DNA from: an uncultured delta proteobacterium
Lineage (GTDB): Bacteria > Desulfobacterota > Binatia > UBA9968
DNA length: 64,000 nucleotides
Assembly (NCBI GenBank): GCA_963804165.1
Contig: CAWDPO010000043.1
Span: 96,001 to 160,000 of the forward strand
Reading direction: 5' to 3'
The position numbers and the translations under genes are program-made. Within the stretch, counting starts at the first letter, position 1; each line of letters opens with the position of its first letter. Below, piece after piece: positions 1 to 64,000 of this stretch. The notes beneath the pieces are model-generated. The model searched no databases. It was not told where the DNA came from and saw only the letters and a list, made by a program, of their open reading frames with translations.

Positions 1-12
1 ATCCTGACCGCG

Positions 13-1434
13 TTGCTCGCTCTCTACGCACTCGTGACGGTTATATTCCTCGTCTCCGAGAATCGAAGACCGCAGTCGACCTTGGCATGGACGCTCGTTC
101 TCTTCCTCATTCCTGGAATCGGGCTGCTGGCTTACGTCCTCTTCGGCAGAGACCGGAAGGCGTTCAGCAAACAGCACGATCTCCTGATGCAAGATCTCGA
201 GGCAAATGCCCGTCACTTGTTGTCGCCTATTCTGTCCCGGCAGGATGCGGAGATGACGCGGCTGGAAAGCGTAGGTATCAACCACAAGAAAGTGATGATG
301 CTGGTGCGACGAAACTCTGTTTCTGCCCTGACGACACGCAATCGTGTCGAGATACAGCAGGACGCGGCCAAGTTTTACCCAAGCCTCATCGACGACATAA
401 AGGCCGCCCAGCACTCGATCCATCTCCAGTACTTCATCTGGGGCGTGGACGCATTTACCGACAGCTTGAAGCACATCCTGATCGAGAAGGCGCGAGCGGG
501 TATCGAAGTTCGGCTGCTCTATGATCCGATCGGCTCCCAGGCCCATGTGGGCCGCCGCTATGTCAAACACATGCTCGCGGCAGGTATTCGAATAGCGCCC
601 ACATCGCCGTTCTATCATTTGCATACGATCAGCTACCGCAATCACCGGAAGATCACTGTTGTCGACGGCGTGATCGGCTACACGGGCGGCATGAATATCG
701 GCGAGGAGCAGCTCGATGGCGGAGATGGGTTCGACTCATGGCGCGACACTCAGGTCCGGCTGGTGGGCGAAAGCGCGGCGGTTCTACAAGCGGTTTTCAT
801 GGTGGACTGGTACAACGCCATCGGCGAGAATTTATTCCACGCGCAATACTTTCCAAGTGACGCGATGGATCCTGCACAAGGTGACATCCCAGTGCAGCTC
901 CTGACATCGGGACCCGATTCCCAGTGGGCGGCGATCAGACAGCTTTACGCTTTTATGATCGTTTCGGCACGGCGACACGTCTATATTCAGTCACCTTTTT
1001 TCATCCCCGACCCGACCCTCGCCGAAGCTCTGAGCGAGGCCGCACTGTCGGGAGTCGATGTCAGGATAATGGTGAGCGCGCGTCCGTCGGGCAACAGACT
1101 CCCCGATTGGGCAGGGAACACATTTATCGAAAACATCGTGAAGGCAGGCGTGCGGGTGTTCCTCTACGAGAAAGGCTATATGCACGCCAAGACGATCAGC
1201 ATCGACTCCGAAATCTGCTCGATCGGCTCGGCCAATATCGACATCCGCAGCTTCAGCATCAATTACGAGCTTAACGCGGTGTTCTATAGCGAGCGGATCG
1301 CCAAAGAGCTGGAGGACGACTTCGAGCACGACCTTCAATACTGCAGCGAATTCGACCCGGCGGCTTATCGGAAGCGCGGCACCGCGATTCGCTTTAGGGA
1401 TTCGCTGGCGAGAGTGCTCTCGCCCCTGCTGTGA
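13..1434 (+). CDS. cls: Cardiolipin synthase (start may lie at or before the window edge)
   Basis: N-terminal TM/PLDc_N segment (ENRRPQSTLAW) and two HKD motifs (NHRKITVVD, MHAKTISID). Confidence 0.93.
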   Translation: MLALYALVTVIFLVSENRRPQSTLAWTLVLFLIPGIGLLAYVLFGRDRKAFSKQHDLLMQDLEANARHLLSPILSRQDAEMTRLESVGINHKKVMMLVRRNSVSALTTRNRVEIQQDAAKFYPSLIDDIKAAQHSIHLQYFIWGVDAFTDSLKHILIEKARAGIEVRLLYDPIGSQAHVGRRYVKHMLAAGIRIAPTSPFYHLHTISYRNHRKITVVDGVIGYTGGMNIGEEQLDGGDGFDSWRDTQVRLVGESAAVLQAVFMVDWYNAIGENLFHAQYFPSDAMDPAQGDIPVQLLTSGPDSQWAAIRQLYAFMIVSARRHVYIQSPFFIPDPTLAEALSEAALSGVDVRIMVSARPSGNRLPDWAGNTFIENIVKAGVRVFLYEKGYMHAKTISIDSEICSIGSANIDIRSFSINYELNAVFYSERIAKELEDDFEHDLQYCSEFDPAAYRKRGTAIRFRDSLARVLSPLL

Positions 1435-1482
1435 GGTTTGTTTTCATCCGCTTGCGAGAAGCATTACCGAATCTGCAGGCGA

Positions 1483-2385
1483 TCAAAACCGATCAAGCGA
1501 AGTATCCTGCCATGCCAGCGGGTCACCGACCGGTTCTAGGTGGGTAAACACGGTCGCACCAGGAATCGCGGCGCGGATATCGCGTTCCACTTGTTCCAGC
1601 AGATCATGTCCACGTTGCACAGTCCAATCGCCCGGCACCAGCACGTGAAACGAAATAAAGGATCGGCTAGCCGCGTGGCGAGTGCGTAATGCGTGATAGT
1701 GAATCCCATCGCGCTCGTATCGGTTAAGAAGCTCTATGATCGCTTGATGCTCTGCAGGAGGCAGCGCACTATCCAACAGACCAAGCACCGAGCTCCGCAG
1801 CAAGTTAGCTCCCGTCCAAAGAATATTGATCGCGACGATGATCGCAACGATGGGATCCAAGCGATTCCATCCGGTAAGAAATACGACGGCGATTCCGATG
1901 ACGACGCCTGCCGAAGTCCAGACGTCCGTCATTAAGTGACGAGCGTCGGCTTCGAGCGTGATCGAACGATACTTATCGGCGGCATGCAGCAATAGCCGGG
2001 CAACTACGAAGTTGACGATCGCCGCGAGAATCGACACAGCAAGTCCGATGCCGACCTGCTCCAAAGGCCGAGGCGTAATCAGCCGTGGGATAGCGGTCCA
2101 GACGATACTCGCTGCAGCGAGAAGAATGAGCGCTCCCTCGAGCCCGCTCGAGAAGTATTCGGCCTTGCTATAGCCGAACGCGTGCATTTCATCGGCGGGA
2201 CGCGCCGCAACCGCGAGCATGGCGAGCGCCATCAATGCCGCAACCAGATTGACGATCGATTCAAGCGCATCGGACAAAAGGCCCACGGATCCGGTGATGT
2301 AATACGCGGTCGTCTTCAAAACGATCGTGGCAAGCGCCGCGGCAATCGAAAGCCATGCAAATCGGGTGAGACTGGCTCGCTCCAT
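1483..2385 (-). CDS. Cation diffusion facilitator (FieF-like) metal transporter
   Basis: [27 protein letters not shown] and [13 protein letters not shown] motifs plus C-terminal ZT_dimer (THLEP). ATG at 2385. Confidence 0.9.
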
Positions 2386-2729
2386 ATTGTTAGAACAAAG
2401 ATTGCTGAAATTACTCTCCGTCGCAAGACAAAGCGATGCGCGCTTGGCATTGGCGAAGCCTGACAATCAAGGTGCGTTTTGAGCTTGTCTCGTTTGCGCG
2501 AGCGACTCCCGCGGCCTTTCACGACCTGGATCCCGGCTGCTCCTGTACATTGCCCATTCGCGTGCGGCCGAGTCCCAGTAACAGGTAAACCATCAGCTTG
2601 TTGTGACAGGGTGCAGGTGCTAGTCGTCAACTATCAGCGTTACATGGATCTTTTGGCCTGCTGGATCCAGAGTCGATCGAGGAGGTGGACCATGGCGTCG
2701 AGCGACTCTGACGCGGTTCGCCACGTGGA

Positions 2730-3611
2730 TCAGGTTCGAATCATCAACACCGAGTTGTTCGCGTGACGGAGCACTTTCTCTGTGACACTTCCAAGTACCC
2801 AATGCTTGATAATCGAGCCGCTGTGGGGAGACATTGCAATCAGCGTGTTCGGTGTTCCTTTGCCCATTTCGATAATTGTTTCCGCAGCGTCTCCTTCGGT
2901 GACGGAAGAGAACACCTCTACCAGACCGCGACTCTTCAGTTCCGCCACCTTGTCATCCAGGTAATTCATGGCTTCCCATCTCAATTCTCCCTTGAGTTCA
3001 TCCAGATCGGGATGATAATCCTCGAAGCTGAAGATAATCTGTTTTAAGCTGTACGACCGTAAAAGCGTGACTTTCGCATGGAAAGCTTTTGCCAACTCGA
3101 CAACATACAATAGAACAGATTCGGCCTGGGTCGAGCCATCGAGAGGGACAATGATCGAATCCGGAGCCGCTTCACCCTCTGAACTGGTTTCCTCGTTCGC
3201 TCTCACCACAAGAACCGCGTTATGTGCTCCGCGCACTACTTTTTCGGTGACGCTCCCGAGCAGCCAGCGGCCAAGTCCAGAACGGCCATGAGTCGCCATC
3301 GTGATAAGCGTTCCCGCAGCAGCGTTCGCAATAATAGCGTCTTCGGCTTTACCTCTTTCCATGCTGTATTGGATGGCGCCTGTGGAGAAAGTCTTGGAAA
3401 TTTTCTTGAGATACTCCTCGGCATTTCTCGCGCCACTTTCTATGAGCGTATCGAGATCACCTGCTTTTTTCTTAGAAAAGTCAGCCGCGGTCTCGATGAC
3501 CGTTATGAGGGTTATTGGTATTTCCAGGGTTCGTCCTAGAGCACGAACGTGGGGCAGAACCTTTTCCGCGATAGCCGATCCGTCTAGCGGCACCAGTATG
3601 CGAGTAAACAT
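2730..3611 (-). CDS. Universal stress protein, tandem USP domains
   Basis: RILVPLDGS...MATHGRSGLGRWLLGSVTEKV, then a second domain IIVPLDGS...LGSVTEKV. RBS GAGGGA before the ATG at 3611. Confidence 0.93.
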   Translation of the reverse strand: MFTRILVPLDGSAIAEKVLPHVRALGRTLEIPITLITVIETAADFSKKKAGDLDTLIESGARNAEEYLKKISKTFSTGAIQYSMERGKAEDAIIANAAAGTLITMATHGRSGLGRWLLGSVTEKVVRGAHNAVLVVRANEETSSEGEAAPDSIIVPLDGSTQAESVLLYVVELAKAFHAKVTLLRSYSLKQIIFSFEDYHPDLDELKGELRWEAMNYLDDKVAELKSRGLVEVFSSVTEGDAAETIIEMGKGTPNTLIAMSPHSGSIIKHWVLGSVTEKVLRHANNSVLMIRT

Positions 3612-3651
3612 CGTTCCCTCGCATTCCGGTTGGACGCGATAATCACGGAAT

Positions 3652-4218
3652 TCACTCATGACCGGTCACCACCCGCCGCGCGGCAACAATGATACTTGCG
3701 ACCTGAGGAATCGCGGCGTCTTCCAGGTGCTTCGGATAAGAACACTTCGGCTTAGCGATATCTTCAAGGTTGATGCCGCCGAAGGACGGCTCCAACCACT
3801 TGCACGCCTGAATCAGCTCGTCAGGGTCTTTGGTCGCCAGACAAATTGGAAAGGCATCGACACCGCCCAAATACTTGAACAACACCGCCTTGCCTTCCAT
3901 CACCGGCAACGCTGCATGGGGGCCGATGTCGCCCAGGCCGAGCACCCGCGTGCCGTCGGAAACGACCGCGATGAAATTGGCTTTGTTCGTGTGCGCGAAC
4001 ACCTGTTCGGGATGTGCCGCAATATCGCGGCAGGGTGCCGCCACTCCCGGCGAGTACCAGATCGAAAAGTCTTCGTAAGTATGGATGGCACACTTCGGTG
4101 TGACTTCCAGTTTGCCGCGGTAGACGGGATGCAGCCGCAGCGCTTCTTCAGCGGGTTTCTGTGCCCGCGCCAGAAGCTCTGCGATGTTAGGTGCGGTCTT
4201 TCGTTCAGCCTCTTGCAT
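3652..4218 (-). pseudogene. Truncated NAD(P)-dependent malic enzyme (N-terminal domain only) fused to a PDH E1-beta-like C-terminal tail
   Basis: [34 protein letters not shown] and GGINLEDI motifs. Similarity ends at KPKC, followed by YPKHLEDAAIPQV. The NAD-binding domain is absent. Confidence 0.85.
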
Positions 4219-4259
4219 GGCGTGCTAGTCCTCGTGATTTGGCCCTAAGGTTCCTATGC

Positions 4260-4274
4260 GCAAGAAATAAGCCA
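4260..4274 (-). promoter_or_regulatory. Sigma-54 promoter (-24/-12)
   Basis: TGGCTT-ATTTC-TTGC on the minus strand upstream of the malic enzyme/USP genes. Confidence 0.7.
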
Positions 4275-4325
4275 GGGAACTCGATTTACAAATCGCCGTC
4301 TTAGCGGACTCCAACAGCTATATTT

Positions 4326-4372
4326 TTTCCACTACTGCGAACAAACGACTCGGGTTTTTCCACAATTGAAAA
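4326..4372. promoter_or_regulatory. Paired palindromic upstream activator sites (putative enhancer)
   Basis: TTTCCA-CTAC-TGCGAA (4326) and TTTCCA-CAAT-TGAAAA (4357), 31 bp apart, between divergent sigma-54 promoters. Confidence 0.65.
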
Positions 4373-4434
4373 TATTCTCTCCGAACCCATGGGTACTGAG
4401 GCTGGAACATGCCGTTTACCTTCCGGAACCTTGA

Positions 4435-4449
4435 CGGCACTGGAATTGC
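4435..4449 (+). promoter_or_regulatory. Sigma-54 promoter
   Basis: CGGCAC-TGGAA-TTGC upstream of the DUF2267 gene. Confidence 0.75.
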
Positions 4450-4511
4450 TCAAGTTCTCTTACGGAAAAACATCATTTTTAATCCGGAGAGAATTTCAAG
4501 GAGGAATCGCC

Positions 4512-5027
4512 ATGAGAACCGGACCCACTCATCGTTACCCATTGACGCGCGGCGCACCCCGGTACAAAACCACCTACGACATCTTTGACGGCACGCTGCA
4601 AAAAACACAGATCTGGCTGAACGAGCTGATGACCGCGCTCGACTGGGAAAATCACCCGCAGAAAGCCTATCTCGCATTGCGCACGGTGTTGCACGCCCTG
4701 CGCGATCGGCTGACGGTCGAGGAAGCCGTGCAACTCGGCGCCCAGCTGCCGATGCTCGTGCGCGGTTTCTATTACGAAGGCTGGACGCTCAAAGGAAAAC
4801 CTCGCAAAGAACGGCACAAAGAGGATTTTCTCGCGCACATCAAAGATGCTTTTAAAGAGGACGTCACCGTTCGGCCGGAGAGCATTGCGCGCGCGGTTTT
4901 CAAAGTGTTAGCGCGTCACACCAGCGAAGGCGAAATCGACGACGTCAAGCATATTTTGCCGAAGACGCTGCATGAACTGTGGCCATCGAAGCGCGTTATG
5001 ACGTCTGCGAGCGCAAGAGAGCACTGA
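4512..5027 (+). CDS. DUF2267 family protein
   Basis: AYLALRTVLHALRDRLTVEEAVQLGAQLPMLVRGFYYEGW signature; RBS GGAGG before the ATG at 4512. Confidence 0.88.
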   Translation: MRTGPTHRYPLTRGAPRYKTTYDIFDGTLQKTQIWLNELMTALDWENHPQKAYLALRTVLHALRDRLTVEEAVQLGAQLPMLVRGFYYEGWTLKGKPRKERHKEDFLAHIKDAFKEDVTVRPESIARAVFKVLARHTSEGEIDDVKHILPKTLHELWPSKRVMTSASAREH

Positions 5028-5081
5028 TTCAGGGAAAAGCACTGCTTGCGCGTGATAATCATTGGACGTCGGGTGGTACAT

Positions 5082-5363
5082 ATGGATCGACTATTCCTAC
5101 TGATTGCCGGGGTTGCGATCCTTGGTCTCTATTTTATGATTGCACCGGTTGCTATTAACACCTATCGTCGCTATCGCAAACGTAAGACAATCATCTGTCC
5201 CGATACCGGTCAGATAGTGGAACTGGACCTCAACGCAGTGCATGCCGGTCTCATGTCCGCTTTGGGAAAGCACTGCGTCCGAGTAAAATGGTGCAGCCTG
5301 TGGCCGCGCAAAAAAGGTTGCGCTCAAGAGTGCGTAAATGAGGACTGGTGGTCCCGAGATTGA
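5082..5363 (+). CDS. Small membrane-anchored Cys-rich hypothetical protein
   Basis: N-terminal TM helix, basic patch, then CPDTG...CSLWP...GCAQEC. Confidence 0.7.
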   Translation: MDRLFLLIAGVAILGLYFMIAPVAINTYRRYRKRKTIICPDTGQIVELDLNAVHAGLMSALGKHCVRVKWCSLWPRKKGCAQECVNEDWWSRD

Positions 5364-5602
5364 TGTGCACAGTCCGGGTCAATGGCAGCAATCGCAGATT
5401 AAACTGACGCTTCAACCGTTTCGGCGACGCCGGCCTTCCCGACTCATCGACATGACCCAGAATTAGCGCGCCGGTAACAAATAAGACGACTACCGAAATA
5501 AACTCCATGAATTGCCGACAGTTCGAGACCTGGCTCAGGCAGCGGCGACAGAGATTCAATAAGATACTTAACACCTGCGACAGAGCCGCGAGCAAGAGCG
5601 AT

Positions 5603-5635
5603 TTGAACTAGTTGAACGGTTTGAACGATTCGAGC
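5603..5635 (+). repeat. Short tandem repeat with 9-nt period (TTGAAC-NNN)
   Basis: TTGAAC at 5603, 5612 and 5621, plus degenerate TCGAGC at 5630. Confidence 0.6.
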
Positions 5636-5670
5636 TAACAAGTCTCAGAGATCATACCGGAGCCAAAGCT

Positions 5671-7257
5671 ATGGCTATCGAATCCCCCTCCCTACCGCCT
5701 CTGATTCAAACCATGCTGCGCACGAGCTTCTATCCGCACCGCACCGATTCGGTAGAGCTTCGACAGACCCATATTTCCTACGTGCTACTAGCGGGCGATT
5801 ACGTCTACAAAATTAAAAAACCGGTCCGTTTCTCTTTTCTCGACTACTCGACGTTGGAGAAACGTCACCATTTTTGCCACGAAGAAGTCCGCCTGAATCG
5901 GCGGCTTGCCCCGGCAGTTTACCTGGACGTGCTCGCCGTCGCGCGCGACAAAAAACGATTCAGCCTCGAGGTTTTTCCTGGACAAGAGAAGATTGTCGAA
6001 TACGCCGTAAAAATGCGCCGACTCCCAGAGGAATATTTCCTCGACCGACTGATCCAAGAAGGGAAAGCTCGGCAGCAACATTTCGATTCTATCGTGACCA
6101 AGCTGGCGGACTTTTACGCCGCGGCGGCATCCGATCGAGCCTCGCTCTACGGATCTGCGGAGGCGATTCGTGCAAATCTGGAAAAAAACTTGAAACAGAT
6201 GGAGCCATTCATTGGCGAAACCCTCACCTTGGACGAATTTGAACACATACGAGACTATCAGCTTAATTTTCTAACCGAAAACTGTGATCTATTGGATACG
6301 AGAGTTCGAGACGGTCGCGTGAGAGAAGGACATGGCGACCTCCGTGCCGAGCATATCTGCCTTGAGGAAGATCCTGTAATCTTCGACTGCATTGAGTTCA
6401 ACGAGGAATTTCGCTACTGCGATGCAGCCTCAGAAATTGCGTTTCTTTCGATGGATTTGGACTATCTCGGAGTCCCTATGCTCTCGGAGCATTTCGTTCA
6501 GTCCTTTCAGAACCGCACCAAAGATCTTGACCTTTTACGTCTTCTGTCCTTGTACAAAACTTATAGAGCGTGCGTTCGAGGCAAAGTGGAAACGCTAAAA
6601 AGCCGGGAATCCGAGGTGCCCGAGGAGGAACGCCAGGACGCCAAGAGCCGGGCGCGCCGTTACTTTCATCTGGCGCATCGCTACGCGAGCGGTCCCTTTC
6701 CTCCCGCCCTAATTATCGTCTGTGGCCTGGCCGGATCAGGAAAGTCTACTGTCGCTCGAACCGTCGGCGCGCGCACCGGATATCAGATCCTCAACTCCGA
6801 TGTGGTTCGCAAGCAACTGGCCGGCATTTCATTGACGACCCGTTCGATAGAGGATTACGGCAAAGGTCTGTACACCGACTCATTCAATACTCGCACTTAC
6901 GATTGCCTCCTGAAACAGGCCGAAGACTGCTTAAAATCTGGTAAAGGCGTGATTATCGATGCGACGTTTAAGACCTCGCAGCACCGGCGACAATTTATAG
7001 AGCTCGCATCGCGGCGGCACCTACCGGTCCTCTTTGTCGAGTGCCGTGCGAGCGAGGGAAAAACCCTTGAACGCTTGAAAGAACGCCAGCAACGGCCAGG
7101 CGAGGTCTCCGATGCTACGGTGGCGATCTATTTACGGCAGCGAGAGGAGTTTGTGCCATTGACCGAGATGCCCGAGTCGATCCGAATGATCGTAAATACC
7201 GAAGGCGATCCCGAAGAGGCCGCCGGCCAGGTAATGAATTTTCTCCGCAGGACGTAG
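5671..7257 (+). CDS. Aminoglycoside-phosphotransferase-like/AAA_33 kinase fusion (COG2187+COG0645, Rv2004c-like)
   Basis: ELRQTHISYV, YKIKKPV, EEVRLNRRLAP, GHGDL, FDCIEFN motifs and a C-terminal P-loop GLAGSGKS. Confidence 0.9.
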   Translation: MAIESPSLPPLIQTMLRTSFYPHRTDSVELRQTHISYVLLAGDYVYKIKKPVRFSFLDYSTLEKRHHFCHEEVRLNRRLAPAVYLDVLAVARDKKRFSLEVFPGQEKIVEYAVKMRRLPEEYFLDRLIQEGKARQQHFDSIVTKLADFYAAAASDRASLYGSAEAIRANLEKNLKQMEPFIGETLTLDEFEHIRDYQLNFLTENCDLLDTRVRDGRVREGHGDLRAEHICLEEDPVIFDCIEFNEEFRYCDAASEIAFLSMDLDYLGVPMLSEHFVQSFQNRTKDLDLLRLLSLYKTYRACVRGKVETLKSRESEVPEEERQDAKSRARRYFHLAHRYASGPFPPALIIVCGLAGSGKSTVARTVGARTGYQILNSDVVRKQLAGISLTTRSIEDYGKGLYTDSFNTRTYDCLLKQAEDCLKSGKGVIIDATFKTSQHRRQFIELASRRHLPVLFVECRASEGKTLERLKERQQRPGEVSDATVAIYLRQREEFVPLTEMPESIRMIVNTEGDPEEAAGQVMNFLRRT

Positions 7258-7317
7258 TCAAGGCGCGCCCTGTCGACACCCGCGCGCTGGATTTGAACTG
7301 TGCCGCTAAGAAAGTAC

Positions 7318-7507
7318 TCGTGTGGTGTCTCAGAAGTTCGTTTCAAAAGTCCAAACGATGACAGGAGCTCAAGTCAAACTCAAATCCCCCTTAGTCCCCT
7401 TTTTCTCCAAAGGTAATCTCACTCCTCTTTGCCAAAGAGGGGCACGAGGAGATTTTCGGACAAACTGCCGCGGCAATAATACAGCGACCTTCTGGGCCAG
7501 GACACTA
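7318..7507. mobile_element. MITE-like non-autonomous element with an internal REP-like palindrome
   Basis: Imperfect 23-bp terminal inverted repeats (7318-7340 and 7485-7507, 17/23 match by eye). Internal CCCCCTTAGTCCCCTTT...CTCCTCTTTGCCAAAGAGGGG hairpins. Confidence 0.5.
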
Positions 7508-7616
7508 TAGCCGCGATGCGAGGTATGACGCTCACGCGCAACAGGTGAGCTTCGACATTAACCGATATCAGCCGCGTTCTTTGCAGTTACCGGGAGACGG
7601 TACTGGTGGGAGCTAT

Positions 7617-7876
7617 TCACTTACGACGGAGCAGCAAACCAAAGAGCAGGCCGATGCTGGCAGCAATCGCCAATCCTGCCCAGGTATTTTCGCGTAACTG
7701 TGATTCCGTCCCAGCTAGAGTCTTTCTGCCGTCTTCTATCTTTTTTCCAGACGCTGACGCAGATCTCCAATGCGCTCGCTAGTCTGACTGGCCGTCGCTT
7801 TGACGAGATCTTCCACGTCTTCAATCAAAACTTTGAAATCTTCGGATAACTTTTTTGTCGTTACCTCGTTCATCAT
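7617..7876 (-). CDS. DUF883/ElaB/YqjD-family membrane protein (one homopolymer frameshift near 7745)
   Basis: MMNEVTTKKLSEDFKVLIEDVEDLVKATASQTSERIGDLRQRLE / IEDGRK...LRENTWAGLAIAASIGLLFGLLLRRK*. RBS AGAGGGGG. Not reported as one ORF in the track. Confidence 0.75.
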
Positions 7877-8038
7877 TACCCCCTCTATACGATCTTCATC
7901 CTACGACGAACACCCGGAACCGTGGCTTTAATCACAACCACTTACGGCAACATACTTTGACAAGGCACGTCAGTCCGGCTGATTGAAATGTTCCAGGGCA
8001 GCTAAGTAAGCTCGCTTACCGGTCACCGCAACCTGGCT

Positions 8039-8260
8039 CTAATGCCTTGTCCCTTCGTCAGACTCACCTAAATGAGAATCGCTCGAGCAGAATGATGACT
8101 CCCTAAGGTTTCGTCGGCGACGCAAATATGTATCCGTTGGCCAGTTCCAGTTAAAAACCGGCAGCTCATCATCATTGTAAGGCGCGCCATTAACTTTGCT
8201 TTGGCTAAATATGAGTTGCCAATAACTCATGCGATTTCGGCTGTTCTGTTTCGACTTCAT
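8039..8260 (-). CDS. Hypothetical small protein
   Basis: Strong RBS AAGGAGG 8 nt before the ATG and a sigma-54-like promoter at 8351-8365. No recognisable family. Confidence 0.4.
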   Translation of the reverse strand: MKSKQNSRNRMSYWQLIFSQSKVNGAPYNDDELPVFNWNWPTDTYLRRRRNLRESSFCSSDSHLGESDEGTRH

Positions 8261-8350
8261 GGGACATGCCTCCTTTACTTGTGCATTCCATCCGGAAAAT
8301 ACTCCCAGTCCGATACGTTAAGAATCGACGTTGCTAGAGCTTCTGTATTT

Positions 8351-8365
8351 GCAAAACATGTTCCA
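8351..8365 (-). promoter_or_regulatory. Sigma-54 promoter
   Basis: TGGAAC-ATGTT-TTGC on the minus strand. Confidence 0.6.
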
Positions 8366-8700
8366 CGTTCAGTCGTAAGCTCAGGCTGATGAGCAGAATT
8401 TTGAAGTTTAGATGTTGGGGAACGGCTGAATTAATACTGTGATTTCTAAAATGGCAGGTTCGGATCGGATACTGCTTCTTGCAGCACGATGTAAGGTCCA
8501 AATGTCGTCGCTCGGCTGTCCAAGATGCGCGGATGCAATGGCGAACTGTGGGGCCAGCCGGGAGAGTTTGGTTTGCTTTTTTTGATGAGTTCATCGCTAC
8601 CCATTTCCCGAGCCCTCTTCGATAGAGCACTAGCGCAACCTCTGAATCCTTCCCATGTAGAGTCACCTTTGCTGCCTCGCCGTCCAAAGATAGATCTAAA

Positions 8701-8954
8701 TCACTCTTTTTGAGCCAGCTTGGTGTCCACCCATTCGAGGTCGATCGACTGGATTGCCTCTTGTCTAAGTTCCGGATAAGTTTTTCCGAAGCTCGGGTGG
8801 AAGCGACCCATGTACGACTTGAGAATCTCAACTTCGATCGTCAGGGCATCGACGCTGCAGTCAGGTCCACCTTCAAATCTTTGGGCAACGATCCCGTCGC
8901 TTCGATTTCTCGCTGGAACAAGTGTAACTGCTGTTCGATTGCCGCATCGTCCAT
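8701..8954 (-). CDS. Hypothetical protein (frameshift near 8855)
   Basis: RBS GGAGG, then MDDAAIEQQLHLFQREIE..., joining the frame SVDALTIEVEILKSYM...DLEWVDTKLAQKE*. Confidence 0.5.
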
Positions 8955-9017
8955 TTGAGTCCTCCAAGACTGAGTTTAGCGAATCATCAATGACCTGTTA
9001 CCTGCTGTCTCCAGGGC

Positions 9018-9032
9018 GCATACAACGTGCCA
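9018..9032 (-). promoter_or_regulatory. Sigma-54 promoter
   Basis: TGGCAC-GTTGT-ATGC on the minus strand. Confidence 0.7.
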
Positions 9033-9094
9033 CGCTGGACACATCTGAGCGTATCAAAGGAACGCTGGCGAAATTCACAGTTGGTCAGCAGCTT

Positions 9095-9141
9095 TTCGCG
9101 CGAACGGTAAAAACTGCGAGCGCGACTATCATTGCTGCGAA
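9095..9141. promoter_or_regulatory. Paired activator sites (degenerate)
   Basis: TTCGCG-CGAA-CGGTAA (9095) and CTATCA-TTGC-TGCGAA (9126), 31 bp apart. Confidence 0.45.
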
Positions 9142-9260
9142 AACTAACCAGGGCCGTCGCCTTGATCTCTCCGTACGGTAGCCGTTGTGCACCATCCTCG
9201 CATATTCATTGAACTAGTTTATTCCCAAAACGCGCTCGAAAAGCGTTCTTTTCGAATCGC

Positions 9261-9275
9261 TGGCACAACGTTTGC
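9261..9275 (+). promoter_or_regulatory. Sigma-54 promoter
   Basis: TGGCAC-AACGT-TTGC, consensus match. Confidence 0.8.
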
Positions 9276-9329
9276 GCTTAATCATATGGACGACAACCGT
9301 AACAATGCGTTGAGTACCGGGAGGTTTTT

Positions 9330-9563
9330 ATGGCAAGCGAAACCGAACTTTTTTATCTTGTGTTGCTTACCCTGCTGACGCTGATCGTGCATTTGATTCT
9401 TTCGACAAAGAACCGCCGACACGCTAGGCATTCACACAGACAGAGTATCGTTAGGGACGGTTTTCACAGCATTTGGGCGCGATGCGACAATCCTTATCGA
9501 TTGGCCGGGTCGATTTTTTGGGGTTATAGGTTCGGCGTGAAATGGATCCGCTCCCACGTGTAA
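9330..9563 (+). CDS. Small single-TM protein, paralog of 22542-22655
   Basis: RBS GGGAGG; MASETELFYLVLLTLLTLIVHLILS is nearly identical to the second copy. Confidence 0.65.
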   Translation: MASETELFYLVLLTLLTLIVHLILSTKNRRHARHSHRQSIVRDGFHSIWARCDNPYRLAGSIFWGYRFGVKWIRSHV

Positions 9564-9873
9564 GTAGGGCGTCGGACCATTTCGCGTCGCCGCTAACTCG
9601 ATGAAGATATTCCAAATGTGGTAACGATTGGGTGCCCAAACGCTCCGCGGTTCCGAGAGATGCACCGCAACTGTGGTTGCTGCATAACCCACAACTTCAG
9701 CAAGGGGGGATACTCAAAGTAACAGCCCGCACGCTGCATTTATCGGTATGCTTGAATAAAAAGGCACGTGAAATGGTCACAAAAATCAAATAGTCGCTCT
9801 CAGTGTAGAGGGGCATGGTGTTTTGCGATAGCTCCGAAGAAAGATTGGCGTCTCAAACTAAGGCTCTAATGAA

Positions 9874-10548
9874 ATGCGGGTTCTCGTCGTCGAAGACGAC
9901 AAAAAAATAGCATCGTTTATGGTGAAGGGGCTTAAGGAAGCCGGGTTCGCCGTGGACCGCGCCGATAACGGGGAGGACGGACTGCACATGGCTCTCAGCG
10001 CTCCCTACGACGCGGCTGTGGTGGACATTATGCTACCAAGGCTTGACGGGTTGAGCCTTATCGAACGATTGCGGACGGAAAAGGTTCACACGCCGGTGCT
10101 GATCCTAAGCGCCAAGCGCTCGGTCGACGACCGCGTCAGAGGGCTTCAAACCGGCGGCGACGACTATCTGACTAAACCGTTTTCCTTTACCGAACTTCTA
10201 GCGCGCGTGCAGGCCCTAATCCGCCGGGCGAACCATGAGACTGAGTCAACGCGGCTTGAAGCGGGCGATCTCTCGATGGACTTGCTTCGGCGTGAGGTTT
10301 TACGCGCCGGAAGGGTTCTTGATCTGCAGCCGCGCGAATTTGCCTTGTTGGAGTATATGATGCGTAACGTCAGCCGAGTGGTATCGAAGACGATGATTAT
10401 CGAGCACGTCTGGGGATACGACTTCGATCCGTTGACCAACGTTGTCGACGTGCTGGTTTCCCGACTGCGTAGCAAGGTGGACCGTGACTTCGACAAAAAG
10501 CTGATTCATACCTATCGCGGAGCCGGTTATGCCCTTAAAATTTCCTAA
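9874..10548 (+). CDS. OmpR-family response regulator (CusR/CopR-like)
   Basis: Receiver (VVEDD, DIMLP, DDYLTKPF) plus winged helix (NVVDVLVSRLRSKVD, YRGAGY). Confidence 0.93.
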   Translation: MRVLVVEDDKKIASFMVKGLKEAGFAVDRADNGEDGLHMALSAPYDAAVVDIMLPRLDGLSLIERLRTEKVHTPVLILSAKRSVDDRVRGLQTGGDDYLTKPFSFTELLARVQALIRRANHETESTRLEAGDLSMDLLRREVLRAGRVLDLQPREFALLEYMMRNVSRVVSKTMIIEHVWGYDFDPLTNVVDVLVSRLRSKVDRDFDKKLIHTYRGAGYALKIS

Positions 10549-11923
10549 ACACTTTCATAAGAAACTCGGCGTCCGGCTCACACTCTGGTACTCGGGTCTC
10601 TTTATTTTGAGCTCTTTAACGTTCTCCATCGTTACTTACCTGTTCGTCTTTTCGACGGTGAGAGACAACCGGCACGCGATACAAGCTACGCTGTCACAGT
10701 ATCGGCCAAAAGTGGAGGAGGGTGGCCTAGAGGCGCTTGCCGCGTTGACGCGCCAACAGCGCAAACCGAGCCGGCACAGCTCGTTCTTCATTCGCCTTGT
10801 TGGACGGCATAAAGAGACGCTGTATTTGAGCAATCCGCAACTCTGGGAGAAATTCAACTTTGCTTCTCCTTCGAGCTCGGCTTTCGAAGAGCAATGGCAT
10901 TATTACACTTCCAAACGGGACGGTTCCTTGTTGGAAGTCACTTCGGCTCCTCTTTCAAACGGCAATGTCTTTCAGGTGGGTAAAAGTATTACGGATCGTG
11001 AGGAAGTGCTGGAGCGTGTTGGCGAGACTTTACTGGCGACCATGATTCCGATGATCGTGATCGGTTTGGTAGGCGGTGCGTTCCTGGCCTCTCGCGCCCT
11101 GCGGCCGATTCGCAATTTGAGCCTGGTCGCGCGCTCCATTGTCGACACTAGCCGATTCGACGCTCGAGTGCCGGATGATCAATCCCGAGGTGAGCTCAAT
11201 GATCTCGTCGTTTTGTTTAATCAGATGTTGTCAAAGATCGAAACCTTGATCGAAGGCATGAAGAGCGCTTTGGACAATGTCGCACATGATTTACGCACGC
11301 CCATCACGCGGGTGCGAATCGTGGCAGAGGAGGCGCTTGCCGGCGACGACGCTGCGCGGTGCGAGGCGCTTGCCGATTGCTTGGAAGAGACCGAACGACT
11401 GACGACGATGCTCGATACGCTGATGGATATTTCGGAAGCCGAGACCGGCGCAATGAAGCTGACGATGGAGAATGTCGATCTTTCCGCATTGATCGATGAA
11501 GTCGTAGAACTCTATGATTTTGTCGCTGAAGACAAGGGCGTTATGGTTTGCGTGAACTCAGCCCGCGGCTGCTATTTGCCGGCCGACCGATCGAGGTTAC
11601 GTCAGGTCATCGCCAATCTTGTCGACAATGCCATCAAGTATACCCCGCGCGGTGGACGTGTCGAAATTGAAAGTCTGCAAGAAGACCACCAAGCTGTGCT
11701 GCTCGTGCGGGATACCGGCGTCGGCATCCCGCCGGATGAAGTGACACGAATCTGGGATCGTCTCTACCGCGGCGACAAAAGCCGCTCGCAACGAGGGCTG
11801 GGTCTTGGATTAAGTCTTGTAAAGGCGGTCATTCAAGCTCACCATGGCCGGGTCGAAGTCTCCACCAATTCGAGCGGCGGCTCTCGCTTCTCGCTCTATC
11901 TGCCGCTATCGCCAGCGGTTTAA
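10529..11923 (+). CDS. Membrane sensor histidine kinase (HAMP-HisKA-HATPase)
   Basis: Two TMs; VAHDLRTP, NLVDNAIKY, DTGVGI and GLGLGL motifs. Confidence 0.93.
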   Translation: MPLKFPKHFHKKLGVRLTLWYSGLFILSSLTFSIVTYLFVFSTVRDNRHAIQATLSQYRPKVEEGGLEALAALTRQQRKPSRHSSFFIRLVGRHKETLYLSNPQLWEKFNFASPSSSAFEEQWHYYTSKRDGSLLEVTSAPLSNGNVFQVGKSITDREEVLERVGETLLATMIPMIVIGLVGGAFLASRALRPIRNLSLVARSIVDTSRFDARVPDDQSRGELNDLVVLFNQMLSKIETLIEGMKSALDNVAHDLRTPITRVRIVAEEALAGDDAARCEALADCLEETERLTTMLDTLMDISEAETGAMKLTMENVDLSALIDEVVELYDFVAEDKGVMVCVNSARGCYLPADRSRLRQVIANLVDNAIKYTPRGGRVEIESLQEDHQAVLLVRDTGVGIPPDEVTRIWDRLYRGDKSRSQRGLGLGLSLVKAVIQAHHGRVEVSTNSSGGSRFSLYLPLSPAV

Positions 11924-11928
11924 TCGTC

Positions 11929-11948
11929 AACCTTTCAAGAATGTAATC
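11929..11948 (+). promoter_or_regulatory. cop-box/CusR-box-like site
   Basis: AACCTTTCAAGAATGTAATC resembles the CopR/CusR-type operator (as I recall it) and lies upstream of the ArnT-like operon. Confidence 0.5.
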
Positions 11949-12036
11949 TCGCGGAAAGCTCCCAGCAACGCTTTTGCGTTACTTCGCGGCGGGTGCAGCG
12001 TAAGATTTTATCGATGCACCTTTCGGTCGCGGAGAT

Positions 12037-13857
12037 TTGTGTGTGAGAGGAGCGGACGAAACAAAAATAGCGTTTCGTTACGGGTCGAATGGCGCTGAGA
12101 CTCTTCTCTCGCGTGTTTGGAACCGGGGCGTTACTACCGTCTCAGTCCCCGATAACATCCCTAATCCGACGAGCTATTGGATCATCGGTTTAATTGTTTT
12201 TTGTCTGTGCGTCCTATTTTGCCACTTGGGAACCGCTGTCCTGTTCGAACCCGATGAGGGAAGAAACGCCGAAATCGCCAGAGAGATTCTATTACTCCAG
12301 GACTGGGTGACGCCGCACTACGACTTCATCCCGCGCCTCGACAAGCCGATCAGCTATTTTTGGCTGGTGGCTCTGTCGTTTCGCATCTTTGGTTCCTCGG
12401 AATGGTCAGCGCGCCTTCCGTCCGCCTTGGCGGCGTTCGCTTGTCTGTCCGTTACCTATGCCCTCGCTCGCGCGATGTTTGGCCGTTGGGCCGCGCTCTG
12501 GAGCGCTCTCGTCCTGCTGACCAGCATCGAGTTTTTTGCCCTTTCCCGCATCGTGATTTTGGACATGCTGCTCACGTTTTTCTTCTCGCTCGCACTCTGC
12601 GCTTTCTTCCTGGGACAGCGCGAAGTCGTAGCCGGCAAAAGCAAGCTCTATTTTTCACTAATGTATGTTGCGCTTGGCGCGGCGACTCTCGTCAAAGGGC
12701 CGATCGGTTTCCTTCTCCCAACAGCGGTAATTTTTTTCTATCTATTGCTTACAAAACGATGGGCGCTTTTAGGTAAACTAAATTTGCCTTTGGGGATAGC
12801 ACTCTTCGTGCTTACGGCCGCGCCCTGGTATCTGATGGCTGAATCCCGCAATCCGGGATATCTCCGTCATTTCTTCTGGGAAGAAAACCTCGCCCGTTTT
12901 GCAACCACGCGCTTCAACCGTAATCAGCCGTGGTATTTTTTTCTTTTGATTTTGTCCGCTGGATTTTTTCCCTGGACCGCGCTTTTGCCGGGGGCATTGG
13001 TCGACTTCCGCAAGCGTCAGTTCGACGACAAGCGATTGTTTCTTCTCTTATGGGCGGGGTTGCCGCTCATTTTTTTTTCGCTGTCATTATCCAAGTTGCC
13101 TCACTACATTCTGCCCATCTACCCGCCGTTGGCGATCATTGTTGGCGCAAGGGTTGCCGGCATGTTCGCAGACTCCACGCCAACTCTGCGATGGCTGCCG
13201 GTGTTTCCGGCAGTTGTATTTTTTATCTTGTTCTTTGTCATAACGATGGTAGCTCTCCGGCCTGATTTCTTGCCCGTTGATCTTCAGGCCTATGTTCACG
13301 CGGCTTTCCCGGAACCGCCCGTCTCCCTGGTTGCGGCTCTGATCGCCCTTTCGATACTCACTTTATTGGCGACGCGGTGGCGATATTTGCGACAACCAGT
13401 TGGCCTCTATTCAGTTACGGCTTTGAGCTTTACGCTGTTTGTCCTAGCATCCGCGCCGATTACCGCCGCGGTGGCGACGAATCGTTCTTCCGAGCAGCTG
13501 GCTCAAAAAGCGGCGCGCCTAGTCGGAGCGGAAGATCAGTTCGTTCTCTATGATGGTTATTTCTCCAGTCTGCCATTTTATCTCGATATCCAGAAACCAA
13601 TCTGGGTGGTTTGGTCGGGTAAAAAGAGCAGCGTCTTAGGTAGCGATTATGTGGCGCTGAAACGGCCCGAGCCTGCGCGGGGATACGGCAAGCTATTGTA
13701 CAGCTATGAAGAATTTGTGGAGCAGTGGAAAGCGTCGAATGATTCACTCGTCGTATTTGTAAGAAGCAGTAACCTGCCTCGGTTGGAGAAACTACTTGGA
13801 ACATCGGCAAAGATACTTATCCAGGTGGGCGACACTGCTCTGGTGAAAATCAAATGA
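12037..13857 (+). CDS. ArnT/PMT_2-like (GT39/GT83) membrane glycosyltransferase 1; true start probably further downstream
   Basis: EPDEGRNAEIARE, RLDKP, SARLPS, LVKGPIG and SKLPHYILP motifs; many TMs. Confidence 0.88.
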   Translation: MCVRGADETKIAFRYGSNGAETLLSRVWNRGVTTVSVPDNIPNPTSYWIIGLIVFCLCVLFCHLGTAVLFEPDEGRNAEIAREILLLQDWVTPHYDFIPRLDKPISYFWLVALSFRIFGSSEWSARLPSALAAFACLSVTYALARAMFGRWAALWSALVLLTSIEFFALSRIVILDMLLTFFFSLALCAFFLGQREVVAGKSKLYFSLMYVALGAATLVKGPIGFLLPTAVIFFYLLLTKRWALLGKLNLPLGIALFVLTAAPWYLMAESRNPGYLRHFFWEENLARFATTRFNRNQPWYFFLLILSAGFFPWTALLPGALVDFRKRQFDDKRLFLLLWAGLPLIFFSLSLSKLPHYILPIYPPLAIIVGARVAGMFADSTPTLRWLPVFPAVVFFILFFVITMVALRPDFLPVDLQAYVHAAFPEPPVSLVAALIALSILTLLATRWRYLRQPVGLYSVTALSFTLFVLASAPITAAVATNRSSEQLAQKAARLVGAEDQFVLYDGYFSSLPFYLDIQKPIWVVWSGKKSSVLGSDYVALKRPEPARGYGKLLYSYEEFVEQWKASNDSLVVFVRSSNLPRLEKLLGTSAKILIQVGDTALVKIK

Positions 13858-13873
13858 GGCAAGCTCAAGCGCA

Positions 13874-15343
13874 ATGATGGCTCTAGATCGGTGCGACGGG
13901 CTGTTTTTCATGGTGATGTTCTTTGCACTGCTCGGGAGGCTTCTACTGTCCCCGCCCATCTGGCATCACGGCGAGGCGCGCGAAGGTCTCGTGGTGCAGG
14001 GCATTCTACGCAACCACGAATGGATCTTGCCGTTGCGCAACGGGGAGTTGCCATCGAAACCGCCGTTCTTCCACTGGCTGGCGGCGTTACCCGCGTTTGT
14101 CTTTGGACCAATCGATTTAATCGTTCGCCTGCCATCGGTCATGGGCGCCGTGATTATGGCGGCGGCGACTTTTTTTATGGGTGGAGAAATGGGCGGGCGG
14201 AGGACCGGGTGGCTCGCCGCCGGGGCGCTTTTGGGAATGCAAGAATTCTGGGTCTCAGGGACTCAGGCGCGCGTCGACATGGTCTTCGCTGCTTGTGTTG
14301 CGGTGGCCCTCGCCGGATTCTTTTTCTGGTATCGCGACGGTCACCGAGTCGCGCGCGCGGCTTGTTATATTGCTTCAGCCTGCGCGGTGCTCTCTAAAGG
14401 GCCGGTGGGAATAATTCTTCCCGCCGCGACGATTGTTGGCTTCCTGGCGGTGGAAGGACAGCTTCGATCTCTGTGGAGCCCCTGGTCTTGGCCGCTCATG
14501 GTAGTACTACTTCTGCTGGACCTCGGTTGGTACGCATTGGCCTATGACAGTGGGGGAAACGAATTTTTCAAACTACAGATAGCATTTGAGAATCTTGACA
14601 GATTTTTCGGTCATGGCCATTTTTCCACGGAAAACACGTCTCTCAATACATTGACTTGGTTGGCCAATCAGACGCTGCCTTGGAACCTGGTCTTGATCTG
14701 GTCCTTTATACGGCGGATACGGGGCACGCGCGAGGATTGGGCCGGCCATTTTCTTCACGCATGGTGGATTTCAATTTTCCTTGTTTTTCTGTTAGCCGCG
14801 CGTTCGGGGGCGGTTTATTTGCTTCCCCTGTATCCGGCTATCGCGCTGCTGGCGGCCAGAGCGATCAACGACGAAATTCCTGTTTTTGCGGAACGATCCC
14901 CTATTGAGCCTATTGAAAAGGCTCGGCTGCTTTGGTGGCGGCAGAGAAAAATCGTAAAACGAATTGGCATCGGCATCGCGATCTTTGATCTGACGCTCAT
15001 GTTGCTGGTCACGCCGACTTATTGGAGCAATCGGAACACGCGGAACGCCAGGCTCGCATTCATCGAAGATATCCGCACGATCGTTGCAACTCGCAAACAA
15101 CTTTTCTCTGCTCCCGAATTACAATACGAGACGATGGTGATCGCTTATCGATTGGGGCGGGAAATCATCCGCAAACCACTCATCTGTGCAGTCCGTGATG
15201 ACTATTTTTTTCTTCGATCTGGTTCGACGAATATTTTTAGAGTCGAAACACAAGTTCTCGCGTCGTCAAAAAGTGATGAAATCTCCCTTGTCACAGTGAT
15301 CTCCGAAACACCCGTTCGGCAGGACTTCGCATGCATCAGGTAA
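13874..15343 (+). CDS. ArnT-like glycosyltransferase 2
   Basis: GEARE, SKPPFFHW, RLPS, ARVDM, SKGPVG and YLLPLYP motifs. Confidence 0.87.
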   Translation: MMALDRCDGLFFMVMFFALLGRLLLSPPIWHHGEAREGLVVQGILRNHEWILPLRNGELPSKPPFFHWLAALPAFVFGPIDLIVRLPSVMGAVIMAAATFFMGGEMGGRRTGWLAAGALLGMQEFWVSGTQARVDMVFAACVAVALAGFFFWYRDGHRVARAACYIASACAVLSKGPVGIILPAATIVGFLAVEGQLRSLWSPWSWPLMVVLLLLDLGWYALAYDSGGNEFFKLQIAFENLDRFFGHGHFSTENTSLNTLTWLANQTLPWNLVLIWSFIRRIRGTREDWAGHFLHAWWISIFLVFLLAARSGAVYLLPLYPAIALLAARAINDEIPVFAERSPIEPIEKARLLWWRQRKIVKRIGIGIAIFDLTLMLLVTPTYWSNRNTRNARLAFIEDIRTIVATRKQLFSAPELQYETMVIAYRLGREIIRKPLICAVRDDYFFLRSGSTNIFRVETQVLASSKSDEISLVTVISETPVRQDFACIR

Positions 15344-17109
15344 TCGCCATTGCGGACGCTCACCGACGGAGACCGTTCATACGCAATCTCACGGATTCGA
15401 CTCGCGTGTTTTTGTTGTCGGAGACTGCGTCGATCTTCCACGTCATTTTTCTTCTTGCGTTGTGCGGGGCGCTTTATTTCCCCTACCTCAGCTCGAATCC
15501 TTTCTTTGACAAGGGCGAGCCGCGCGAGGCGCTGGCAGTGCAGGATATCGTTCAACGCGGCGAGTGGTTGGTGCCGCTCAAGCGCGCCACCGATATTCCA
15601 TCCAAACCGCCATTGTTTCACTGGTCAGCCGCAGTGGTTTCGCGGTTGACTGGTTCGCTGACGGAGGCGACCATCCGCTTTCCGTCTGCGCTCTATGCGA
15701 CGCTGGGTGTCTTGCTTCTTTTTGTTCTCGGCCAACGGATTTTCGACGTCAAAACCGCGCTGCTCGGCGCTGCGATTCTTGCGACTATGATGGTTTATCA
15801 GGACCAGGCCTTGAGCGCGCGGGTCGATATGGCTTTGTGTTTTTTCGTCACCGTGGAGTTGGCGCTTTTCTATTTGCTCTATCGTAGCTGTTTGACCGGC
15901 TCTCTTTGGCTCTACGCTTTTTACGTGCTCGTCGGTGTTGGGACTTTGGCCAAAGGGCCATTGGGTCTGGTGCTGCCGATATTAGTTTACGGTTCGTTCA
16001 CGCTTTTAGGGCGACGCTGGGACATCGTCAAGAAATTCTGTTTTCATCCGGGCGTTTTCTTGGCCTTGGTCCTCGCGTCGGGTTGGTACGTCATAGCGGT
16101 AACCCGCGGCGGTGAGGGTTTTTTCGATCGCCAGATTTTGCAGGAAAACCTGAGCCGCTTCGCCGGCGGCTCCGGACATAGCCATCCCATTTACTACTAT
16201 ATTCCCTATTTGTTATCGCAGAGCTTACCTTGGGGACTGTTTCTTCCTGTGCTGCTATGGGATGCATTCAGAACCGGATTCCGCTCGAATGAGGGAACGC
16301 TCTTTCTGAAGCTTTGGTTCTTGCTCATGTTCGTTTTCTTCTCTGTGTCCGCCGGCAAGCGTCCGGTTTATCTGTTGCCACTTTACCCTGCATTAGCGCT
16401 GCTCTTGGCGGCGTGGTTTTACGATGCTAGCGCGGCACGTGGCGCGCGACTCCTGATCTATCGTGCTATCGCGCTGTTTGCCGGCTTTAGCGGCGCGCTG
16501 CTGTTGGTCATCACCCTCGGGGCGCTATGGAGTCACGACCAGGGCTGGTTTTTCGCGCCCATCGCGCAACTGCTCAAACCGAAGGACCGGGCCAATCTGA
16601 TGGCAGTGAGAAATCAATTGGAGAATTTCGGCTGGGTTTTCACGGCGGTCGCTTTAATGGCATCCGCACTGTGGTTCTCGTTGGCCCGCTCCCTCTGGCG
16701 CGCGAGAATGCGTTCCGTCGCCTATCAGCTCGTGATGGTGTCGCTGCTGCACGGCTTTGTCATTTGGTCCGTGGTCATGCCGGTGATCGCCCAGGCGAAG
16801 AGCTATCGGGGCTTCATGACTCTGGTGAACCGAGAGGTTAGTTCGGCCGACAAACTCTATCTCTACGGTAGCTTCAACAGCGATCCAGTAGTGTTTTATC
16901 GCGGTGCCGTAATCAAGGAACTTCATCGACCCGCGGAGTCGGTCGCGGCCATGATTGGTAAAGGCGATGACTACCTGATCATGCCCCGCCAAAGGTGGGA
17001 GGAAATACAGCAGATGACCAGCACTTTATCTGCGCCTCTCTTACAGAGCGAGGGACGAGGCCCAGAGGGGGATGCCCCGCTGGTGTTAGTGAAAGCCGCC
17101 GTTACATAG
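15331..17109 (+). CDS. ArnT-like glycosyltransferase 3
   Basis: GEPRE, SKPPLFHW, ARVDM, LAKGPLG and GKRPVYLLPLYP motifs. Confidence 0.88.
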   Translation: MHQVIAIADAHRRRPFIRNLTDSTRVFLLSETASIFHVIFLLALCGALYFPYLSSNPFFDKGEPREALAVQDIVQRGEWLVPLKRATDIPSKPPLFHWSAAVVSRLTGSLTEATIRFPSALYATLGVLLLFVLGQRIFDVKTALLGAAILATMMVYQDQALSARVDMALCFFVTVELALFYLLYRSCLTGSLWLYAFYVLVGVGTLAKGPLGLVLPILVYGSFTLLGRRWDIVKKFCFHPGVFLALVLASGWYVIAVTRGGEGFFDRQILQENLSRFAGGSGHSHPIYYYIPYLLSQSLPWGLFLPVLLWDAFRTGFRSNEGTLFLKLWFLLMFVFFSVSAGKRPVYLLPLYPALALLLAAWFYDASAARGARLLIYRAIALFAGFSGALLLVITLGALWSHDQGWFFAPIAQLLKPKDRANLMAVRNQLENFGWVFTAVALMASALWFSLARSLWRARMRSVAYQLVMVSLLHGFVIWSVVMPVIAQAKSYRGFMTLVNREVSSADKLYLYGSFNSDPVVFYRGAVIKELHRPAESVAAMIGKGDDYLIMPRQRWEEIQQMTSTLSAPLLQSEGRGPEGDAPLVLVKAAVT

Positions 17110-17354
17110 CGAATTATCGCTCTTTGTGCGACGCAAGGGTGGGATTGGTGTCCATAGCACTTTTGGCACTTTCCACGGCAGGAAACACGCGAAGCATTTT
17201 GAAGTCGCCGCGTCCCGGACCGCGAACGAAGAACGAGGGACCGCCGCCATATAGAGTTGAGCGGCCAACCCTGCAACTGAAGTTGCGTGCATAAGCAATA
17301 TAGTTGCGATTCATGTTGGACAGCGGTCGGATCGTAATTGTCGTTTCGAGAGTA

Positions 17355-18117
17355 ATGGATCGTTCATTGGCAACTTCTGAATTTGTCTTCGCTGCCCGGC
17401 GTTTCCGCCGATACTTCCCGCTGCTCGCGGCCGTAATCATCATTGCCGCACTTAGACCAGGATCATGGCAAGACGAGTTTTTGAATAGTCTGACCACTTG
17501 GATCGGCATTGTATTCTGTGCCGTTGGGCAAGGATGGCGCTTATGGACATGGGGAAGCAATGCTAATGCGGGTAAACGCGCAGTTCGCAGTCGCGGACCC
17601 TATGCTCTGATGCGTCATCCGCTTTATGCCGGGAATTTTTTAATCATCGTGGGAGTCGCGGTGAGCTTCAACAATCCTTGGGCTTATCTACTCTTGCTAG
17701 TTCCGTTTGCATACCTTTATCATCTCATCACCAACTTTGATGAACGACGGATGAGCGAACGTCTTGGCGCTGACTATGAGTTCTATAGACGAGAAAATCT
17801 GTGGCGATTCGTGCCACAATTTAGAAAACTGAGGCGAGCAATGCATACAACAACGCCGTTCAATTTTCGGTACGCATGGCGCAAGGAATACAAACTCCAT
17901 CTGCGCCTGGTTGGCAGGTGTCTCATCGCTCGCTATATATCGTGACGCCATGACTTACGGCTGGAAGCAGGCATGGTATCGGAACCCGGTTTCGTTGGGG
18001 ATCACTGGGTTTTGTGGTGCCATTGCGATTCTACTGAATGTGTGGGACCGCATCGTTCGACAGAACGACCCCACGGGCAAGACATTAAAATTCCTGCGGA
18101 GGACAAATGAAAAATAG
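17355..18117 (+). CDS. ICMT/PEMT-family membrane methyltransferase (LmtA-like), frameshift near 17895
   Basis: GPYALMRHPLYAGN motif and FVPQF...WRKEY. C-terminal TMs continue in the 17911-18117 frame. Confidence 0.75.
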
Positions 18118-18489
18118 GCATATGATTTTAGCGTTGACATGTGTTCCGCCCGCGTTCCAATGAATTTCTGACGCCGGCCGGACAACAATTTCATCAATTT
18201 CCCCAGCCGTCAATTCCTCTAGGCGCGAAACGATCTCGATTTATATCTTCGAAATCATCAGTAGGATGGCGAGATTCACCAGAGCTGCGTCGGCGGCGTT
18301 TTTTTCAGCCGACTCCGCCCGCACGAAGACCGCGTGAGTGCTGCGATCGCTGCACAAATTGGTCGACTTATAAATCTTGATTTGCCGTTCTTAGCTTGGA
18401 TTCCGTCGGTAGCAGTGAATCTGTCGACGACACAACCGAGCTCGAAGCGGACTTGCAATAACGTGAGCAGGGGTTAACTGACAGCCGAT

Positions 18490-19842
18490 TTAGTCATTAA
18501 TGCCAAGCTTTTCGAGCTTGCGGTATAGCGTCGACAGACTCAACCCGAGCAGCTCGGCTGCGCGTATTTTGTCGCCGCCGGTTTTTCCGATGGTGCGCTC
18601 GATATGAGCTTTCTCGTAAAGCTCAACCGCTCTGGTAAGATTGTCTTCAGCGCCGAATTCGTCAGTGCCGTTCTGCTGACCAGGTAAATCCGCCGGCTTG
18701 ATCCATTCACCATCGCCGAGAATCATCGCTCGCTCTAAAACGTTATCCAGCTCGCGGATGTTTCCCTTCCACGGAAGCGACATGAGGATCCGCATGGTCG
18801 CGCTGTCGACGCCTTTGTAATTTGTCTTCATCTCCGCATTATGCCGATGAATAAGATGCTCCACTAGCCCAGGGAGGTCATCGAGTCGCTTGCGTAGAGG
18901 TGGAATGTTGATCTCAAATACGTTTAGACGATAAAATAAATCCTCGCGGAAACGCCCCGCTTCGACTTCGCTCTTGAGATCGCGGTTGGACGCCGCGAGA
19001 ATACGTACATTCACCTTGACCGGGGTCGTGGCTCCCACCGGCAATACGGTTTTCTCTTCGAGCACGCGCAGAAGTTTGGGCTGCAAACTCAACGGCATCT
19101 CGCCGATTTCATCGAGGAAGATCGTGCCACCCCGCGCCCTTTGAAACAATCCTTCTTGAGAACCGACTGCCCCGGTAAAAGAGCCCTTCATATGGCCGAA
19201 GAGCTGGCTCTCCAATAAGTTGTCGGGGATCGCGCTGCAGTTGACGGGCAGAAACACATTATCTTTACCGAGACTGCCGGCGTGAATAGTTCGGGCCACA
19301 ACTTCTTTTCCCACACCACTCTCGCCACTGATGAGCACTGTGGTCGGCGTCGGCGCGACCTTCCTTACCATGTTAACGATTTCTTGCATCGCGGCGCTGC
19401 GTCCGAGCGGTCGATCCGGGCTGAAATAGCTATTAATTTCTCGGCGTAGTAACTGATTCTCCCACGCCAATTTTCTATGCTCCACCAATTGCTGAACCTT
19501 CCGAAGAACCTCAGCAAAGAGAAGCGGCTTGAGCAAGTAATCTTGCGCCCCCAAGCGGATCGCCTCAATGGCCGTCTCGACGGTGGCGTGGGCTGACATG
19601 ATCATCACCAAAGTTTGCGGTGAGACGTCACGCACATGCTTCATCACAGCGATTCCGTTTGCGCCGGGCATCATCAGATCCGTGAGAACTAAATCGAGAT
19701 CGAGCTTGTCGATCAGGGAAATCGCAGCCTTTCCGTCGGCCGCCTCGTGAACCTCATATCCTTCACCCCTTAAAAGCTCGACCAAGCTTTCGCGCGCACT
19801 TTCCTGATCTTCCGCGACTAATATGGACCCATTCGAATTCAT
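18490..19842 (-). CDS. Sigma-54-dependent two-component response regulator (NtrC/AtoC family)
   Basis: Receiver (LTDLMMP), Walker A GESGVGKE, GSFTGA, FLDEIGE, RFREDLFYRL and a Fis HTH (AAELLGLSLSTLYRKL). Confidence 0.95.
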   Translation of the reverse strand: MNSNGSILVAEDQESARESLVELLRGEGYEVHEAADGKAAISLIDKLDLDLVLTDLMMPGANGIAVMKHVRDVSPQTLVMIMSAHATVETAIEAIRLGAQDYLLKPLLFAEVLRKVQQLVEHRKLAWENQLLRREINSYFSPDRPLGRSAAMQEIVNMVRKVAPTPTTVLISGESGVGKEVVARTIHAGSLGKDNVFLPVNCSAIPDNLLESQLFGHMKGSFTGAVGSQEGLFQRARGGTIFLDEIGEMPLSLQPKLLRVLEEKTVLPVGATTPVKVNVRILAASNRDLKSEVEAGRFREDLFYRLNVFEINIPPLRKRLDDLPGLVEHLIHRHNAEMKTNYKGVDSATMRILMSLPWKGNIRELDNVLERAMILGDGEWIKPADLPGQQNGTDEFGAEDNLTRAVELYEKAHIERTIGKTGGDKIRAAELLGLSLSTLYRKLEKLGIND

Positions 19843-19855
19843 TTATGCGTACCTA

Positions 19856-19902
19856 TTCCCAAGAATGCGAAAAGGGATTATCGGCCTTGCCAAATGTGCA
19901 AA
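19856..19902. promoter_or_regulatory. Paired palindromic sites immediately upstream of the regulator gene (possible autoregulation)
   Basis: TTCCCA-AGAA-TGCGAA (19856) and TTGCCA-AATG-TGCAAA (19887), 31 bp apart. Confidence 0.65.
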
Positions 19903-19984
19903 TCCACAACCCAATTCTATAGAAAATCATTTCATTTTCTATCGTTGAGCAATTATAAGGCCAGGAGCTAAGTTGTATTCCGAG

Positions 19985-22366
19985 CTAGTTCCGCGGAAGG
20001 GCAATCACAAAGTTGGTTCCTTTTCCATGCTCGCTGCTATAGCTAATTGATCCACCATGGGCCCTGACAATTTGCTGAACGATCGAGAGTCCGATCCCGG
20101 TGCCTTGCGGTTTGGTAGTAAAGAATGGCTCGAAAATATCTATGCCTGGAGGAATCCCCGTGCCGGTATCCGAAATTTCCAGAACGACTCTGTCGTCCGA
20201 AGTTGACCCTTTAATCGAGATTCTTCCACCCCCGGGCATCGCCTCCGCGGCATTCTTGGTGAGATTGAAGATTACCTGCTTCATTTTATCGATGTCGACG
20301 GTGACGGTGGGCAGGTTCGACGGAAAGGAACATTCTACTTGGATTCCCAACTCAGCATAGCGCGGCAACTCAATTTCGATCGCTTCTCCGACTAGAGCAG
20401 TGACACTCGTCCGTTGGAAATCGAACTTCTCCCGGCGGGACAGAGAACGGAACTGTTCGAGCAGCGTGCTCAGACGCGATACCTCGTTGTGCAGTCGGTT
20501 CACGGTCGATGTTATCTGGGTATCGAGCAGGTTCGACTGTTTACGGAGACGTTGCTCGAGAAGCTGGATTGTCAACGACATGCCGTTTAATGGGTTGGCG
20601 AGCTCATGGCCGATTTTGGCCGCGGTCGTTCCGATGGCAACCAGCCGTTCGTTCTCCACCAGTTGTGCTTGCAACCGCGCCTTTTCTGAAACGTCGCGAA
20701 TGAACGCGGCATATTGGACCTCCTTGTCTTCCGCGATCTTGGTCACTGACAACTCAATCGGAAACAGCTCGCCATTTTTCCGCTTGGCGGTCACCGTTCG
20801 TATGCGGCCGATGGCACGGGCTTCGCCCGTCTTTTCATAACGTTCGATATACCCGTCGTGCTCCGTTGCGTGAGGCTCGGCCATGAGCAAATTTACCTTT
20901 TGCCCTACGATCTCATTTCTCGTATAGCCAAATATTCGTTCCGCCGCCGGGTTGAATAGCACAACTCTTCCTTGACGGTCGATGGAGAGGACAGCGTCTT
21001 GGGTCGTTTCGATGAGACTCTGCAGCCACGCTTGGCCGCGTCTCACTTCGGAGATATCGCGGATGAAAGCGGCGTATTGAACTTCTTCGCCTTCACCCGT
21101 TGCAACTTTCGTAATTGAAAGCTCGATGGGAAAAGTCGCGCCGTTCTTGCGCCGGGCTTCCACGGTCCGGATACGGCCGATGGCGCGCGCCTCGCCGGTT
21201 CTTTCGTAACGTTCAATATAAGAATCGTGCTCAGCCGCATACGGCTCGGCTATCAAGACGTTCACTTTTTGTCCTTGGATTTCAGCCTTGCTGTAACCGA
21301 AGATCCGCTCCGCTCCCGGGTTGAACAGCACGATTCGCGCCTGTCGATCAATCGAAACCACCGCATCCTGGGTAGTCTCGATTAGACGCTCGATCCAGTT
21401 TGTTTTGCGTCGAATGTCTGTTTCTGCTTCCTTCTGCGATGACACGTCGCGAAAAACCACGACCACGCCAATAATCGTGCCGTCGGATCTGATCGGCGCA
21501 GCGCTATAGATTACAGCAAAAAACGTCTTGTCTTTGCGAATAAACACATCCTCGTGATTCGATAGAAGCAACCCGCGCTGCAATACCTGCAGCCCTGAAC
21601 ATTCGGAGGCAGGAAAGGGCCTGCCGTCTGGATGTTGGTAATGTGTCATTTCGTGCATCTTCCGGCCAAGCAACTCGGCGCTCGACCAACCAAAGAGGCG
21701 CTCTGCGGCGGGATTGATGTAGGTTACCAAACCTTGGGCATCGACGGTGTAAAGCCCCTCGCCCATGTTGGCCATAACCGACTGATTGAATTCCAGCGCG
21801 CGGCGAAGCTCGGCCCTGCCCTCAAGCGCGGCCTGTTCGGCGAGTCTACGATCGTGGGTTTCGACCACGCCGCCGACGTATCCAAGGAAAGCGCCGTCGG
21901 CGCTATATTGCGGCACGCCGCGGTCGACTACCCAGCGATACTCGCCTGAACGATGACGCAGGCGGTACTCCATGACAAAAGGTTCGCGGCGGTCGAAAGC
22001 GAAGGTGTAACTGTCTAGGCAGCGCCGAAGATCGTCCGGATGCACGCCATCAGCCCAACCGTTGCCGAGCTCCTGCTCCATTGTGCGCCCGGTAAACTCC
22101 AGCCAACTTTTATTGAAATAATTGCAAAGCTTGTCGGTTGCGGATTGCCAAACGAGGACTGGTAGCGCGTCGGCCATAGCGCGATACCTTTCTTGACTCT
22201 CGCGGAGGACCTGCTCGGCTTCTTTTTCTATACTCATGTCCCACACCACCAGTACACAGACACTGTTCTTCTCCTCAATTCGCGAAACGGGACCAAACAG
22301 ATTACTCGCAGTTTGGAGGCAGGAATTGGAGGATACCTTTCGTAGCTTTGGCGATCCATTTGCCAA
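19985..22366 (-). CDS. Cytoplasmic multi-PAS histidine kinase with two FixL-type heme-PAS domains (alternative start 22237)
   Basis: Four PAS domains, two of them with EHD(S/G)YIERYE(R/K)TGEARAIGRIR. H-box GHELANPL, NLTKNA, DTGTGI, FEPFFTTK, GTGIGL. No TM. Confidence 0.93.
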   Translation of the reverse strand: MANGSPKLRKVSSNSCLQTASNLFGPVSRIEEKNSVCVLVVWDMSIEKEAEQVLRESQERYRAMADALPVLVWQSATDKLCNYFNKSWLEFTGRTMEQELGNGWADGVHPDDLRRCLDSYTFAFDRREPFVMEYRLRHRSGEYRWVVDRGVPQYSADGAFLGYVGGVVETHDRRLAEQAALEGRAELRRALEFNQSVMANMGEGLYTVDAQGLVTYINPAAERLFGWSSAELLGRKMHEMTHYQHPDGRPFPASECSGLQVLQRGLLLSNHEDVFIRKDKTFFAVIYSAAPIRSDGTIIGVVVVFRDVSSQKEAETDIRRKTNWIERLIETTQDAVVSIDRQARIVLFNPGAERIFGYSKAEIQGQKVNVLIAEPYAAEHDSYIERYERTGEARAIGRIRTVEARRKNGATFPIELSITKVATGEGEEVQYAAFIRDISEVRRGQAWLQSLIETTQDAVLSIDRQGRVVLFNPAAERIFGYTRNEIVGQKVNLLMAEPHATEHDGYIERYEKTGEARAIGRIRTVTAKRKNGELFPIELSVTKIAEDKEVQYAAFIRDVSEKARLQAQLVENERLVAIGTTAAKIGHELANPLNGMSLTIQLLEQRLRKQSNLLDTQITSTVNRLHNEVSRLSTLLEQFRSLSRREKFDFQRTSVTALVGEAIEIELPRYAELGIQVECSFPSNLPTVTVDIDKMKQVIFNLTKNAAEAMPGGGRISIKGSTSDDRVVLEISDTGTGIPPGIDIFEPFFTTKPQGTGIGLSIVQQIVRAHGGSISYSSEHGKGTNFVIALPRN

Positions 22367-22478
22367 ATCTGAGAAACATTTTAGATCTTCTATTCCTACT
22401 AAGGAACGAATGTCAATCTAAGTCTTTGAGGTTACACGCAAAATGGGACTGGTGATATTCAGCAGCGTTTCATCTGTC

Positions 22479-22493
22479 TGGCACATGCTTTGC
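22479..22493 (+). promoter_or_regulatory. Sigma-54 promoter
   Basis: TGGCAC-ATGCT-TTGC, with an upstream palindrome TTGCCA-AATC-TGAGAA at 22360. Confidence 0.8.
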
Positions 22494-22541
22494 GCAAAAA
22501 GAAGGAGAAAGCCATTAAGGCTAGGGCGACAAGAGGTATTT

Positions 22542-22655
22542 ATGGTAAGCGAAACCGAACTTTTCTATCTTGTGCTGCTGACGCTGCTGACGCTGATCAT
22601 GCATTTGATCCTTTCACGGAAGCACCGTCGGGATGACAAGCATTCTCACGCGTAG
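22542..22655 (+). CDS. 37-aa single-TM microprotein, paralog of 9330
   Basis: RBS GAGG; MVSETELFYLVLLTLLTLIMHLILSRKHRRDDKHSHA*. Confidence 0.65.
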   Translation: MVSETELFYLVLLTLLTLIMHLILSRKHRRDDKHSHA

Positions 22656-22702
22656 CGCAGCATCGAAATAACGATTTCTAGCGCTGCGAACGGTTGGACG
22701 GA

Positions 22703-23830
22703 TCATACAGTGGATGAGCGGGTCTTGTTGCGATCCGCCACGCGACCGCGGCAAGACTTTACATCCGGTAAGGGGCAGTATCGTCGCAGAATCGGATCCA
22801 GGCAACTGTAGCGGTACGGAAAGCGATGCTGGTAAGCGGAGTGAACGACGCTTTGAAGCTCCGTAGTTGAAAGCTCGATATCGTTTCGGTGGTTCCATTC
22901 AAGTAGTTTTTGTTCTGTTTCATCTCTGGATAACCCCGTCAGGCGAAATTCCGAGGCAAGCCTGATTGCGCAATTATTTCGATAACCGGGCTCGATGTGA
23001 CTTTCCCAGATCTTGCGCACTCCCGCGCAAACGAAGTCGAGTTTAGACAAATCAGGCGGACGGGGAATGCGATAGACAAACGGCTTGCGCGTGAGCTTGG
23101 TCGTTTGGCGCCGAACTCGACTGAACAGTTCCGCCGCTTTCGGATTCGCGCTGATATCGACGCGCGAAACCAAGCCGGTCTCATCGGTTACCTTCAAAGG
23201 TCTCGCCGTGCGCGCGATCTCGCGAATCTGCTTGGGGTCTAACCTCTCAATTTCGCTCGGAGTCAGAATTATTTTATATAACTTGGACTTCTCGTGAATC
23301 GTGTTTGGCAATCGTAGCAAGCGAACTCGATCTTTGATCGAGAGATCGACGGTTTCGCGAACGCGTTCGGGCAGCTCATGCGCTAAATGGCGCCGAATAG
23401 AGTCGAAAATCATCGGCAGATGCTTCGAAGGCGCGATTCGACCGAAAAGCCGAGTATCCAGCAAGATATGAAACCCTTTGAGGCCGCTGAAATAAATCTG
23501 TAACGCCTGGGTACGTAGCGCCCACCGTTCGAGCAAAAAAGCACTCAAGCGCTTGGCTGCCTCCAGCGCCGGCGTTATCTCCACATGATCCAGGTCAATG
23601 GGTAAGAACGGGGCCCAGGCTTTGCCCTCAAAGCCGGCAATACTCGGCGCCCTGTCATCCTGAGCACTCATGTAAGTCAGGACTTCATCAGAGAAGAAAA
23701 AATAGGTGGCATAGCAGCCGTAGTAGTTAAATGATTTCGCCAGCGCCGGGACCTCCGTGATCGAAACAATATGGTTTCGAAAGCCCTTTTGATAGTGCGC
23801 CGCAAAATCCACGAAATGAAAGCGCCGCAT
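22703..23830 (-). CDS. Archaeo-eukaryotic primase (AEP) domain plus PriCT-like C-terminal domain
   Basis: Motif I PIDLD, motif II FSGLKGFH, RLLRLPNT.HEKS; C-terminal GYRNN..IRLA...WN...EL..VV.SAY and clustered Cys. Confidence 0.8.
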   Translation of the reverse strand: MRRFHFVDFAAHYQKGFRNHIVSITEVPALAKSFNYYGCYATYFFFSDEVLTYMSAQDDRAPSIAGFEGKAWAPFLPIDLDHVEITPALEAAKRLSAFLLERWALRTQALQIYFSGLKGFHILLDTRLFGRIAPSKHLPMIFDSIRRHLAHELPERVRETVDLSIKDRVRLLRLPNTIHEKSKLYKIILTPSEIERLDPKQIREIARTARPLKVTDETGLVSRVDISANPKAAELFSRVRRQTTKLTRKPFVYRIPRPPDLSKLDFVCAGVRKIWESHIEPGYRNNCAIRLASEFRLTGLSRDETEQKLLEWNHRNDIELSTTELQSVVHSAYQHRFPYRYSCLDPILRRYCPLPDVKSCRGRVADRNKTRSSTV

Positions 23831-24039
23831 AACTTGATTATAACGCCCGTCTTGCGCGACCTGAAACCATAGCCACCTCTCGGCACAATCTCGATTGCGT
23901 GATTCCGAAGAGCAAAACCCCGGCCGCTCGGACCGTAGTGCTCGACAGCGTGCTCGATCCAACACGGCGAAACTGCCTCAATCGAACCGTTCCCACCAGC
24001 GATGCAATCTCATGTGAACTCACGCGCAGTGTTGGCGTT

Positions 24040-24086
24040 TTCCTACCAGTGCAAAATCTAACTGCTGAATTTCTCATTAGTAAAAA
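24040..24086. promoter_or_regulatory. Paired activator sites
   Basis: TTCCTA-CCAG-TGCAAA (24040) and TTCTCA-TTAG-TAAAAA (24071), 31 bp apart. Confidence 0.6.
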
Positions 24087-24148
24087 CAATTGTCGAGGCG
24101 GTGGTAGTGCGCAATTGTTTCTAGAGCATTTTTCTTGTTCTGCGCCAA

Positions 24149-24163
24149 TGGCACAACTCGTGC
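24149..24163 (+). promoter_or_regulatory. Sigma-54 promoter
   Basis: TGGCAC-AACTC-GTGC ahead of the FmdB-CBS-hemerythrin operon. Confidence 0.7.
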
Positions 24164-24258
24164 TCCTTCTTTCTCACGAGAAAGGTTTGACGCCTGACGA
24201 ATGGTGCAGCAGCCATTCGCGGGTACTATTAAGCCATAGAGGAGCAGAAGCCATCAGC

Positions 24259-24432
24259 ATGCCTACTTACGAATTTCTTTGTGAAAAATGCCACAAAATG
24301 TTTGATGTCGTCTGGTCGCTCGCGGAATACGACAAACGAATCAAAGAAAAGCACAAATGTCCGTCATGCGGCAGCACAAGAGTCGTCAAAACCCTCTCTA
24401 TGGTTCAGGTAAAAACATCAAAAAAGAGCTAA
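24259..24432 (+). CDS. FmdB-family zinc-ribbon protein
   Basis: MPTYEFLCEKC...CPSCGS; RBS GAGGAG. Confidence 0.88.
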   Translation: MPTYEFLCEKCHKMFDVVWSLAEYDKRIKEKHKCPSCGSTRVVKTLSMVQVKTSKKS

Positions 24433-24466
24433 AGACTCCTGACGTTCGGCTTGGAAGGCCTACTCT

Positions 24467-24898
24467 ATGAATACCGGCGCCGCCACAATCAGACCGGAGA
24501 CAACCGTCGGCGAAGTAAGGACCATAGATCTGGTCACGCTAAAGCTCGACGATACCCTGCGCCTCGCCGACGATTTGATGAATCTTACCCAAGTGCATCA
24601 CTTCCCGGTTTTGGATGGAGACTCAGTGGCAGGGGTAATTAATCAGAACGACCTGCTGCACGCTTCAATGGTCTCGTTAGTGCGCCATCGTCAAGACGCT
24701 GTTCGTGACGCCTTAGGTGAGGTCAAGGTCAAAGCCGTGATGAAGCCGGCAACAATGGTTTCGTCCGACATGTCGATCAATGAGGCGGCTAGGATCATGG
24801 TGGAGCGCGAGCTTGAGTGTTTGCTCGTTTTAGAAGGAGAAAAACTGGCCGGGCTCGTAAGCCGCACGGATCTCCTGAGAGAATTGGCCAAGCAATGA
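24467..24898 (+). CDS. CBS-domain protein
   Basis: HHFPVLDG..VAGVINQNDL and GLVSRTDLL (CBS pair). Confidence 0.85.
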   Translation: MNTGAATIRPETTVGEVRTIDLVTLKLDDTLRLADDLMNLTQVHHFPVLDGDSVAGVINQNDLLHASMVSLVRHRQDAVRDALGEVKVKAVMKPATMVSSDMSINEAARIMVERELECLLVLEGEKLAGLVSRTDLLRELAKQ

Positions 24899-24941
24899 TT
24901 GTCGCCACCGCTCGGCTAAAGCGAAAGTCAAGGAGGGAACT

Positions 24942-25562
24942 ATGCTCGTGAGTTACCGTATGACCAAGGAACCTATCACTGTCGAGCCGGATGATTTGTT
25001 GAGCCGCGCGGCGCATGAGATGAAGGCGGGCGGCTTTCGCCGGCTCCCGGTGGTGAGCAACGGGAAGCTCGTGGGTATCGTCACGGACCGAGACTTGCGA
25101 GAGCACCGTGGTCATTTGGAACACACCAAGATCAATGGCGCGATGTCCGAAAAGCTGTTCACGGTTAGTCCTGAAATCACTCTGGAAGAGGCCGCGCAAG
25201 TCATGTTGGAACAGCAAATCGGCGGTCTGCCGGTGGTTCACGAAGGGCGACTCGTCGGCATCATCACGGCCAGCGACGTGATGCGAGCTTTTCTTGACGT
25301 CATGGGAGCTTCGAATGGCGGCAGTACGCGCATCGACTTCGTCCTCGAAGGCGAAGAGCACGGGCTTAACGAGGCCTCGCGCGTCGTCGCGCGCGAGCGT
25401 GGCGAAGTCTTAGGAGTCGGCACCTATCGCGACAAAGTGGGTAATAATCCGATTTGTTACCTGCGCTTGATCTCGGGGAACGCCGATAAGATCGCCAAAG
25501 CGCTCCGCGCTAGCGGTTTCGATGTTTTGGGCGTGCACAGAATTGGCGGTGAGGCGAAGTGA
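24942..25562 (+). CDS. CBS pair plus ACT domain protein (AcuB-like)
   Basis: RRLPVV..GKLVGIVTDRDL and GGLPVV..GIITASD motifs; C-terminal ACT-like domain. Confidence 0.87.
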   Translation: MLVSYRMTKEPITVEPDDLLSRAAHEMKAGGFRRLPVVSNGKLVGIVTDRDLREHRGHLEHTKINGAMSEKLFTVSPEITLEEAAQVMLEQQIGGLPVVHEGRLVGIITASDVMRAFLDVMGASNGGSTRIDFVLEGEEHGLNEASRVVARERGEVLGVGTYRDKVGNNPICYLRLISGNADKIAKALRASGFDVLGVHRIGGEAK

Positions 25563-25588
25563 TATTCTCGTGAAGGAGGATCTGTCTT

Positions 25589-26017
25589 ATGTCATTGCAA
25601 AATTTCTGTCGCAAACCTTTGGTTAAAGTTTCGCCGGATACGAACATAACCAAGGCCTGCCGCCTTATGGCAAAGAACAAAGTCGGTTGCTTGGTCGCTG
25701 AGAAAGACGGCGAGCTCTGCGGGATTATCACTGACCGCGACATCGCGCTGCGGGTGGCTGGCGCACGGAAAGATCCGCAGGAAACATTGGTCAAAGACGT
25801 TATGACGCCGGATCCAATTCGTATTTCCGCGGATAAAGATTTACCCCAGCTCATGGCTCTCATGCACGCCCATCACGTGCGGCGCATGCCGATCGTGAAC
25901 GGCTTCAGTACGACGCTGGGAATCGTCACGTTCGACGATCTGATCGCTCAGGTGGGTAACCAGATGTCGGAGATGGGCAAGACGATAGCCGAGGAATTTT
26001 TTCAAGGGAACGCTTAA
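25589..26017 (+). CDS. CBS-domain protein (Hrp1/Rv2626c-like)
   Basis: GIITDRDIALRV, VMTPDP, VRRMPIV and GIVTFDDL motifs. Confidence 0.88.
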   Translation: MSLQNFCRKPLVKVSPDTNITKACRLMAKNKVGCLVAEKDGELCGIITDRDIALRVAGARKDPQETLVKDVMTPDPIRISADKDLPQLMALMHAHHVRRMPIVNGFSTTLGIVTFDDLIAQVGNQMSEMGKTIAEEFFQGNA

Positions 26018-26032
26018 GAAAGGAGAATAGCC

Positions 26033-26530
26033 ATGAGCGATATCACCGAAGCCCTGCACGAAGAACATCAGGCCCTCTTGCCTCACATCGATGAGTTGCG
26101 CGTGATTGCCGATCGGTTCGATGAAATCCCGCCACATGACGTTCGGTACAACCTGGACCGCGTTTACGAATTTCTCACCGAGCACTTGATACCTCATGCG
26201 GAAGCTGAAGAGGACGCGCTTTACCCGGCGGTTGCGAAGATTCTCGGCTCCCCTCAGGCGACCGCGACGATGAGCCGCGATCATATCGAAGTGAGCCGGT
26301 TGACGGAACAACTGGGGTGGCTGCGCTCTGAAGCAACAATCTTCGACGTAGAGCAAATGAAGAATTTGCGCCGGGTATTGTACGGTCTCCATGCACTGCT
26401 CAGAGTTCATTTCGCCAAGGAAGAAGAGATCTACTTGCCGCTGTTGGAGAACCATTTGAGTAATGGCGAGGCGCAACGCTTGTTCCACAAGATGGCGCAA
26501 TCGGCCCAGCACGGTCATCTCGTCCGCTGA
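26033..26530 (+). CDS. Hemerythrin-like (HHE) domain protein
   Basis: EEH...PHAEAEE.ALYP...RDH...HFAKEEEIYLP. Confidence 0.88.
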   Translation: MSDITEALHEEHQALLPHIDELRVIADRFDEIPPHDVRYNLDRVYEFLTEHLIPHAEAEEDALYPAVAKILGSPQATATMSRDHIEVSRLTEQLGWLRSEATIFDVEQMKNLRRVLYGLHALLRVHFAKEEEIYLPLLENHLSNGEAQRLFHKMAQSAQHGHLVR

Positions 26531-26633
26531 CCGCGAATTATCGATTCAGCTAGTCGTGCCGACCTTTTATGATTGACGCTCACCTCGCCACTGGCTTCCA
26601 CACTCTCGGAGGTGCCGCTCGGAACGGCTCGTT

Positions 26634-27125
26634 TCATGCAGCATCGGTCGACTGAGGATCGCTACGGGCTAGCATGTCACGAATTTGAGCCCGATGCTTT
26701 TTGCTGTCGCTTTCAATGCCTTCGAAAAGCTCCGCGATGTCAGGAAACTCGCGACCGAGCACCGGCAGATCGTCTTTCAACTCTCCGGCGCAGCGTTGCT
26801 CTTCTTCGAGATCCGTTCGCAGATAAAATCAGCTGTTGGGTTCTTTGGCAACGTGGATCGGAATAACGTTAGGGAGCTTTTCTCCTAGATCTCTTATTTT
26901 CGCGCCAATCATTTCAGCGTGTCTTTCCTCTTCTCCGGCCAGGCCGAGAAGCATATCGCGAAACTGAGGATAACGCATTCTTTCGGCATGCTGACGGTAG
27001 CGCATACCGTGCTGCTTTTCTCTGAGATAGCGATGGCGCAACACGTTCAGCATGGCCGCACGCGATTCCTCTTTAGAGCCAAACAGCCTTGCCCACCAAT
27101 CCGACGGTTTCACTCGGAGCGCCAT
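26634..27125 (-). pseudogene. Ferritin-like (bacterioferritin/rubrerythrin fold) protein interrupted by an in-frame TGA at 26829-26831
   Basis: YPQFR..L...EEERH; the frame continues after TGA with DLEEEQRCAGEL...KKHRAQIRDMLARSD, collinear with the paralog at 27883-28368, which has Trp at this position. Confidence 0.75.
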
Positions 27126-27169
27126 AGCGTCCTCCTTTCTGAAGGACCAATCTCTATGTACATAAAAAC

Positions 27170-27184
27170 GCAAAGTTCAAGCCA
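27170..27184 (-). promoter_or_regulatory. Sigma-54 promoter
   Basis: TGGCTT-GAACT-TTGC, with an upstream pair TTGTCA-TTGT-GAAGAA (27245) and TTCGCA-GGAA-TGCAAT (27276), 31 bp apart. Confidence 0.7.
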
Positions 27185-27315
27185 GCGATTAACCGCTCTG
27201 GATTCACGAATAGCGGTCCAAAGCGCGCCAAATCGGATAAGCCATTGTCATTGTGAAGAATCGACCCAAGGAAGATTCGCAGGAATGCAATTTGCCGGGT
27301 GCGACGTGGCTGAAT

Positions 27316-27759
27316 TTAGGGGCTGACTTGCCGGTTGCCGTGGCAGTAAACACAGGCTCCAGTGACAGATCCGGCGAGCAGAAAGTTCGGCGGATCATGG
27401 CGAATCGAATCGCCGGCGATTTTGATATCACGCAGAAAATCCGAACGATTCTCATCGATCAGCGGATGGTTGGACGGCCAACCGGTTCGATTGAGTTCTC
27501 TCCCCGCTCGCTCCATGGCGTCGAGGTGCTCGAGAATTTCTTCACGATGCGACTCCGGTGTCACAGATGATATCATCAACCGGTTAAGTTCTCGTGAGTG
27601 GTAAGCCAACTGCCACATGGTCGAGCGCAGTTGCTCGGAAGTAATGTAATGGAATCCCGGCGGATAGGTATATTGACGCAGCCAACCCGCGAAATTTGCG
27701 CATCCCATCGCCGACAACCAGAGCAAAACAGCAACAAGTGAAAGAATCTGGCTATTCAT
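27316..27759 (-). CDS. Lipoprotein c-type cytochrome with a C-terminal CxxCH (cytochrome c'-like)
   Basis: Lipobox SAMGC, helical body and terminal GACVYCH. Confidence 0.75.
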   Translation of the reverse strand: MNSQILSLVAVLLWLSAMGCANFAGWLRQYTYPPGFHYITSEQLRSTMWQLAYHSRELNRLMISSVTPESHREEILEHLDAMERAGRELNRTGWPSNHPLIDENRSDFLRDIKIAGDSIRHDPPNFLLAGSVTGACVYCHGNRQVSP

Positions 27760-27882
27760 ATTGCGGTCACGGCAACCACCACCCGCATCGCAAGGATTGC
27801 GCGATATCTGCGCCGTAAACCACAAGCATAGCCTTGCAGCAAAAACCAACGCCGCCGTTATCCGCGCTCACAATCCCTAGTC

Positions 27883-28368
27883 TTAGGTGAGCGATCCCGC
27901 GAACGCATCGCTGCGCATGAGCATCTCGCGGATTTCGTTACCATGTTTCTTTTCGTCTTTGGAAATTCGCTCCAGCAACATCGCAACGTCGGGATAGTCC
28001 GTTGCCACCGCCCATATCTGCTCCATCAACTCGCCGGCGCAATGATCTTCCTCGTTTAGATCTTTCAGCAGATGTTGCCAGCTACATTGGTCCATTGATG
28101 TTCGCTTCCCTGTTACGTCGGGCAACTTACCTCCTAGGTCGATTATTTTTTTAGCTATCAACCCGGCGTGCTCCGTTTCCTCCGCGGCGATGTGGAGCAA
28201 CTTTTCGCGAAACTGCGGATAATGCATCTCCCCCGCGTGCTGATTAAACTTTTCGGCGTGCACGATTTCGTCCATATATCGCGTGCGCAGAATGTCCAGA
28301 GCCGTGCGCCGCGCTTCGTCGCCAATGCCCAAAAAACTTCGCCACCAATGAGATAGTTCAGCTCTCAT
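27883..28368 (-). CDS. Ferritin-like diiron protein
   Basis: DE...YPQFREKL..IAAEETEH...LGG...DLNEE...DEKKH (two ExxH motifs); RBS AGGAGG. Confidence 0.85.
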   Translation of the reverse strand: MRAELSHWWRSFLGIGDEARRTALDILRTRYMDEIVHAEKFNQHAGEMHYPQFREKLLHIAAEETEHAGLIAKKIIDLGGKLPDVTGKRTSMDQCSWQHLLKDLNEEDHCAGELMEQIWAVATDYPDVAMLLERISKDEKKHGNEIREMLMRSDAFAGSLT

Positions 28369-28751
28369 ACCCAAAGCCTCCTTCCCAGTAAGTTAAACAA
28401 AGTATTTCACGCTACCAGCATTAGTGCATGCATTATCCGCACCACGCCGTCGGACGGTCAGTGAAATATCAAAGAGCGCTTTTCGGATTTGGAGAATGAC
28501 CAGCAAGTTTACCCCACTCCAAGGTCAAATAGAGAGCAAATATTGGTCGCTTTATCGCTTCACTGGCTTCGGTCCGCAGGATTGCGAAGAATCCCCTGCC
28601 CATCCTCGCAAAGACGCGAACAGTTTTTACTCGATCACGGAACCATTCCACTTCTTTTGGCGCCGCCCCGTCTTGGACGACGTAGCCTCGATTTATCGGT
28701 CTTGATCTCGCGCGAATTCGAACTCCCACGAAAGCATCGGTACGGCAAATT

Positions 28752-29315
28752 TTAGTTCCCGATCTGACCGACTCCTTGTCCTACACCGCCCCTAAATATG
28801 GTTCCGAACAAGTCGCTTTTGTAGGTTCTGGTCGACTCCGCCTGATAGAAATTGTCAGGCTTACTCGGCGAATTGATCAGCTTTCCTTCATAAAAGACGA
28901 CATACCTGATGAACTCCGGGCCGGTTTTCGTGGTGACCACAGAAACGGGGGAATCGAAAATTAATCGACTCTCAATATCGCGGAACCTTATTTCGATAAT
29001 TCGATGTTTGCCAAGGTGACCCCGGAATTGTTCGAGTTCTTGGGGAGTCCCGATCAACTGGGTGGCGCCGTACAAAATTCTTTGTTTTTCTTCAGCCGTC
29101 ACAACTTCGCGCACGCCTGGTGTCGTTCGCTTGATCTCGAGCAGTTCAAACACTTCGTCGACTTCCATGCCAGTTTTCAGCAATTCGAGCTTGGCTATTA
29201 AGTCCTCTGGGGTTTGCGCAACATCTTTAGGAATAATCGTCGTTCGCGAAACCGGTATCCCACATCCAGCAAACAAAATAAAAAACGAGAACAACATCCC
29301 CGCCAATCTCATCAT
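28752..29315 (-). CDS. Hypothetical lipoprotein
   Basis: Signal peptide with lipobox LFAGC. Confidence 0.7.
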   Translation of the reverse strand: MMRLAGMLFSFFILFAGCGIPVSRTTIIPKDVAQTPEDLIAKLELLKTGMEVDEVFELLEIKRTTPGVREVVTAEEKQRILYGATQLIGTPQELEQFRGHLGKHRIIEIRFRDIESRLIFDSPVSVVTTKTGPEFIRYVVFYEGKLINSPSKPDNFYQAESTRTYKSDLFGTIFRGGVGQGVGQIGN

Positions 29316-29802
29316 GCGCCTCGCCAAGAAGTTTGAATCACCGGCAGTTCTCAAATCGTCGCTCACAACGACCTTCGGTAGCTTCTTTTTGTATAAAACC
29401 AATTGAGCAACCGACGTGTCATTCAGTTTCCTTTATCGCTGCATGACCTAAGCCGTGACACTAAACTGGCGAGGAGTGCCGGTTATAGAGAATGCTGTCG
29501 TTTGTGCGCAGAGCTGCTTCACTTTCATGAAGCAAATTCTCCGTTTCCCCCCTCTGGGGCCTAGCCACTCCTTCGCTAAATTGGCAGGTTCGACTGCATC
29601 GGAAGGTCTTCTCCTCTACCGCGGTGGTTTATCTCCGGATTTTTTAAACTTGCGAATCCATCCCACCCCTTATTGCCAAGAATAAAAATTCTAAGAACAT
29701 AAACGTCATAAAATCGCGCAATTCCAAACATCACAAACTTTGCACCGAAATTGCTTTCTATACATAACCAGGGGCGAAAACTTACCGAGGAGGAGGTCGA
29801 AA

Positions 29803-30030
29803 ATGAAAAAATTAATGTTGGTGTTAATGATCACGATGGGTCTCAGCCAATGGGGCTGCGAGTTCATCGGGGGAGCGGCGGTAGGAGCCGGCGCGACAGG
29901 CGCAGGGTACGAATATAACGCCTATCGCCAGATGCAAAAGCTGGAGGAGGATTTCAAAGCTGAGAGAATATCGCGTCGAGAATACGAAGAGCGCAAGAAA
30001 CAGATAGAAGCAGGATCAATCATCTATTAA
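29803..30030 (+). CDS. Small lipoprotein (glycine-rich, SHOCT-like tail)
   Basis: RBS AGGAGG; MKKL...WGC; GGAAVGAGATGAG; ISRREYEERKK. Confidence 0.75.
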   Translation: MKKLMLVLMITMGLSQWGCEFIGGAAVGAGATGAGYEYNAYRQMQKLEEDFKAERISRREYEERKKQIEAGSIIY

Positions 30031-30133
30031 CCGTGGCAGGGGTTCGTTGCTCGCGTATTCGTTATTTGTGGATTCGTTATTCGAACCCACAAGTAACCAA
30101 GAATGAGTAACTCTAAATCAAAAGGAGGTATTT

Positions 30134-30445
30134 ATGTTACGGGCATTTAAAAGGTTAACATTGGCGGTGGCATTTCTACTCTCGATAGCCGGCTGCCAAG
30201 CAATGACCGGTGAAACCGCCGGGCAGAACATCGATGATGGCACCCTTACGACCTATGTGAAGACCCAACTCGCAGGAGAGCGGCTTAACACCCTGTCACG
30301 GGTGGGAGTCGAGACCAACAATGGGGTGGTTTATCTAACCGGCGAAGTCGAGACCGCCGCGGAGAAGTCGCGCGCTGGAACGGTTGCCGGGCAGGTAAAG
30401 GGCGTCAAACGGGTCGTCAATAACCTGCAAGTGATCAAGCGTTAG
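30134..30445 (+). CDS. BON-domain (OsmY-like) lipoprotein
   Basis: IAGC lipobox; DDGTLTTYVK...VETNNGVVYLTGEV...VKGVKRVVNNL. Confidence 0.9.
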   Translation: MLRAFKRLTLAVAFLLSIAGCQAMTGETAGQNIDDGTLTTYVKTQLAGERLNTLSRVGVETNNGVVYLTGEVETAAEKSRAGTVAGQVKGVKRVVNNLQVIKR

Positions 30446-30479
30446 AGACAAACTGAGCTTAATCAAAGAGGGTAAACGC

Positions 30480-30767
30480 ATGAGAACCAAGGGCGAGTCC
30501 AATTTCCCCTGCTTGCTTATCGGTCTGGGCCTGGGGGCCATCGGTGGGCTGATGGCTGCGCTGCTCACGCGCAAAGAAACGCGGGAATTGCTGCGCGCGC
30601 GCAGTTCCGAGGCGCTCGACTACCTAAGTCAGCGGGGGAAGAGACTGCGCGAGACCAGCGAAGGAATCGTCGAAAAAGGAAAGCAACTTATGGGTTGTCG
30701 CTGCTGCTCGGTTGACGCGGCTACGCAAGTCCACCACGAAGAGCGGCGAGAAACATTGGGTGAATAG
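30480..30767 (+). CDS. YtxH-domain protein
   Basis: LIGLGLGAIGGLMAALL..KETRE.L. Confidence 0.7.
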   Translation: MRTKGESNFPCLLIGLGLGAIGGLMAALLTRKETRELLRARSSEALDYLSQRGKRLRETSEGIVEKGKQLMGCRCCSVDAATQVHHEERRETLGE

Positions 30768-30809
30768 GAGATTCGAGATGGTGGGCTTATAGCCGGAGAG
30801 GAGTTGAAC

Positions 30810-30959
30810 ATGCTTTGGACTGTAATTGTGATTCTCTTGATCATGTGGGCACTAGGACTGGTCACTTCGTACACGATGGGTGGCTTCGTCCATATCCTAT
30901 TGGTCATTGCCCTGATAGTTCTCGTGGTCAATCTGATTCAGGGGCGAAGAGTCTGGTAG
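30810..30959 (+). CDS. lmo0937/DUF5670-family small membrane protein
   Basis: MLWTVIVILLIMWALGLVTSYTMGGFVHILLVIALIVLVVNLIQGRRVW*; RBS GAGGAG; below the ORF-track cutoff. Confidence 0.85.
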   Translation: MLWTVIVILLIMWALGLVTSYTMGGFVHILLVIALIVLVVNLIQGRRVW

Positions 30960-30992
30960 CCATTTGAGCGTTAGGAAAAGAGAGGAACTTGT

Positions 30993-31220
30993 ATGCGCAT
31001 CAATCCGATAACGCTGGTGGGGATCGCTCTCATCCTTCTCGGGGTCGTGGCTTTTGCTTACCAGGGCATCACCTACACAAGCCGTGAGAAGGTTATCGAC
31101 ATCGGCCCCTTCCAAGCCACCGCCGAGACCCAAAAGACCATCCCGCTTTCACCGGTCTTGGGCGGCTTGGCGCTTGTAGGCGGGATCGTGTTGGTGATGG
31201 TCGGAGCCAAAAAGTCATAG
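30993..31220 (+). CDS. DUF3185-like small membrane protein
   Basis: GIALILLG...GITYTSREKVIDIGP...KTIPLSPVLGG. Confidence 0.75.
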   Translation: MRINPITLVGIALILLGVVAFAYQGITYTSREKVIDIGPFQATAETQKTIPLSPVLGGLALVGGIVLVMVGAKKS

Positions 31221-31294
31221 GTCGATCTGGGGTTCAAGGTCGTGCTTGCAATGAGACTTGGATGATTCTGCGATGAGTTGCACAGGAGGTGATC

Positions 31295-31378
31295 ATGATG
31301 ACGAACTTGCTTTGGACTGTAGCGATCGCAATCGTCGTCATTTGGCTGGCAGTCCAGCTCATAAGGGGACGAATCTAA
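31295..31378 (+). CDS. 27-aa membrane microprotein
   Basis: RBS AGGAGGT; MMTNLLWTVAIAIVVIWLAVQLIRGRI*. Confidence 0.55.
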   Translation: MMTNLLWTVAIAIVVIWLAVQLIRGRI

Positions 31379-31499
31379 AGAGAAAGATCTAAGGGTACTT
31401 CAGCCGCCGCGGTTGGTCGCGTGAATGAGCAACGACCGAACGAATCCTTAGACAGTAGACAAGGATGTAATCGTTGTGGGCGTCGAAAAATACACGTCC

Positions 31500-32309
31500 A
31501 TGAAACAGCAGGCTCTTCGAGCTGACCCGTTCAAGGAACGATTGCGTGAGTCATTGCAGCGGGAGACCCTAAATTCTCGCGCCGTCAAGATTGCGAGACA
31601 CGCCAATGTGTACACCTGTGGCGATCAAGACGAGATGGTCTACTTCATTGAGAGCGGGCAGATCAAACTGCTCATGCTCTCGTCTGAAGGTAAAGAGTGC
31701 TTGCTTGCCATCCACAGCAAGGGAGATATTTTCGGTGAGTTATGTCTGTCCGGGTCAGGGTCACGTCGGGAAACCGCCACTGCGATGGAAGAAACGATTT
31801 TAAAAAAAATACCCGGCAGCCAGTTCCTGGCGCGTTTGAGCCGCGACTCGTTGCTTGAGGGGTTTGTTAGATACCTGGCCATGCGCGTCGCCGAGCAACA
31901 GCAAGTGATCGCGAATCTGGTCACGGTGGACAGCGAGCAGCGACTGGGCAAGACGCTGTTGCAGTTGGCGCACACGCTGGGCAAGAGAGGCCAACAGAGC
32001 ACTCGCATTGAACTGAAGATATCGCATGATGAATTATCCGAGATGGTCGGAACAACTCGGCCGCGGGTCAGTTTGTTTATGCAGCGGTTTCGTAACCTCG
32101 GGTTGATTGAGACCAACCTGGATCGCTTTCTCGTCATCAATGAAAAGAAACTCGCCGATTACTGGCTCGGATCCATAGCTCCCGGGCAGCCTCCCGGGTC
32201 TCTTAGCGATTCTTTTCAACCCCGTTCAGTTATTAGACAGAAGGCTCGCTTCCAAGTCAGCCGGCAAGTTAAATCGAATCAATCGGGAGGTAACTTACTA
32301 TGGGACTGA
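31500..32309 (+). CDS. Crp/Fnr-family transcriptional regulator (true end possibly 32206 via a frameshift)
   Basis: cNMP-binding domain (YFIESGQIKL, GDIFGE, RRETATA) plus HTH (SHDELSEMVGTTRPRVS). Confidence 0.92.
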   Translation: MKQQALRADPFKERLRESLQRETLNSRAVKIARHANVYTCGDQDEMVYFIESGQIKLLMLSSEGKECLLAIHSKGDIFGELCLSGSGSRRETATAMEETILKKIPGSQFLARLSRDSLLEGFVRYLAMRVAEQQQVIANLVTVDSEQRLGKTLLQLAHTLGKRGQQSTRIELKISHDELSEMVGTTRPRVSLFMQRFRNLGLIETNLDRFLVINEKKLADYWLGSIAPGQPPGSLSDSFQPRSVIRQKARFQVSRQVKSNQSGGNLLWD

Positions 32310-32449
32310 TATTGTTGATTGTGTTAATTGTGCTCCTGTTTGGTGGTCTGCCCAACTGGGGTTATCACTCGTATGGTTACGGTCCATCGGGCATCGTCGG
32401 GACGATACTAATTATCGTCCTGATTCTGTTCCTGTTGGGCCGAATCTAA
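32300..32449 (+). CDS. DUF3309-family small membrane protein
   Basis: MGLILLIVLIVLLFGGLPNWGYHSYGYGPSGIVGTILIIVLILFLLGRI*; RBS GGGAGG. Confidence 0.88.
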   Translation: MGLILLIVLIVLLFGGLPNWGYHSYGYGPSGIVGTILIIVLILFLLGRI

Positions 32450-32698
32450 CGGCGCTGAGCGCCCAGCGCAGTGAACGGTAATCACGAAAACAGCTTCCTT
32501 GTTGTTAGGCAGCAAACATGAGCGGCGATACGAAGATCAAGAGCATGGGAGCCATTCCTCACACGGGCGGAGTTGGGGGACCATCTCCTTGGGCAAGGAG
32601 TAGACTATCGTTAGTTTTGCGGCAATTAACCAAGTCTCCTCTTGGACAAAGACATTAACTCGTCGGAAAATAACTCGGTTAAAAAGGGAACCCACCGT

Positions 32699-33601
32699 AT
32701 GAGACAGCTAAAAAGGATTATTGTGGGTCATGATCTGGAAGTCGGCGGAGACGTAGCCCTGCGATCGGCAGTAGTGCTTGCTAATCGGTGTGGCAGCGCG
32801 CTTCGGCTGGTGCATGTGGTAGAACCGCTCCACTCCTATCAGAGGCTCTCGCATCCCCTCACTTCTCCCTACACTCTAGAAGAGATCTCACAGAAAACCG
32901 GAGTAAGACTGCAGGCGTTAGTGGCAACCCCGGAGCTCGCCCGCCTGCACGTCGAATACGAGGTGCGCAGGGGCAAACGATTTGTTGAACTCATCATTGC
33001 CGCAAGGGCGTGGCAAGCGGACCTGATAGTCGTCGGGGGTTCGTCTCAGACAGACGAACCCATTCTCGGCGGTACAAGTGAGCGGATACTGCGCAAGGCC
33101 CTAGTCCCCGTAATGGTGGCAAAGAAGCCGCTGAGTGCCGAAGCGAAAATCTTTTTGGTCCCAACGGATTTTTCCTCTTCCGCGAGAGAAGCCGCCGAGG
33201 AGACGATCATGCTTGCAAAGTGCTTCGGCGGCCGCGTCATTTTCCTTCACGTTTTGGACTTGTATCCTTCATATACGATTGCATATGCCCATGAGTTGGG
33301 TGTCTCCGTGCCGATTTCACCGCCTGCGCCCGAAGAGATTGAACCTGATTGGGAAGCTTTCCTCTCCGGTTTGCCGTTGGAGAAAGTCGATTGGGAAAAA
33401 AATACTGAAGAAGGTCAAGCAGCCAGTACCATTGTGCATCGAGCGGAGCACATGCAAGCGGATATGATCGTGATCGGCACGCACGGTAGAAGCGGCTTGC
33501 CCCATATGCTCCTAGGCAGCGTGGCCGAAAAGGTGGTGCGTACGGCATCCTGCCCTGTCCTCACCATCAGACCGGAGGCGTTTCAATTTGAACTGCCGTG
33601 A
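32699..33601 (+). CDS. Universal stress protein, tandem domains
   Basis: RIIVGHD...GGTSERIL; LVPTDFS...GTHGRSGL..MLLGSVAEKVVR. Confidence 0.92.
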   Translation: MRQLKRIIVGHDLEVGGDVALRSAVVLANRCGSALRLVHVVEPLHSYQRLSHPLTSPYTLEEISQKTGVRLQALVATPELARLHVEYEVRRGKRFVELIIAARAWQADLIVVGGSSQTDEPILGGTSERILRKALVPVMVAKKPLSAEAKIFLVPTDFSSSAREAAEETIMLAKCFGGRVIFLHVLDLYPSYTIAYAHELGVSVPISPPAPEEIEPDWEAFLSGLPLEKVDWEKNTEEGQAASTIVHRAEHMQADMIVIGTHGRSGLPHMLLGSVAEKVVRTASCPVLTIRPEAFQFELP

Positions 33602-33719
33602 CGAAGTAGAACCCTACTATGTGCGAGAACCGCGTGTTTATTCGTCGGGAATGGCTACCTCTGAGGCCGGGGTTGATAATTTCATTCGTTAGCTGGATTC
33701 ATCGATGAAGGAGTAACTT

Positions 33720-34106
33720 ATGAAAAGCGCAGCGGGCTTGTGGATCGATCACGGCAAGGCTGTGATCGTAATTGTCTCAGACGACGGAGAAGAATCGAAA
33801 CAAATAGAATCAGGCATGGAGAAGCATGTGCGATTTTCCGGCGGTTCTAGATCGGAACAAGGCGGGGGGGAAGACCAACGGGATCGCCAATATACCGGCC
33901 ATCTCAACAGATATTATGATGAGGTGATCGCGCACCTTCGCGACGCAGAGTCCATCCTGCTCTTTGGTCCCGGTGAGGCAAAGGGAGAGCTGGAAAAACG
34001 TCTCGCGAATAAAGGCATTGGTGGACGCATTGTCGGTATCGAAACAGTTGACAAGATGACCGATCGCCAGATTGCGGCAAAAGTTCGACAGCACTTTCGA
34101 AAATAA
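33720..34106 (+). CDS. Host-attachment/eRF1-domain-like hypothetical protein
   Basis: GLWIDH.KAVI...YYDEVI..L...ILLFGPGEAK.EL...DKMTDRQIAAKVR. Confidence 0.65.
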   Translation: MKSAAGLWIDHGKAVIVIVSDDGEESKQIESGMEKHVRFSGGSRSEQGGGEDQRDRQYTGHLNRYYDEVIAHLRDAESILLFGPGEAKGELEKRLANKGIGGRIVGIETVDKMTDRQIAAKVRQHFRK

Positions 34107-34489
34107 GCTTGCCAGTTCAAGAATAGGCATGAACCAAACTCCCTTCGGCCTTCTGGTCGAATACGATGGATTCCCTCTTCACGCCACACTTTCCACTGGT
34201 CACTGCAGCGCGCTGACCTTTTTACAATGATCGAATGAGGATCTTCTCGGGCGCTGGAAAAGAGCTCTATAACTCAGCTGAGTCGAAGCCAGTTGTCTCG
34301 TCACTCGCAACGCTAGCTCGTCCGATAAAGGCGTACTGCAAGGGCCCAGGGTCTCTAGCTGGAACTGCCATGCTTGAGTCAGGCATTCACTTGTAATGCT
34401 GTCGCTGAACTTGATAGCTATGCCCCTACGAATCGCTTATATCGAATGGTAAAGATCGAGCGAAGAAAAAAGAAGACGAATAGGACGAT

Positions 34490-35456
34490 ATGCCCGAACA
34501 CTTGAAAAAATCAAAAGTTCCACCGCCGCCAGATCCCTATCATCGTCGCGAACCACTGCCTGAGCAGCGACCAAAGTCGATTGAAGAGGATCCGGATGCA
34601 CAGGAGCGAATCAAAACCATCCTGGAAAGCCCGAGTTATCAGCAGGCTGATGAGGATTTAGATTTTCTCAACCGCTATGATGTGCGCGGCGTACGCCTCC
34701 AGGTCGATTACCTCAAGGCAGAACTCTTGCTTCAACAGCACTCCATCCGACACACGATCGTTGTCTTCGGAGGAACGCGAATTCGAGAGCCCGTGGCCGT
34801 TCAGCGACAAGTCGAAGCGCTACGCGCAGCCCAAGCGGCCGACCCTGCGAATACGGATGTGGCACATCGGCTTGAAATTGCGCAGCGCCTCCTTGCTAAG
34901 AGTCATTATTATGATGTGGCTCGCGAGTTCGGGCGCCTCGTCGGAAACAGCGGGCCGGGCTCCCATAGGCACGATCTGGTGATCATGACCGGCGGCGGTC
35001 CGGGGATCATGGAGGCCGCCAACCGCGGGGCCTATGATGTCGGAGCCAAATCCATCGGTCTGAACATCCGTCTTCCCCGTGAACAAGTATCCGAATCCTT
35101 ACATCACGCCCGAGCTATGCTTCCGCTTTCATTATTTCGCCTTGCGAAAGCTTCATTTCCTACTGCGCGCCAAAGCGTTGGTCGCCTTTCCAGGCGGCTA
35201 TGGCACTCTCGATGAAATGTTTGAAACCCTCACGTTAGTGCAGACCCGCACAATCAAGCCTGTTCCTGTGGTCTTGGTGGGTGAGCGCTACTGGCGTCAG
35301 GCATTCAACGTAGACTTTCTGGTCGATGAAGGTGTCATTGATCCGGAGGATCGGGAATTGTTCTGGTTCGCCGAAACGGCACAGGAGATCTGGGACGGCA
35401 TCCAGCATTGGCACAGGGTCAACGGCGGGTCCTTAGAAACGGCGTCTTCGGAATGA
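34490..35456 (+). CDS. LOG-family (TIGR00730) nucleotide phosphoribohydrolase, frameshift near 35087
   Basis: [23 protein letters not shown] and [10 protein letters not shown] motifs spread over two frames. Confidence 0.88.
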
Positions 35457-35735
35457 GATTCGTCTGATTTAAAGCGACGCGATCTGCCCTTGAGATGACA
35501 ATTTCATGACCAACACTTAACAGAGGTTCCTCTCGGCGTTTGCAATCACCGGTTATCATGACGGTGATTTTGCGGTTCATTCCGCTTGGCGCAATTTTTG
35601 GGTTTAGACCGCCGCCGTGTTCGTTCCTTCTACTCATTGCGGTGTTGTAGTGGGGAATATTATCGCAGCGGAAATGGCGAAGACCTTCTCTACAGGAAGG
35701 GGAAGTTTGAAGAAACTAAAGAGGACAAATTCTTT

Positions 35736-37236
35736 ATGACAAATACGCAAGACAAACAACACCGCGCTATCCTAAAAAGGATCGCCCGTCGGGCGATGCT
35801 TGAAAGGGGGCTTCTTCCCGAATTCTCGCTCCAAGCACGGGGCGAGCTCGACGGAATTCGCGGACCTGCAACGCGAGCTGAAGAATCGACGCATGATCTC
35901 CGAAACCTTATCTGGTGCTCCATAGATAACGATGATTCGCGCGATCTGGACCAGCTTACCGTTGCCGAAGCCATGCCGGGGGGACCGCAAAGATCCTTGT
36001 CGCCATTGCCGATGTGGATGCTGTCGTCAAGAAGCAGTCGGCACTTGACGATCATGCCAGGCAAAACACGACCTCGGTATACACGGCTGCCGAGATATTT
36101 CCGATGCTGCCGGAGAAACTCTCGACCGATCTTACCTCGCTCAACTATGAATCAGACCGCCTCGCCATCGTCATTGAAATGGTCATCGGTGAGGACGGAA
36201 TGCTGCAGGCTTCGGATATCTACACAGCGATGGTCCGAAATCGTGCAAAGCTCGCCTATAACGGTGTGGCTAGCTGGCTGGAAGGTAGTGGCCAGTGCCG
36301 CACGTTGTCGGTAAGGTCGACGGTCTCGACGAAAACCTCCGGCTTCAGGACCGCGTGGCGCAAAAACTGAAGGCTCTCCGGCACGCGCATGCAGCGCTGA
36401 ATCTCGAAACCATCGAAGCGCGCCCTGTGTTTGACGGCGATGAGATCAAGGACTTAGAAGCCGAGAGAAAGAACAGAGCTAAAGAGATTATTGAGGACTT
36501 CATGATATCGGCAAACGGTGTTACCGCACGATACCTCGCCTCCAAGATGTTTCCGTCGCTGCGGCGCGTAGTGCACACACCCAAACGCTGGGACCGGATC
36601 ATCGAGCTCGCCTCGGACCAAGGCTTCACGTTACCCCAGAAGCCCGACTCAAAGGCCCTGGAGCAATTTCTCATATCGGCGAAAGCCGCTGATCCTCTCC
36701 GCTTTCCCGATCTTTCCCTCAGTGTCATCAAGCTGATGGGCGCCGGTGAATACGTCGTCGAACTACCCGGAAGCAGTGCCGCCGGACACTTCGGTCTCGC
36801 GGTCAGAGATTATGCTCATTCCACAGCGCCGAATCGGCGATATCCCGATCTGATCACCCAGCGGTTGCTGAAAGCAGCGATCGCGGGAAGTTCACTGCCC
36901 TATGAGAACGATGAATTGCAGGTGCTAGCAAAGCATTGCACCGAAGAGGAAGACGCAGCGAAAAAAGTCGAACGACAGGTGAGAAAATCTGCGGCAGCAA
37001 TGCTGCTGGAATCACGGATCGGCGAGAGGTTCGATGGCATCGTTACGGGCGCTTCTGACAAAGGCACTTGGGTTCGTCTTCTGCATCCGCCCATCGAAGG
37101 AAAACTTGTGAACGGTTATGAAGGTATGGGCGTCGTGGAGCACGATGTTCAACTTCGACTCCATCAAGACGGCGATGAACTGACGGGAGGTTCGTCAAGA
37201 CAGACAATAACGCTGCTCAGAGCAAACGCTGTGTAG
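35736..37236 (+). CDS. RNB-domain ribonuclease (RNase II/R family), two frameshifts; C-terminus atypical
   Basis: SIDNDDSRDLDQ, AIADVD, IIEDFMISAN and HFGL...YAHSTAPNRRYPDL motifs. Confidence 0.88.
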
Positions 37237-37441
37237 GGATTTTTGGCCGAATGGTTTTTCGCTCACGGGTTTGTTAGGTGAGACTGAGCCGTGCGTGTGC
37301 TTTTCCATGTTACGGAACCGCGCTTGCCTGTTAGTAATGTTTGTGCAGCATTACCTGATCGTGAATGTTCCTCACGACTGCTGAACTTGATAACCTGCGT
37401 ATGCGCCGGACCCGCGCCATGACGACCGTGAGGTATGTGGA

Positions 37442-40400
37442 TTGAAATCGTTATTTTCTCAGAACCTATTACGTAAAAACCATTCAGAGGCCATCGCACT
37501 TTCGCAGCTCGAAGAGCCGATTCGGGCTGAACTTTTCAGCGCGAGCGTCTCGAGCAGCACGGCGAAAGCCTTGCTGCGGCTCAGCGCGTCACAACGACAC
37601 CGCGCAAAGGGCGGCCGTTATTGCCGCGCGTGCATCGACAACGGCCGAGTGCTGCTAGAATCATATCGTGCCATCGCCCAGGCGATTCGGCAGGAGTACG
37701 CCATCACACCTGCAGCGGAATGGCTAGTCGACAATTATCACATCGTCGACGAACAGCTGCGCGAGATCCAGGACGACTTGCCACCCGGCTATTATCGGGA
37801 ACTGCCTAAGCTGGCCGAGGGTCCACTCGAGCGGTATCCGCGCGTCTACGGACTGGCCTGGGCATTTGTCGCCCATACCGACAGCCGGTTTGACCCGGAA
37901 ATGCTGCGTCGGTTCGTGCGCTCATACCAACGTGTGCAGCCGCTGACGATCGGCGAGCTCTGGGCGGTAGCCATCACCGTGCGTGTGGTGCTCGTCGAGA
38001 ATCTCCGGCGCCTGGCCCAGCACATCGTGCATGAACGTGCCGCGCGCCAAGAGGCCGACGCCGTAGCCGACCGCCTGCTCGGTCTCAGCGGCCGTCCCAT
38101 CAAGTCTGCGGCGACGGATGCTGCGGCAATTCGAGGGCGGCCCGCTGGCGCCGGCTTTTGCCGTACAGCTTGTTCAGCGGCTGCGCGATCAGGACCCGGT
38201 GATCACGCCGGCGCTCCAGTTGGCTCGAGCAACAGCTAGAGGGTCAGGGCACAACGTCTGATGAGATTGTCCGGGTCGAGCATCAGCGGCAGGCGGCGAT
38301 GAACGTGACCGTGCGCAACGTGATTACCAGCATGCGCCTGATTTCCGCCTTCGATTGGTCGGAATTCTTTGAGAGCGTGAGTCTTGTCGACGCCATACTT
38401 TGGACCGACACGGACTTTGCCGCTCCGGATTTCCGACACGAGATCGTTACCGCCGCGCCATCGAAGAACTCTCTCGCTGCTCACCGCACGATGAGCGGGA
38501 AGTTGCCCGGCGGGCGGTTTCTCACGCGAAAAGCTTTCGCGACAAAGTGCAAGAAGGAACTGACCCAAGCGCGGACCGCCGCGGCGATCCCGGCTATTAT
38601 CTCATCTCGAAAGGGCGTGCGCATCTTCGAGCCCGAACTCAGCTTTCGCGTTCCCCTCAGGAGCCTGGCTTAGTCGCCTCTTTGTGGCTCACGCGGCGTC
38701 ACGCTACCTTGGAACCATCGCGCTTGTCACTGGCCTCTTCCTCACTTTGTTCCTGTTCACTTCCGGCGCAGCGGAAGTTGGGTGGAGTAGGTCTGGTGCT
38801 ACTCGGGCTTCTCGCTCTCATCCCGGCCTCGGAACTGGTGATCGCAATGGTGAATCGCGAAGTCATGGAAATCCTCGGGCCACGGGCGATGCCCCGGCTT
38901 GCGCTCCGTGACGGAGTGCCGGCGGATTTGCGGACGTTGGTAGTCGTGCCGACTCTCCTGACCGGTCCCGCCCAGATTGCGGAGCAGATCGAGCAGCTCG
39001 AAGTGCACTACCTGGCGAATCCCGATGGCGATCTTCGTTTCGCGCTCCTTTCCGACTGGATAGACGCCCCCCAGGAAACCATGCCGGGAGACGACGAACT
39101 GCTGGCTGCGACGGTTGCGGGGATCGCGCAGCTGAACCGAAGCCATGGACTCGCCCCGGATGGGGGCGAGCGATTTTTTCTCTTCCACCGCCGGCGCGGC
39201 TGGAACGAGAGCGAGCAAAAGTGGATCGGCTGGGAACGCAAACGCGGAAAGCTCCATGAACTGAATCGTGTGTTGCGTGGCGCCACAGACACGACCTTCG
39301 TACCAACGGGCGGTGGAGCACCTATCGCGCCTTCTGGTGTCCGCTACGTCATCACACTGGATGCCGACACGCGGTTGCCACGGGGGGCCGCTTGCCGATT
39401 GGTGGGCACGATGGCGCATCCCCTTCACCGGCCTCGGTTTGACCCTCGCATCGGCCGAGTCGTTGAGGGCTACGCATTGCTTCAACCGCGCGTCACACCG
39501 ACCCTCCCGACCGATCGTGAGGGTTCTCTTTTCCAGAGGATCTCCTCGGGGCCGGCTGGCATCGACCCGTACGCCTCTGCCGTCTCCGACGTCTATCAGG
39601 ATCTTTTCGGCGAAGGTTCTTACATCGGCAAAGGCATTTATGATGTCGATGCATTCGAAGCCGCGCTCGCCGAAAGGGTGCCGGAGAATGCCTTATTAAG
39701 TCATGATCTTTTTGAAGGGATCTTTGCGCGGGCGGGACTGGTCACCGATATCGAGTTCTTCGAGGAGTTTCCCGCGCACTACGAGGTTGCCGTGGTGCGC
39801 CAGCATCGCTGGGCGCGCGGTGATTGGCAGTTGCTGCCGTGGATCATAGGGCACGCACCGGACATGGGGCGCGGTCCGGCCCGATGCCACGATTCCGCTG
39901 ATCGGCCGCTGGAAAATGCTCGATAACCTCAGGCGCACGCTGTCTGCCCCGGCTGCCTTTTTGGCCTTGATGGCCGGTTGGACGCTGCCGCTCCCTTCGC
40001 CTGTGATCTGGACGATGTTCGTCCTCGCAACCATCGCCGTTCCGCCGCTTATGCCCGTCCTCTTGACTGGGCTGATCCCGTATCGCCGCGGGATTTCAAA
40101 ACGCAGCCATGCGCGGGCGGTCGCCACGGATCTGGTGCTTGCCGCCTCGCATGTCGCACTCACGGTCACATTACTTGCCGACCAGGCATGGTTGATGACC
40201 GACGCGATCGTCCGGACTCTGTCACGCGTCTATGTGACACGCAGAAAGCTCCTTGAGTGGGTGACGGCAGCGCAGGCGAAGGCCGGTTTTGATCTCAGGC
40301 TTAGCAGCTTCTATCGCCGCATGGGCGGCACGGTAGTCATCGCTGCCGCGGTAGCGATCCTTGTTGCGTCCCAGCCGCCGGAAGTCCGGTGGATTGCGGT

Positions 40401-43400
40401 GCTGTTCGCTATTCTCTGGGCTCTATCGCCGATGGTGGCTTATTGGATCAGCCTGCCACCGCGCGCGGCTGCGGCTCAGCCTCTCTCGGCGGACGACGTT
40501 CGTATGCTGCGCTTAACCGCGCGGCGCACTTGGCGGTTCTTCGAAACCTTTGTCGGCCCGGAAGACCACGCGCTTCCTCCCGACAATTTTCAGGAAACGC
40601 CGACACCGGTCGTGGCCCATCGCACCTCGCCGACCAACATCGGGCTATATCTGCTCTCCATCATCGCGGCGCGCGATTTCGGCTGGATCGGCACGGTGAG
40701 CGCACTTGAGCGGCTCGAATCGACGCTCGGCACCATGAACAGCCTCGAGCGTTTCCGCGGTCACTTCTATAACTGGTATGATACGCGTGACCTCCGTCCG
40801 CTTGATCCTAAATACATATCCTCGGTCGATAGTGGAAACCTCGCCGGCCACCTCATCGCATTTGGACAGGCGTGCCAAGAGATCATCGACCGCCCGCTGC
40901 TCGGCCCGCATACACTCGCTGGAATCGCCGATGCCATCCTGCTTCTCCGTCAAGCGGTACGTGCGGTCGTCGACGACCGGCGCACCCAAACGGTCACGCG
41001 GAAACAGTTGGATGAAGCAATCGATGCCTTGAGCGCCGCTCTGAGTCCGGCCGCTATGACTCCAGCTGATTGGCTCGTGCGCCTTACTGAGCTCGAGGCG
41101 CGCGCTCAGACGATGTCAGATATTGCGCGCACGCTGACTGCGGAACGGGGCGACAGCGCGGAGGGGGAGTTGGTCGCCTGGGCCGAGGCTGTGCGAGCGG
41201 CCATCGAAAGTCATGGGCGCGATCTCGACGCGGTAATGCCCTGGGCGCGCCTTGTCTTTGGCAAGGCTCCCCTAAATCGCAAGCCCGAAGAAGATTTGGT
41301 TTCGACAACGATGGTGCGCGTTTTTCTCTCGGTCCCGACCCTGGCCGATGCGCCGGACCGCTGCGAAACCGCCAGACGCGAACTCACGACGCTCCGCGAA
41401 CGGGCGGCAAAGGACAGCGCTGCGAAGAGCGATGCTCTTGCGCGAAATCGATGCGCTCATAGAGGGTCTCGCACGTTCTGCCACAGCCTGTGAAGCGCTG
41501 GGCCGCCGCCTTTCAACGCTCGTAGCGCACACGAAAACGATGTTCGACACGATGGATTTCGGCTTTCTCTTCGACCCCACCCGCAAGCTATTCTCGATCG
41601 GCTACCGCGTTGCCGATAACAGCCTCGACCCAAGTTGTTACGATCTGCTGGCGTCCGAGGCGCGGCTCACAAGCTTTATTGCCATTGCGAAGGGGGACGT
41701 TCCGGCAAGCCATTGGTTTCACCTCGGTCGCGCTTTGACGCCAGTCGATACGGGGTCTGCGCTGGTCTCCTGGTCCGGGTCGATGTTCGAGTACCTCATG
41801 CCCGTGCTCGTCATGCGCTCGCCGTCGGGCAGTCTGTTAGGTCAGACTTGTTCTCTCATCGTTCGCCGTCAGCGAAAATATGGAACCGAACGCGGCGTTC
41901 CGTGGGGCGTTTCAGAATCGGCCTATAACGCGCGCGATATTGAGCTGACCTACCAGTACTCAAATTTTGGCGTGCCCGGGCTGGGGCTCAAACGGGGGCT
42001 TAGCGAAGACGTGGTAGTCGCGCCTTACGCGACGGCGCTGGCCGCAATGATTGACGCCGAGGCGGCCGTTCAGAATTTCATAGATCTCGCCCAGGCCGGC
42101 GCGAGCGGCCCATATGGCTTTTATGAGGCGCTCGATTACACGGCCGAACGAGTCCCGGAAGACCAACGCGTGGCCGTCGTGCGCGCCTACATGGCGCATC
42201 ATCAAGGGATGTCGCTCGTGGCGCTCGCAAACGTCCTCCACGATGGGGTGATGCGCACGCGCTTTCACGCCGAGCCGCGCATGCAAGCCACCGAGTTGTT
42301 GCTGCAGGAACGCACTCCACGCGACGTCTTGGTCACCCGGCCCAGGGTTGACGAGGTGCGGGCCGTCGCCAACGTCCGCGATCTCGTTCCACCGGTGCTT
42401 CGTCACTTCGACTCGCCGCACGACGCGACTCCCTGCGTCCATCTCCTCTCCAACGGACGATATTCGGTGATGGTCACTACCGCGGGCTCCGGTTACAGCC
42501 ACTGGCGCGACCTTGCGGTTACACGCTGGCGCGAGGACCGGACGCGCGACAGCTGGGGGACGTATTTTTTTCTGCGCGACAGATCCAGCAGCCAGGTCTG
42601 GTCGGCTGGATACCAGCCAAGCGGCGTCGAACCGGATACCTATGAAGTCGCTTTTTCCGAAGATCGCGCAGAGATCCGCAGGCGCGATGGCGCGATCGTG
42701 ACCAACCTTGAAATCGTGGTTTCGCCGGAGCACGACGCGGAAGTACGCCGGCTGTCGATCACGAATCTCGGCGCGCCAAGCCGAGAAATCGAGCTGACAT
42801 CGTACGCCGAGATCGTTCTGGCAACCCCGGCAGCGGATGCGGCTCATCCGGCTTTTTCCAATCTGTTCGTGCAGACGGAATACGTTGCCGAGCTCGGCGC
42901 ACTGCTCGCGACGCGCCGGCCACGAACCCACGGCGAGCCCCAGTTCTGGGCGGTGCACGTGGTTGTTGCCGAAGGAGTAACCGTCGGCGAGATGGAATAT
43001 GAGACCGATCGCGGCCGGTTTCTCGGCCGCGGTCGCGGCATCCGCACGCCCATGTCGGTCATCGACGGCCACCCGCTCTCCAACACGGTCGGCGCGGTGC
43101 TCGACCCGATTATGAGTCTCAGGCGCTGTGTACGGCTTGCGCCGGGAGCCACCGCGCGGGTTACGTTCTCGACACTCATCGCGTCATCGCGCGACGAGGC
43201 GCTCGCCCTGGCGGACGAATACAATAATCCAGCAACCTTTGAGCGCGCCGCGACCTTGGCGTGGACGCAGGCCCAGGTCCAGTTGCGTCATCTCGGGATC
43301 GACGCCGATGAGGCCTACCTCTTCCAAGAATTAGCCGGCCTCATCTTGTACTCGGACGCGACGCTGCGACCGTCATCTGCGGTGCTCATGGGCAATAAGC

Positions 43401-46319
43401 GGGGGCCGTCGGGACTGTGGCGCCACGGGATTTCCGGCGATCTGCCCGTCGTGCTCGTGCGCATCGATGAGGCTGAAGACCAGAGTATCGTACGTCAGTT
43501 GCTCCGCGCCCACGAATACTGGCGAATGAAACAGTTGGCGGTCGATCTTGTGATCTTGAACGAACAGCCCTCCTCCTACGCGCAAAATCTTCAGGACGCT
43601 TTGGAGACCCAGGTTCGGGCCAGCCAGTCGCGCCTGCAGCAGAGGGGCCGGACTCATTCGGCAATGTTTTTATTCTCCGCGGCGATCTCATTTCGGCTGA
43701 GGATCGCGCACTGCTCCAGACTGCCGCCCGGGCCGTGCTCTTGAGCCGCCGCGGCACCTTGGCCGAGCAAGTGGAACGTCAGCAACGATCCCAAACGCCT
43801 GCGCTTGCGCGCCACGGCGTCCGTCGGCGAGTAAGGCAGTGGATGTCTTGCCGGCGCGGCCGGAACTGGAATTCTTCAATGGCCTGGGCGGTTTCACCGC
43901 CGACGGCCGTGAATACGTGACGATTCTCGGCGAGGGACAATGGACGCCGGCGCCCTGGATCAACGTGGTCGCGAATCCTTCCTTCGGCTTTCAGGTGTCT
44001 GAATCAGGCGCGGGTTATACCTGGTCGCTCAACAGCCGCGAGAACCAGCTCACACCGTGGTCCAATGACCCGGTCAGCGACCCGCCCGGCGAGACGATAT
44101 ACGTGCGTGACGAAGAGACTGGCGAGTTGTGGAATCCCACGGTGCTGCCGATCCGCGAGGAGGCTTGGCCCTATACCGCCCGACACGGCCAGGGCTACAG
44201 CCGCTTCGAGCACGAGTCGCATGGAGTCGCCCTTGACCATTTACAGTTCGTGCCGCTCGCGGACCCAATTAAAATCTCCCGTCTCACGATCGAGAATCGC
44301 TCTGATCGATCACGGCGCTGTCGGTGACCGCGTACGTCGAGTGGGTGCTCGGGCGTTTCACGGAGCGCATCCGCTCCCTTCGTTGTCACCGAGATCGACG
44401 AGGAAACGCGGGCAATGTTCGCGCGTAACGCTTGGAATAGCGAGTTCGCTGGCCGTGTTGCGTTTGCCGACTAGGCGCGGCCAGCAAACGTCGTGGACTT
44501 GTGATCGGACGGAGTTTCTGGGTCGCCACGGCGCCCCCGATCATCCGGCATCTCTCGAACGAGGGGACCGCTTCTCGGGCAAAGTCGGTGCGGCTCTCGA
44601 CCCATGCGCTGCAATGCAGACGACGGTGGAACTGAACGCCGGGGGCCGTGCGGAGATCGTCTTTTTCCTCGGCGCGGCGGCGAGCGCGGAAGAAGCGCGA
44701 ACATTGATCGCGCGTTACCGCGATGCCGACCTTGATGAGCTCCTGCGCGCGGTCACCCAGTACTGGGATGACATTCTCGGTACGGTGCAGGTGAAAACCC
44801 CCGATCGGGCTATGAACTTTATGCTCAATCGTTGGCTGCTCTATCAGACGCTGGCCTGTCGTGTCTGGTCGCGCTCGGCGTTTTATCAAGCGGGCGGCGC
44901 GTACGGTTTTCGCGATCAGCTTCAAGACGTGATGGCGCTCGTGCTGGCGCAACGAGACATTGCGCGAGCGCAGTTACTGCGGGCCGCCGCGCGTCAATTC
45001 GTCGAGGGAGATGTGCAGCATTGGTGGCATCCTCCATCGGGCCGCGGCGTGCGCACCCGGGTCTCCGATGATCGCGTCTGGCTGCCGTACGCGGTCGTTC
45101 AATACTTGGAAGTCACCGACGATTTCGGACTACTTGATGAGGTCGTTCCCTTTCTCGAGGGTTCCACGCTCGCGGCGGGGCAGGAAGATTTGTATTTCGA
45201 GCCCCGGGTTTCCGCGCAAACCGGCACCTTGTTCGAGCACTGCGCTCGCGCTCTCGATCGCAGTTTGGCCGTTGGCAGTCACGGGCTTCCGCTGATCGGC
45301 ACGGGAGACTGGAACGATGGGATGAACCGGGTTGGATCTGCAGGAAAAGGCGAGAGCGTCTGGCTCGGCTTGGTTTCTTCACACCGTGCTTTGGGAATTT
45401 GCCCGGCTGGCCGATGCTCGCGGCGAGCACCAGCGTGCCGAGACTGTGGCGACTGCATGTCAGCGCGCTTAAAGCAGCGCTGGAACGAGAAGCGTGGGAT
45501 GGCGAATGGTATCGGCGCGCATACTTCGACGATGGGACGCCGCTCGGCTCCGCCGCGAACGCCGAATGCCGCATCGATTCGATCGCCCAATCCTGGGGCG
45601 TCATTTCCGGTGCCGCTGAGCCGGCTCGTGGAGCGCGCGCCATGGCGGCCGTCGAGAAACATCTCGTGCGCCGCGCCGAGGGACTCGTGCTCCTCTTCAG
45701 CCCGCCGTTTGACCGTGGGAGCCCCGATCCGGGCTATATTAAAGGGTACCTGCCCGGGGTGCGCGAAAACGGCGGCCAATATACTCATGCGGCGATCTGG
45801 TCCGTCATTGCTTTCGCGGCGCTCGGCGACGGCGACAAGGCCGGCGAACTTTTCTCGCTCTTGAACCCGATCAATCATGCGAGCAGCCGTGCCGGCGTTT
45901 ACCGCTACAAAGTCGAGCCCTATGTCGTCGCCGCCGATATTTATGCCGAACCGCCGCACGTCGGGCGCGGCGGCTGGACGTGGTACACCGGATCAGCGGG
46001 TTGGATGTACCGGGCCGGCATCGAGTGGATACTAGGTTTCCGTCTGCGCGGCACGAGGCTTTACCTCGATCCTTGTATCCCGCATGCATGGCGCAGCTTT
46101 GAGATCACATTTCGCCATCACTCGGCGCGTTACGAAATCGTCGTCGAGAACCCACAGGGGGTAATGCGCGGGGTGTCATCTGTTGAACTCGATGGCGCAC
46201 CGTTGGCAAGCGGCAGCATGCATATCCAGCTCGTCGACGACGGCGCAACGCACCATGTACGTGTAGTTCTCGGGTCAGAAGGCCTGCCACTCATGCACCA
46301 GGTGGCGATACCGCGATGA
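37442..46319 (+). CDS. ndvB: Cyclic beta-1,2-glucan synthase/phosphorylase (GT84 + glucoamylase-like + GH94), split by many frameshifts
   Basis: EWLVDNY, GWERKRGKL, ITLDADT, SHDLFEG, RWARGDWQ, LPPDNFQE, SWSGSMFEYLMP, YQAGGAYGFRDQLQD, GTGDWNDGM, RENGGQYTH and GGWTWYTGSAGW, in the canonical order. Confidence 0.93.
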
Positions 46320-46497
46320 CTCCTGTCGCAAACGGTTGCCCGCTCAAGTCAACGGCAAAATTATACTCGCTGAGGAAAGTCTGAAGCAGCCAGTGCCAAC
46401 TACCAAAGATGGCTAGCTCGTTCATGACATCGAAAAGCATGCGAGCCGGCTCTTATTCTCAGTCAGAGCTTCTAGAGTGGTTGTGTCAGAAGACACC

Positions 46498-47107
46498 ATG
46501 GTGACTGAAACAATTCTCCGATGGATAATTGAATATGGATATATCGGTATCTTTTCAGTCCTGGCGCTAGGGATTATCGGCGCACCCATCCCGGATGAAG
46601 GGGTGCTCGCATTCGCGGGTTATCTTGTCTACGAAGGTAAGTTGCTGCTTGTACCGACTTTGGCCGCGGCATTTTTCGGCAGCGCGTGCGGTATCACGGT
46701 AAGCTATGCCTTGGGACGCACCGGTGGCGCATATCTAATTTCAAAATTTGGTCATGCCGTGCACATTACAGGAGAAAAAGTAACCCATGTTCATACCTGG
46801 TATGATCGTGTGGGGAAGTGGGGTCTGCTGTTTGGTTTTTACTTGCCGGGCGTACGGCATTTGATAGGATTTGGTGCTGGAATTGCGAAACTACCGGTAT
46901 CCGTGTTCGCTCTGTTTGCATTTATAGGAGCTTTCAGTTGGTCGGTCACCTTTGTTTCCGCTGGTTACTTATTAGGTAGACAATGGACTCTAGTCTTCGG
47001 CAAGATTCGCCCCACTCTGGTGAGTAGTTCTGTCGTTATCGTCAGTATTATTCTTGTTATACATTCTTGTTCTACGATTCCTTCACAAACAAAAACCCAA
47101 AGTGTAG
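46498..47107 (+). CDS. DedA-family membrane protein (likely frameshift near 47055; reads through to 47370 as given)
   Basis: YGY..IF...GAPIPDE..L..AG...SYALGR...PGVRH...AG. Confidence 0.85.
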
Positions 47108-47171
47108 CTTGTAAAAAGTTCCGCCGCTGCGGCAAAAAACACTCCCTATTACCAGATTACCAGGAAGCTCA

Positions 47172-48284
47172 ATGCCCGATCCCACAATCCCGTCCGAACC
47201 GAGCATCCATAGCGGCATCTGCTACGCGATCTTTGCCTACGACGCGGCGCGAGCAATCAATCTCGCCAACGCCGAACGGCGCGTGCACGAAACCACCGAG
47301 CGGCCGACCATCGCGCACAAGCGCCGCACGCCGAGTTATTTCGAATATCAGCCGCCGCCGGTGCGCTTGAGTCAAAACGCGACGCCGCTCCCAGTCGGCA
47401 AGTTTGCGACGCGGCCGGCGGTCGACGTGATGATTTATGATTTCGGCGCGGTCGCCGTTATCTACGCCCTGCCGATTGCCGGACCGCTCGACAATTTGCT
47501 CGGACTTAGCGAAGAACTGTACGACAACGAAGCGCTGCTCGTCGACTCTCGCCTGCGTGTTGATCAGCTTTTGAAAGTGATCGGCGACGCCGCGACTCAG
47601 TCACACCCTTCGCCATTCGTCGAAGACTACGTGATCTTCCACCTGGAGAGCTTTAGCGAACCACTGGATCCGAATCGATTCTGCACGCAAAACGCCCGTG
47701 AGATCGGTCAGATTCTTCGAGCCGAGCGGCAAACGCTCTCGGAGCAAGAAGTCGAGGACGCGCTCAGCGTGCGCGTTTCCTATGGCCCCGATGACGTTGC
47801 GATCGTGGATTGGAACGCTGCGTTGCTAGTCGATCGTGAAGGCGATGATGTCCGCGCGGTGCTCGAATTTGCCAACGTCGAATTGCTGGAAATGCGCTAC
47901 GTCGACCAGAAACTTGATCGCGCCCTGGATCAGGCTTACGCGACACTTTCGCGGCGCACATGGGGACTTCCGCGCATCTTCGCCTCTTACAGCGCTGACC
48001 TGCGCAGCCTGGCCGAATTGCAGGTCGACAGCGCCGCTTTGTTCGAAGGCGTCAACAACACGCTGAAGCTGATCGGCGATCAATACCTGGCGCGGCTCTA
48101 TCGCGTAGTTAGCCGCCGTTTCCATCTCGACGAATGGGACGCGAGCATCTTGCGCAAGCTGCAGACGCTCGAAAGCATCTACGAAAAGATCTCCACCCAG
48201 GCCTCCAATCGGCGCATGGAAACGTTGGAGTGGGTGATTATCTTTCTGATCGCCTTTTCCATCGCCTTGGAATTTATCCACTAA
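47172..48284 (+). CDS. Uncharacterised protein (RMD1/DUF155-like) with a C-terminal TM
   Basis: DVAIVDWNAA, LEFANVELLE.RY.D, GDQYLARLY and LEWVIIFLI motifs. Confidence 0.65.
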   Translation: MPDPTIPSEPSIHSGICYAIFAYDAARAINLANAERRVHETTERPTIAHKRRTPSYFEYQPPPVRLSQNATPLPVGKFATRPAVDVMIYDFGAVAVIYALPIAGPLDNLLGLSEELYDNEALLVDSRLRVDQLLKVIGDAATQSHPSPFVEDYVIFHLESFSEPLDPNRFCTQNAREIGQILRAERQTLSEQEVEDALSVRVSYGPDDVAIVDWNAALLVDREGDDVRAVLEFANVELLEMRYVDQKLDRALDQAYATLSRRTWGLPRIFASYSADLRSLAELQVDSAALFEGVNNTLKLIGDQYLARLYRVVSRRFHLDEWDASILRKLQTLESIYEKISTQASNRRMETLEWVIIFLIAFSIALEFIH

Positions 48285-48306
48285 AGCTTCCGCACCGCAC
48301 GTATCC

Positions 48307-49551
48307 ATGGAAACACTTTTAAATCTCGGTTTGGCCCTCACCCTCGGGCTGCTGGTCGGCGTCGAGCGAGGCTGGCAAGAGCGTGAGGCCGCGGAAGGCA
48401 GCCGGCTCGCCGGCATTCGAACTTTTGGCTTGATCGGTCTGCTCGGCGGTCTCTGGGAACTTCTCGGTCGCGGTTCAAGCGAGCTTCTCCTGGGCATTGC
48501 TTTTCTGGCGTTTGTCGTGCTGCTGTCGGTGGCACACGTTGCCGAGACGCGCGCCAGCCACGATTACGGCGTGACCACGCTGATTGCCGCTCTGATTACT
48601 TTCGCTCTCGGCGCCCTTTCAGTCCGCGGTGAGCGCGCTGTCGCCGCCACCGCTGCGGTGCTCACGACGATTATTCTGAGCCTTAAGCCGATCTTGCATC
48701 GGTGGCTGCAACATATTGAGCGGCAGGAATTGACTGCCGCGCTAAAACTCTTGCTGATTTCAGTGGTGATCCTGCCGGTCCTGCCGGATCGGGGTTACGG
48801 CCCATGGCAGGCGTTGAACCCCCACGAACTCTGGTGGCTCGTGGTCCTCATCGCTCTGATATCGTTTGCCGCCTATTGCGCCGTCAAAATCGCCGGCCCC
48901 GAGCGAGGCATCTTGCTGGCCGGGTTTCTCGGTGGACTCGTCTCTTCGACGGGAGTGAGCCTCCATCTCTCGCGCCTGGCGGCGGAAAGCAAACAACGCA
49001 ACATCATCGTCGCTGGAATATTAGTGGCGTCGGCGACCATGTTTGTCCGCGTGCTTTTCTTGACCGCGGTACTGAATCCCGGTTTGGCGAAATTGCTCGG
49101 CCCGCCCACGTTGGCCATGGCTCTATGGCTTTTCGGCGCCGCCGTTTTGCAAACGCGGAGAAGCGAGGGAGCCGCTCTCGATTCTTTGAAATTACGCAAC
49201 CCGGTCGAGCTAGGACAGGCCCTCCAGTTCGGCCTGCTCCTCGCGCTGATTATGCTGGGGACTCATGCAGCGCGGGCTTGGTTGGGCGAGCCTGGCATCT
49301 ATCTTCTCGCCGCCATCTCCGGCGTCGCTGACGTAGACGCCATCACCTTATCTATGTCGCGGTTGGGGTTTGGCGAAATATCGATTCGTTCCGCTGCCTT
49401 CGCGGTATTGATTGCAACGATGGTCAACACTCTGACTAAGGCTGCTTTGGTGGCGATCATCGCCGGCGCAAAGACCGCTGCACCCATTGCCGGGCCAATC
49501 GCTGGATGTCTGTTGATCGGCGCGGTTCTCGGCTGGTGGTGGGTCTACTAG
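48307..49551 (+). CDS. MgtC/SapB plus DUF4010 membrane protein
   Basis: GLLVGVER, AGIRTF, GGLVSST and SGVADVDAIT motifs. Confidence 0.9.
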   Translation: METLLNLGLALTLGLLVGVERGWQEREAAEGSRLAGIRTFGLIGLLGGLWELLGRGSSELLLGIAFLAFVVLLSVAHVAETRASHDYGVTTLIAALITFALGALSVRGERAVAATAAVLTTIILSLKPILHRWLQHIERQELTAALKLLLISVVILPVLPDRGYGPWQALNPHELWWLVVLIALISFAAYCAVKIAGPERGILLAGFLGGLVSSTGVSLHLSRLAAESKQRNIIVAGILVASATMFVRVLFLTAVLNPGLAKLLGPPTLAMALWLFGAAVLQTRRSEGAALDSLKLRNPVELGQALQFGLLLALIMLGTHAARAWLGEPGIYLLAAISGVADVDAITLSMSRLGFGEISIRSAAFAVLIATMVNTLTKAALVAIIAGAKTAAPIAGPIAGCLLIGAVLGWWWVY

Positions 49552-49573
49552 TGTCGATGTTTAAAGCGCTCGA

Positions 49574-50437
49574 TCATCTGGCCGGCACGGCGAGCACCGG
49601 ACAGTGTGCCCCGCGCAGCACTCTTTCCGTCGTGCTGCCGCGCAGAGCATCCAAAAAACCCATATGCCCTTGGGTTGCTAGCACCATAAGATCGGGACGC
49701 CACTTCGCCTCAGCTTTGAGGATTTCGTCTACGACCTCACCTCGTCTTACGATTGTTTCAAAGGACCATCCACGCCCCAAAGGCAAATCAACGACGGGTG
49801 GCCTCCTATTGTCAGTTGCGATGTGAATTAGGCGAAATTCTCCTGCCACGCAGTTCAGGCCCAGCGCCAAAAGTAAAGCTCTGTCGAGCGCCGTTTGCGG
49901 ATCGGGATCATGATCAATAGGAACGAGAATTTTTTTTAGCGCGACCGAACCGTTATTGGGTGAAACAAATCCTTTTCCTTCATGAGGAATAAACAGCGTC
50001 ATCGCTCCCGACCGGCGCGCGAGAGGCTCTGCGACCGCTTTATACAACCAGCGATCGAGGCCTTCCCTCTGGTGCGTAGCCAGTACAATTAAGTCTGGCG
50101 GAAATCTGTGGAAATGCCGCAGCATGCTTTCGACAGGATCGGCACTTGAAGTTAGAATCTTCCTTATACCGAGTCCGGCTTTGGCGACTTCTTCCTGCCG
50201 AGTACCGCTGGGCAGGATACTCCAGCGCGTCAATGTGGCTCGCACAGCCGGGAAATCAAGCCAGTCGGCTTTCTCTGGCTTGGCTTGTGGTTGCACGTGC
50301 ATGATATCGAGCTTCGCTTTTGACTGCAGTGCAATTTTGAGGGCATGACCAAAGGCAACTTCGCTAGCCGAGGAGAAATCCGACGGATGGAAGATAACAA
50401 ACTTTCGACCAACCTGGTTTCTAATTGAGGACATCAT
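49574..50437 (-). CDS. Universal stress protein, tandem domains
   Basis: IFHPSDFS, LATHQREG and LRGSTTERVLR motifs. Confidence 0.9.
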   Translation of the reverse strand: MMSSIRNQVGRKFVIFHPSDFSSASEVAFGHALKIALQSKAKLDIMHVQPQAKPEKADWLDFPAVRATLTRWSILPSGTRQEEVAKAGLGIRKILTSSADPVESMLRHFHRFPPDLIVLATHQREGLDRWLYKAVAEPLARRSGAMTLFIPHEGKGFVSPNNGSVALKKILVPIDHDPDPQTALDRALLLALGLNCVAGEFRLIHIATDNRRPPVVDLPLGRGWSFETIVRRGEVVDEILKAEAKWRPDLMVLATQGHMGFLDALRGSTTERVLRGAHCPVLAVPAR

Positions 50438-50565
50438 CTAGTCCAAATTCCTATCTATCAAGTCATTCTTTGTCTTTCGAACCACGCATGGCCGTAGCCG
50501 TAAGAAAAATCGCCTCAGACCAGAGATCAAAATCCTTGTCTATGCCGCCTCTCTGCGGTCGCGAT

Positions 50566-51444
50566 CTAAATGGCCGGTACGGCGAGCACCGGGCAATGCG
50601 CCCCGCGCAGCACTCTTTCCGTGGTGCTGCCGCGCAGAGCGTCGAGAAAGTCTCGGTGCCCTTGAGTCGCCATAACGATTAAATCCGGCGACCAGTCGGC
50701 CTCTTCTTCGAGAATGCGCTCGATCGCGTCACCAGGCACCAACCGTTGCTGCCAACGCCAATTGGGTTGGTGCGGCAAATATAGGGTCGGCATTCCCCGC
50801 TCCGTGCCCACGTGCAAGAGCTTGAACTCGATCTTGGGACAATCGAATCCGGTGGCCAGAAAATAGGCTTCGTCGAGCGCCGCTTGCGCATTAGGTTGAT
50901 GGTCCACGGGAATGAGAATGCGGCGGAGCGTGACGGAGCCATCGGCAGGCGAAATAAATCCTCGGCCGTGAGTCGGCACGAATAGGGTCATGGCGCGGGA
51001 GCGGCGCGCCAGTGGCTCGGCCACCGGTTTATGCAGCCAACGGCCAAGCCCCGCGCGCTGATGCGTCGCCAACACCAGCAGATCAGGGGGGTGATCCTCA
51101 CAATAAGTCACCATCGCCTCCAACGGATCGCTTTCCGAATAGAGAACCTTCTTCACGCGCAAACCGGTCTTGGCGACTTCTTCTGCGCTGGCTTTCGCCG
51201 GTAAAATATTCCAGCGCGCCAAGGTCTCCCGTACCCCGGGAAACTCAATCCAATGAATGTCGTTCTCACGGCCGACCTTGTGCCGTTCCACGTGTACGAT
51301 CTCCAGCTCCGTCTTGGCCTGCAGAGCGATCTTGAGCGCATGGGCAAACGCTACCCGGCTCGCTTTGGAAAATTCTGATGGATGTAGAATTCTAATCAGC
51401 GGCTCGCCGCCGGTTTTTGTTTGGTCATTCATATCGAGCTCCAT
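50566..51444 (-). CDS. Universal stress protein, tandem paralog of 49574-50437
   Basis: ILHPSEFS, LATHQRAG; near-identical C-terminus ATQGH..FLDALRGSTTERVLRGAHCPVLAVPA. Confidence 0.9.
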   Translation of the reverse strand: MELDMNDQTKTGGEPLIRILHPSEFSKASRVAFAHALKIALQAKTELEIVHVERHKVGRENDIHWIEFPGVRETLARWNILPAKASAEEVAKTGLRVKKVLYSESDPLEAMVTYCEDHPPDLLVLATHQRAGLGRWLHKPVAEPLARRSRAMTLFVPTHGRGFISPADGSVTLRRILIPVDHQPNAQAALDEAYFLATGFDCPKIEFKLLHVGTERGMPTLYLPHQPNWRWQQRLVPGDAIERILEEEADWSPDLIVMATQGHRDFLDALRGSTTERVLRGAHCPVLAVPAI

Positions 51445-51461
51445 AGTCGTCGCCCGCACCG

Positions 51462-51959
51462 TTAATGGGCGGCCTTGGGTTTCACCGTCAGCACCGGACA
51501 AGGCGCGTGACGTACGATCTTTTCGGCGACGTTGCCGATCACCAGACGCTTGAGGCCGGTTCGGCCATGGGTCGCCAAGACGACGAGATCGGTCCGCAAA
51601 TCTTCGGTTGCATCGAGGATCGCCTCAAACGGATCGCCTCTGCGGACGTGGTAACGGACTTTGCCGTAGTGTTGCGCGACATCGTGACAAAACTGTTTGA
51701 GCAAGACTTCCGAGTGTTCCTCCGTGGCCCGCAAGATCTTGGCGCGCCTTTGTGGCTCGCCGGCATAGACATCGATGAGCGCCGGATCCGTCTGCGTGAT
51801 TTCGCTCATATAGACTTCATCGAAGGGATTATGGATTACGTGGAGAATGTCTAGCGTGCCTTCGCTGGCTTCGGCAACCTTCACCGCCAGCTTCAACGCC
51901 TCCAAAGAAAATCCCGAAAGATCCACTGGGCAGAATATTCGTTTGAAATCGAGACTCAT
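51462..51959 (-). CDS. Universal stress protein, single domain
   Basis: IFCPVDLS...LATHGRTGL..LVIGNVAEKIVRHAPCPVL. Confidence 0.92.
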   Translation of the reverse strand: MSLDFKRIFCPVDLSGFSLEALKLAVKVAEASEGTLDILHVIHNPFDEVYMSEITQTDPALIDVYAGEPQRRAKILRATEEHSEVLLKQFCHDVAQHYGKVRYHVRRGDPFEAILDATEDLRTDLVVLATHGRTGLKRLVIGNVAEKIVRHAPCPVLTVKPKAAH

Positions 51960-51995
51960 GTTCGCCTCCCTGGGCTTTTAGATTGACTGAACGAT

Positions 51996-53807
51996 TTAAG
52001 ACGCCTTTCGGTACATATCTTCGATTAAGTCTTTGTAGCGCTCGACAATCACTTGCCGCCGCGGCTTTAGCGTCGGAGTCAATTCTTCGCTCTCGACGGT
52101 GAAATCGCGGTCGAGAATCGTGAAACTTCGAATCGCTTCATAGGGCGCCAGAACCTTATTGGTCTTTTGAATAATCTCCCGCACTTGCGTCTGCACCCAC
52201 GGATGCGCCGCTAGACTCACCGCTGGATCGATTTCAATGCCGCTTTGCTCTGCCAATCGCCGTACTCGTTGAACATTGAGAGTGATCAAAGCTAAAACGT
52301 GGCGCTGCCCCCTGCCAACGATCAGAGCTTGGCTAATCAGGGGGTAGGATTTCAAAAGGTTTTCAAGTTTCTGCGGCGCGACTTTCTTGCCCCCGGAAGT
52401 CACGATCAAATCTCGCTTGCGCTCCGTAATGCGCAAAAAACCATCGGCGTCGACGGCGCCGACGTCACCCGTGTGAAACCAGCCCTCGGCGTCGATCGCT
52501 TCTTGAGTTGCCAGCAGATCGCGGAAGTAGGCTTTGAAAATATTCGGCCCGCGCAGCAAAATCTCACCATCCTCCGCGACGCGACATTCGACACCCGCCA
52601 GCGGCAATCCCACCGTGCCGAACTTGAAATGCCCTGGCCGATTCACGTGGGATACCGTCGACGTTTCCGTCGATCCATAGCCTTCGAGAACGACCATACC
52701 CAACGCGTGGAAAAACCCAGCGATCTCCGGTGACAAGGGCGCGCCACCCGAAATCGCCATGCGCAACCAACCGCCAAACCCCGAGCGCACGCGCGAGAAT
52801 ATCAACAGGTCGGCGACGGCGACGGCTATTGCCGCCGACCAGTCCTGTCTTTTTCCTGCCAATCGCGCCTGCGCCTTTGCCAGGGCCCAATAGAAAAGTT
52901 TCCTGCGCCAGCCATGTTCTCTACCGAGGCGCAGGCGAATGCGATTGTATGCTTGCTCATAGATGCGCGGCACGGAGAAAATCACAGTCGGTCGAATCCT
53001 ACGAAGATCGCTCGCAATGGTCTCCACCGAGCGGGCGACGGTCAGCGTCCAACCTTTTGCCACGGCCATGAAATGCTCTAACCGGCCGAGCGAATGCGCG
53101 GTCGGGAGAAAGTGCAGCGTCACGTCGGCATCGGTTGAGGGCACCGCCGCATCGACCGCGCCGATCATGAATAGATAGTTAGCGTGAGTCGTTAACACTC
53201 CCTTCGGTGTGCCCGTCGTGCCGGAAGTGTAAATGATCGTCAGATCGTCCTCGCAACGAATGCTCTGCGCGAGATTTTCAAAAATATCCTCATGCCGTTC
53301 TGTGTACCCGCGCCCGATCTCCCGGAGACGATCCAGGGTGAGTACGGGTTTCTCTATTCCTACTCCCGAACTGCTTCGATCGCCTTCGATCACGATCACC
53401 GACTTGAGTTGATCCGCCGGGCTCGAATGGAGATCTAACCCGGCAAGGCGCTGCGGTGAATCGACAAAGAGAACCGTCGGATCCGCATGCTCGATGATGT
53501 GGCGCGCTTGGGTTGTCGTACTCGCGGCATAGATCGGAACAGTCAAGGCACCGATACAAATATTCGCCCAATCGGCGAGCAGCCATTCGACCCGGTTGCT
53601 GGCGAAGATCGCGACCCGATCACCGCGTTCGATGCCGAGTGACACTAAACCGAGGGCGATTTCGCGAACCTGGCTTAACGCTTCGTTCCAGGTCAGCGAG
53701 CGCCACTGACCGTCGCGCGAGAAACGATAGAGGACCTTTTGGCCATAACGCCCGGCCTGAGCGATAAACATGGCGGCGAGGCTGCTATAGGGAAATGCTT
53801 GATTCAT
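51996..53807 (-). CDS. Long-chain fatty acid-CoA ligase (FAA1/FadD15 type)
   Basis: YTSGTTGTPKG, EGYGSTE and GWFHTGDVG motifs. Confidence 0.92.
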   Translation of the reverse strand: MNQAFPYSSLAAMFIAQAGRYGQKVLYRFSRDGQWRSLTWNEALSQVREIALGLVSLGIERGDRVAIFASNRVEWLLADWANICIGALTVPIYAASTTTQARHIIEHADPTVLFVDSPQRLAGLDLHSSPADQLKSVIVIEGDRSSSGVGIEKPVLTLDRLREIGRGYTERHEDIFENLAQSIRCEDDLTIIYTSGTTGTPKGVLTTHANYLFMIGAVDAAVPSTDADVTLHFLPTAHSLGRLEHFMAVAKGWTLTVARSVETIASDLRRIRPTVIFSVPRIYEQAYNRIRLRLGREHGWRRKLFYWALAKAQARLAGKRQDWSAAIAVAVADLLIFSRVRSGFGGWLRMAISGGAPLSPEIAGFFHALGMVVLEGYGSTETSTVSHVNRPGHFKFGTVGLPLAGVECRVAEDGEILLRGPNIFKAYFRDLLATQEAIDAEGWFHTGDVGAVDADGFLRITERKRDLIVTSGGKKVAPQKLENLLKSYPLISQALIVGRGQRHVLALITLNVQRVRRLAEQSGIEIDPAVSLAAHPWVQTQVREIIQKTNKVLAPYEAIRSFTILDRDFTVESEELTPTLKPRRQVIVERYKDLIEDMYRKAS

Positions 53808-53871
53808 CGCGTTGGCGATCTCCGTCAATGACCTATGAACACCAAATGTTAGAGCGCCACGCCGACGCCCA

Positions 53872-54213
53872 CTATGACGAAAGTCCCGTCCAGCACCGGG
53901 TGCGAACTGTCCAAGAGTCCCCGATCCATCGCCACCTGACAAATGCCGAATCGATCGATCCATAAAGTTCGATGGAGTCAACGTCCCATTTGGTCCGTGC
54001 ATCGTTATAAAAGATCAGGATTCCCGCTGCTCCGTCTTCATCAATAAACATGGTGTAATCGATCACAGTCATGGGGTTTCGATCGGGAATTGTTGGCGGC
54101 AGGATGACTCGCTCGTGTCGAAGATTTTCTCCGACTCTGAGCTGCTCGGGCATCGCTTTATCGCTTAAGACCAATGCTGCGATCAAAACCAGGAAGCCGC
54201 AGAGTTTCTTCAT
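53872..54213 (-). CDS. Hypothetical exported protein (C-terminus possibly frameshifted)
   Basis: Signal peptide MKKLCGFLVLIAALVL; sigma-54 promoter upstream. Confidence 0.5.
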   Translation of the reverse strand: MKKLCGFLVLIAALVLSDKAMPEQLRVGENLRHERVILPPTIPDRNPMTVIDYTMFIDEDGAAGILIFYNDARTKWDVDSIELYGSIDSAFVRWRWIGDSWTVRTRCWTGLSS

Positions 54214-54241
54214 TTTCCATCACCACCGTGATAACAAACAG

Positions 54242-54443
54242 GCAAACTATGTGCCCAGCGATGGAGCCCAGGCACAGTTAGAATCTCAATGAATGCGGCT
54301 GATGATTCGAATCAAACGCTCGGAATTTTCTCAGAGATGAAAATCTCTAGGACGTTTTCCTACTAAGAATGCGAAGGAAACTTGCGCTCGGCTCAGCAAA
54401 AGTGGGGGATTCATTAGGATACAACTCGCGGCACTCCAATTGC
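54242..54443. promoter_or_regulatory. Divergent sigma-54 promoters with paired activator sites
   Basis: GGGCAC-ATAGT-TTGC (-, 54242-54256), CGGCAC-TCCAA-TTGC (+, 54429-54443); TTCTCA-GAGA-TGAAAA (54328) and CTACTA-AGAA-TGCGAA (54360). Confidence 0.72.
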
Positions 54444-54502
54444 GTCTGCAAAAGGCAAATTGACAACATTTCCACACGGGTAACCTTAGGAAAGGTCTAC
54501 GC

Positions 54503-55576
54503 ATGCGTACGTTCAGCTACGATAGGTCCCGGAACTCGGTACTATGGGGATTGGTTTTGGCAGCCGGAGACGGTAGAAGACTGCAAAGCTATATCCAGAA
54601 GCTTCTCGGCGAGAATCTGCCTAAGCAATACGTTAATTTTGTCGGCCGGCGTTCGATGTTGGAGCACACTATCCACCGCGCTAAGAAGCTCATCTCAGCG
54701 CGCCAGGTCGTTACTATAGTAAGCCGCCAGCACCTGCAATTCACCACGGTCCAGCGCCAGCTTGCCCGCCTTTCGCCAAAAAACGTGATCGTTCAGCCCG
54801 AAAATCGAGAAACGCTTCCTGGAATCTTGCTGCCGTTGATGCATCTCTATAAACGCTGTTCGGAATCCATCGTCGCGTTATTTCCATCGGATCATTTCAT
54901 CTTGGAAGAAGACCGTTTCATGGATTATGTGGCGCAGGCCGCCCGTGCGGTCGCGCACGATCCCTCCCGCCTCGTCCTGCTCGCCATCGAGCCGCAGGAT
55001 CCTGAAACCGAGTATGGCTACGTTGTTCCGCGTGCAAATGACGGCCACTTAAGCATTTGGGGGACGCGTAGCGCCGTGCGTTTTGTCGAGAAGCCTAATG
55101 CCGCGATGGCCCACGGGCTTATTGAGTCAGGGGCCTTGTGGAACACCATGATTATGGTTTTTAAGGTTCGAACGCTCCTGCAGCTCATAGAGAAGCTTTG
55201 CCCGGCCGTGTATCTCGACTTCAGACGCATTCTTCCGGCGCTCGGCAGCGCGAATGAAACGGAAGCTGTCAATGAAATTTATCGGACACTCGAACCCATG
55301 AATTTTTCAAAGGTATTCTTAGAACGGCTTGCTGCGGTCAGTCCCGAGCGGATATCGGTACTGCCGGTGCTCCAGGTATTCTGGAGCGACTGGGGCTCGC
55401 CGGAACGGTTGTTACGGACGCAGGAGCTACTGACGGCTTCACGTGTGGGGCAATTCAAGTACGTCGTGCAACGTCATGAATATCGGGCACTGGAAGCAAA
55501 TCAAGGCGACCAGGCAGCCCACGATGGAGTGATAGTCCAGCGGGCGTGTCATTCACGCGCGGGAGAATGTCTATGA
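54503..55576 (+). CDS. Sugar-phosphate nucleotidyltransferase (mannose-1-phosphate guanylyltransferase-like)
   Basis: LAAGDGRRL, PKQY, FPSDH, EYGY, FVEKP and WSDWG motifs. Confidence 0.88.
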   Translation: MRTFSYDRSRNSVLWGLVLAAGDGRRLQSYIQKLLGENLPKQYVNFVGRRSMLEHTIHRAKKLISARQVVTIVSRQHLQFTTVQRQLARLSPKNVIVQPENRETLPGILLPLMHLYKRCSESIVALFPSDHFILEEDRFMDYVAQAARAVAHDPSRLVLLAIEPQDPETEYGYVVPRANDGHLSIWGTRSAVRFVEKPNAAMAHGLIESGALWNTMIMVFKVRTLLQLIEKLCPAVYLDFRRILPALGSANETEAVNEIYRTLEPMNFSKVFLERLAAVSPERISVLPVLQVFWSDWGSPERLLRTQELLTASRVGQFKYVVQRHEYRALEANQGDQAAHDGVIVQRACHSRAGECL

Positions 55577-56007
55577 GAACGATATCGGTGCGCAAACGGC
55601 TCGGATTGATGACGCTTGTATTCAGCGGCGGTCTTCTGGCACTCCTACCTGTTGCATCGCCGCAAAACGTCCGCGCGCGCGAAGAGGCGGCGCGTATAGT
55701 GACTGTTGAGAAGATCGCCATCACGGACGATGTAGTTTCGGGCGAGGTGCTCAATCGCTCTCCGAATGTACTTCGTGATATCCAACTTTTGATTCGCTAC
55801 ACCTGGTTGTGGGACAACGAAACGAAACCCGGTAAGGACGATCCCAGTACATCCATCTACTACGTTTTGCCCAAAGAGATTCCCCCCGGTGGGCGCTTGC
55901 CCTTCACGTACAAACCGTCGCCTCCGTTACCCAAGAGGGTGGGTGGGCGCTTTGAAACTTCGGCCTCTATCGCCGGGTTTGCCGAAGTGATTCAGCAAAT
56001 TCGGTAG
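55573..56007 (+). CDS. Hypothetical exported protein
   Basis: Signal peptide followed by a beta-rich domain; ATGA overlap with the upstream gene. Confidence 0.65.
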   Translation: MRTISVRKRLGLMTLVFSGGLLALLPVASPQNVRAREEAARIVTVEKIAITDDVVSGEVLNRSPNVLRDIQLLIRYTWLWDNETKPGKDDPSTSIYYVLPKEIPPGGRLPFTYKPSPPLPKRVGGRFETSASIAGFAEVIQQIR

Positions 56008-56025
56008 CCGCCAGAGTCAATTGGC

Positions 56026-57756
56026 TCACTCCGTCTCTGGTCGAATCTGGTAATGATCTTGGATGTGCGCCAGAATCTCCGCTCGATCGGGATTGACTCC
56101 CGCCGGCATGGTACGCTCGAGTTTACGCAGTCCCTTCGCTAGCTGTTGGTCGCCAATGACTTCGCCTACCCAGCGGGAAAAGTCACCCGCAAGCAAATGG
56201 TGGCGCAGCGAAAAAAATGGCAAGGTCTGCACTGCCTGGTAGAATTCCATCATATTATGGGCGGCGAGTGCCTTACCCGCATTGACGAAGCGAAATGCCT
56301 TGTCATCGGGCAAACGCGTGTCCGCGTATTTGCGGGCGTGATGTGAGTGCCCCGTCACCCGTTTCACGGGAGTGAACACTTCCCAAGGGGCTTTCACCGA
56401 ATTCACCATTAGGAGTCCGGCATGCGGCGGTTCCAGGCGATCGAGTGCATCGTGCACGGGTATCTGCAGATGATCATGCGCCTGTAGGATCTTGGTGACG
56501 AAGTAACGCTCTTCCTCGACTTTAGTGCTGGTAATGACGTGTGCGCCGATGGTGCCATAGACTCCGCTCGCCAATAAGCTAGGCCGATACGTCACGAAAC
56601 AAAAACTTCCGCTGGAAGTATTAAGATACTTCAAGCAAGGACTCTGTGCCTGAAAGAAGTAATGCGCCTCATCGATCACAATCCAGTGCGGGCAACCCGT
56701 GCTTTGCCGCATCTCCTGCAGCGCCCCGAGTAACTGATCGACGTAATGCAGTTGATCCTGAGGCGCCCGGGATGAGAGCACCAATATGATACTTAGGGCT
56801 TCGTTGCTAAGGAGCCTTGCTGCCGCTGCCGGGGAGAGCAAAGCTAGTTCAACTCCGAAGGTCACGACCCTGGATCGCTCTCCCATCTGAGCATAATCAC
56901 CTTCGGGATCGATGACGCAAACGCGGTAGCCTTGTTCGATGAGTTGCTCGCCAAGAAGACCCGCGATCCAGGATTTTCCCGAGCGGGGGTCACCGCTGAC
57001 GACAACGTTGGTACCGGAAGTGGGAATCGTGACCGGCTGTCCTTCCGAGTTCTTGCCGAGCAAGACGGTGCGACGAGCAGGAGTAGGCACGGCACCGCTG
57101 TGCTCCAACAAATTTCGGATATAAGCAGCGACGCCGGCTCCGCCCGGCTGCGACAACCGATCATCGGCGAGCGCCGTTACTGCGGGGATGGAACCGCGCG
57201 CGGCCACTCCGATTTCCGCATTCACTAGCATGGGTATATCGTTTTCCGCATCGCCGAAAGCGATCAAATTTCGTTCCGATCGTCCCAGCTCAGCCAGCGC
57301 TCGACGAATTCCGACCGCCTTATTGATTCCGCTAGGGAGAACCATCAAGGCAGCTCGGTTGAAGACCAATTGGCCGTCAATGCCGAACCGACGGATGAGC
57401 GCAAGAAGCTTATCGGCGTGCTGTTCCCAGGTGCCAACGATTACCGCCCCTGTATGAAACGGCACACCCAGCGCTCGTAGCTCGCCGAGAAAGTGCTCGG
57501 ATGGCGGTTCGCCAATTTGAATTGTCCGCTCCAGCCCGCAAAGATAAATTAGGGCTCCATTTTCCGCGACGACGGCATCGAAAGGCGATAACTCGTCGCA
57601 CGCGCGTTGGACATCCTCCAAGACTCGTCCCGTGACTAATAAGGTCACGAATCCTTGGGCCCGCGCTGCCGCCAATGCGGCATACAATTCGGGGGCAGGA
57701 TGTCCGTCAGTGGCTCCGGTGCCGTCGAAGTCACATGCGATGACACGGCAATACAT
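56026..57756 (-). CDS. HAD-IIB phosphatase plus P-loop ATPase (HerA/DUF87-like) plus DUF5752-like tail
   Basis: DFDGT, TGR, GDAEND; Walker A GDPRSGKS, IDPEGDY, Walker B IVIDEAH; GDFSRWV. Confidence 0.82.
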   Translation of the reverse strand: MYCRVIACDFDGTGATDGHPAPELYAALAAARAQGFVTLLVTGRVLEDVQRACDELSPFDAVVAENGALIYLCGLERTIQIGEPPSEHFLGELRALGVPFHTGAVIVGTWEQHADKLLALIRRFGIDGQLVFNRAALMVLPSGINKAVGIRRALAELGRSERNLIAFGDAENDIPMLVNAEIGVAARGSIPAVTALADDRLSQPGGAGVAAYIRNLLEHSGAVPTPARRTVLLGKNSEGQPVTIPTSGTNVVVSGDPRSGKSWIAGLLGEQLIEQGYRVCVIDPEGDYAQMGERSRVVTFGVELALLSPAAAARLLSNEALSIILVLSSRAPQDQLHYVDQLLGALQEMRQSTGCPHWIVIDEAHYFFQAQSPCLKYLNTSSGSFCFVTYRPSLLASGVYGTIGAHVITSTKVEEERYFVTKILQAHDHLQIPVHDALDRLEPPHAGLLMVNSVKAPWEVFTPVKRVTGHSHHARKYADTRLPDDKAFRFVNAGKALAAHNMMEFYQAVQTLPFFSLRHHLLAGDFSRWVGEVIGDQQLAKGLRKLERTMPAGVNPDRAEILAHIQDHYQIRPETE

Positions 57757-57782
57757 ATTCGAAATCCAGGATCCGAAGCTGA

Positions 57783-58268
57783 TTAGGCAGCCTTCCTTCT
57801 GCGCGGTTCCACCAGTCGAACAATCTGGGGCTTCGCAAATACAGTGAAATCTCTGTAGCGCAACCTCACCGTCTGGGCATGATTCCCGGCGTTGAAGTAG
57901 ATGTATTGATCCTTCTCCAGCTCGGGATCGACGTAGACTTTGAGGCCAAAAAGATTTCCAAATGGCGGCATCGCGCCGATTTCACAGCCGGGAAAGCGCG
58001 AGATAAATTCATCTTCTGTTGCCAATCGCACCCGGGTGGCACCCAAGCTCGACCGTGCCATATCCAAGCTGATCTTATGGCTGCCCCTAATCACGCCCAT
58101 GACCAGCGTGCCGTCGACAACAAGCATCACAACCTTGGCGATTTCGTTTCCGGACACGTGTTGCTGGGCGGCGATCTCCTGCGCAGTATACGCAAGCGGG
58201 TGGTTGAAAACCTCGTACGACACTTTCCCTTCATCGAGCATTTCCTTTAGCTTCGTCAAAATCGGCAT
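57783..58268 (-). CDS. YbaK/ProX aminoacyl-tRNA editing domain protein
   Basis: AKVV, LATE.E...FPGCEIGAMPPFG and FNAGNH motifs. Confidence 0.88.
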   Translation of the reverse strand: MPILTKLKEMLDEGKVSYEVFNHPLAYTAQEIAAQQHVSGNEIAKVVMLVVDGTLVMGVIRGSHKISLDMARSSLGATRVRLATEDEFISRFPGCEIGAMPPFGNLFGLKVYVDPELEKDQYIYFNAGNHAQTVRLRYRDFTVFAKPQIVRLVEPRRRKAA

Positions 58269-58332
58269 AACTTCCTCCTTTCGGCTGCAATGCACTAATT
58301 AAATTAGATTTAATCTCTGTTGAATATTGGTG

Positions 58333-58558
58333 GCAAGAACCGTGCCTTAGATTCGGGCAAGACGTTTTCTATTTCCTGCACGATATAGGCTCTCCACAGA
58401 TGCACCCTCATGATTGAGGCGACCTCAGTTCCCACCGCTGATAATTCTCCTGGTTCGTTTTCTCACGCGTGCGAGCCGAGTGGCCCAATCAGATAAATTC
58501 TCAGTTTATTCGCGGGATTTCTCGCTGCGAAAATCGTTCACCGTGGCACATCTCTTGC
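58333..58558. promoter_or_regulatory. Divergent sigma-54 promoters with paired activator sites
   Basis: AGGCAC-GGTTC-TTGC (-, 58333-58347), TGGCAC-ATCTC-TTGC (+, 58544-58558); TTCCCA-CCGC-TGATAA (58429) and TTCTCA-CGCG-TGCGAG (58460). Confidence 0.78.
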
Positions 58559-58611
58559 CGCTCTTTGTGGATGAATGCGGGCGCACAATCAGCAAAGATG
58601 GAGGAAGACAT

Positions 58612-59079
58612 ATGAAAATTCCCTTGAAGATCACCTTTCGTGACATGCCCCCTTCGAAAGCGATCGAGAACAATATTCGCGCGAAAGCCAGCAAGCTGGA
58701 TGTATTTTACGACGCCATCATGAGCTGTCGGGTCATCGTCGAGGCGCCGCACCGCCACCATCATAAGGGCAAGGCCTATGTAGTACGTATCGACCTGACT
58801 GTCCCGGGAGGCGAACTGGTGGTCAATCGTGAGCCCAAGCGTCTAGTGGCCGCCCCGGTGGAACATATAGAAGAATTAGAAAAGACATGGGCCGAAAGTC
58901 ATGGGCCGAGCAAGCATGCGGCACATGAGGATGCCTATGTCGCTATTCGCGATGCCTTCAACGCGGCGGCGCGTAAGTTACAGGACTATGCGCGGCGGCA
59001 GCTGGCAAGACTAAGGTCCATGAATCCACGCGGCTGCGTCACCCTAAACGGTCCTCTCCGAATTCTTGAGACGATTTGA
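58612..59079 (+). CDS. HPF/RaiA-family ribosome-associated (hibernation) protein
   Basis: MKIPLKITFRDM..S.AIE...CRVIVEAPHRH...VRIDLTVPG...HEDAYVAIRDAF. Confidence 0.88.
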   Translation: MKIPLKITFRDMPPSKAIENNIRAKASKLDVFYDAIMSCRVIVEAPHRHHHKGKAYVVRIDLTVPGGELVVNREPKRLVAAPVEHIEELEKTWAESHGPSKHAAHEDAYVAIRDAFNAAARKLQDYARRQLARLRSMNPRGCVTLNGPLRILETI

Positions 59080-59165
59080 GCGAGCGAACAGCAAGCCGCG
59101 CAACGGTTCCTGAAACCAGGGCGACGCGCCGTTCGGTTTTGGCCGTCTCAGCGGGAACCCGATGA

Positions 59166-59531
59166 TCATGCCGCACGCCCGTGCACGCCGTGCCGGTGTT
59201 TAGTCTTTTCCTCTGCGTGTTTGTCTTTCGTTTCGCGCAGTCCGCGACGAACGTACTCTGGGTCGAGGCCGAGGAGATCGCACACATTGTCGAAGGAAAA
59301 GATCCAGTCGTTACCCCTGTGCATAATCCACTTCTCGGCAGTACGGAATCGTTCTTTACCCTTCGGATCGTGCGCCCGACTGTATTTGCGATACTCATGC
59401 GCCGCGTCTTCAAGAATCGCAGCGACTAGCGCTCGTTCGGGTTCGAGGTGCTCGCTGCGGCGAAACGTATCCAAGTACTGCTGCGCCATTGAAGTGTCGC
59501 CGTTCATGATCGTAATAATGTTTTCCGCCAT
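59166..59531 (-). CDS. Conserved-looking hypothetical protein
   Basis: EPERALVAAILEDA...A..W...WIFSFDNVCDLLGLDPEYVRRGL; RBS GAAGG. Confidence 0.7.
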   Translation of the reverse strand: MAENIITIMNGDTSMAQQYLDTFRRSEHLEPERALVAAILEDAAHEYRKYSRAHDPKGKERFRTAEKWIMHRGNDWIFSFDNVCDLLGLDPEYVRRGLRETKDKHAEEKTKHRHGVHGRAA

Positions 59532-59585
59532 TGCGCTCACCTTCCTTTCTACTTTGAGTTTCGAATTCGTCCCTAAATAACTCAC

Positions 59586-59739
59586 GCAACCGATATGCCA
59601 CTAGGTTACGCGGAGCTGATGCCGTGTTCTTCCCAGCCTTGCAAGAATTTGCCCGGCGCCTTCTCAGCGCTGAGAAATGGCCATGACTAAAAGCCGAAAA
59701 GTCGAAGTAAATCGAGCGTATCAATGGCATAGCCGTTGC
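59586..59739. promoter_or_regulatory. Divergent sigma-54 promoters with paired activator sites
   Basis: TGGCAT-ATCGG-TTGC (-, 59586-59600), TGGCAT-AGCCG-TTGC (+, 59725-59739); TTCCCA-GCCT-TGCAAG (59630) and the perfect palindrome TTCTCA-GCGC-TGAGAA (59661). Confidence 0.8.
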
Positions 59740-59810
59740 GTTTGTTAACTATCGAATCGTTTAAATAGTTCACGCCACTCGATGGAATTGGTTTTCGGAG
59801 CATTGAGCCC

Positions 59811-60239
59811 ATGGCAAAGAAACAAAATGATTTGATCTCATTTCCCATGCATCTGCCGCGAGAAGTGGAACGCCTGTTTGATGAAATCATTCACCGTCCT
59901 TGGGGTTCTTGCCGAGAGATACGCGGCTGGAGTCCCTCCATTGATCTTTACGAAACCGCTGAAGCGTTCATTCTCGAAGCGGACCTTCCGGGGGTTAATT
60001 CCGACGATGTCACGGTGGAGATCGAAAATAGCGATTTGGTCTTACAGGGCTGGCGCTCCCTGGAAAAGAAACACGATGATGGCCAGTTTCACACCATGGA
60101 GCGCTCATCAGGGAACTTTGTCCGGCGTATCAAACTTCCCGAATCGGTCGACAAAAACGCTATTAACGCCGAGTTCCACGACGGCGTATTGCGGGTCATC
60201 ATTCCGAAAGCCAAAGAACGGAGAGAAGAAGCAAAATGA
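59811..60239 (+). CDS. Hsp20/alpha-crystallin small heat-shock protein
   Basis: WSPSIDLYET, ADLPGV, ERSSGNFVRRI.LP and DGVLRVIIPK motifs. Confidence 0.93.
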   Translation: MAKKQNDLISFPMHLPREVERLFDEIIHRPWGSCREIRGWSPSIDLYETAEAFILEADLPGVNSDDVTVEIENSDLVLQGWRSLEKKHDDGQFHTMERSSGNFVRRIKLPESVDKNAINAEFHDGVLRVIIPKAKERREEAK

Positions 60240-60520
60240 TCGGCAACACTGAATTAACATCCGCCGAACCTCACAAGGAATCGGTTTGCCACGCCCGCGA
60301 GCAAGCTCGCCGGCGATTTCACATCGACGCGCGATTTGACCCGCGCGACCGAATTCATCGGTCAGGAGCGCGCCCTGGCAGCATTGGATTTGGGCTTGGG
60401 CATCGGCGGCAACGGCTACAATATTTTCGTTTCCGGTCTGACCGGCGCCGAGAAGTTGGAAACCGTGCACCGTTGGGTCGCTGAGAGGGCATCCTCCAGC
60501 GCCACGCCTGGCGACTGGGG
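60236..60520 (+). pseudogene. N-terminal fragment of a LonB/LonC-type ATP-dependent protease
   Basis: FIGQERALAALDLGLGI..NGYNIFVSG..G...TPGDW, then similarity ends. Confidence 0.7.
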
Positions 60521-60559
60521 GACAGTTGGGCCGACTGGTACGTCCACGAAACCACTCGC

Positions 60560-60645
60560 ATCGACGACGCACTGACCCGTATCGAAGGCCGATACGGTGT
60601 TTGCCTCGGTTGCCACGAGCCGATCGAGCCGCATCGTCTCGAATC
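60560..60645 (+). pseudogene. Fragment of a DksA/TraR C4 zinc-finger gene
   Basis: The frame reads IDDALTRIEGRYGVCLGCHEPIEPHRLE; the second Cys pair and the start are missing. Confidence 0.6.
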
Positions 60646-60766
60646 GACTGTCCGGTTTTTGTCCGGTCAATTGAGAAAAAACGTGAAAGTTTGTTAAACT
60701 TCGCCTCAGCGGTATCTAGGAAATTAAAGACTTAGGTAGATTGTGGTAGGTGGTGAAAGGTTTGTT

Positions 60767-60815
60767 CCGGTCTCTCACGTCGGGAACACGGGTTCGATTC
60801 CCGTTGGGACCACCA
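60767..60815 (+). other. 3' half of tRNA-Glu(CTC), putative attachment site
   Basis: Anticodon arm CCGGT-CTCTCAC-GTCGG, T-arm ACGGG-TTCGATT-CCCGT, acceptor 3' strand TGGGACC-A-CCA. No 5' acceptor strand or D-arm upstream. Confidence 0.75.
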
Positions 60816-60955
60816 CAACGCCACACCTCCTTCGATCGGCTCAACTTCAGGGACTGCCTACTGCTGGTCGCACCGTTTTTCGTCCATGTATGCTATTAGA
60901 GGAGAATCGCTTCAACGATCGCGATCAGCCGGATCTCAGTCGAGGAGGTTCACGG

Positions 60956-61771
60956 ATGAAATTTGTCGGCAGGGGCCAGCCCCTCACTCGCGCGGGCCTC
61001 AACAAAGCGCTGGCAATCTTGGGGCTCGATGCCAACGATGCCGCCTACATTTGGACCGTCGTCGAAGTCGAAACCGCTGGATTAACTCAAGGGTTTGGTT
61101 TTCGCGTCGATCGCCGGCCGCAGATTCTCTTCGAGCGTCATATTTTTAGAAAATTCACCGACGGTCGCTTCGATGGCAGCTCGCCGGAGATTTCGGGTCC
61201 CGCCGGTAATTATGGACTGCTTTCGGACCAATACAATAAACTCGAAAAAGCTCTCGCCCTTTGCGCTAAAGCAAAGTTGGGAGTCGAGCCAGCGCTCAAG
61301 TCCGCCTCTTGGGGCATGGGGCAGGTGATGGGCTTTAACTGCGAAGTTGCCGGGTATAAATCCGCGGCGACGATGATTCGGGCCATGGTGAAGGGCGAGA
61401 ACGCTCATCTCTCAGCCATGGCTGGATACCTCAGAGCCAACGGGTTAGCCAAAAAGCTCGTCCAGAAAGATTGGACTGGCTTTGCCAAAATCTATAACGG
61501 TCCGAGCTATTGGCAAAACCGCTATGACGTTAAACTCGCCGAGCAGTATCAGCGCTTCAGTAGCGGCTCGCTGCCCAATTTAGAAATGCGCACCGCGCAG
61601 GTCGCTTTGCTTTTCTTGGGCTACGCTCCGGGAAAAATCGACGGGGTCCTCGGCCCGCGCACGCGCGCGGCGATCAAGAACTTTCGGATCGCCGCCGGTC
61701 TGCCAGGCAGCGAAGAACTCGACGGCCCGACGTATCAAGTCCTCTGCAAAAAAGCAGGTATTCGCCCCTAG
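60956..61771 (+). CDS. N-acetylmuramidase (DUF3380) plus peptidoglycan-binding domain
   Basis: VEVET, PQILFERHIF, SASWGMGQVMGFN, FAKIYNGP; GKIDGVLGPRTRAAI. RBS GAGGAGG before the ATG at 60956. Confidence 0.88.
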   Translation: MKFVGRGQPLTRAGLNKALAILGLDANDAAYIWTVVEVETAGLTQGFGFRVDRRPQILFERHIFRKFTDGRFDGSSPEISGPAGNYGLLSDQYNKLEKALALCAKAKLGVEPALKSASWGMGQVMGFNCEVAGYKSAATMIRAMVKGENAHLSAMAGYLRANGLAKKLVQKDWTGFAKIYNGPSYWQNRYDVKLAEQYQRFSSGSLPNLEMRTAQVALLFLGYAPGKIDGVLGPRTRAAIKNFRIAAGLPGSEELDGPTYQVLCKKAGIRP

Positions 61772-61830
61772 CTGTATAGAATTCCCGGCAAGGAACTGTT
61801 CGCATTCCTCTTTCCGGATACCAAGCGACA

Positions 61831-63060
61831 ATGCTATTCGAGAGTACTTTCCGTGCTTTTCGTCATCGCAACTATCTTATTTTCTGGTGCGGACTTCTTC
61901 TCGGCCATACCGGCACCTTGATTCAAACCACGGCGCAAAGCTGGTTGCTTTTTCAACTCACCAACTCACCGTTTTACCTGGGGCTCGAAGGACTTTGTCT
62001 GGGTCTGCCGCGTGTGCTTTTTGCCGCCCTCGGCGGCGCGATCGTCGATCGCACCGATCGCAAGATCATCTTTGTCGTTACCCAAAGCGCGTTTTTGCTC
62101 ATGGCGCTCTTTCTCGGTGTGATGAATTATTTGGGAACGATCCAAGTTTGGCACCTGTTGACGGTCTCGGCTCTGACCGGGTTTTTTGTTTCCTTTGAGC
62201 AGCCGGTGCGCCAATCGATCCTGCATCATCTCGTGCCGCGCGCCGACCTGCCCAATGCGGTCACCCTCTATCAAATGGTGTTCAACGGCTCTCTGCTCTT
62301 CGGCCCGTCCGTCGGCGGCATGTTGATTCCCGTGGTCGACACCCAAGGCTGTTTTTTCGTCGCCACAGTGGGAAATTTGTTTGTGCTGCTAACGATTTTT
62401 ATGATTCGGATATCTCGCTCCGCACCGGCAGAAAGCCGAAAAAGTCTTACCCGAGACATGATCGAAGGATTTCATCTCGCCTGGCGCGCGCCGTTGTTTT
62501 TAGCGCTTTTCACTGTGCTCGCCATCGTGACGTTCTGCACCAAACCCTACACGCAATTTATGCCCGTGTTTGCTCGCGATATCCTCCAAGTCGGCGCGCC
62601 CGGATTGGGACTATTGCTCATGGCTCCCGGCGCCGGAGCGATCGTAGGCGGACTAACGCTGGCGTCGGTTCGTCGCTTTCCAAAGCCCAATCATCTGCTC
62701 TTCATTTTGGCAGCGGGTTTTGGCTCGTCGATTGTCTGTTTCGCCATGTCGCGCAGTTTTCCGTTGTCTCTGGCATTTCTATTCGTTGCCGGCGGCTTTC
62801 AAACTACTTTTCTTTCCGCGATTGCAACTCTGTTGCAGATGCACGCCGATGAAACCAATCGTGGCAGGGTGATGTCCCTCTTCGGATTGTTCAATCGCGG
62901 GCTCGGCCCGATGGGTAGTTTTCCCTTCGGCCTAATCGCCACGGTGATCGGAGCGTCGGTAACGGTTGCGGCTTGTGGGGTGTTAACCGTCGTGCTGGTG
63001 GGTTACGTCGTCGTGTTCCAATCGAGCCTGCGCGAGGCTAAGCCTATCGGGGAGGCGTAA
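61831..63060 (+). CDS. MFS transporter (MFS_3/DHA3-like)
   Basis: FRHRNY, GGAIVDRTDRK and RGRVMS motifs; 12 TMs. Confidence 0.9.
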   Translation: MLFESTFRAFRHRNYLIFWCGLLLGHTGTLIQTTAQSWLLFQLTNSPFYLGLEGLCLGLPRVLFAALGGAIVDRTDRKIIFVVTQSAFLLMALFLGVMNYLGTIQVWHLLTVSALTGFFVSFEQPVRQSILHHLVPRADLPNAVTLYQMVFNGSLLFGPSVGGMLIPVVDTQGCFFVATVGNLFVLLTIFMIRISRSAPAESRKSLTRDMIEGFHLAWRAPLFLALFTVLAIVTFCTKPYTQFMPVFARDILQVGAPGLGLLLMAPGAGAIVGGLTLASVRRFPKPNHLLFILAAGFGSSIVCFAMSRSFPLSLAFLFVAGGFQTTFLSAIATLLQMHADETNRGRVMSLFGLFNRGLGPMGSFPFGLIATVIGASVTVAACGVLTVVLVGYVVVFQSSLREAKPIGEA

Positions 63061-63251
63061 TGGAATGGAACCGAGCAAAGCCGATGTATCGTAAGTGAAA
63101 GACGATTGATGAAATAGCCCGCGGCGAAGGTGGACGCCGAAACTTGGCGCAAGAATACTGCTTAACGCGGGATTTCTTCCCCGCAGAATCGAGGTCGGAT
63201 TCAGGTTTTGACAGGAAACCCTAGGTCAATGGATGCGGATCCGCCACGGCT

Positions 63252-63803
63252 TCAAATCTTGCCTTGAAGTCGCAGGGATTCGATTCGTTGTCGGATGATC
63301 TCGCCTAAATCATTAGTCGGTAATCCATCCGGGATTTGAATCGATTCAGCACCCAGCTGGATCAGCTTTTCATTCAACCCATAGAGGCTGGATCGAATCT
63401 GTTCGTAGTCTTGCAAGTACTGCCGGCAAGCCAGAATATTGTCGTCGATTTCATCCAAGCATTTGGAAAGTTTTCGGCTTTCCTGATGAAAGGTTTGACG
63501 CAGATGGTCCACGTTGGCCTGGATGATTTGTTCCTCCACCGGCCGTATCTGTTTGGCGATCTCACTTTTCATGTCCTGGAGCGCTTGCAATAATCGCTCG
63601 TAAGATTGTTCTTCCCGCATAAGATCCTCCGGCAGTTGAATTCTCGGCTCGCGCATCGAAATGTAATGCTGCGTGAGAGATTCCGACACTCGTTTCTTGA
63701 CCAGCGTCAAAGCTGCCTGGGTGTCGCGAATTTTATCGTCAATCCGCGAGTCATCAGTGATCAACTTGACTAACTTGGCTAGTGGATTTCCTGCGAGGTT
63801 CAC
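63252..63803 (-). CDS. Hypothetical coiled-coil protein
   Basis: Long helical ORF; probable GTG start at 63803. Confidence 0.65.
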   Translation of the reverse strand: MNLAGNPLAKLVKLITDDSRIDDKIRDTQAALTLVKKRVSESLTQHYISMREPRIQLPEDLMREEQSYERLLQALQDMKSEIAKQIRPVEEQIIQANVDHLRQTFHQESRKLSKCLDEIDDNILACRQYLQDYEQIRSSLYGLNEKLIQLGAESIQIPDGLPTNDLGEIIRQRIESLRLQGKI

Positions 63804-64000
63804 GGTTCTCTCTGCAATATTCCGGGGCTTCTTCGCTCTCCCAGGGCTCAAACTACGTATTCTTACTTATCGACTCCGACTTCAAACTTCAAGAACCCGT
63901 GAATTCCGGCAAGGAAAAGGCAAAAAAGGGTAATTCTTGGCGAGATTGTGCAGGCCGTCCCCCGGGTGTTACCGAAAACCGGACGGAGCAACACCGTAGG

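Follow-up and report, generated by a model that had tools for sequence, protein, structure and literature searches.

Heme-PAS domains, as a family, bind several diatomic gases. In FixL, the pocket arginine that is mutated in structure 1y28 is tied to the response to O2, and the FixJ-type regulator acts with sigma-70. In Mycobacterium, low O2 causes the heme kinases DosS and DosT, with DosR, to induce clustered genes for Usp, alpha-crystallin/Hsp20, CBS and ribosome-hibernation-type proteins. Dos sensors are GAF-heme domains, and the regulator is of the LuxR/NarL type, acting at sigma-70 promoters. NtrY, another kinase of interest here, is a membrane protein.

Heme sensing has also been connected with NtrC-like proteins. 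In the excerpted text of its report, NmpRSTU of Myxococcus xanthus comprises a heme sensor kinase that ultimately phosphorylates an NtrC-like sigma-54 activator (PMC11841059). This activator binds paired palindromes (GCGCA-N5-TGCGC, with 14–15 bp between sites) by sigma-54 promoters, and controls its own genes. Its regulon, 7 promoters and 23 genes spread over the chromosome, includes a CBS protein, a Usp, a hemerythrin and cbb3 oxidase/low-oxygen respiration genes, and one target is hypoxia-induced (PMC11841059). The Nmp sensor, a protoglobin domain, is active with O2, and its signal is therefore inverted by NmpS, a second hybrid kinase; the same text mentions the Mycobacterium Dos regulon for its Usp genes (PMC11841059). 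Excerpts of other reports describe an alphaproteobacterial pair, NtrY, heme-binding according to work on Brucella, and NtrX of the NtrC family (PMC9409073), the latter without the GAFTGA motif (bioRxiv 10.1101/2023.06.06.543975); FlrB of Vibrio cholerae, a kinase with a PAS domain reported to bind heme, which phosphorylates the sigma-54-dependent FlrC (bioRxiv 10.1101/2023.06.29.547052); and the Lxa locus of Burkholderia cenocepacia, a single chromosomal Usp-rich stress locus that is on at low oxygen (PMC6127331, PMC12973609).

Here we analyse a stretch of 64,000 nucleotides, 'the window', from the genome of an uncultured bacterium of the soil type. We judge it probable, though well short of certain, that the window encodes a two-component circuit conserved within a single family of uncultured bacteria, in which a heme-PAS kinase would act on a sigma-54 activator, and the activator on a low-O2 regulon marked by a paired palindrome.

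The kinase and the adjacent activator

A sequence-only reading of this DNA had proposed a soluble kinase with two FixL-type heme-PAS domains directly upstream of a sigma-54 activator, and the comparisons below bear this out. By Pfam, the kinase consists of PAS_3, PAS_4, two more PAS domains, HisKA and HATPase_c. It is predicted to be without a membrane segment because its highest 19-residue Kyte–Doolittle mean is only 1.28. The two FixL-type PAS domains are arranged in tandem and are 75% identical to each other. The best solved-structure matches of both are FixL heme domains (1dp6, 1d06 and 8js5); DosP is a poorer match (E 1e-14 to 1e-16). Domain 2 aligns with FixL without gaps, and domain 1 with a single 2-residue insertion in a late loop. 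In these alignments the heme-ligand histidine of FixL is matched by the histidine of 'HDxYIxRY', and both domains keep both pocket arginines, which align with the residues changed to alanine in 2cmn and 1y28. The pocket motif is shared by each of the 15 related kinases examined and by the kinase of another genus (48–60% overall identity), which argues for selection on the pocket; in the closest relative, histidine replaces one pocket arginine in one of the two repeats. The kinase core also resembles FixL, scoring 381 bits with the NCBIfam FixL model, under that model's 850-bit cut-off.

The activator contains the Pfam domains Response_reg, Sigma54_activat, AAA_lid_14 and HTH_8, and reads GSFTGA at the position of the family form GAFTGA. 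The host genome also has rpoN. The kinase gene adjoins the activator gene on its 5' side, with 142 bp between them. Synteny in related genomes, one of the checks named in the earlier reading, is evident: of the 31 genomes in the host genus, 18 keep the adjacency, as does one genome from a different genus of the same family. In the related genomes, the adjacent activator is 82–93% identical to that of the window. Among metagenome loci with a kinase at least 60% identical and at least 1 kb of DNA downstream, 26 of 29 have the same arrangement.

Promoters, paired palindromes and target genes

Sequences matching TGGCAC-N5-TTGC with at most one mismatch occur 17 times in the window versus 4.5 ± 2.3 expected, and none of 100 shuffles reaches 17; at up to two mismatches there is no enrichment (78 versus 62 ± 9; 5/100 shuffles reach 78). 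Eleven of the 17 are intergenic and face a gene, with a ribosome-binding site and start codon 40–80 nt downstream. Three two-mismatch sites, 4259(-), 19948(-) and 27169(-), are similarly positioned, which brings the total to 14 candidate promoters, the approximate number of GG-N10-GC promoters claimed before. The genes that follow them are stress genes, among them those for Usp, CBS, hemerythrin, HPF and Hsp20.

The paired palindrome is defined as TTCNCA-N4-TGNGAA occurring twice, the second copy starting 31 bp after the first; it often lies between divergent promoters (Table 1). The motif was derived by comparing 27 HPF upstream regions, and the weight matrix was trained on those sites alone. 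At least one copy occurs in 19 of the 27 regions, and in 14 there are two copies at exactly 31 bp spacing and a fixed distance from the promoter. The window has nine copies with at most one mismatch versus 2.75 ± 1.7, and no shuffle of 100 reaches nine. Pairs with starts 30–32 bp apart go with 12 of the 14 promoters, in agreement with the claim that most lie near the same palindrome; a search at all 14 found none at 22479(+), which has a lone copy nearby (22360-22375), or at 27169(-). Scanning the 7.5-Mb genome with the matrix yields 25 pairs at spacing 31 versus 0–10 for any other spacing between 18 and 60. Twenty-two of the 40 genome pairs with spacing 30–32 fall within positions 1–170 kb of the window's contig, C43, or 2.3% of the genome. 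An outward-facing -24/-12 site lies within 200 bp of 21 of the 39 distinct pairs, and on both sides of 11; for 135 control-spacing pairs the corresponding numbers are 16 and 2.

Table 1. Kinase, activator, predicted -24/-12 elements and motif pairs in the window
Feature	Position	Strand	Remarks
-24/-12 promoter	4259..4274	-	short malic-enzyme N-terminal-domain ORF 3652-4218 and tandem-Usp gene 2730-3659
Motif pair	4324..4374	.	28.3 bits; common to 4259(-) and 4435(+)
-24/-12 promoter	4435..4450	+	DUF2267 gene 4512-5027, then further ORFs
-24/-12 promoter	9017..9032	-	small ORFs and orf 8334-8831
Motif pair, weaker	9093..9143	.	21.2 bits; between 9017(-) and 9261(+)
-24/-12 promoter	9261..9276	+	perfect consensus; 77-aa membrane protein 9330-9563
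NtrC-type sigma-54 enhancer-binding response regulator	18490..19842	-	REC, AAA+ with GSFTGA, HTH_8
Motif pair in activator leader	19854..19904	.	29.8 bits; downstream of activator promoter; presumed autoregulatory site
-24/-12 element of activator gene	19948..19963	-	TGGCCT-N5-ATTGCT; 2 mismatches to consensus
Soluble sensor histidine kinase (predicted)	19985..22366	-	Pfam; choice of start codon uncertain
FixL-type heme-PAS domain 2 (predicted)	20663..21031	-	~aa 446-568; 1dp6 E 6e-29
FixL-type heme-PAS domain 1 (predicted)	21032..21400	-	~aa 323-445; 8js5 E 4e-25, 1dp6 E 6e-25
-24/-12 promoter	22479..22494	+	perfect consensus; 37-aa membrane peptide 22542-22655
Motif pair	24038..24088	.	23.4 bits; upstream of 24149(+)
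-24/-12 promoter	24149..24164	+	operon of Zn-ribbon (24259-24432), three CBS genes and hemerythrin, to 26530
-24/-12-like element	27169..27184	-	small rubrerythrin-like gene, end 26829
-24/-12 candidate, weak, tentative	28429-28444	-	ferritin-like gene
Motif pair, weak, tentative	28571..28622	.	19.5 bits; upstream of ferritin-like gene 27883-28374 (-)
-24/-12 element, decayed	29407-29421	-	TGACAC, GG lost; faces orf 28752-29402
Motif pair	29639..29690	.	23.6 bits; decayed -24/-12 elements on both sides
-24/-12 element, decayed	29740-29754	+	TTGCAC, GG lost; faces lipoprotein/BON gene
-24/-12 promoter	54241..54256	-	113-aa secreted ORF, AMP-binding enzyme 51996-54002, three Usp genes (down to 49574)
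Motif pair	54326..54377	.	23.7 bits, spacing 32; common to 54241(-) and 54429(+)
-24/-12 promoter	54429..54444	+	nucleotidyl transferase 54503-55576 and orf 55546-56007
-24/-12 promoter	58332..58347	-	YbaK-type deacylase-like gene 57783-58268 and HAD-AAA gene 56026-57756
Motif pair	58427..58477	.	31.9 bits; common to 58332(-) and 58544(+)
-24/-12 promoter	58544..58559	+	perfect consensus; hibernation-promoting-factor-type gene (HPF) 58612-59079
-24/-12 promoter	59585..59600	-	121-aa ORF 59166-59531, without known family
Motif pair	59628..59678	.	36.0 bits, genome's best; common to 59585(-) and 59725(+)
-24/-12 promoter	59725..59740	+	Hsp20 gene 59811-60239

The predicted targets in the window amount to ~14 promoters and ~30 genes, including six Usp genes. 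The others include the Zn-ribbon/three-CBS/hemerythrin operon; rubrerythrin-like, ferritin-like, DUF2267, Hsp20 and HPF-type ribosome hibernation proteins; a YbaK-like deacylase, a HAD-AAA protein, an AMP-binding enzyme and a nucleotidyl transferase; and two small membrane peptides, the 37-aa one being a paralogue of the 77-aa one. The activator gene is probably self-regulating, since it has its own -24/-12 element and a motif pair between this promoter and the start codon. All 17 orthologous loci have a similar element at -109 to -130 relative to the start codon, and 16 of these carry a pair scoring 17 bits or more at the same position of the leader. The pair is 3' of the promoter, and so repression is possible instead of activation.

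Other sites are conserved in relatives as well. Of 27 related loci, 22 retain the HPF promoter. Upstream of Hsp20, a region outside the motif training set, all 15 loci have the promoter, 11 have a pair scoring 22 bits or more, and 9 have a divergent promoter of the 59585(-) type. Orthologues of the 37-aa ORF have promoters in six related loci, the YbaK-like/HAD-AAA promoter is kept in L023, and the orthologous Zn-ribbon/CBS/hemerythrin operons of L023 and L025 are also preceded by similar -24/-12 elements. The decayed site at 29.4–29.7 kb has an orthologue in L018 with an intact TGGCAC element.

The earlier claim that stress promoters extend across 55 kb holds for the sites themselves, but not for a continuous span. 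Two blocks, 9.8–18 kb and 30–49 kb, carry no promoter or motif sites, and the stretch is therefore a patchwork; the DNA upstream of a CRP-family gene (31476-32309) likewise has neither. The predicted regulon also exceeds the window, extending ~60 kb past its upstream edge to pyruvate:ferredoxin oxidoreductase, GAPDH, phosphorylase, a NorB-like oxidase with a cytochrome c-like domain, a formate/nitrite transporter, cytochrome c, and additional Usp, CBS and Hsp20 genes. In all, ~21 promoter-linked pairs were found, most of them within one ~120-kb neighbourhood.

The proposed circuit and its alternatives

By analogy with FixL, O2 bound to the heme held in the PAS domains would keep the kinase off, and a drop in O2 would lead to autophosphorylation. 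The kinase would then phosphorylate the receiver domain of the activator, as their conserved adjacency suggests. Comparative genomics points to pairs of the 16-bp palindrome as the activator's binding sites, the two copies being offset by about three helical turns. Once bound, the activator would be expected to assemble, as others of its family do, and to use ATP to open sigma-54 promoters 60–130 bp away, one pair often serving a promoter on either side. The net effect would be that low O2 elicits a programme of maintenance and anaerobic metabolism encoded in a single chromosomal neighbourhood. The predicted gene content fits low oxygen, and a hypoxia/dormancy role is our inference from this content and the type of sensor. 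'Dormancy' would apply by analogy; the genes in the island's upstream part are more suggestive of a switch to anaerobic metabolism.

The same circuit might respond instead to NO, CO or redox state, its programme being mainly a nitrosative or anaerobic-respiration response. The gas-binding range of heme-PAS domains, the NorB-like protein and formate/nitrite transporter of the wider island, and the hemerythrin and rubrerythrin-like genes of the window lend this some weight. We regard it as unlikely: both repeats retain the arginine that is linked to O2 in FixL, and the targets are mostly general stress and energy-state proteins rather than NO-detoxifying enzymes. Conservation of the ligand histidine and pocket motif, even in the other-genus kinase, weighs against a different idea, that the PAS domains have lost heme binding and that the signal is energy or nutrient state (stationary phase), with O2 having no direct part. 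This is the least probable of the alternatives; what favours it is that heme binding is a prediction, that the two additional N-terminal PAS domains have no assigned ligand, and that CBS, Usp and HPF targets typify energy limitation generally.

It is also improbable, to a degree between these two, that the promoters are genuine but driven by another activator, such as the ~60% paralogue on contig C40, the kinase–activator pair of the window then being a mere neighbour with a smaller target set of its own. The sigma-54 activator domain has 28 strong matches in the genome, so that assigning the regulon to this activator is purely a matter of comparative genomics. Beside the paralogue lies a mini-island with copies of the HPF, YbaK, nucleotidyl transferase and ferritin-like genes, and its HPF gene is preceded by a promoter of the same type and by the motif as a weak pair. 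Co-occurrence speaks for the proposed circuit. Of the 21 genomes of the genus with the HPF promoter, 17 have an activator orthologue, and of three with HPF but no promoter none has one; these genomes are closely related, and the counts therefore overstate independence. The exceptions tell against it: G004 and G016 lack the activator orthologue despite having the HPF promoter; in G012 and G017 (94% and 91% complete) no kinase or activator orthologue was detected, although the HPF or Hsp20 promoter and motif are present. Yet the window activator is the sole activator gene in the window, within the stretch of C43 that holds over half of the genome's pairs, and its leader pair is all but invariant among orthologues. 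The paralogous activator (59–61% identical) differs: upstream of it, none of 12 loci reaches 16 bits for the motif, and many of the best-scoring windows hold a GTCC...GGAC palindrome instead. Because the HPF, Hsp20 and activator sites are conserved and the paralogue has a different palindrome, the link between the window activator and the motif is well supported in silico.

Comparison with known systems

Set beside FixL–FixJ(–FixK) of rhizobia and Caulobacter, the kinase is alike in its sensor domain, with aligned pocket residues, and in its core, but its partner is an NtrC-type sigma-54 activator and no FixJ-like gene adjoins it. The target genes strikingly parallel those of DosR, whereas the sensor and output domains are not homologous to the Dos proteins in any component. 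NtrY–NtrX differs in that the activator here has GSFTGA and is surrounded by -24/-12 promoters. FlrB–FlrC, as excerpted, differs in its flagellar regulon and in the FlrB PAS domain, which has a novel architecture and unconventional heme binding and is not FixL-like. Lxa resembles the island in being a single Usp-rich low-oxygen locus; in the excerpted accounts a sigma-54 or heme-PAS link is not apparent.

The sequence-only reading had also called this a third wiring and did not recognise it as described. The connection of kinase, activator and stress genes stands as far as sequence can tell; the idea of an undescribed third wiring goes too far, NmpRSTU, NtrY/NtrX and FlrB/FlrC having come before. 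Our literature search found no description of a sigma-54 activator paired in one step with a FixL-type heme-PAS domain, of paired TTCNCA-N4-TGNGAA, or of a comparably large clustered regulon of this kind. The excerpted account of Nmp shares with the present locus a heme kinase and NtrC-like activator, paired palindromes, autoregulation, and CBS, Usp, hemerythrin and low-oxygen respiration targets, all predicted here from sequence. Measured against that account, this locus has a FixL-type PAS sensor, direct pairing with the activator and no adjacent relay proteins, a different motif with a 31-bp offset, and clustered rather than scattered promoter-linked pairs. The wiring is thus not unprecedented; relative to Nmp, the novelty is in the type of sensor, the direct two-component wiring, the DNA motif and the size of the regulon.

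The kinase, its sensor domains and the adjacent activator

In Pfam scans, the only sensor domains of the kinase are PAS domains; it has no GAF domain, and no hydrophobic segment was predicted in it (19-residue hydropathy means peak at 1.28). The two C-terminal PAS repeats, at about residues 323-445 and 446-568, are 75% identical to each other. Each was run separately against all PDB chains, and in both cases the best matches were FixL heme domains: 8js5 (E 4e-25) and 1dp6 (E 6e-25) for repeat 1, and 1dp6 (E 6e-29) and 1d06 (E 1.7e-27) for repeat 2. For both, the heme-PAS domain of DosP followed at E 1e-14 to 1e-16, and LOV and other PAS domains at E 1e-8 or weaker. Repeat 2 aligns with FixL without gaps, and repeat 1 with a single two-residue insertion in a late loop. 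The histidine of the HDxYIxRY motif aligns with the heme-ligand histidine of FixL. Two FixL point mutants in the PDB set (2cmn and 1y28), whose mutated positions were read off by comparison with wild-type chains in the alignments, carry alanines that mark two pocket arginines; both positions are arginine in both repeats. We take the roles of these residues in FixL to be proximal heme ligand (His) and O2-responsive Arg. By homology, the repeats are classed as FixL-type heme-PAS sensors, closer to FixL than to other PAS domains. The heme-pocket motif is kept in all 15 related kinase ORFs examined. The tandem duplication was seen only in the source genome and its closest relative, G024 (88% identical), in whose second repeat histidine replaces one pocket arginine.

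The activator is a complete protein of the NtrC type. Its loop sequence is GSFTGA, a variant of GAFTGA that is presumably functional. With a receiver, an AAA+ domain bearing a GAFTGA-type loop, and a Fis-type HTH, it is classed by its domains as an NtrC-family enhancer-binding protein. It scores under the cut-off of all named NCBIfam equivalogs, the nearest being AtoC, NtrC and ZraR. The source assembly (7.5 Mb in 46 contigs, rated 81% complete), of which the window is C43:96001-160000, contains 28 strong activator-domain matches, and this is the only one inside the window.

Kinase and activator are also immediate neighbours in related genomes from the genus, with identities of 82-93% for the activator and 46-88% for the kinase (residues 301-792); an activator orthologue (at least 80% identity) occurs in 18 of the 31 genomes of the genus, the source included. 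The pair is also present in one genome of another genus of the same family (activator 73% identical). In 29 metagenome loci the kinase reaches 60% identity and is followed by 1 kb or more of DNA; in 26 of these the activator, 79-94% identical, comes directly downstream. At seven metagenome loci with kinase relatives 54-58% identical and no adjacent activator, no response regulator was found among the 10 neighbouring ORFs tested. Farther afield, a close kinase orthologue was found in two of 401 genomes sampled across the phylum, the source and the other-genus relative, in a scan that scored five candidates per genome and would miss weaker relatives. A scan of named genomes with the activator gave one close relative, locus L084 ('MAG: Candidatus Binatia bacterium'), in which the heme-pocket motif directly precedes the activator; of the 80 best loci in that scan, it is the only one with that motif nearby.

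The kinase is neighboured by a PriCT-domain gene and a methyltransferase-like gene. The PriCT_1 protein is 61-85% identical beside the kinase/CBS operon in five related loci, and might be an island-resident primase-polymerase-type repair enzyme rather than a mobile-element remnant.

Coordinates of the features discussed (window positions, unless contig C40 or C43 of the source genome is named)
Feature	Position	Strand	Remarks
Kinase	19985-22366	-	Pfam: PAS_3, PAS_4, two further PAS, HisKA, HATPase_c
Activator	18490-19842	-	Pfam: Response_reg, Sigma54_activat (E 3.5e-68), AAA lid, HTH_8
HPF-type gene	58612-59079	+	
Hsp20 gene	59811-60239	+	
Divergent promoter pairs	4259/4435, 9017/9261, 54241/54429, 58332/58544, 59585/59725		five pairs, 10 of the 14 promoters
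Two-mismatch promoter sites	4259, 19948, 27169	-	
Element without GG, left	29407-29421	-	TGACAC
Element without GG, right	29740-29754	+	TTGCAC
Tandem-Usp gene	2730-3659	-	directly follows the malic-enzyme-type ORF, overlapping
Malic-enzyme-type ORF	3652-4218	-	188 aa; malic-enzyme N-terminal domain only
AAA_33 protein gene	5671-7257	+	528 aa; C-terminal AAA_33/zeta-toxin-like kinase domain; downstream of DUF2267 operon
Small membrane peptide	9330-9563	+	77 aa
Small membrane peptide	22542-22655	+	37 aa
PriCT_1 protein gene	22703-23965	-	420 aa; PriCT_1 primase C-terminal domain, faint PriS match
CRP-family gene	31476-32309		
GH94/cyclic beta-1,2-glucan-type enzyme	38400-46319	+	ORFs 38400-39926, 39916-41493, 41348-43744, 44065-45864, 45399-46319
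Unrelated block	9.8-18 kb		OmpR-type two-component pair, three PMT-type glycosyltransferases
Block without sites	30-49 kb		Usp, SLOG, RNB, GH94 glucan enzyme, DedA, MgtC-like
Motif pairs with flanking -24/-12 sites, outside window	C43: 35.3, 39.2, 40.4, 42.9, 68.3, 71.1, 73.5, 85.2 kb		
Split P-type ATPase	C43:44484-46951 (locus L164:14484-16951)		adjacent ORFs of 396 and 416 aa
Second island	C40:171-218 kb (loci L082, L169)		
Paralogous activator	C40:200767-202116		59% identical to the activator

Sigma-54 promoters and the paired palindrome

The pattern TGGCAC-N5-TTGC, at one mismatch or fewer, occurs 17 times in the window against 4.5 +/- 2.3 expected, a number that none of 100 shuffles reached. 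At up to two mismatches it is without enrichment (78 against 62 +/- 9), so that the raw -24/-12 pattern by itself is weak evidence and the weight lies on context. Eleven of the 17 sites are intergenic and gene-facing, with a ribosome-binding site and start codon 40-80 nt downstream, and three two-mismatch sites are similarly placed; together they make up the 14 promoters counted in the sequence-only reading. Their -24/-12 elements are conserved at orthologous positions in relatives. Composed of GG and GC elements 10 bp apart before genes, in a genome that carries rpoN, they are predicted sigma-54 promoters. Two elements near 29.4-29.7 kb have lost the GG and flank a motif pair; at a related locus (L018), the orthologue of the left-hand gene has TGGCAC intact, and promoter decay or an assembly error in the source genome is possible. 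Perfect-consensus promoters precede both small membrane peptides, which are paralogous and near-identical in their first 25 residues; orthologues with promoters occur in six related loci.

The sites are too degenerate for exact-palindrome enumeration in the regulatory regions of the window, which gave no motif in common, and a first guess, TTTTC...GAAAA with variable spacing, was replaced. Only comparison of orthologous HPF upstream regions, 27 from 24 genomes, exposed the motif. The HPF promoter, TGGCA(C/T)-N5-CTTGCC, is kept in 22 of these, and upstream of it lies a 16-bp palindrome, TTCNCA-N4-TGNGAA. At least one copy is present in 19 of the 27 regions, and 14 hold two copies (each with up to two mismatches) at a spacing of exactly 31 bp, located some 95 and 126 bp upstream of the promoter.

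With a symmetrised weight matrix trained on the HPF sites only, we scanned the whole source genome for pairs of at least 16 bits. Spacing 31 has 25 such pairs, with 8 more at 30 and another 7 at 32; every other spacing from 18 to 60 has 0-10. The first 170 kb of contig C43, 2.3% of the genome, hold 22 of the 40 pairs, ten being in the window. An outward-facing -24/-12 site lies within 200 bp of 21 of the 39 distinct pairs, and on both sides of 11; for 135 control-spacing pairs the corresponding numbers are 16 and 2. In the window, the core motif occurs nine times at one mismatch or fewer (2.75 +/- 1.7 expected). The Hsp20 upstream regions, which lay outside the matrix training, provide an independent check: all 15 loci have the promoter, 11 a pair scoring 22 bits or more, and nine a divergent promoter. 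The paired palindrome reported in the sequence-only reading is real, then, now with a defined sequence and a genome-wide spacing peak, and the promoters are conserved in relatives before both HPF and Hsp20.

Which activator uses the motif is indicated by pairs in the activator's own leader, by the contrast with its paralogue (59-61% identical), and by co-occurrence. In each of the 17 orthologous activator loci whose upstream DNA is long enough, a -24/-12 element, TGGC(C/T)T-N5-(A/T)TTGC(T/G), lies at -109 to -130 from the start codon, and in 16 a motif pair of 17-37 bits falls between element and start codon. In contrast, no such pair is found at the 12 paralogue loci (best scores -7.7 to 9.3), many of which carry paired GTCC...GGAC palindromes; nine have, upstream of the paralogue gene, a -24/-12 element that matches 8 or more of the 10 consensus positions. 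Of 21 genomes with the HPF promoter, all kin, so that the counts are not independent, 17 also have an activator orthologue. In three genomes whose HPF gene lacks the promoter (G007, G018 and G021), neither an activator orthologue nor a close heme-PAS kinase was found. Two others (G012 and G017) keep promoter and motif, yet no activator orthologue was found in them, and G004 and G016 have the HPF promoter without one. On these comparisons, the window's activator probably controls these promoters through this motif.

The paralogous activator lies in a second, smaller island of the source genome, on contig C40, together with copies of HPF (84%), YbaK (80%), orf55546, the nucleotidyl transferase (65%), a ferritin-like gene, Usp and BON. 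Together with the GTCC...GGAC palindromes and -24/-12 elements at the paralogue loci, this points to a sister regulon that has a separate motif.

Extent and character of the regulon

Pfam scans of the larger ORFs indicate that stress-type genes are unusually concentrated in the window. They comprise six genes for Usp, an operon that combines a Zn-ribbon gene with three CBS genes and a hemerythrin, and rubrerythrin-like, ferritin-like, BON, DUF2267, HPF/S30AE-type and Hsp20 genes, as well as those for a protein with a YbaK-type editing domain, a HAD-AAA fusion, an AMP-binding enzyme and a nucleotidyl transferase. Interspersed with them are unrelated blocks, namely the OmpR-type pair with its PMT-type glycosyltransferases (9.8-18 kb) and the G+C-richer GH94 region (38-46 kb). 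In relative G015, both halves of the window regulon come together in about 20 kb, with -24/-12 elements at orthologous positions, in the order activator; PriCT gene; Zn-ribbon/CBS/hemerythrin operon; Usp genes; HAD-AAA; YbaK; HPF; Usp; orf; Hsp20.

The sequence-only reading had described a single island of stress genes forming a 'hypoxia/dormancy' programme. Promoters and pairs do cluster, but no promoter or motif sites were found in the blocks 9.8-18 kb and 30-49 kb (see the table), which we exclude from the regulon, and the regulon extends outside the window. Genes behind the outside pairs encode a PaaA/PaaC-like protein, a CBS/CoA-binding protein, a phosphorylase, P-type ATPases, a NorB-like haem-copper oxidase with a cytochrome c-like domain, a cytochrome c, a formate/nitrite transporter, GAPDH, subunits of pyruvate:ferredoxin oxidoreductase, and further Usp, CBS and Hsp20 proteins. 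The programme therefore looks like more than 'dormancy', with a shift to anaerobic energy metabolism as well. The CRP-family gene was considered as a FixK-like second tier and set aside; no -24/-12 site or motif lies upstream of it, and no FNR-type cysteine cluster was seen in its N-terminus.

The malic-enzyme-type ORF is either what remains of a shortened malic enzyme or an unusual case of the domain occurring by itself, and the N-terminal half of the AAA_33 protein matches no known family. The GH94 enzyme is apparently split into several ORFs in a stretch (38-46 kb) of raised G+C, 59-62% against about 53% in the surroundings; frameshifts or a foreign insertion are possible. The split P-type ATPase, upstream of the NorB-like gene and behind a predicted sigma-54 promoter, reflects a frameshift or an assembly error.

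Proposed mechanism and relation to known systems

Our proposal builds on what can be read from the sequence: domain make-up, pocket residues, adjacency, co-conservation, and the positions and conservation of promoters and motifs. The kinase would bind heme in its FixL-type PAS domains. FixL is on as a kinase when its heme is deoxy, and by analogy deoxy-heme would turn this kinase on. Phosphotransfer to the activator would follow, the activator would bind the motif pairs, and DNA looping would bring it to sigma-54 holoenzyme 60-130 bp away. A spacing of 31 bp, about three helical turns, would put two dimers on the same face of the DNA, an arrangement that suits assembly of the active ring in this activator family. 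Single pairs between outward promoters suggest shared, bidirectional enhancers. For the activator gene itself, the pair is found downstream of the promoter and about as far from it as elsewhere; it could act as positive feedback or as a roadblock. Taken as a whole, the path from heme-PAS kinase through sigma-54 activator to paired-site promoters seems to us moderately likely.

Such a system would provide a testable oxygen-response circuit, with defined parts (a sensor, an activator, 16-bp sites paired at a fixed 31 bp, and some 14 promoters in the window), for a lineage without a cultured member. Coupling of a FixL sensor module to a sigma-54 output would offer tight off-states and ATP-dependent activation, and one pair serving two divergent promoters would be a clean natural model of bidirectional enhancer action. 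The regulon genes could mark the low-oxygen response in soil and sediment metagenomes.

With FixLJ the system shares the sensor domain and not the output: the adjacent, co-conserved regulator combines a receiver, a sigma-54 AAA+ domain and HTH_8, and has no LuxR-type HTH. With DosST-DosR it shares gene content and no domain; the kinase lacks GAF, and the regulator is of the NtrC type, not the LuxR type. The sequence-only reading had called this a 'third wiring'. The connection of heme-PAS kinase, sigma-54 activator and stress genes is supported, but the claim that it is without precedent is not, given NmpRSTU of Myxococcus xanthus. As described for that system (PMC11841059), the chain starts with the protoglobin kinase NmpU, a heme-requiring protein predicted to be active with O2. 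Phosphorylation by NmpU shuts down the hybrid kinase NmpS; when O2 is low, the NtrC-like NmpR receives its phosphate from NmpS. NmpR sites are paired GCGCA-N5-TGCGC, mostly 14-15 bp apart, near sigma-54 promoters. NmpR switches on seven promoters and 23 genes, including those for a CBS protein, Usp, hemN-hemerythrin, a cbb3 oxidase cluster and its own operons, and one target is hypoxia-induced and NmpR-dependent (PMC11841059). NmpRSTU is the closest described system, alike in logic and target classes and different in sensor fold, number of steps, DNA motif and scale. The window kinase has PAS domains only, with no protoglobin, receiver-only or hybrid-kinase gene flanking it, and its motif is another sequence at another spacing. 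An attractive inference is that a FixL-type sensor, being inhibited by O2, can dispense with an inverter, so that two components alone would suffice for 'on at low O2'.

Other heme kinases are paired with NtrC-family regulators. NtrY is reported to bind heme (PMC9409073), NtrX to lack GAFTGA (bioRxiv 10.1101/2023.06.06.543975), and FlrB to have a heme-binding PAS of novel architecture and to phosphorylate the sigma-54 activator FlrC (bioRxiv 10.1101/2023.06.29.547052). In our literature search, mostly without subscription journals or supplements, no paper turned up in which a kinase of the FixL type has a sigma-54 activator as its partner, and none of those listed joins 'Binatia' with 'sigma-54'. 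Usp, CBS, Hsp20, HPF and hemerythrin classes would have been recruited under heme-kinase control three separate times, in Dos, in Nmp and here. More tentatively, and with rather less assurance than the mechanism itself, we suggest that one FixL-type O2 sensor and one sigma-54 activator may command a 'low-oxygen island' of about 120 kb with at least 25 promoters, whose repeated module is a single enhancer pair firing two divergent sigma-54 promoters. It may have evolved independently, in an uncultured phylum-level lineage, as an enhancer-driven equivalent to the DosR dormancy regulon of mycobacteria, reaching in one step what takes a three-kinase relay in Myxococcus.

Follow-up and report, generated by a model that had tools for sequence, protein, structure and literature searches.

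Tandem palindromes 31 bp apart as likely enhancer sites of a sigma-54 response regulator next to a haem-PAS kinase in an uncultured soil bacterium

A 64,000-nucleotide stretch of DNA (hereafter the window) from an uncultured soil bacterium of a Binatia-type class carries a short palindrome, TTYYCA-N4-TGMRAA, that recurs largely in pairs, which raises the question of what these pairs do and which protein reads them. A preliminary description had taken them for NtrC-type tandem enhancers (upstream activating sites, UAS) lying before -24/-12 promoters. We examined the palindrome computationally, covering its spacing, association with promoters, helical phasing and conservation, along with the domains of nearby proteins. 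Judging from the sequence, we think that the dyads are the upstream activating sites of a sigma-54 response regulator encoded among them and fed by an adjacent haem-PAS kinase, with a probability of roughly three in four. The features considered are collected in Table 1.

Table 1. Sites, putative promoters and regulatory genes of the window, with predicted targets.
Feature	Coordinates	Strand	Remarks
Tandem pair 4326 + 4357 (31 bp apart)	4326..4372		Between divergent promoters; leave-one-out scores 15.9/15.6, 0.00 equally good pairs per control spacing genome-wide
-24/-12 element CGGCACTGGAATTGCT	4435..4450	+	62 bp from 4326 pair; predicted driver of DUF2267 gene 4512-5027
-24/-12-like element TGGCTTATTTCTTGCG	4259..4274	-	51 bp from 4326 pair; pattern score only 5/7; predicted target, gene for 188-aa malic-enzyme N-terminal fragment, 3652-4218
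Single credible site	9126..9141		Flanking -24/-12 elements at 9261 (+) and 9032 (-)
Response-regulator sigma-54 activator (receiver, AAA+, HTH_8)	18490..19842	-	Proposed binder
Tandem pair in activator-gene leader	19856..19902		Ends 13 nt before activator ATG
-24/-12 element TGGCCTTATAATTGCT	19933..19948	-	30 nt upstream of leader pair; activator gene's own putative promoter
Histidine kinase, four PAS domains, last two FixL-type haem-PAS	19985..22366	-	EHDSYIERY at 380, EHDGYIERY at 503
Single strong site	22360..22375		Kinase gene 5' end; 103 bp from -24/-12 element at 22479
-24/-12 element TGGCACATGCTTTGCG	22479..22494	+	Then 37-codon hydrophobic small ORF (22543-22656)
Tandem pair	24040..24086		62 bp upstream of -24/-12 element at 24149 (+); operon after it (Zn-ribbon, three CBS genes, hemerythrin gene) up to 26530
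Weaker tandem pair	27245..27291		60 bp from -24/-12-like element at 27184 (-); rubrerythrin-like gene 26829-27125
Tandem pair, 32 bp	29641..29688		Candidate element 51 bp downstream
Candidate element TTGCACCGAAATTGCT	29740..29755		T replaces first G; read from sequence, failed GG filter; then signal-peptide ORF (29803-30030) and BON gene
Tandem pair, 32 bp	54328..54375		Between divergent -24/-12-like elements 54429 (+), before nucleotidyl transferase gene, and 54256 (-), before 113-aa ORF, then acyl-CoA ligase gene
Tandem pair	58429..58475		Between divergent elements 58544 (+), before ribosome hibernation factor gene 58612-59079, and 58347 (-), before YbaK-type editing-domain gene
Tandem pair incl. 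perfect palindrome 59661	59630..59676		Between divergent elements 59725 (+), before Hsp20 gene 59811-60239, and 59600 (-), before 121-aa ORF

Seven strict matches to the pattern fall on five positions of the window against 0.17 expected, a count that none of 100 shuffles reached. Of the 29 positions that match strictly in the whole genome, 12 lie on the contig of the window, a piece with 5.8% of the genome's sequence. The 16-mers given in the preliminary description are found at every position it listed, including the perfect palindrome that it named as the best copy, and the 16-bp dyad symmetry agrees with the roughly 15–18 bp of enhancer sites. The dyad consensus is TTCNCA-N4-TGNGAA, often TTCGCA-N4-TGCGAA in relatives.

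A matrix trained solely on the 19 sites of the preliminary description, applied to the DNA outside the window at a score of 10 or more, finds 11 pairs at 31 bp, four at 30 bp and two each at 32 and 33 bp, compared to 0–3 in each of the other spacing bins from 10 to 80 bp (about 0.3 per spacing). A doubled TTYNCA-N4-TGNRAA pattern with at most two mismatches gives a similar picture in the window's own 7.5-Mb genome, with 13 matches at 31 bp, five at 30 bp, two each at 32, 33 and 34 bp, one at 35 bp and none at any spacing of 24–29 or 36–39 bp. The fixed 31-bp spacing is thus reproduced outside the window and in relatives, as would place multiple enhancer sites on the same helix face, and the supposed enrichment of the motif and non-randomness of its spacing genome-wide are both borne out. 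In the window, 20 of the 29 sites scoring 10 or more lie in the 17.5% outside our crude ORF set, a count that is partly circular given how the matrix was trained. When each of the nine claimed pairs was left out in turn and scored against the whole 7.5 Mb, seven had 0.00 equally good pairs per control spacing, the pair 27245/27276 (scores 8.9/11.0) was weaker with 0.91 genome-wide, and the pair 9095/9126 had 18; since site 9095 scores just 3.8, only 9126 (11.7) is credible there.

The pairs are also associated with sigma-54 promoters, which we called by a simple pattern (GG-N10-GC plus five of seven other positions), taking crude ORFs as genes. Such an element lies near 19 of the 33 pairs in the genome, compared to 3.4% of 20,000 random positions, and on both sides of nine pairs, compared to 0.025%; for the other 14 no element passing the filter was found within 130 bp. 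Distances from pair to promoter, earlier put at 30–120 bp, measure 29–119 bp and are helically phased at approximately 29 + 10n bp. For 28 distances in the window's genome the Rayleigh R is 0.54–0.58 at periods of 9.75–11 bp (nominal p about 1e-4; R of 0.05 for random controls), and for 52 distances in 15 loci of relatives, which are not independent of the window's genome, it is 0.62–0.64 at 10.25–10.5 bp. Most predicted promoters are followed within about 40–110 bp by a purine run of Shine-Dalgarno type and a start codon (three lack such a run), and with genes after them and -24/-12 elements nearby the sites have the promoter-adjacent location of enhancers. The genome contains rpoN (on contig C38). 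The promoter link, the phasing, rpoN and the activator within the cluster support the original reading as tandem enhancers of the NtrC type.

In a footprint of the region before hsp20, covering 13 genomes, conservation is confined to the two dyads and the two -24/-12 elements, which 10 of the genomes share, and orthologous versions of the arrangement at the 58429 pair are present in two relatives (G015 and G012). Of the 24 genomes of the same genus, 23 carry the tandem pattern (1–17 copies each), as do 24 of 25 of the same family, while the reversed pattern, used as a control, is matched in 1 of 41 and 5 of 301 genomes.

Which protein binds these sites? The response regulator encoded at 18490–19842 is, on its predicted features, the most likely one. 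Its motifs are complete, with receiver Asp55, Walker A GESGVGKE, the loop GSFTGA (a variant of the canonical GAFTGA) and a Fis-type HTH, so that the genome encodes both sigma-54 and an activator with the AAA+ domain, loop and HTH of an enhancer-binding protein. Among the genome's approximately 29 strong Sigma54_activat genes it is the only one on the window's 436-kb contig (C43), where it lies inside the site cluster. It scores below every NCBIfam equivalog cut-off: AtoC (413.3 against 714), NtrC (TIGR01818; 388.6 against 558.6), ZraR (363.9 against 760) and LuxO (333.6 against 800). Because its recognition helix SLSTLYRKL resembles those of several of the genome's roughly 30 activators, we assign it to the sites by position, by the site at its own gene and by phyletic pattern.

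The pair at the regulator gene had been set apart from those that lie upstream of -24/-12 elements, but it does not lack a promoter, as a conserved element sits on its upstream side. All eight aligned genomes show the block TGGC.T...A.TTGC almost without variation amid diverged sequence, and it is also found in a locus of another genus (L121); the leader pair is likewise kept in that locus and, at a spacing of 30–31 bp, in all eight loci of the same genus. At no other gene here does the enhancer lie downstream in this way. A precedent for sites that do not lie upstream of the promoter is FlbD, which acts at a 3' enhancer. No pair was found in the 12 kb around the 60% paralogue on contig C40 (locus L104).

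The kinase adjoins the activator in six of seven relatives' loci. Its fourth PAS domain (residues 446–571) aligns end to end with the haem domain of FixL (PDB ID: 1DP6; 126 residues, E 7e-29), and EHDGYIERY aligns with RHDSYISRY of FixL, EHDSYIERY at residue 380 being a second copy. By this alignment the kinase appears to have FixL-type haem-PAS domains with the proximal histidine region; the histidine that we take to be the haem ligand is the counterpart of the one in FixL, the alignment itself showing only that the residues align. The kinase scores 381.5 bits against the FixL equivalog, below the cut-off of 850, and its partner is an NtrC-type activator, not a FixJ-type one. Its domain content suggests that the signal may be oxygen or another haem ligand.

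In the window's genome at least 28 promoters are predicted to belong to the regulon, and 20 of the 33 pairs lie within a single 144-kb stretch. Genes there, predicted targets among them, include those for Usp, Hsp20, the ribosome hibernation factor, CBS, hemerythrin, rubrerythrin/ferritin-like, DUF2267 and BON proteins, GAPDH and pyruvate:ferredoxin oxidoreductase, so that the regulon looks like a low-oxygen or dormancy programme. From these data we infer the binding, the signal and how the regulator might act on its own gene. The adjacent kinase would phosphorylate the response regulator, and each 16-bp dyad would bind one dimer of this NtrC-family protein. With dyad starts 31 bp apart and a 15-bp gap, two dimers would lie on the same helix face and could aid assembly of the active AAA+ ring, which would contact sigma-54 RNA polymerase at -24/-12 from a site edge approximately 29, 39, 50, 60, 70 or 80 bp away; a single pair would often serve two divergent promoters. 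At the regulator gene, where the pair lies in the leader beyond a putative sigma-54 promoter, the arrangement may lead to self-activation, to self-limitation by a roadblock, or to both.

The sites could be sigma-54 enhancers and yet be bound mainly by another activator, either a receiver-less paralogue or several paralogues feeding different signals into one regulon. We regard this as unlikely. Pairs are present in same-genus genomes where no activator orthologue of at least 80% identity was found (G012 with eight, G016 seven, G007 and G021 three each, G004 two), and G012, G014 and G015 encode, a few kb or less from pairs, a receiver-less activator of 315–347 aa (L103, L105 and L106). Several of the genomes that lack the orthologue have such a protein beside the pairs, 55–59% identical, with the helix ISLSSLYRKI, which is similar to that of the window's activator (LSLSTLYRKL); at least two types of activator thus probably share the motif. 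In one complete genome (G061; 100% complete, 10 pairs) no match was found at E<=1e-120. There is also a precedent for two activators on one set of sites, as LuxO and SypG share UAS sites at qrr1 (PMC10162802). However, no receiver-less paralogue is among the matches listed for the window's genome (an assembly that is 81% complete), the window's activator is the sole gene of its kind on the contig, and the own-gene pair is present in all orthologous loci examined.

A second alternative, which we consider highly improbable, is that the palindromes are operators of a factor that is not an activator and modulates sigma-54 promoters whose true enhancers lie elsewhere. The Crp/Fnr protein encoded at 31476–32309, which the preliminary description named as a possible binder, is such a candidate: its gene lies within the site cluster, and a 16-bp dyad with a 4-bp centre is what we take to be the general format of Crp/Fnr sites. 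The fit is poor, however, as the gene does not track the motif across genomes. A search with the window's protein (E<=1e-30) found no homologue in G006 with its 17 pairs or G008 with its six, both assemblies being 99% complete, nor in G011, G016 or G024, while G017 has a homologue but no pairs. The Crp gene itself has no pair in the 380 bp before it, nothing else conserved in the hsp20 footprint could be the enhancer, and same-face tandem dyads at phased distances from -24/-12 elements have the geometry expected for activators. Chance, or a repeat with no regulatory role, can be dismissed as the source of the pairs despite some degenerate half-sites, the failure of 9095 on leave-one-out and the 14 of 33 pairs with no detected promoter, since the spacing peak recurs outside the window and in other genera with controls near zero, the doubled-pattern peak and the hsp20 footprint contradict this reading, and the sequence between the dyads, not being conserved, rules out a mobile repeat.

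Returning to the window's response regulator as binder, its parts can be joined into a fuller picture that we hold only tentatively, at rather less than even odds. A FixL-type haem-PAS kinase would be wired directly to a sigma-54 activator rather than to a FixJ- or DosR-type regulator, and one type of tandem enhancer would drive some 30 promoters of a dormancy-like programme that is kept in several families of an uncultured Binatia-type class. Two of its design rules would be unusual. A single enhancer would feed a promoter on either side, at distances that are short and strictly phased (proximal centre from about -64), and would probably need no bending protein to do so. The regulator's own enhancer in its transcribed leader would make activation self-limiting. 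If a receiver-less paralogue also reads this type of enhancer, as it may, two signals would enter one regulon.

The whole switch is of a well-known kind, and the motif and regulon are a further example of sigma-54 enhancer control. At glnAp2 of enteric bacteria, tandem NtrC dyads that precede the -24/-12 promoter and are spaced by some three turns of the helix aid oligomerisation of the phosphorylated response-regulator activator, the proximal site being centred at about -108, and NtrC also acts at its own operon. The window shares the tandem same-face dyads upstream of -24/-12 and the site at the regulator's own gene, but the motif differs, the regulon is one of stress rather than nitrogen, and the sites are nearer the promoter, with the usual proximal centre near -84 (range about -64 to -115). 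A counterpart under haem-kinase control is the hypoxia programme of DosS/DosT–DosR, in which Usp, small heat-shock, CBS and hibernation-factor genes abound; there DosR is a LuxR/NarL-type regulator that acts with sigma-70-type promoters and the kinases use GAF haem domains, not PAS. The likeness to the DosR regulon is one of function only, and in the PDB the window's Usp and CBS proteins show no special closeness to those of mycobacteria. Tandem binding boxes are described as an architectural hallmark of mycobacterial DosR (DevR) as well (PMC3177182).

The closest analogue described is NmpR of the Myxococcus xanthus NmpRSTU system, likewise an NtrC-like response regulator at sigma-54 promoters (PMC11841059). 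Its input comes from a haem-dependent sensor kinase, for which low oxygen has been proposed as the signal, and among the targets of NmpR are genes for CBS-domain, universal stress and hemerythrin proteins as well as its own operon (PMC11841059). Each NmpR promoter carries two dyads, preferably separated by 14–15 nt, compared to a gap of 15 nt (31 bp start to start) in the window, and a GCA...TGC core is common to both (PMC11841059). However, the NmpR consensus is GCGCA-N5-TGCGC, compared to TTCNCA-N4-TGNGAA with a 4-nt centre in the window; its kinase is a protoglobin kinase acting via a hybrid-kinase relay, compared to a single kinase with two FixL-type haem-PAS domains adjoining the regulator; and NmpR has seven promoters, compared to at least 28 predicted here, many of them divergent (PMC11841059).

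Other sigma-54 activators resemble the system in single features. In E. coli an activator-binding region for ZraR lies in the zraP/zraSR spacer between divergent units, one of which encodes ZraR; this is essentially its one such target, whereas here elements flank nine of 33 pairs on both sides (PMC8249747). The half-sites of SypG (TTCTCANNNTGMDWN) and LuxO (TTGCAWWWTGCAA) in Vibrio are similar to those of the window, with two UAS per promoter and activators that can share sites, but their central spacer is 3 nt rather than 4 nt and their regulons concern biofilm and quorum sensing (PMC10162802). At the ftr sites of Caulobacter, the sigma-54 activator FlbD activates or represses depending on site position; it controls flagellar genes and works without a phosphorylated receiver, whereas the window's regulator has a receiver (PMC3930126).

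The nine pairs and the single site of the preliminary description are all present in the sequence where it had placed them, and the enrichment of the motif above background is borne out by counting. Where 0.17 matches to the strict pattern TTYYCA-N4-TGMRAA would be expected in the window, there are 7, at 5 positions, a number attained by none of 100 dinucleotide-preserving shuffles of the window. In the whole genome (G000, an assembly of 7.5 Mb in 46 contigs, with 56% G+C and 81% complete) it occurs at 29 positions, 12 of them on C43, the contig that carries the window (C43:96001-160000). The fixed 31-bp spacing also recurs genome-wide. When a symmetrised matrix trained on the 19 originally listed sites alone was run on the remaining genome, start-to-start spacings outside the window between sites scoring at least 10 peaked at 31 bp (11 cases, with 4 at 30 bp, 2 at 32 bp and 2 at 33 bp), all other bins from 10 to 80 bp holding 0–3 each. 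A matrix-free check, in which TTYNCA-N4-TGNRAA was sought twice with at most 2 mismatches, gave 13 cases at 31 bp, 5 at 30 bp, 2 each at 32, 33 and 34 bp and 1 at 35 bp, with zero matches at spacings of 24–29 or 36–39 bp.

When the pairs were scored leaving out one pair at a time, 7 of the 9 had no equal anywhere in the genome at 35 control spacings. The pair 27245/27276 is weaker (0.91 equally good pairs per control spacing), and the proposed site at 9095, with a score of 3.8, fails the procedure, so that 9126 is the only site left standing there. Iterative refinement of the matrix was abandoned, since with a low threshold it slid towards an AT-rich pattern. Arrays of more than two dyads exist in relatives, as a locus with three consecutive dyads in 31-bp steps demonstrates (genome G009; see the table).

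To relate pairs to promoters we called pairs across the genome (both sites at least 7, sum at least 20, spacing 30–33 bp), which gave 33 non-redundant pairs, 20 of them between C43:12176 and C43:155630, that is, within 144 kb or 1.9% of the genome. A GG-N10-GC element directed away from the pair, no farther than 130 bp off and matching the consensus at 5 or more of 7 other positions, stands beside 19 of the 33, compared to 3.4% of 20,000 random positions; such elements lie on both flanks of 9 pairs, compared to 0.025% of random positions, and 14 pairs have no element passing this filter within 130 bp. The promoter and gene calls follow simple rules, with genes taken from a crude ORF set. Most elements are followed, usually 40–110 bp away, by a purine-rich run resembling a Shine-Dalgarno sequence and a start codon, the run being absent downstream of three predicted promoters. 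Each pair in the window is accompanied by one or more -24/-12 elements, that of 29641/29673 having been identified by eye. Among the targets beyond the window are a second Hsp20, Usp, two CBS genes, GAPDH, cytochrome c, a pyruvate:ferredoxin oxidoreductase fragment, a PaaA/C-like protein and a TctC receptor. A scan for sigma-70 promoters and terminators over about 19800–24500 gave no excess over the shuffled level, and Rfam at gathering thresholds had no match in the window.

The distances between pairs and promoters are in helical phase. Measured from the site edge to the T of TGGCAC, 28 distances in the genome fall into clusters at 29, 39–40, 48–53, 58–63, 68–71 and 80–81 bp, with a Rayleigh R of 0.54–0.58 for periods of 9.75–11 bp (nominal p about 1e-4, uncorrected for the number of periods tried), compared to 0.05 for control distances from random positions. 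In 8 further genomes of the genus, 15 loci hold 48 pairs, 36 with a spacing of 31 bp and 6 each with 30 and 32 bp, and their 52 distances fall into the same classes (R 0.62–0.64 at 10.25–10.5 bp), though this is not independent of the first set, since the loci are partly orthologous. If the T of TGGCAC is numbered -26, the centre of the proximal dyad falls near -64, -74, -84, -95, -105 or -115, most commonly near -84, and the distal dyad lies 31 bp farther out.

A different arrangement is found at the gene of the NtrC-type response regulator, whose pair the preliminary description had excepted from those lying upstream of -24/-12 elements. In all 8 same-genus loci the spacer between kinase and regulator contains a near-invariant block, TGGC.T...A.TTGC (TGGCCT-N5-TTGCT), followed about 30–35 nt past the TGGC block by the tandem pair (spacing 30 or 31 bp) and, 10–14 nt after the pair, by the regulator start codon. 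The layout is identical in another genus (L121); in a locus from a different family (L122) the order is the opposite, with a -24/-12-like element downstream of the pair. Given this conservation the pair is not promoter-less, its position relative to a sigma-54-type promoter being about +20 to +66. A pair in the leader would suggest downstream activation, an elongation block, or both; FlbD provides a precedent for one activator both activating and repressing (PMC3930126). Apart from this overlooked promoter and the weak site 9095, the original reading of the pairs as tandem NtrC-type enhancer sites was right, and a real sigma-54 enhancer and regulon are strongly supported, with binding by a protein being predicted.

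The tandem pattern (at most 2 mismatches) is found in 23 of 24 same-genus genomes, at 1–17 per genome; of 16 genomes representing the order's two other families, 1 has it, with a reversed-pattern control matching 1 of 41 genomes. A survey of 301 genomes of the class, in which controls matched 5, finds it in nine genera of the family (24 of 25 genomes) and in certain genera of other families, one of which, g27, has a genome with 10 pairs and another with 12; searches of 21 genomes of family f3 did not detect it. Alignment of 300 bp upstream of hsp20 in 13 genomes (locus L115 of G005 excluded) shows that in 10 conservation is confined to the two dyads and two divergent -24/-12 elements, the spacers having diverged; the dyads are missing at this position in G002, G014 and G011.

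Which protein reads the pairs is best answered by the regulator. It has receiver, Sigma54_activat and HTH_8 domains, with Asp55, GESGVGKE, DEIGE and a GSFTGA loop, and it scores under all NCBIfam equivalog cut-offs; rpoN is encoded in the genome. Among about 29 strong Sigma54_activat matches in the genome it is the only one on the 436-kb contig C43, and it lies within the cluster of sites, which together with the conserved site at its own gene favours it as the binder. Its 60% paralogue on contig C40 (L104) has no pair nearby. Orthologues of 80–93% identity occur in 15 of the 24 same-genus genomes (counting G005) and of 63–70% in 3 of 5 pattern-bearing genomes tested from the class survey; G061 and G325 gave no regulator match at E≤1e-120. 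A locus search with the activator as query returned one close relative (80%), all others being at 38–49% and thus unusable for footprinting.

The regulator is not expected to be the exclusive binder. Four genomes (G012, G016, G007 and G021) have pairs without an orthologue of at least 80%, and several such genomes encode, beside pairs, a receiver-less activator of 315–347 aa whose helix ISLSSLYRKI is nearer to LSLSTLYRKL of the regulator than is VSRSSLYRKL of the 60% paralogue. This leads us to expect that the motif is common to a small subfamily of activators, with the receiver-less members perhaps reading the same sites; no receiver-less member was among the matches listed for the 81% complete assembly studied here. 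The Crp/Fnr protein encoded at 31476, earlier raised as an alternative binder, is a poor candidate, as its gene does not track the pairs: searches with it as query detected no homologue at E≤1e-30 in two genomes that are each 99% complete, G006 with 17 pairs and G008 with 6, and G017 has a homologue and zero pairs.

The kinase encoded before the regulator has four PAS domains. Residues 446–571 align across the whole FixL haem domain (PDB ID: 1DP6; E 7e-29), with EHDGYIERY facing RHDSYISRY of FixL, a stretch that would hold the haem-ligating histidine; the next-best PDB matches are the haem-PAS domains of DosP. A second copy of the motif, EHDSYIERY, is found at residue 380. Of 7 loci from relatives, 6 retain the C-terminal 480–490 residues and have the kinase gene next to that of the regulator. 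Haem binding is thus predicted, and low oxygen as the signal would fit the target genes.

The nearest described system that we found is NmpRSTU of Myxococcus xanthus, in which the NtrC-like NmpR, under control of a haem kinase, acts at sigma-54 promoters through two GCGCA-N5-TGCGC dyads, preferably 14–15 nt apart; in hypoxia it induces its own operon together with CBS, USP, hemerythrin, HemN and cbb3 oxidase genes (PMC11841059). The logic is alike, but the dyad and the type of sensor differ and the regulon predicted here is much larger. The SypG/LuxO sites have similar half-sites but a centre of 3 nt (PMC10162802), and ZraR uses one binding region to serve divergent units, as here (PMC8249747). 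In the literature searched we found no account joining Binatota and sigma-54, and nothing relevant on a sigma-54 enhancer-binding protein with universal stress protein and hibernation. The mechanism is already textbook, and NmpR already ties an NtrC-type regulator to oxygen limitation, so the main value lies in annotation and comparison: a concrete and testable regulatory map for a lineage without cultured members, covering a kinase with two FixL-type haem domains, a sigma-54 activator, its DNA site and about 30 predicted stress and dormancy promoters, and suggesting how these soil bacteria might pass into a resting state when oxygen is low. The noteworthy details are the FixL-type sensor and the strict 10-bp phasing, shared divergent enhancers and leader-located enhancer, clean natural cases of the geometric rules of sigma-54 activation that could be used in reporter design.

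Coordinates of features in the window and, in the last rows, in other contigs and genomes
Location	Strand	Feature	Possible reading
3652-4218	-	188-aa ORF with malic enzyme N-terminal domain only, downstream of -24/-12-like element at 4274	either truncated gene or stand-alone domain under the regulon
9874-17945		OmpR-type two-component pair, three PMT_2 (ArnT-like) glycosyltransferase genes, PEMT/ICMT-like methyltransferase gene; envelope-modification block inside the cluster, without its own motif pair
18490-19842	-	regulator gene
19856-19902		leader pair of regulator gene
19985-22366	-	kinase gene
22479-22656	+	near-consensus sigma-54 promoter TGGCACATGCTTTGCG; downstream only a 37-codon hydrophobic ORF (MVSETELFYLVLLTLL...), then a convergent gene	ORF may be a small membrane peptide of the regulon
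22703-23965	-	PriCT_1 (primase C-terminal) gene between kinase gene and CBS operon	may be a mobile-element remnant within the stress-gene cluster
28573		extra pair (32 bp; scores 11.6/9.6) without recognisable -24/-12 element	uncertain
29740		-24/-12 element of pair 29641/29673, TTGCAC...TTGCT, first G replaced by T
31296-31378	+	small hydrophobic ORF (~27 aa)
32300-32450	+	small hydrophobic ORF (~50 aa)
35586-37236		RNB (RNase II/R) ORF 36295-37236, covering profile positions 143-325 only, overlaps upstream 242-aa ORF without Pfam match	possibly an exoribonuclease gene that is split or frameshifted
41348-46319		GH94 (cyclic glucan or cellobionic-acid phosphorylase-like) coding sequence over three ORFs, catalytic domain divided between overlapping ORFs 44065-45864 and 45399-46319	either frameshift or sequencing error
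G000:C5:26255, 26384		two pairs in a single spacer
G000:C40:18334-20310 (L007)		pair at 18334 and -24/-12 element preceding a PAS_3 protein gene, then activator-like 388-aa ORF (~19849-20310) with no HTH at its end	ORF may be a truncated or HTH-less activator in the same regulon
G009:C133:4998-5075		triple dyad
L103 6675-7598; L105 7434-8396; L106 6734-7666 (from G012, G014 and G015)		receiver-less activators (AAA+ and HTH only), a few kb from tandem pairs

Pfam matches on the crude ORFs mark the window as a predicted stress-gene cluster, in the middle of which stand the kinase and regulator genes, and which has six Usp genes, three CBS genes with a hemerythrin gene behind them, DUF2267, BON and rubrerythrin/ferritin-like genes, Hsp20, an S30AE-type hibernation factor, a YbaK-type editing domain, an acyl-CoA ligase and a HAD-ATPase fusion. 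Likeness to the mycobacterial DosR regulon lies in gene content alone, and in PDB searches a tandem Usp and a CBS protein were not especially close to the dormancy proteins of mycobacteria. The two small hydrophobic ORFs in the table flank the Crp/Fnr gene, the longer carrying the GGLPNWGYHSYGYGPSG motif, and may be small stress-membrane proteins.
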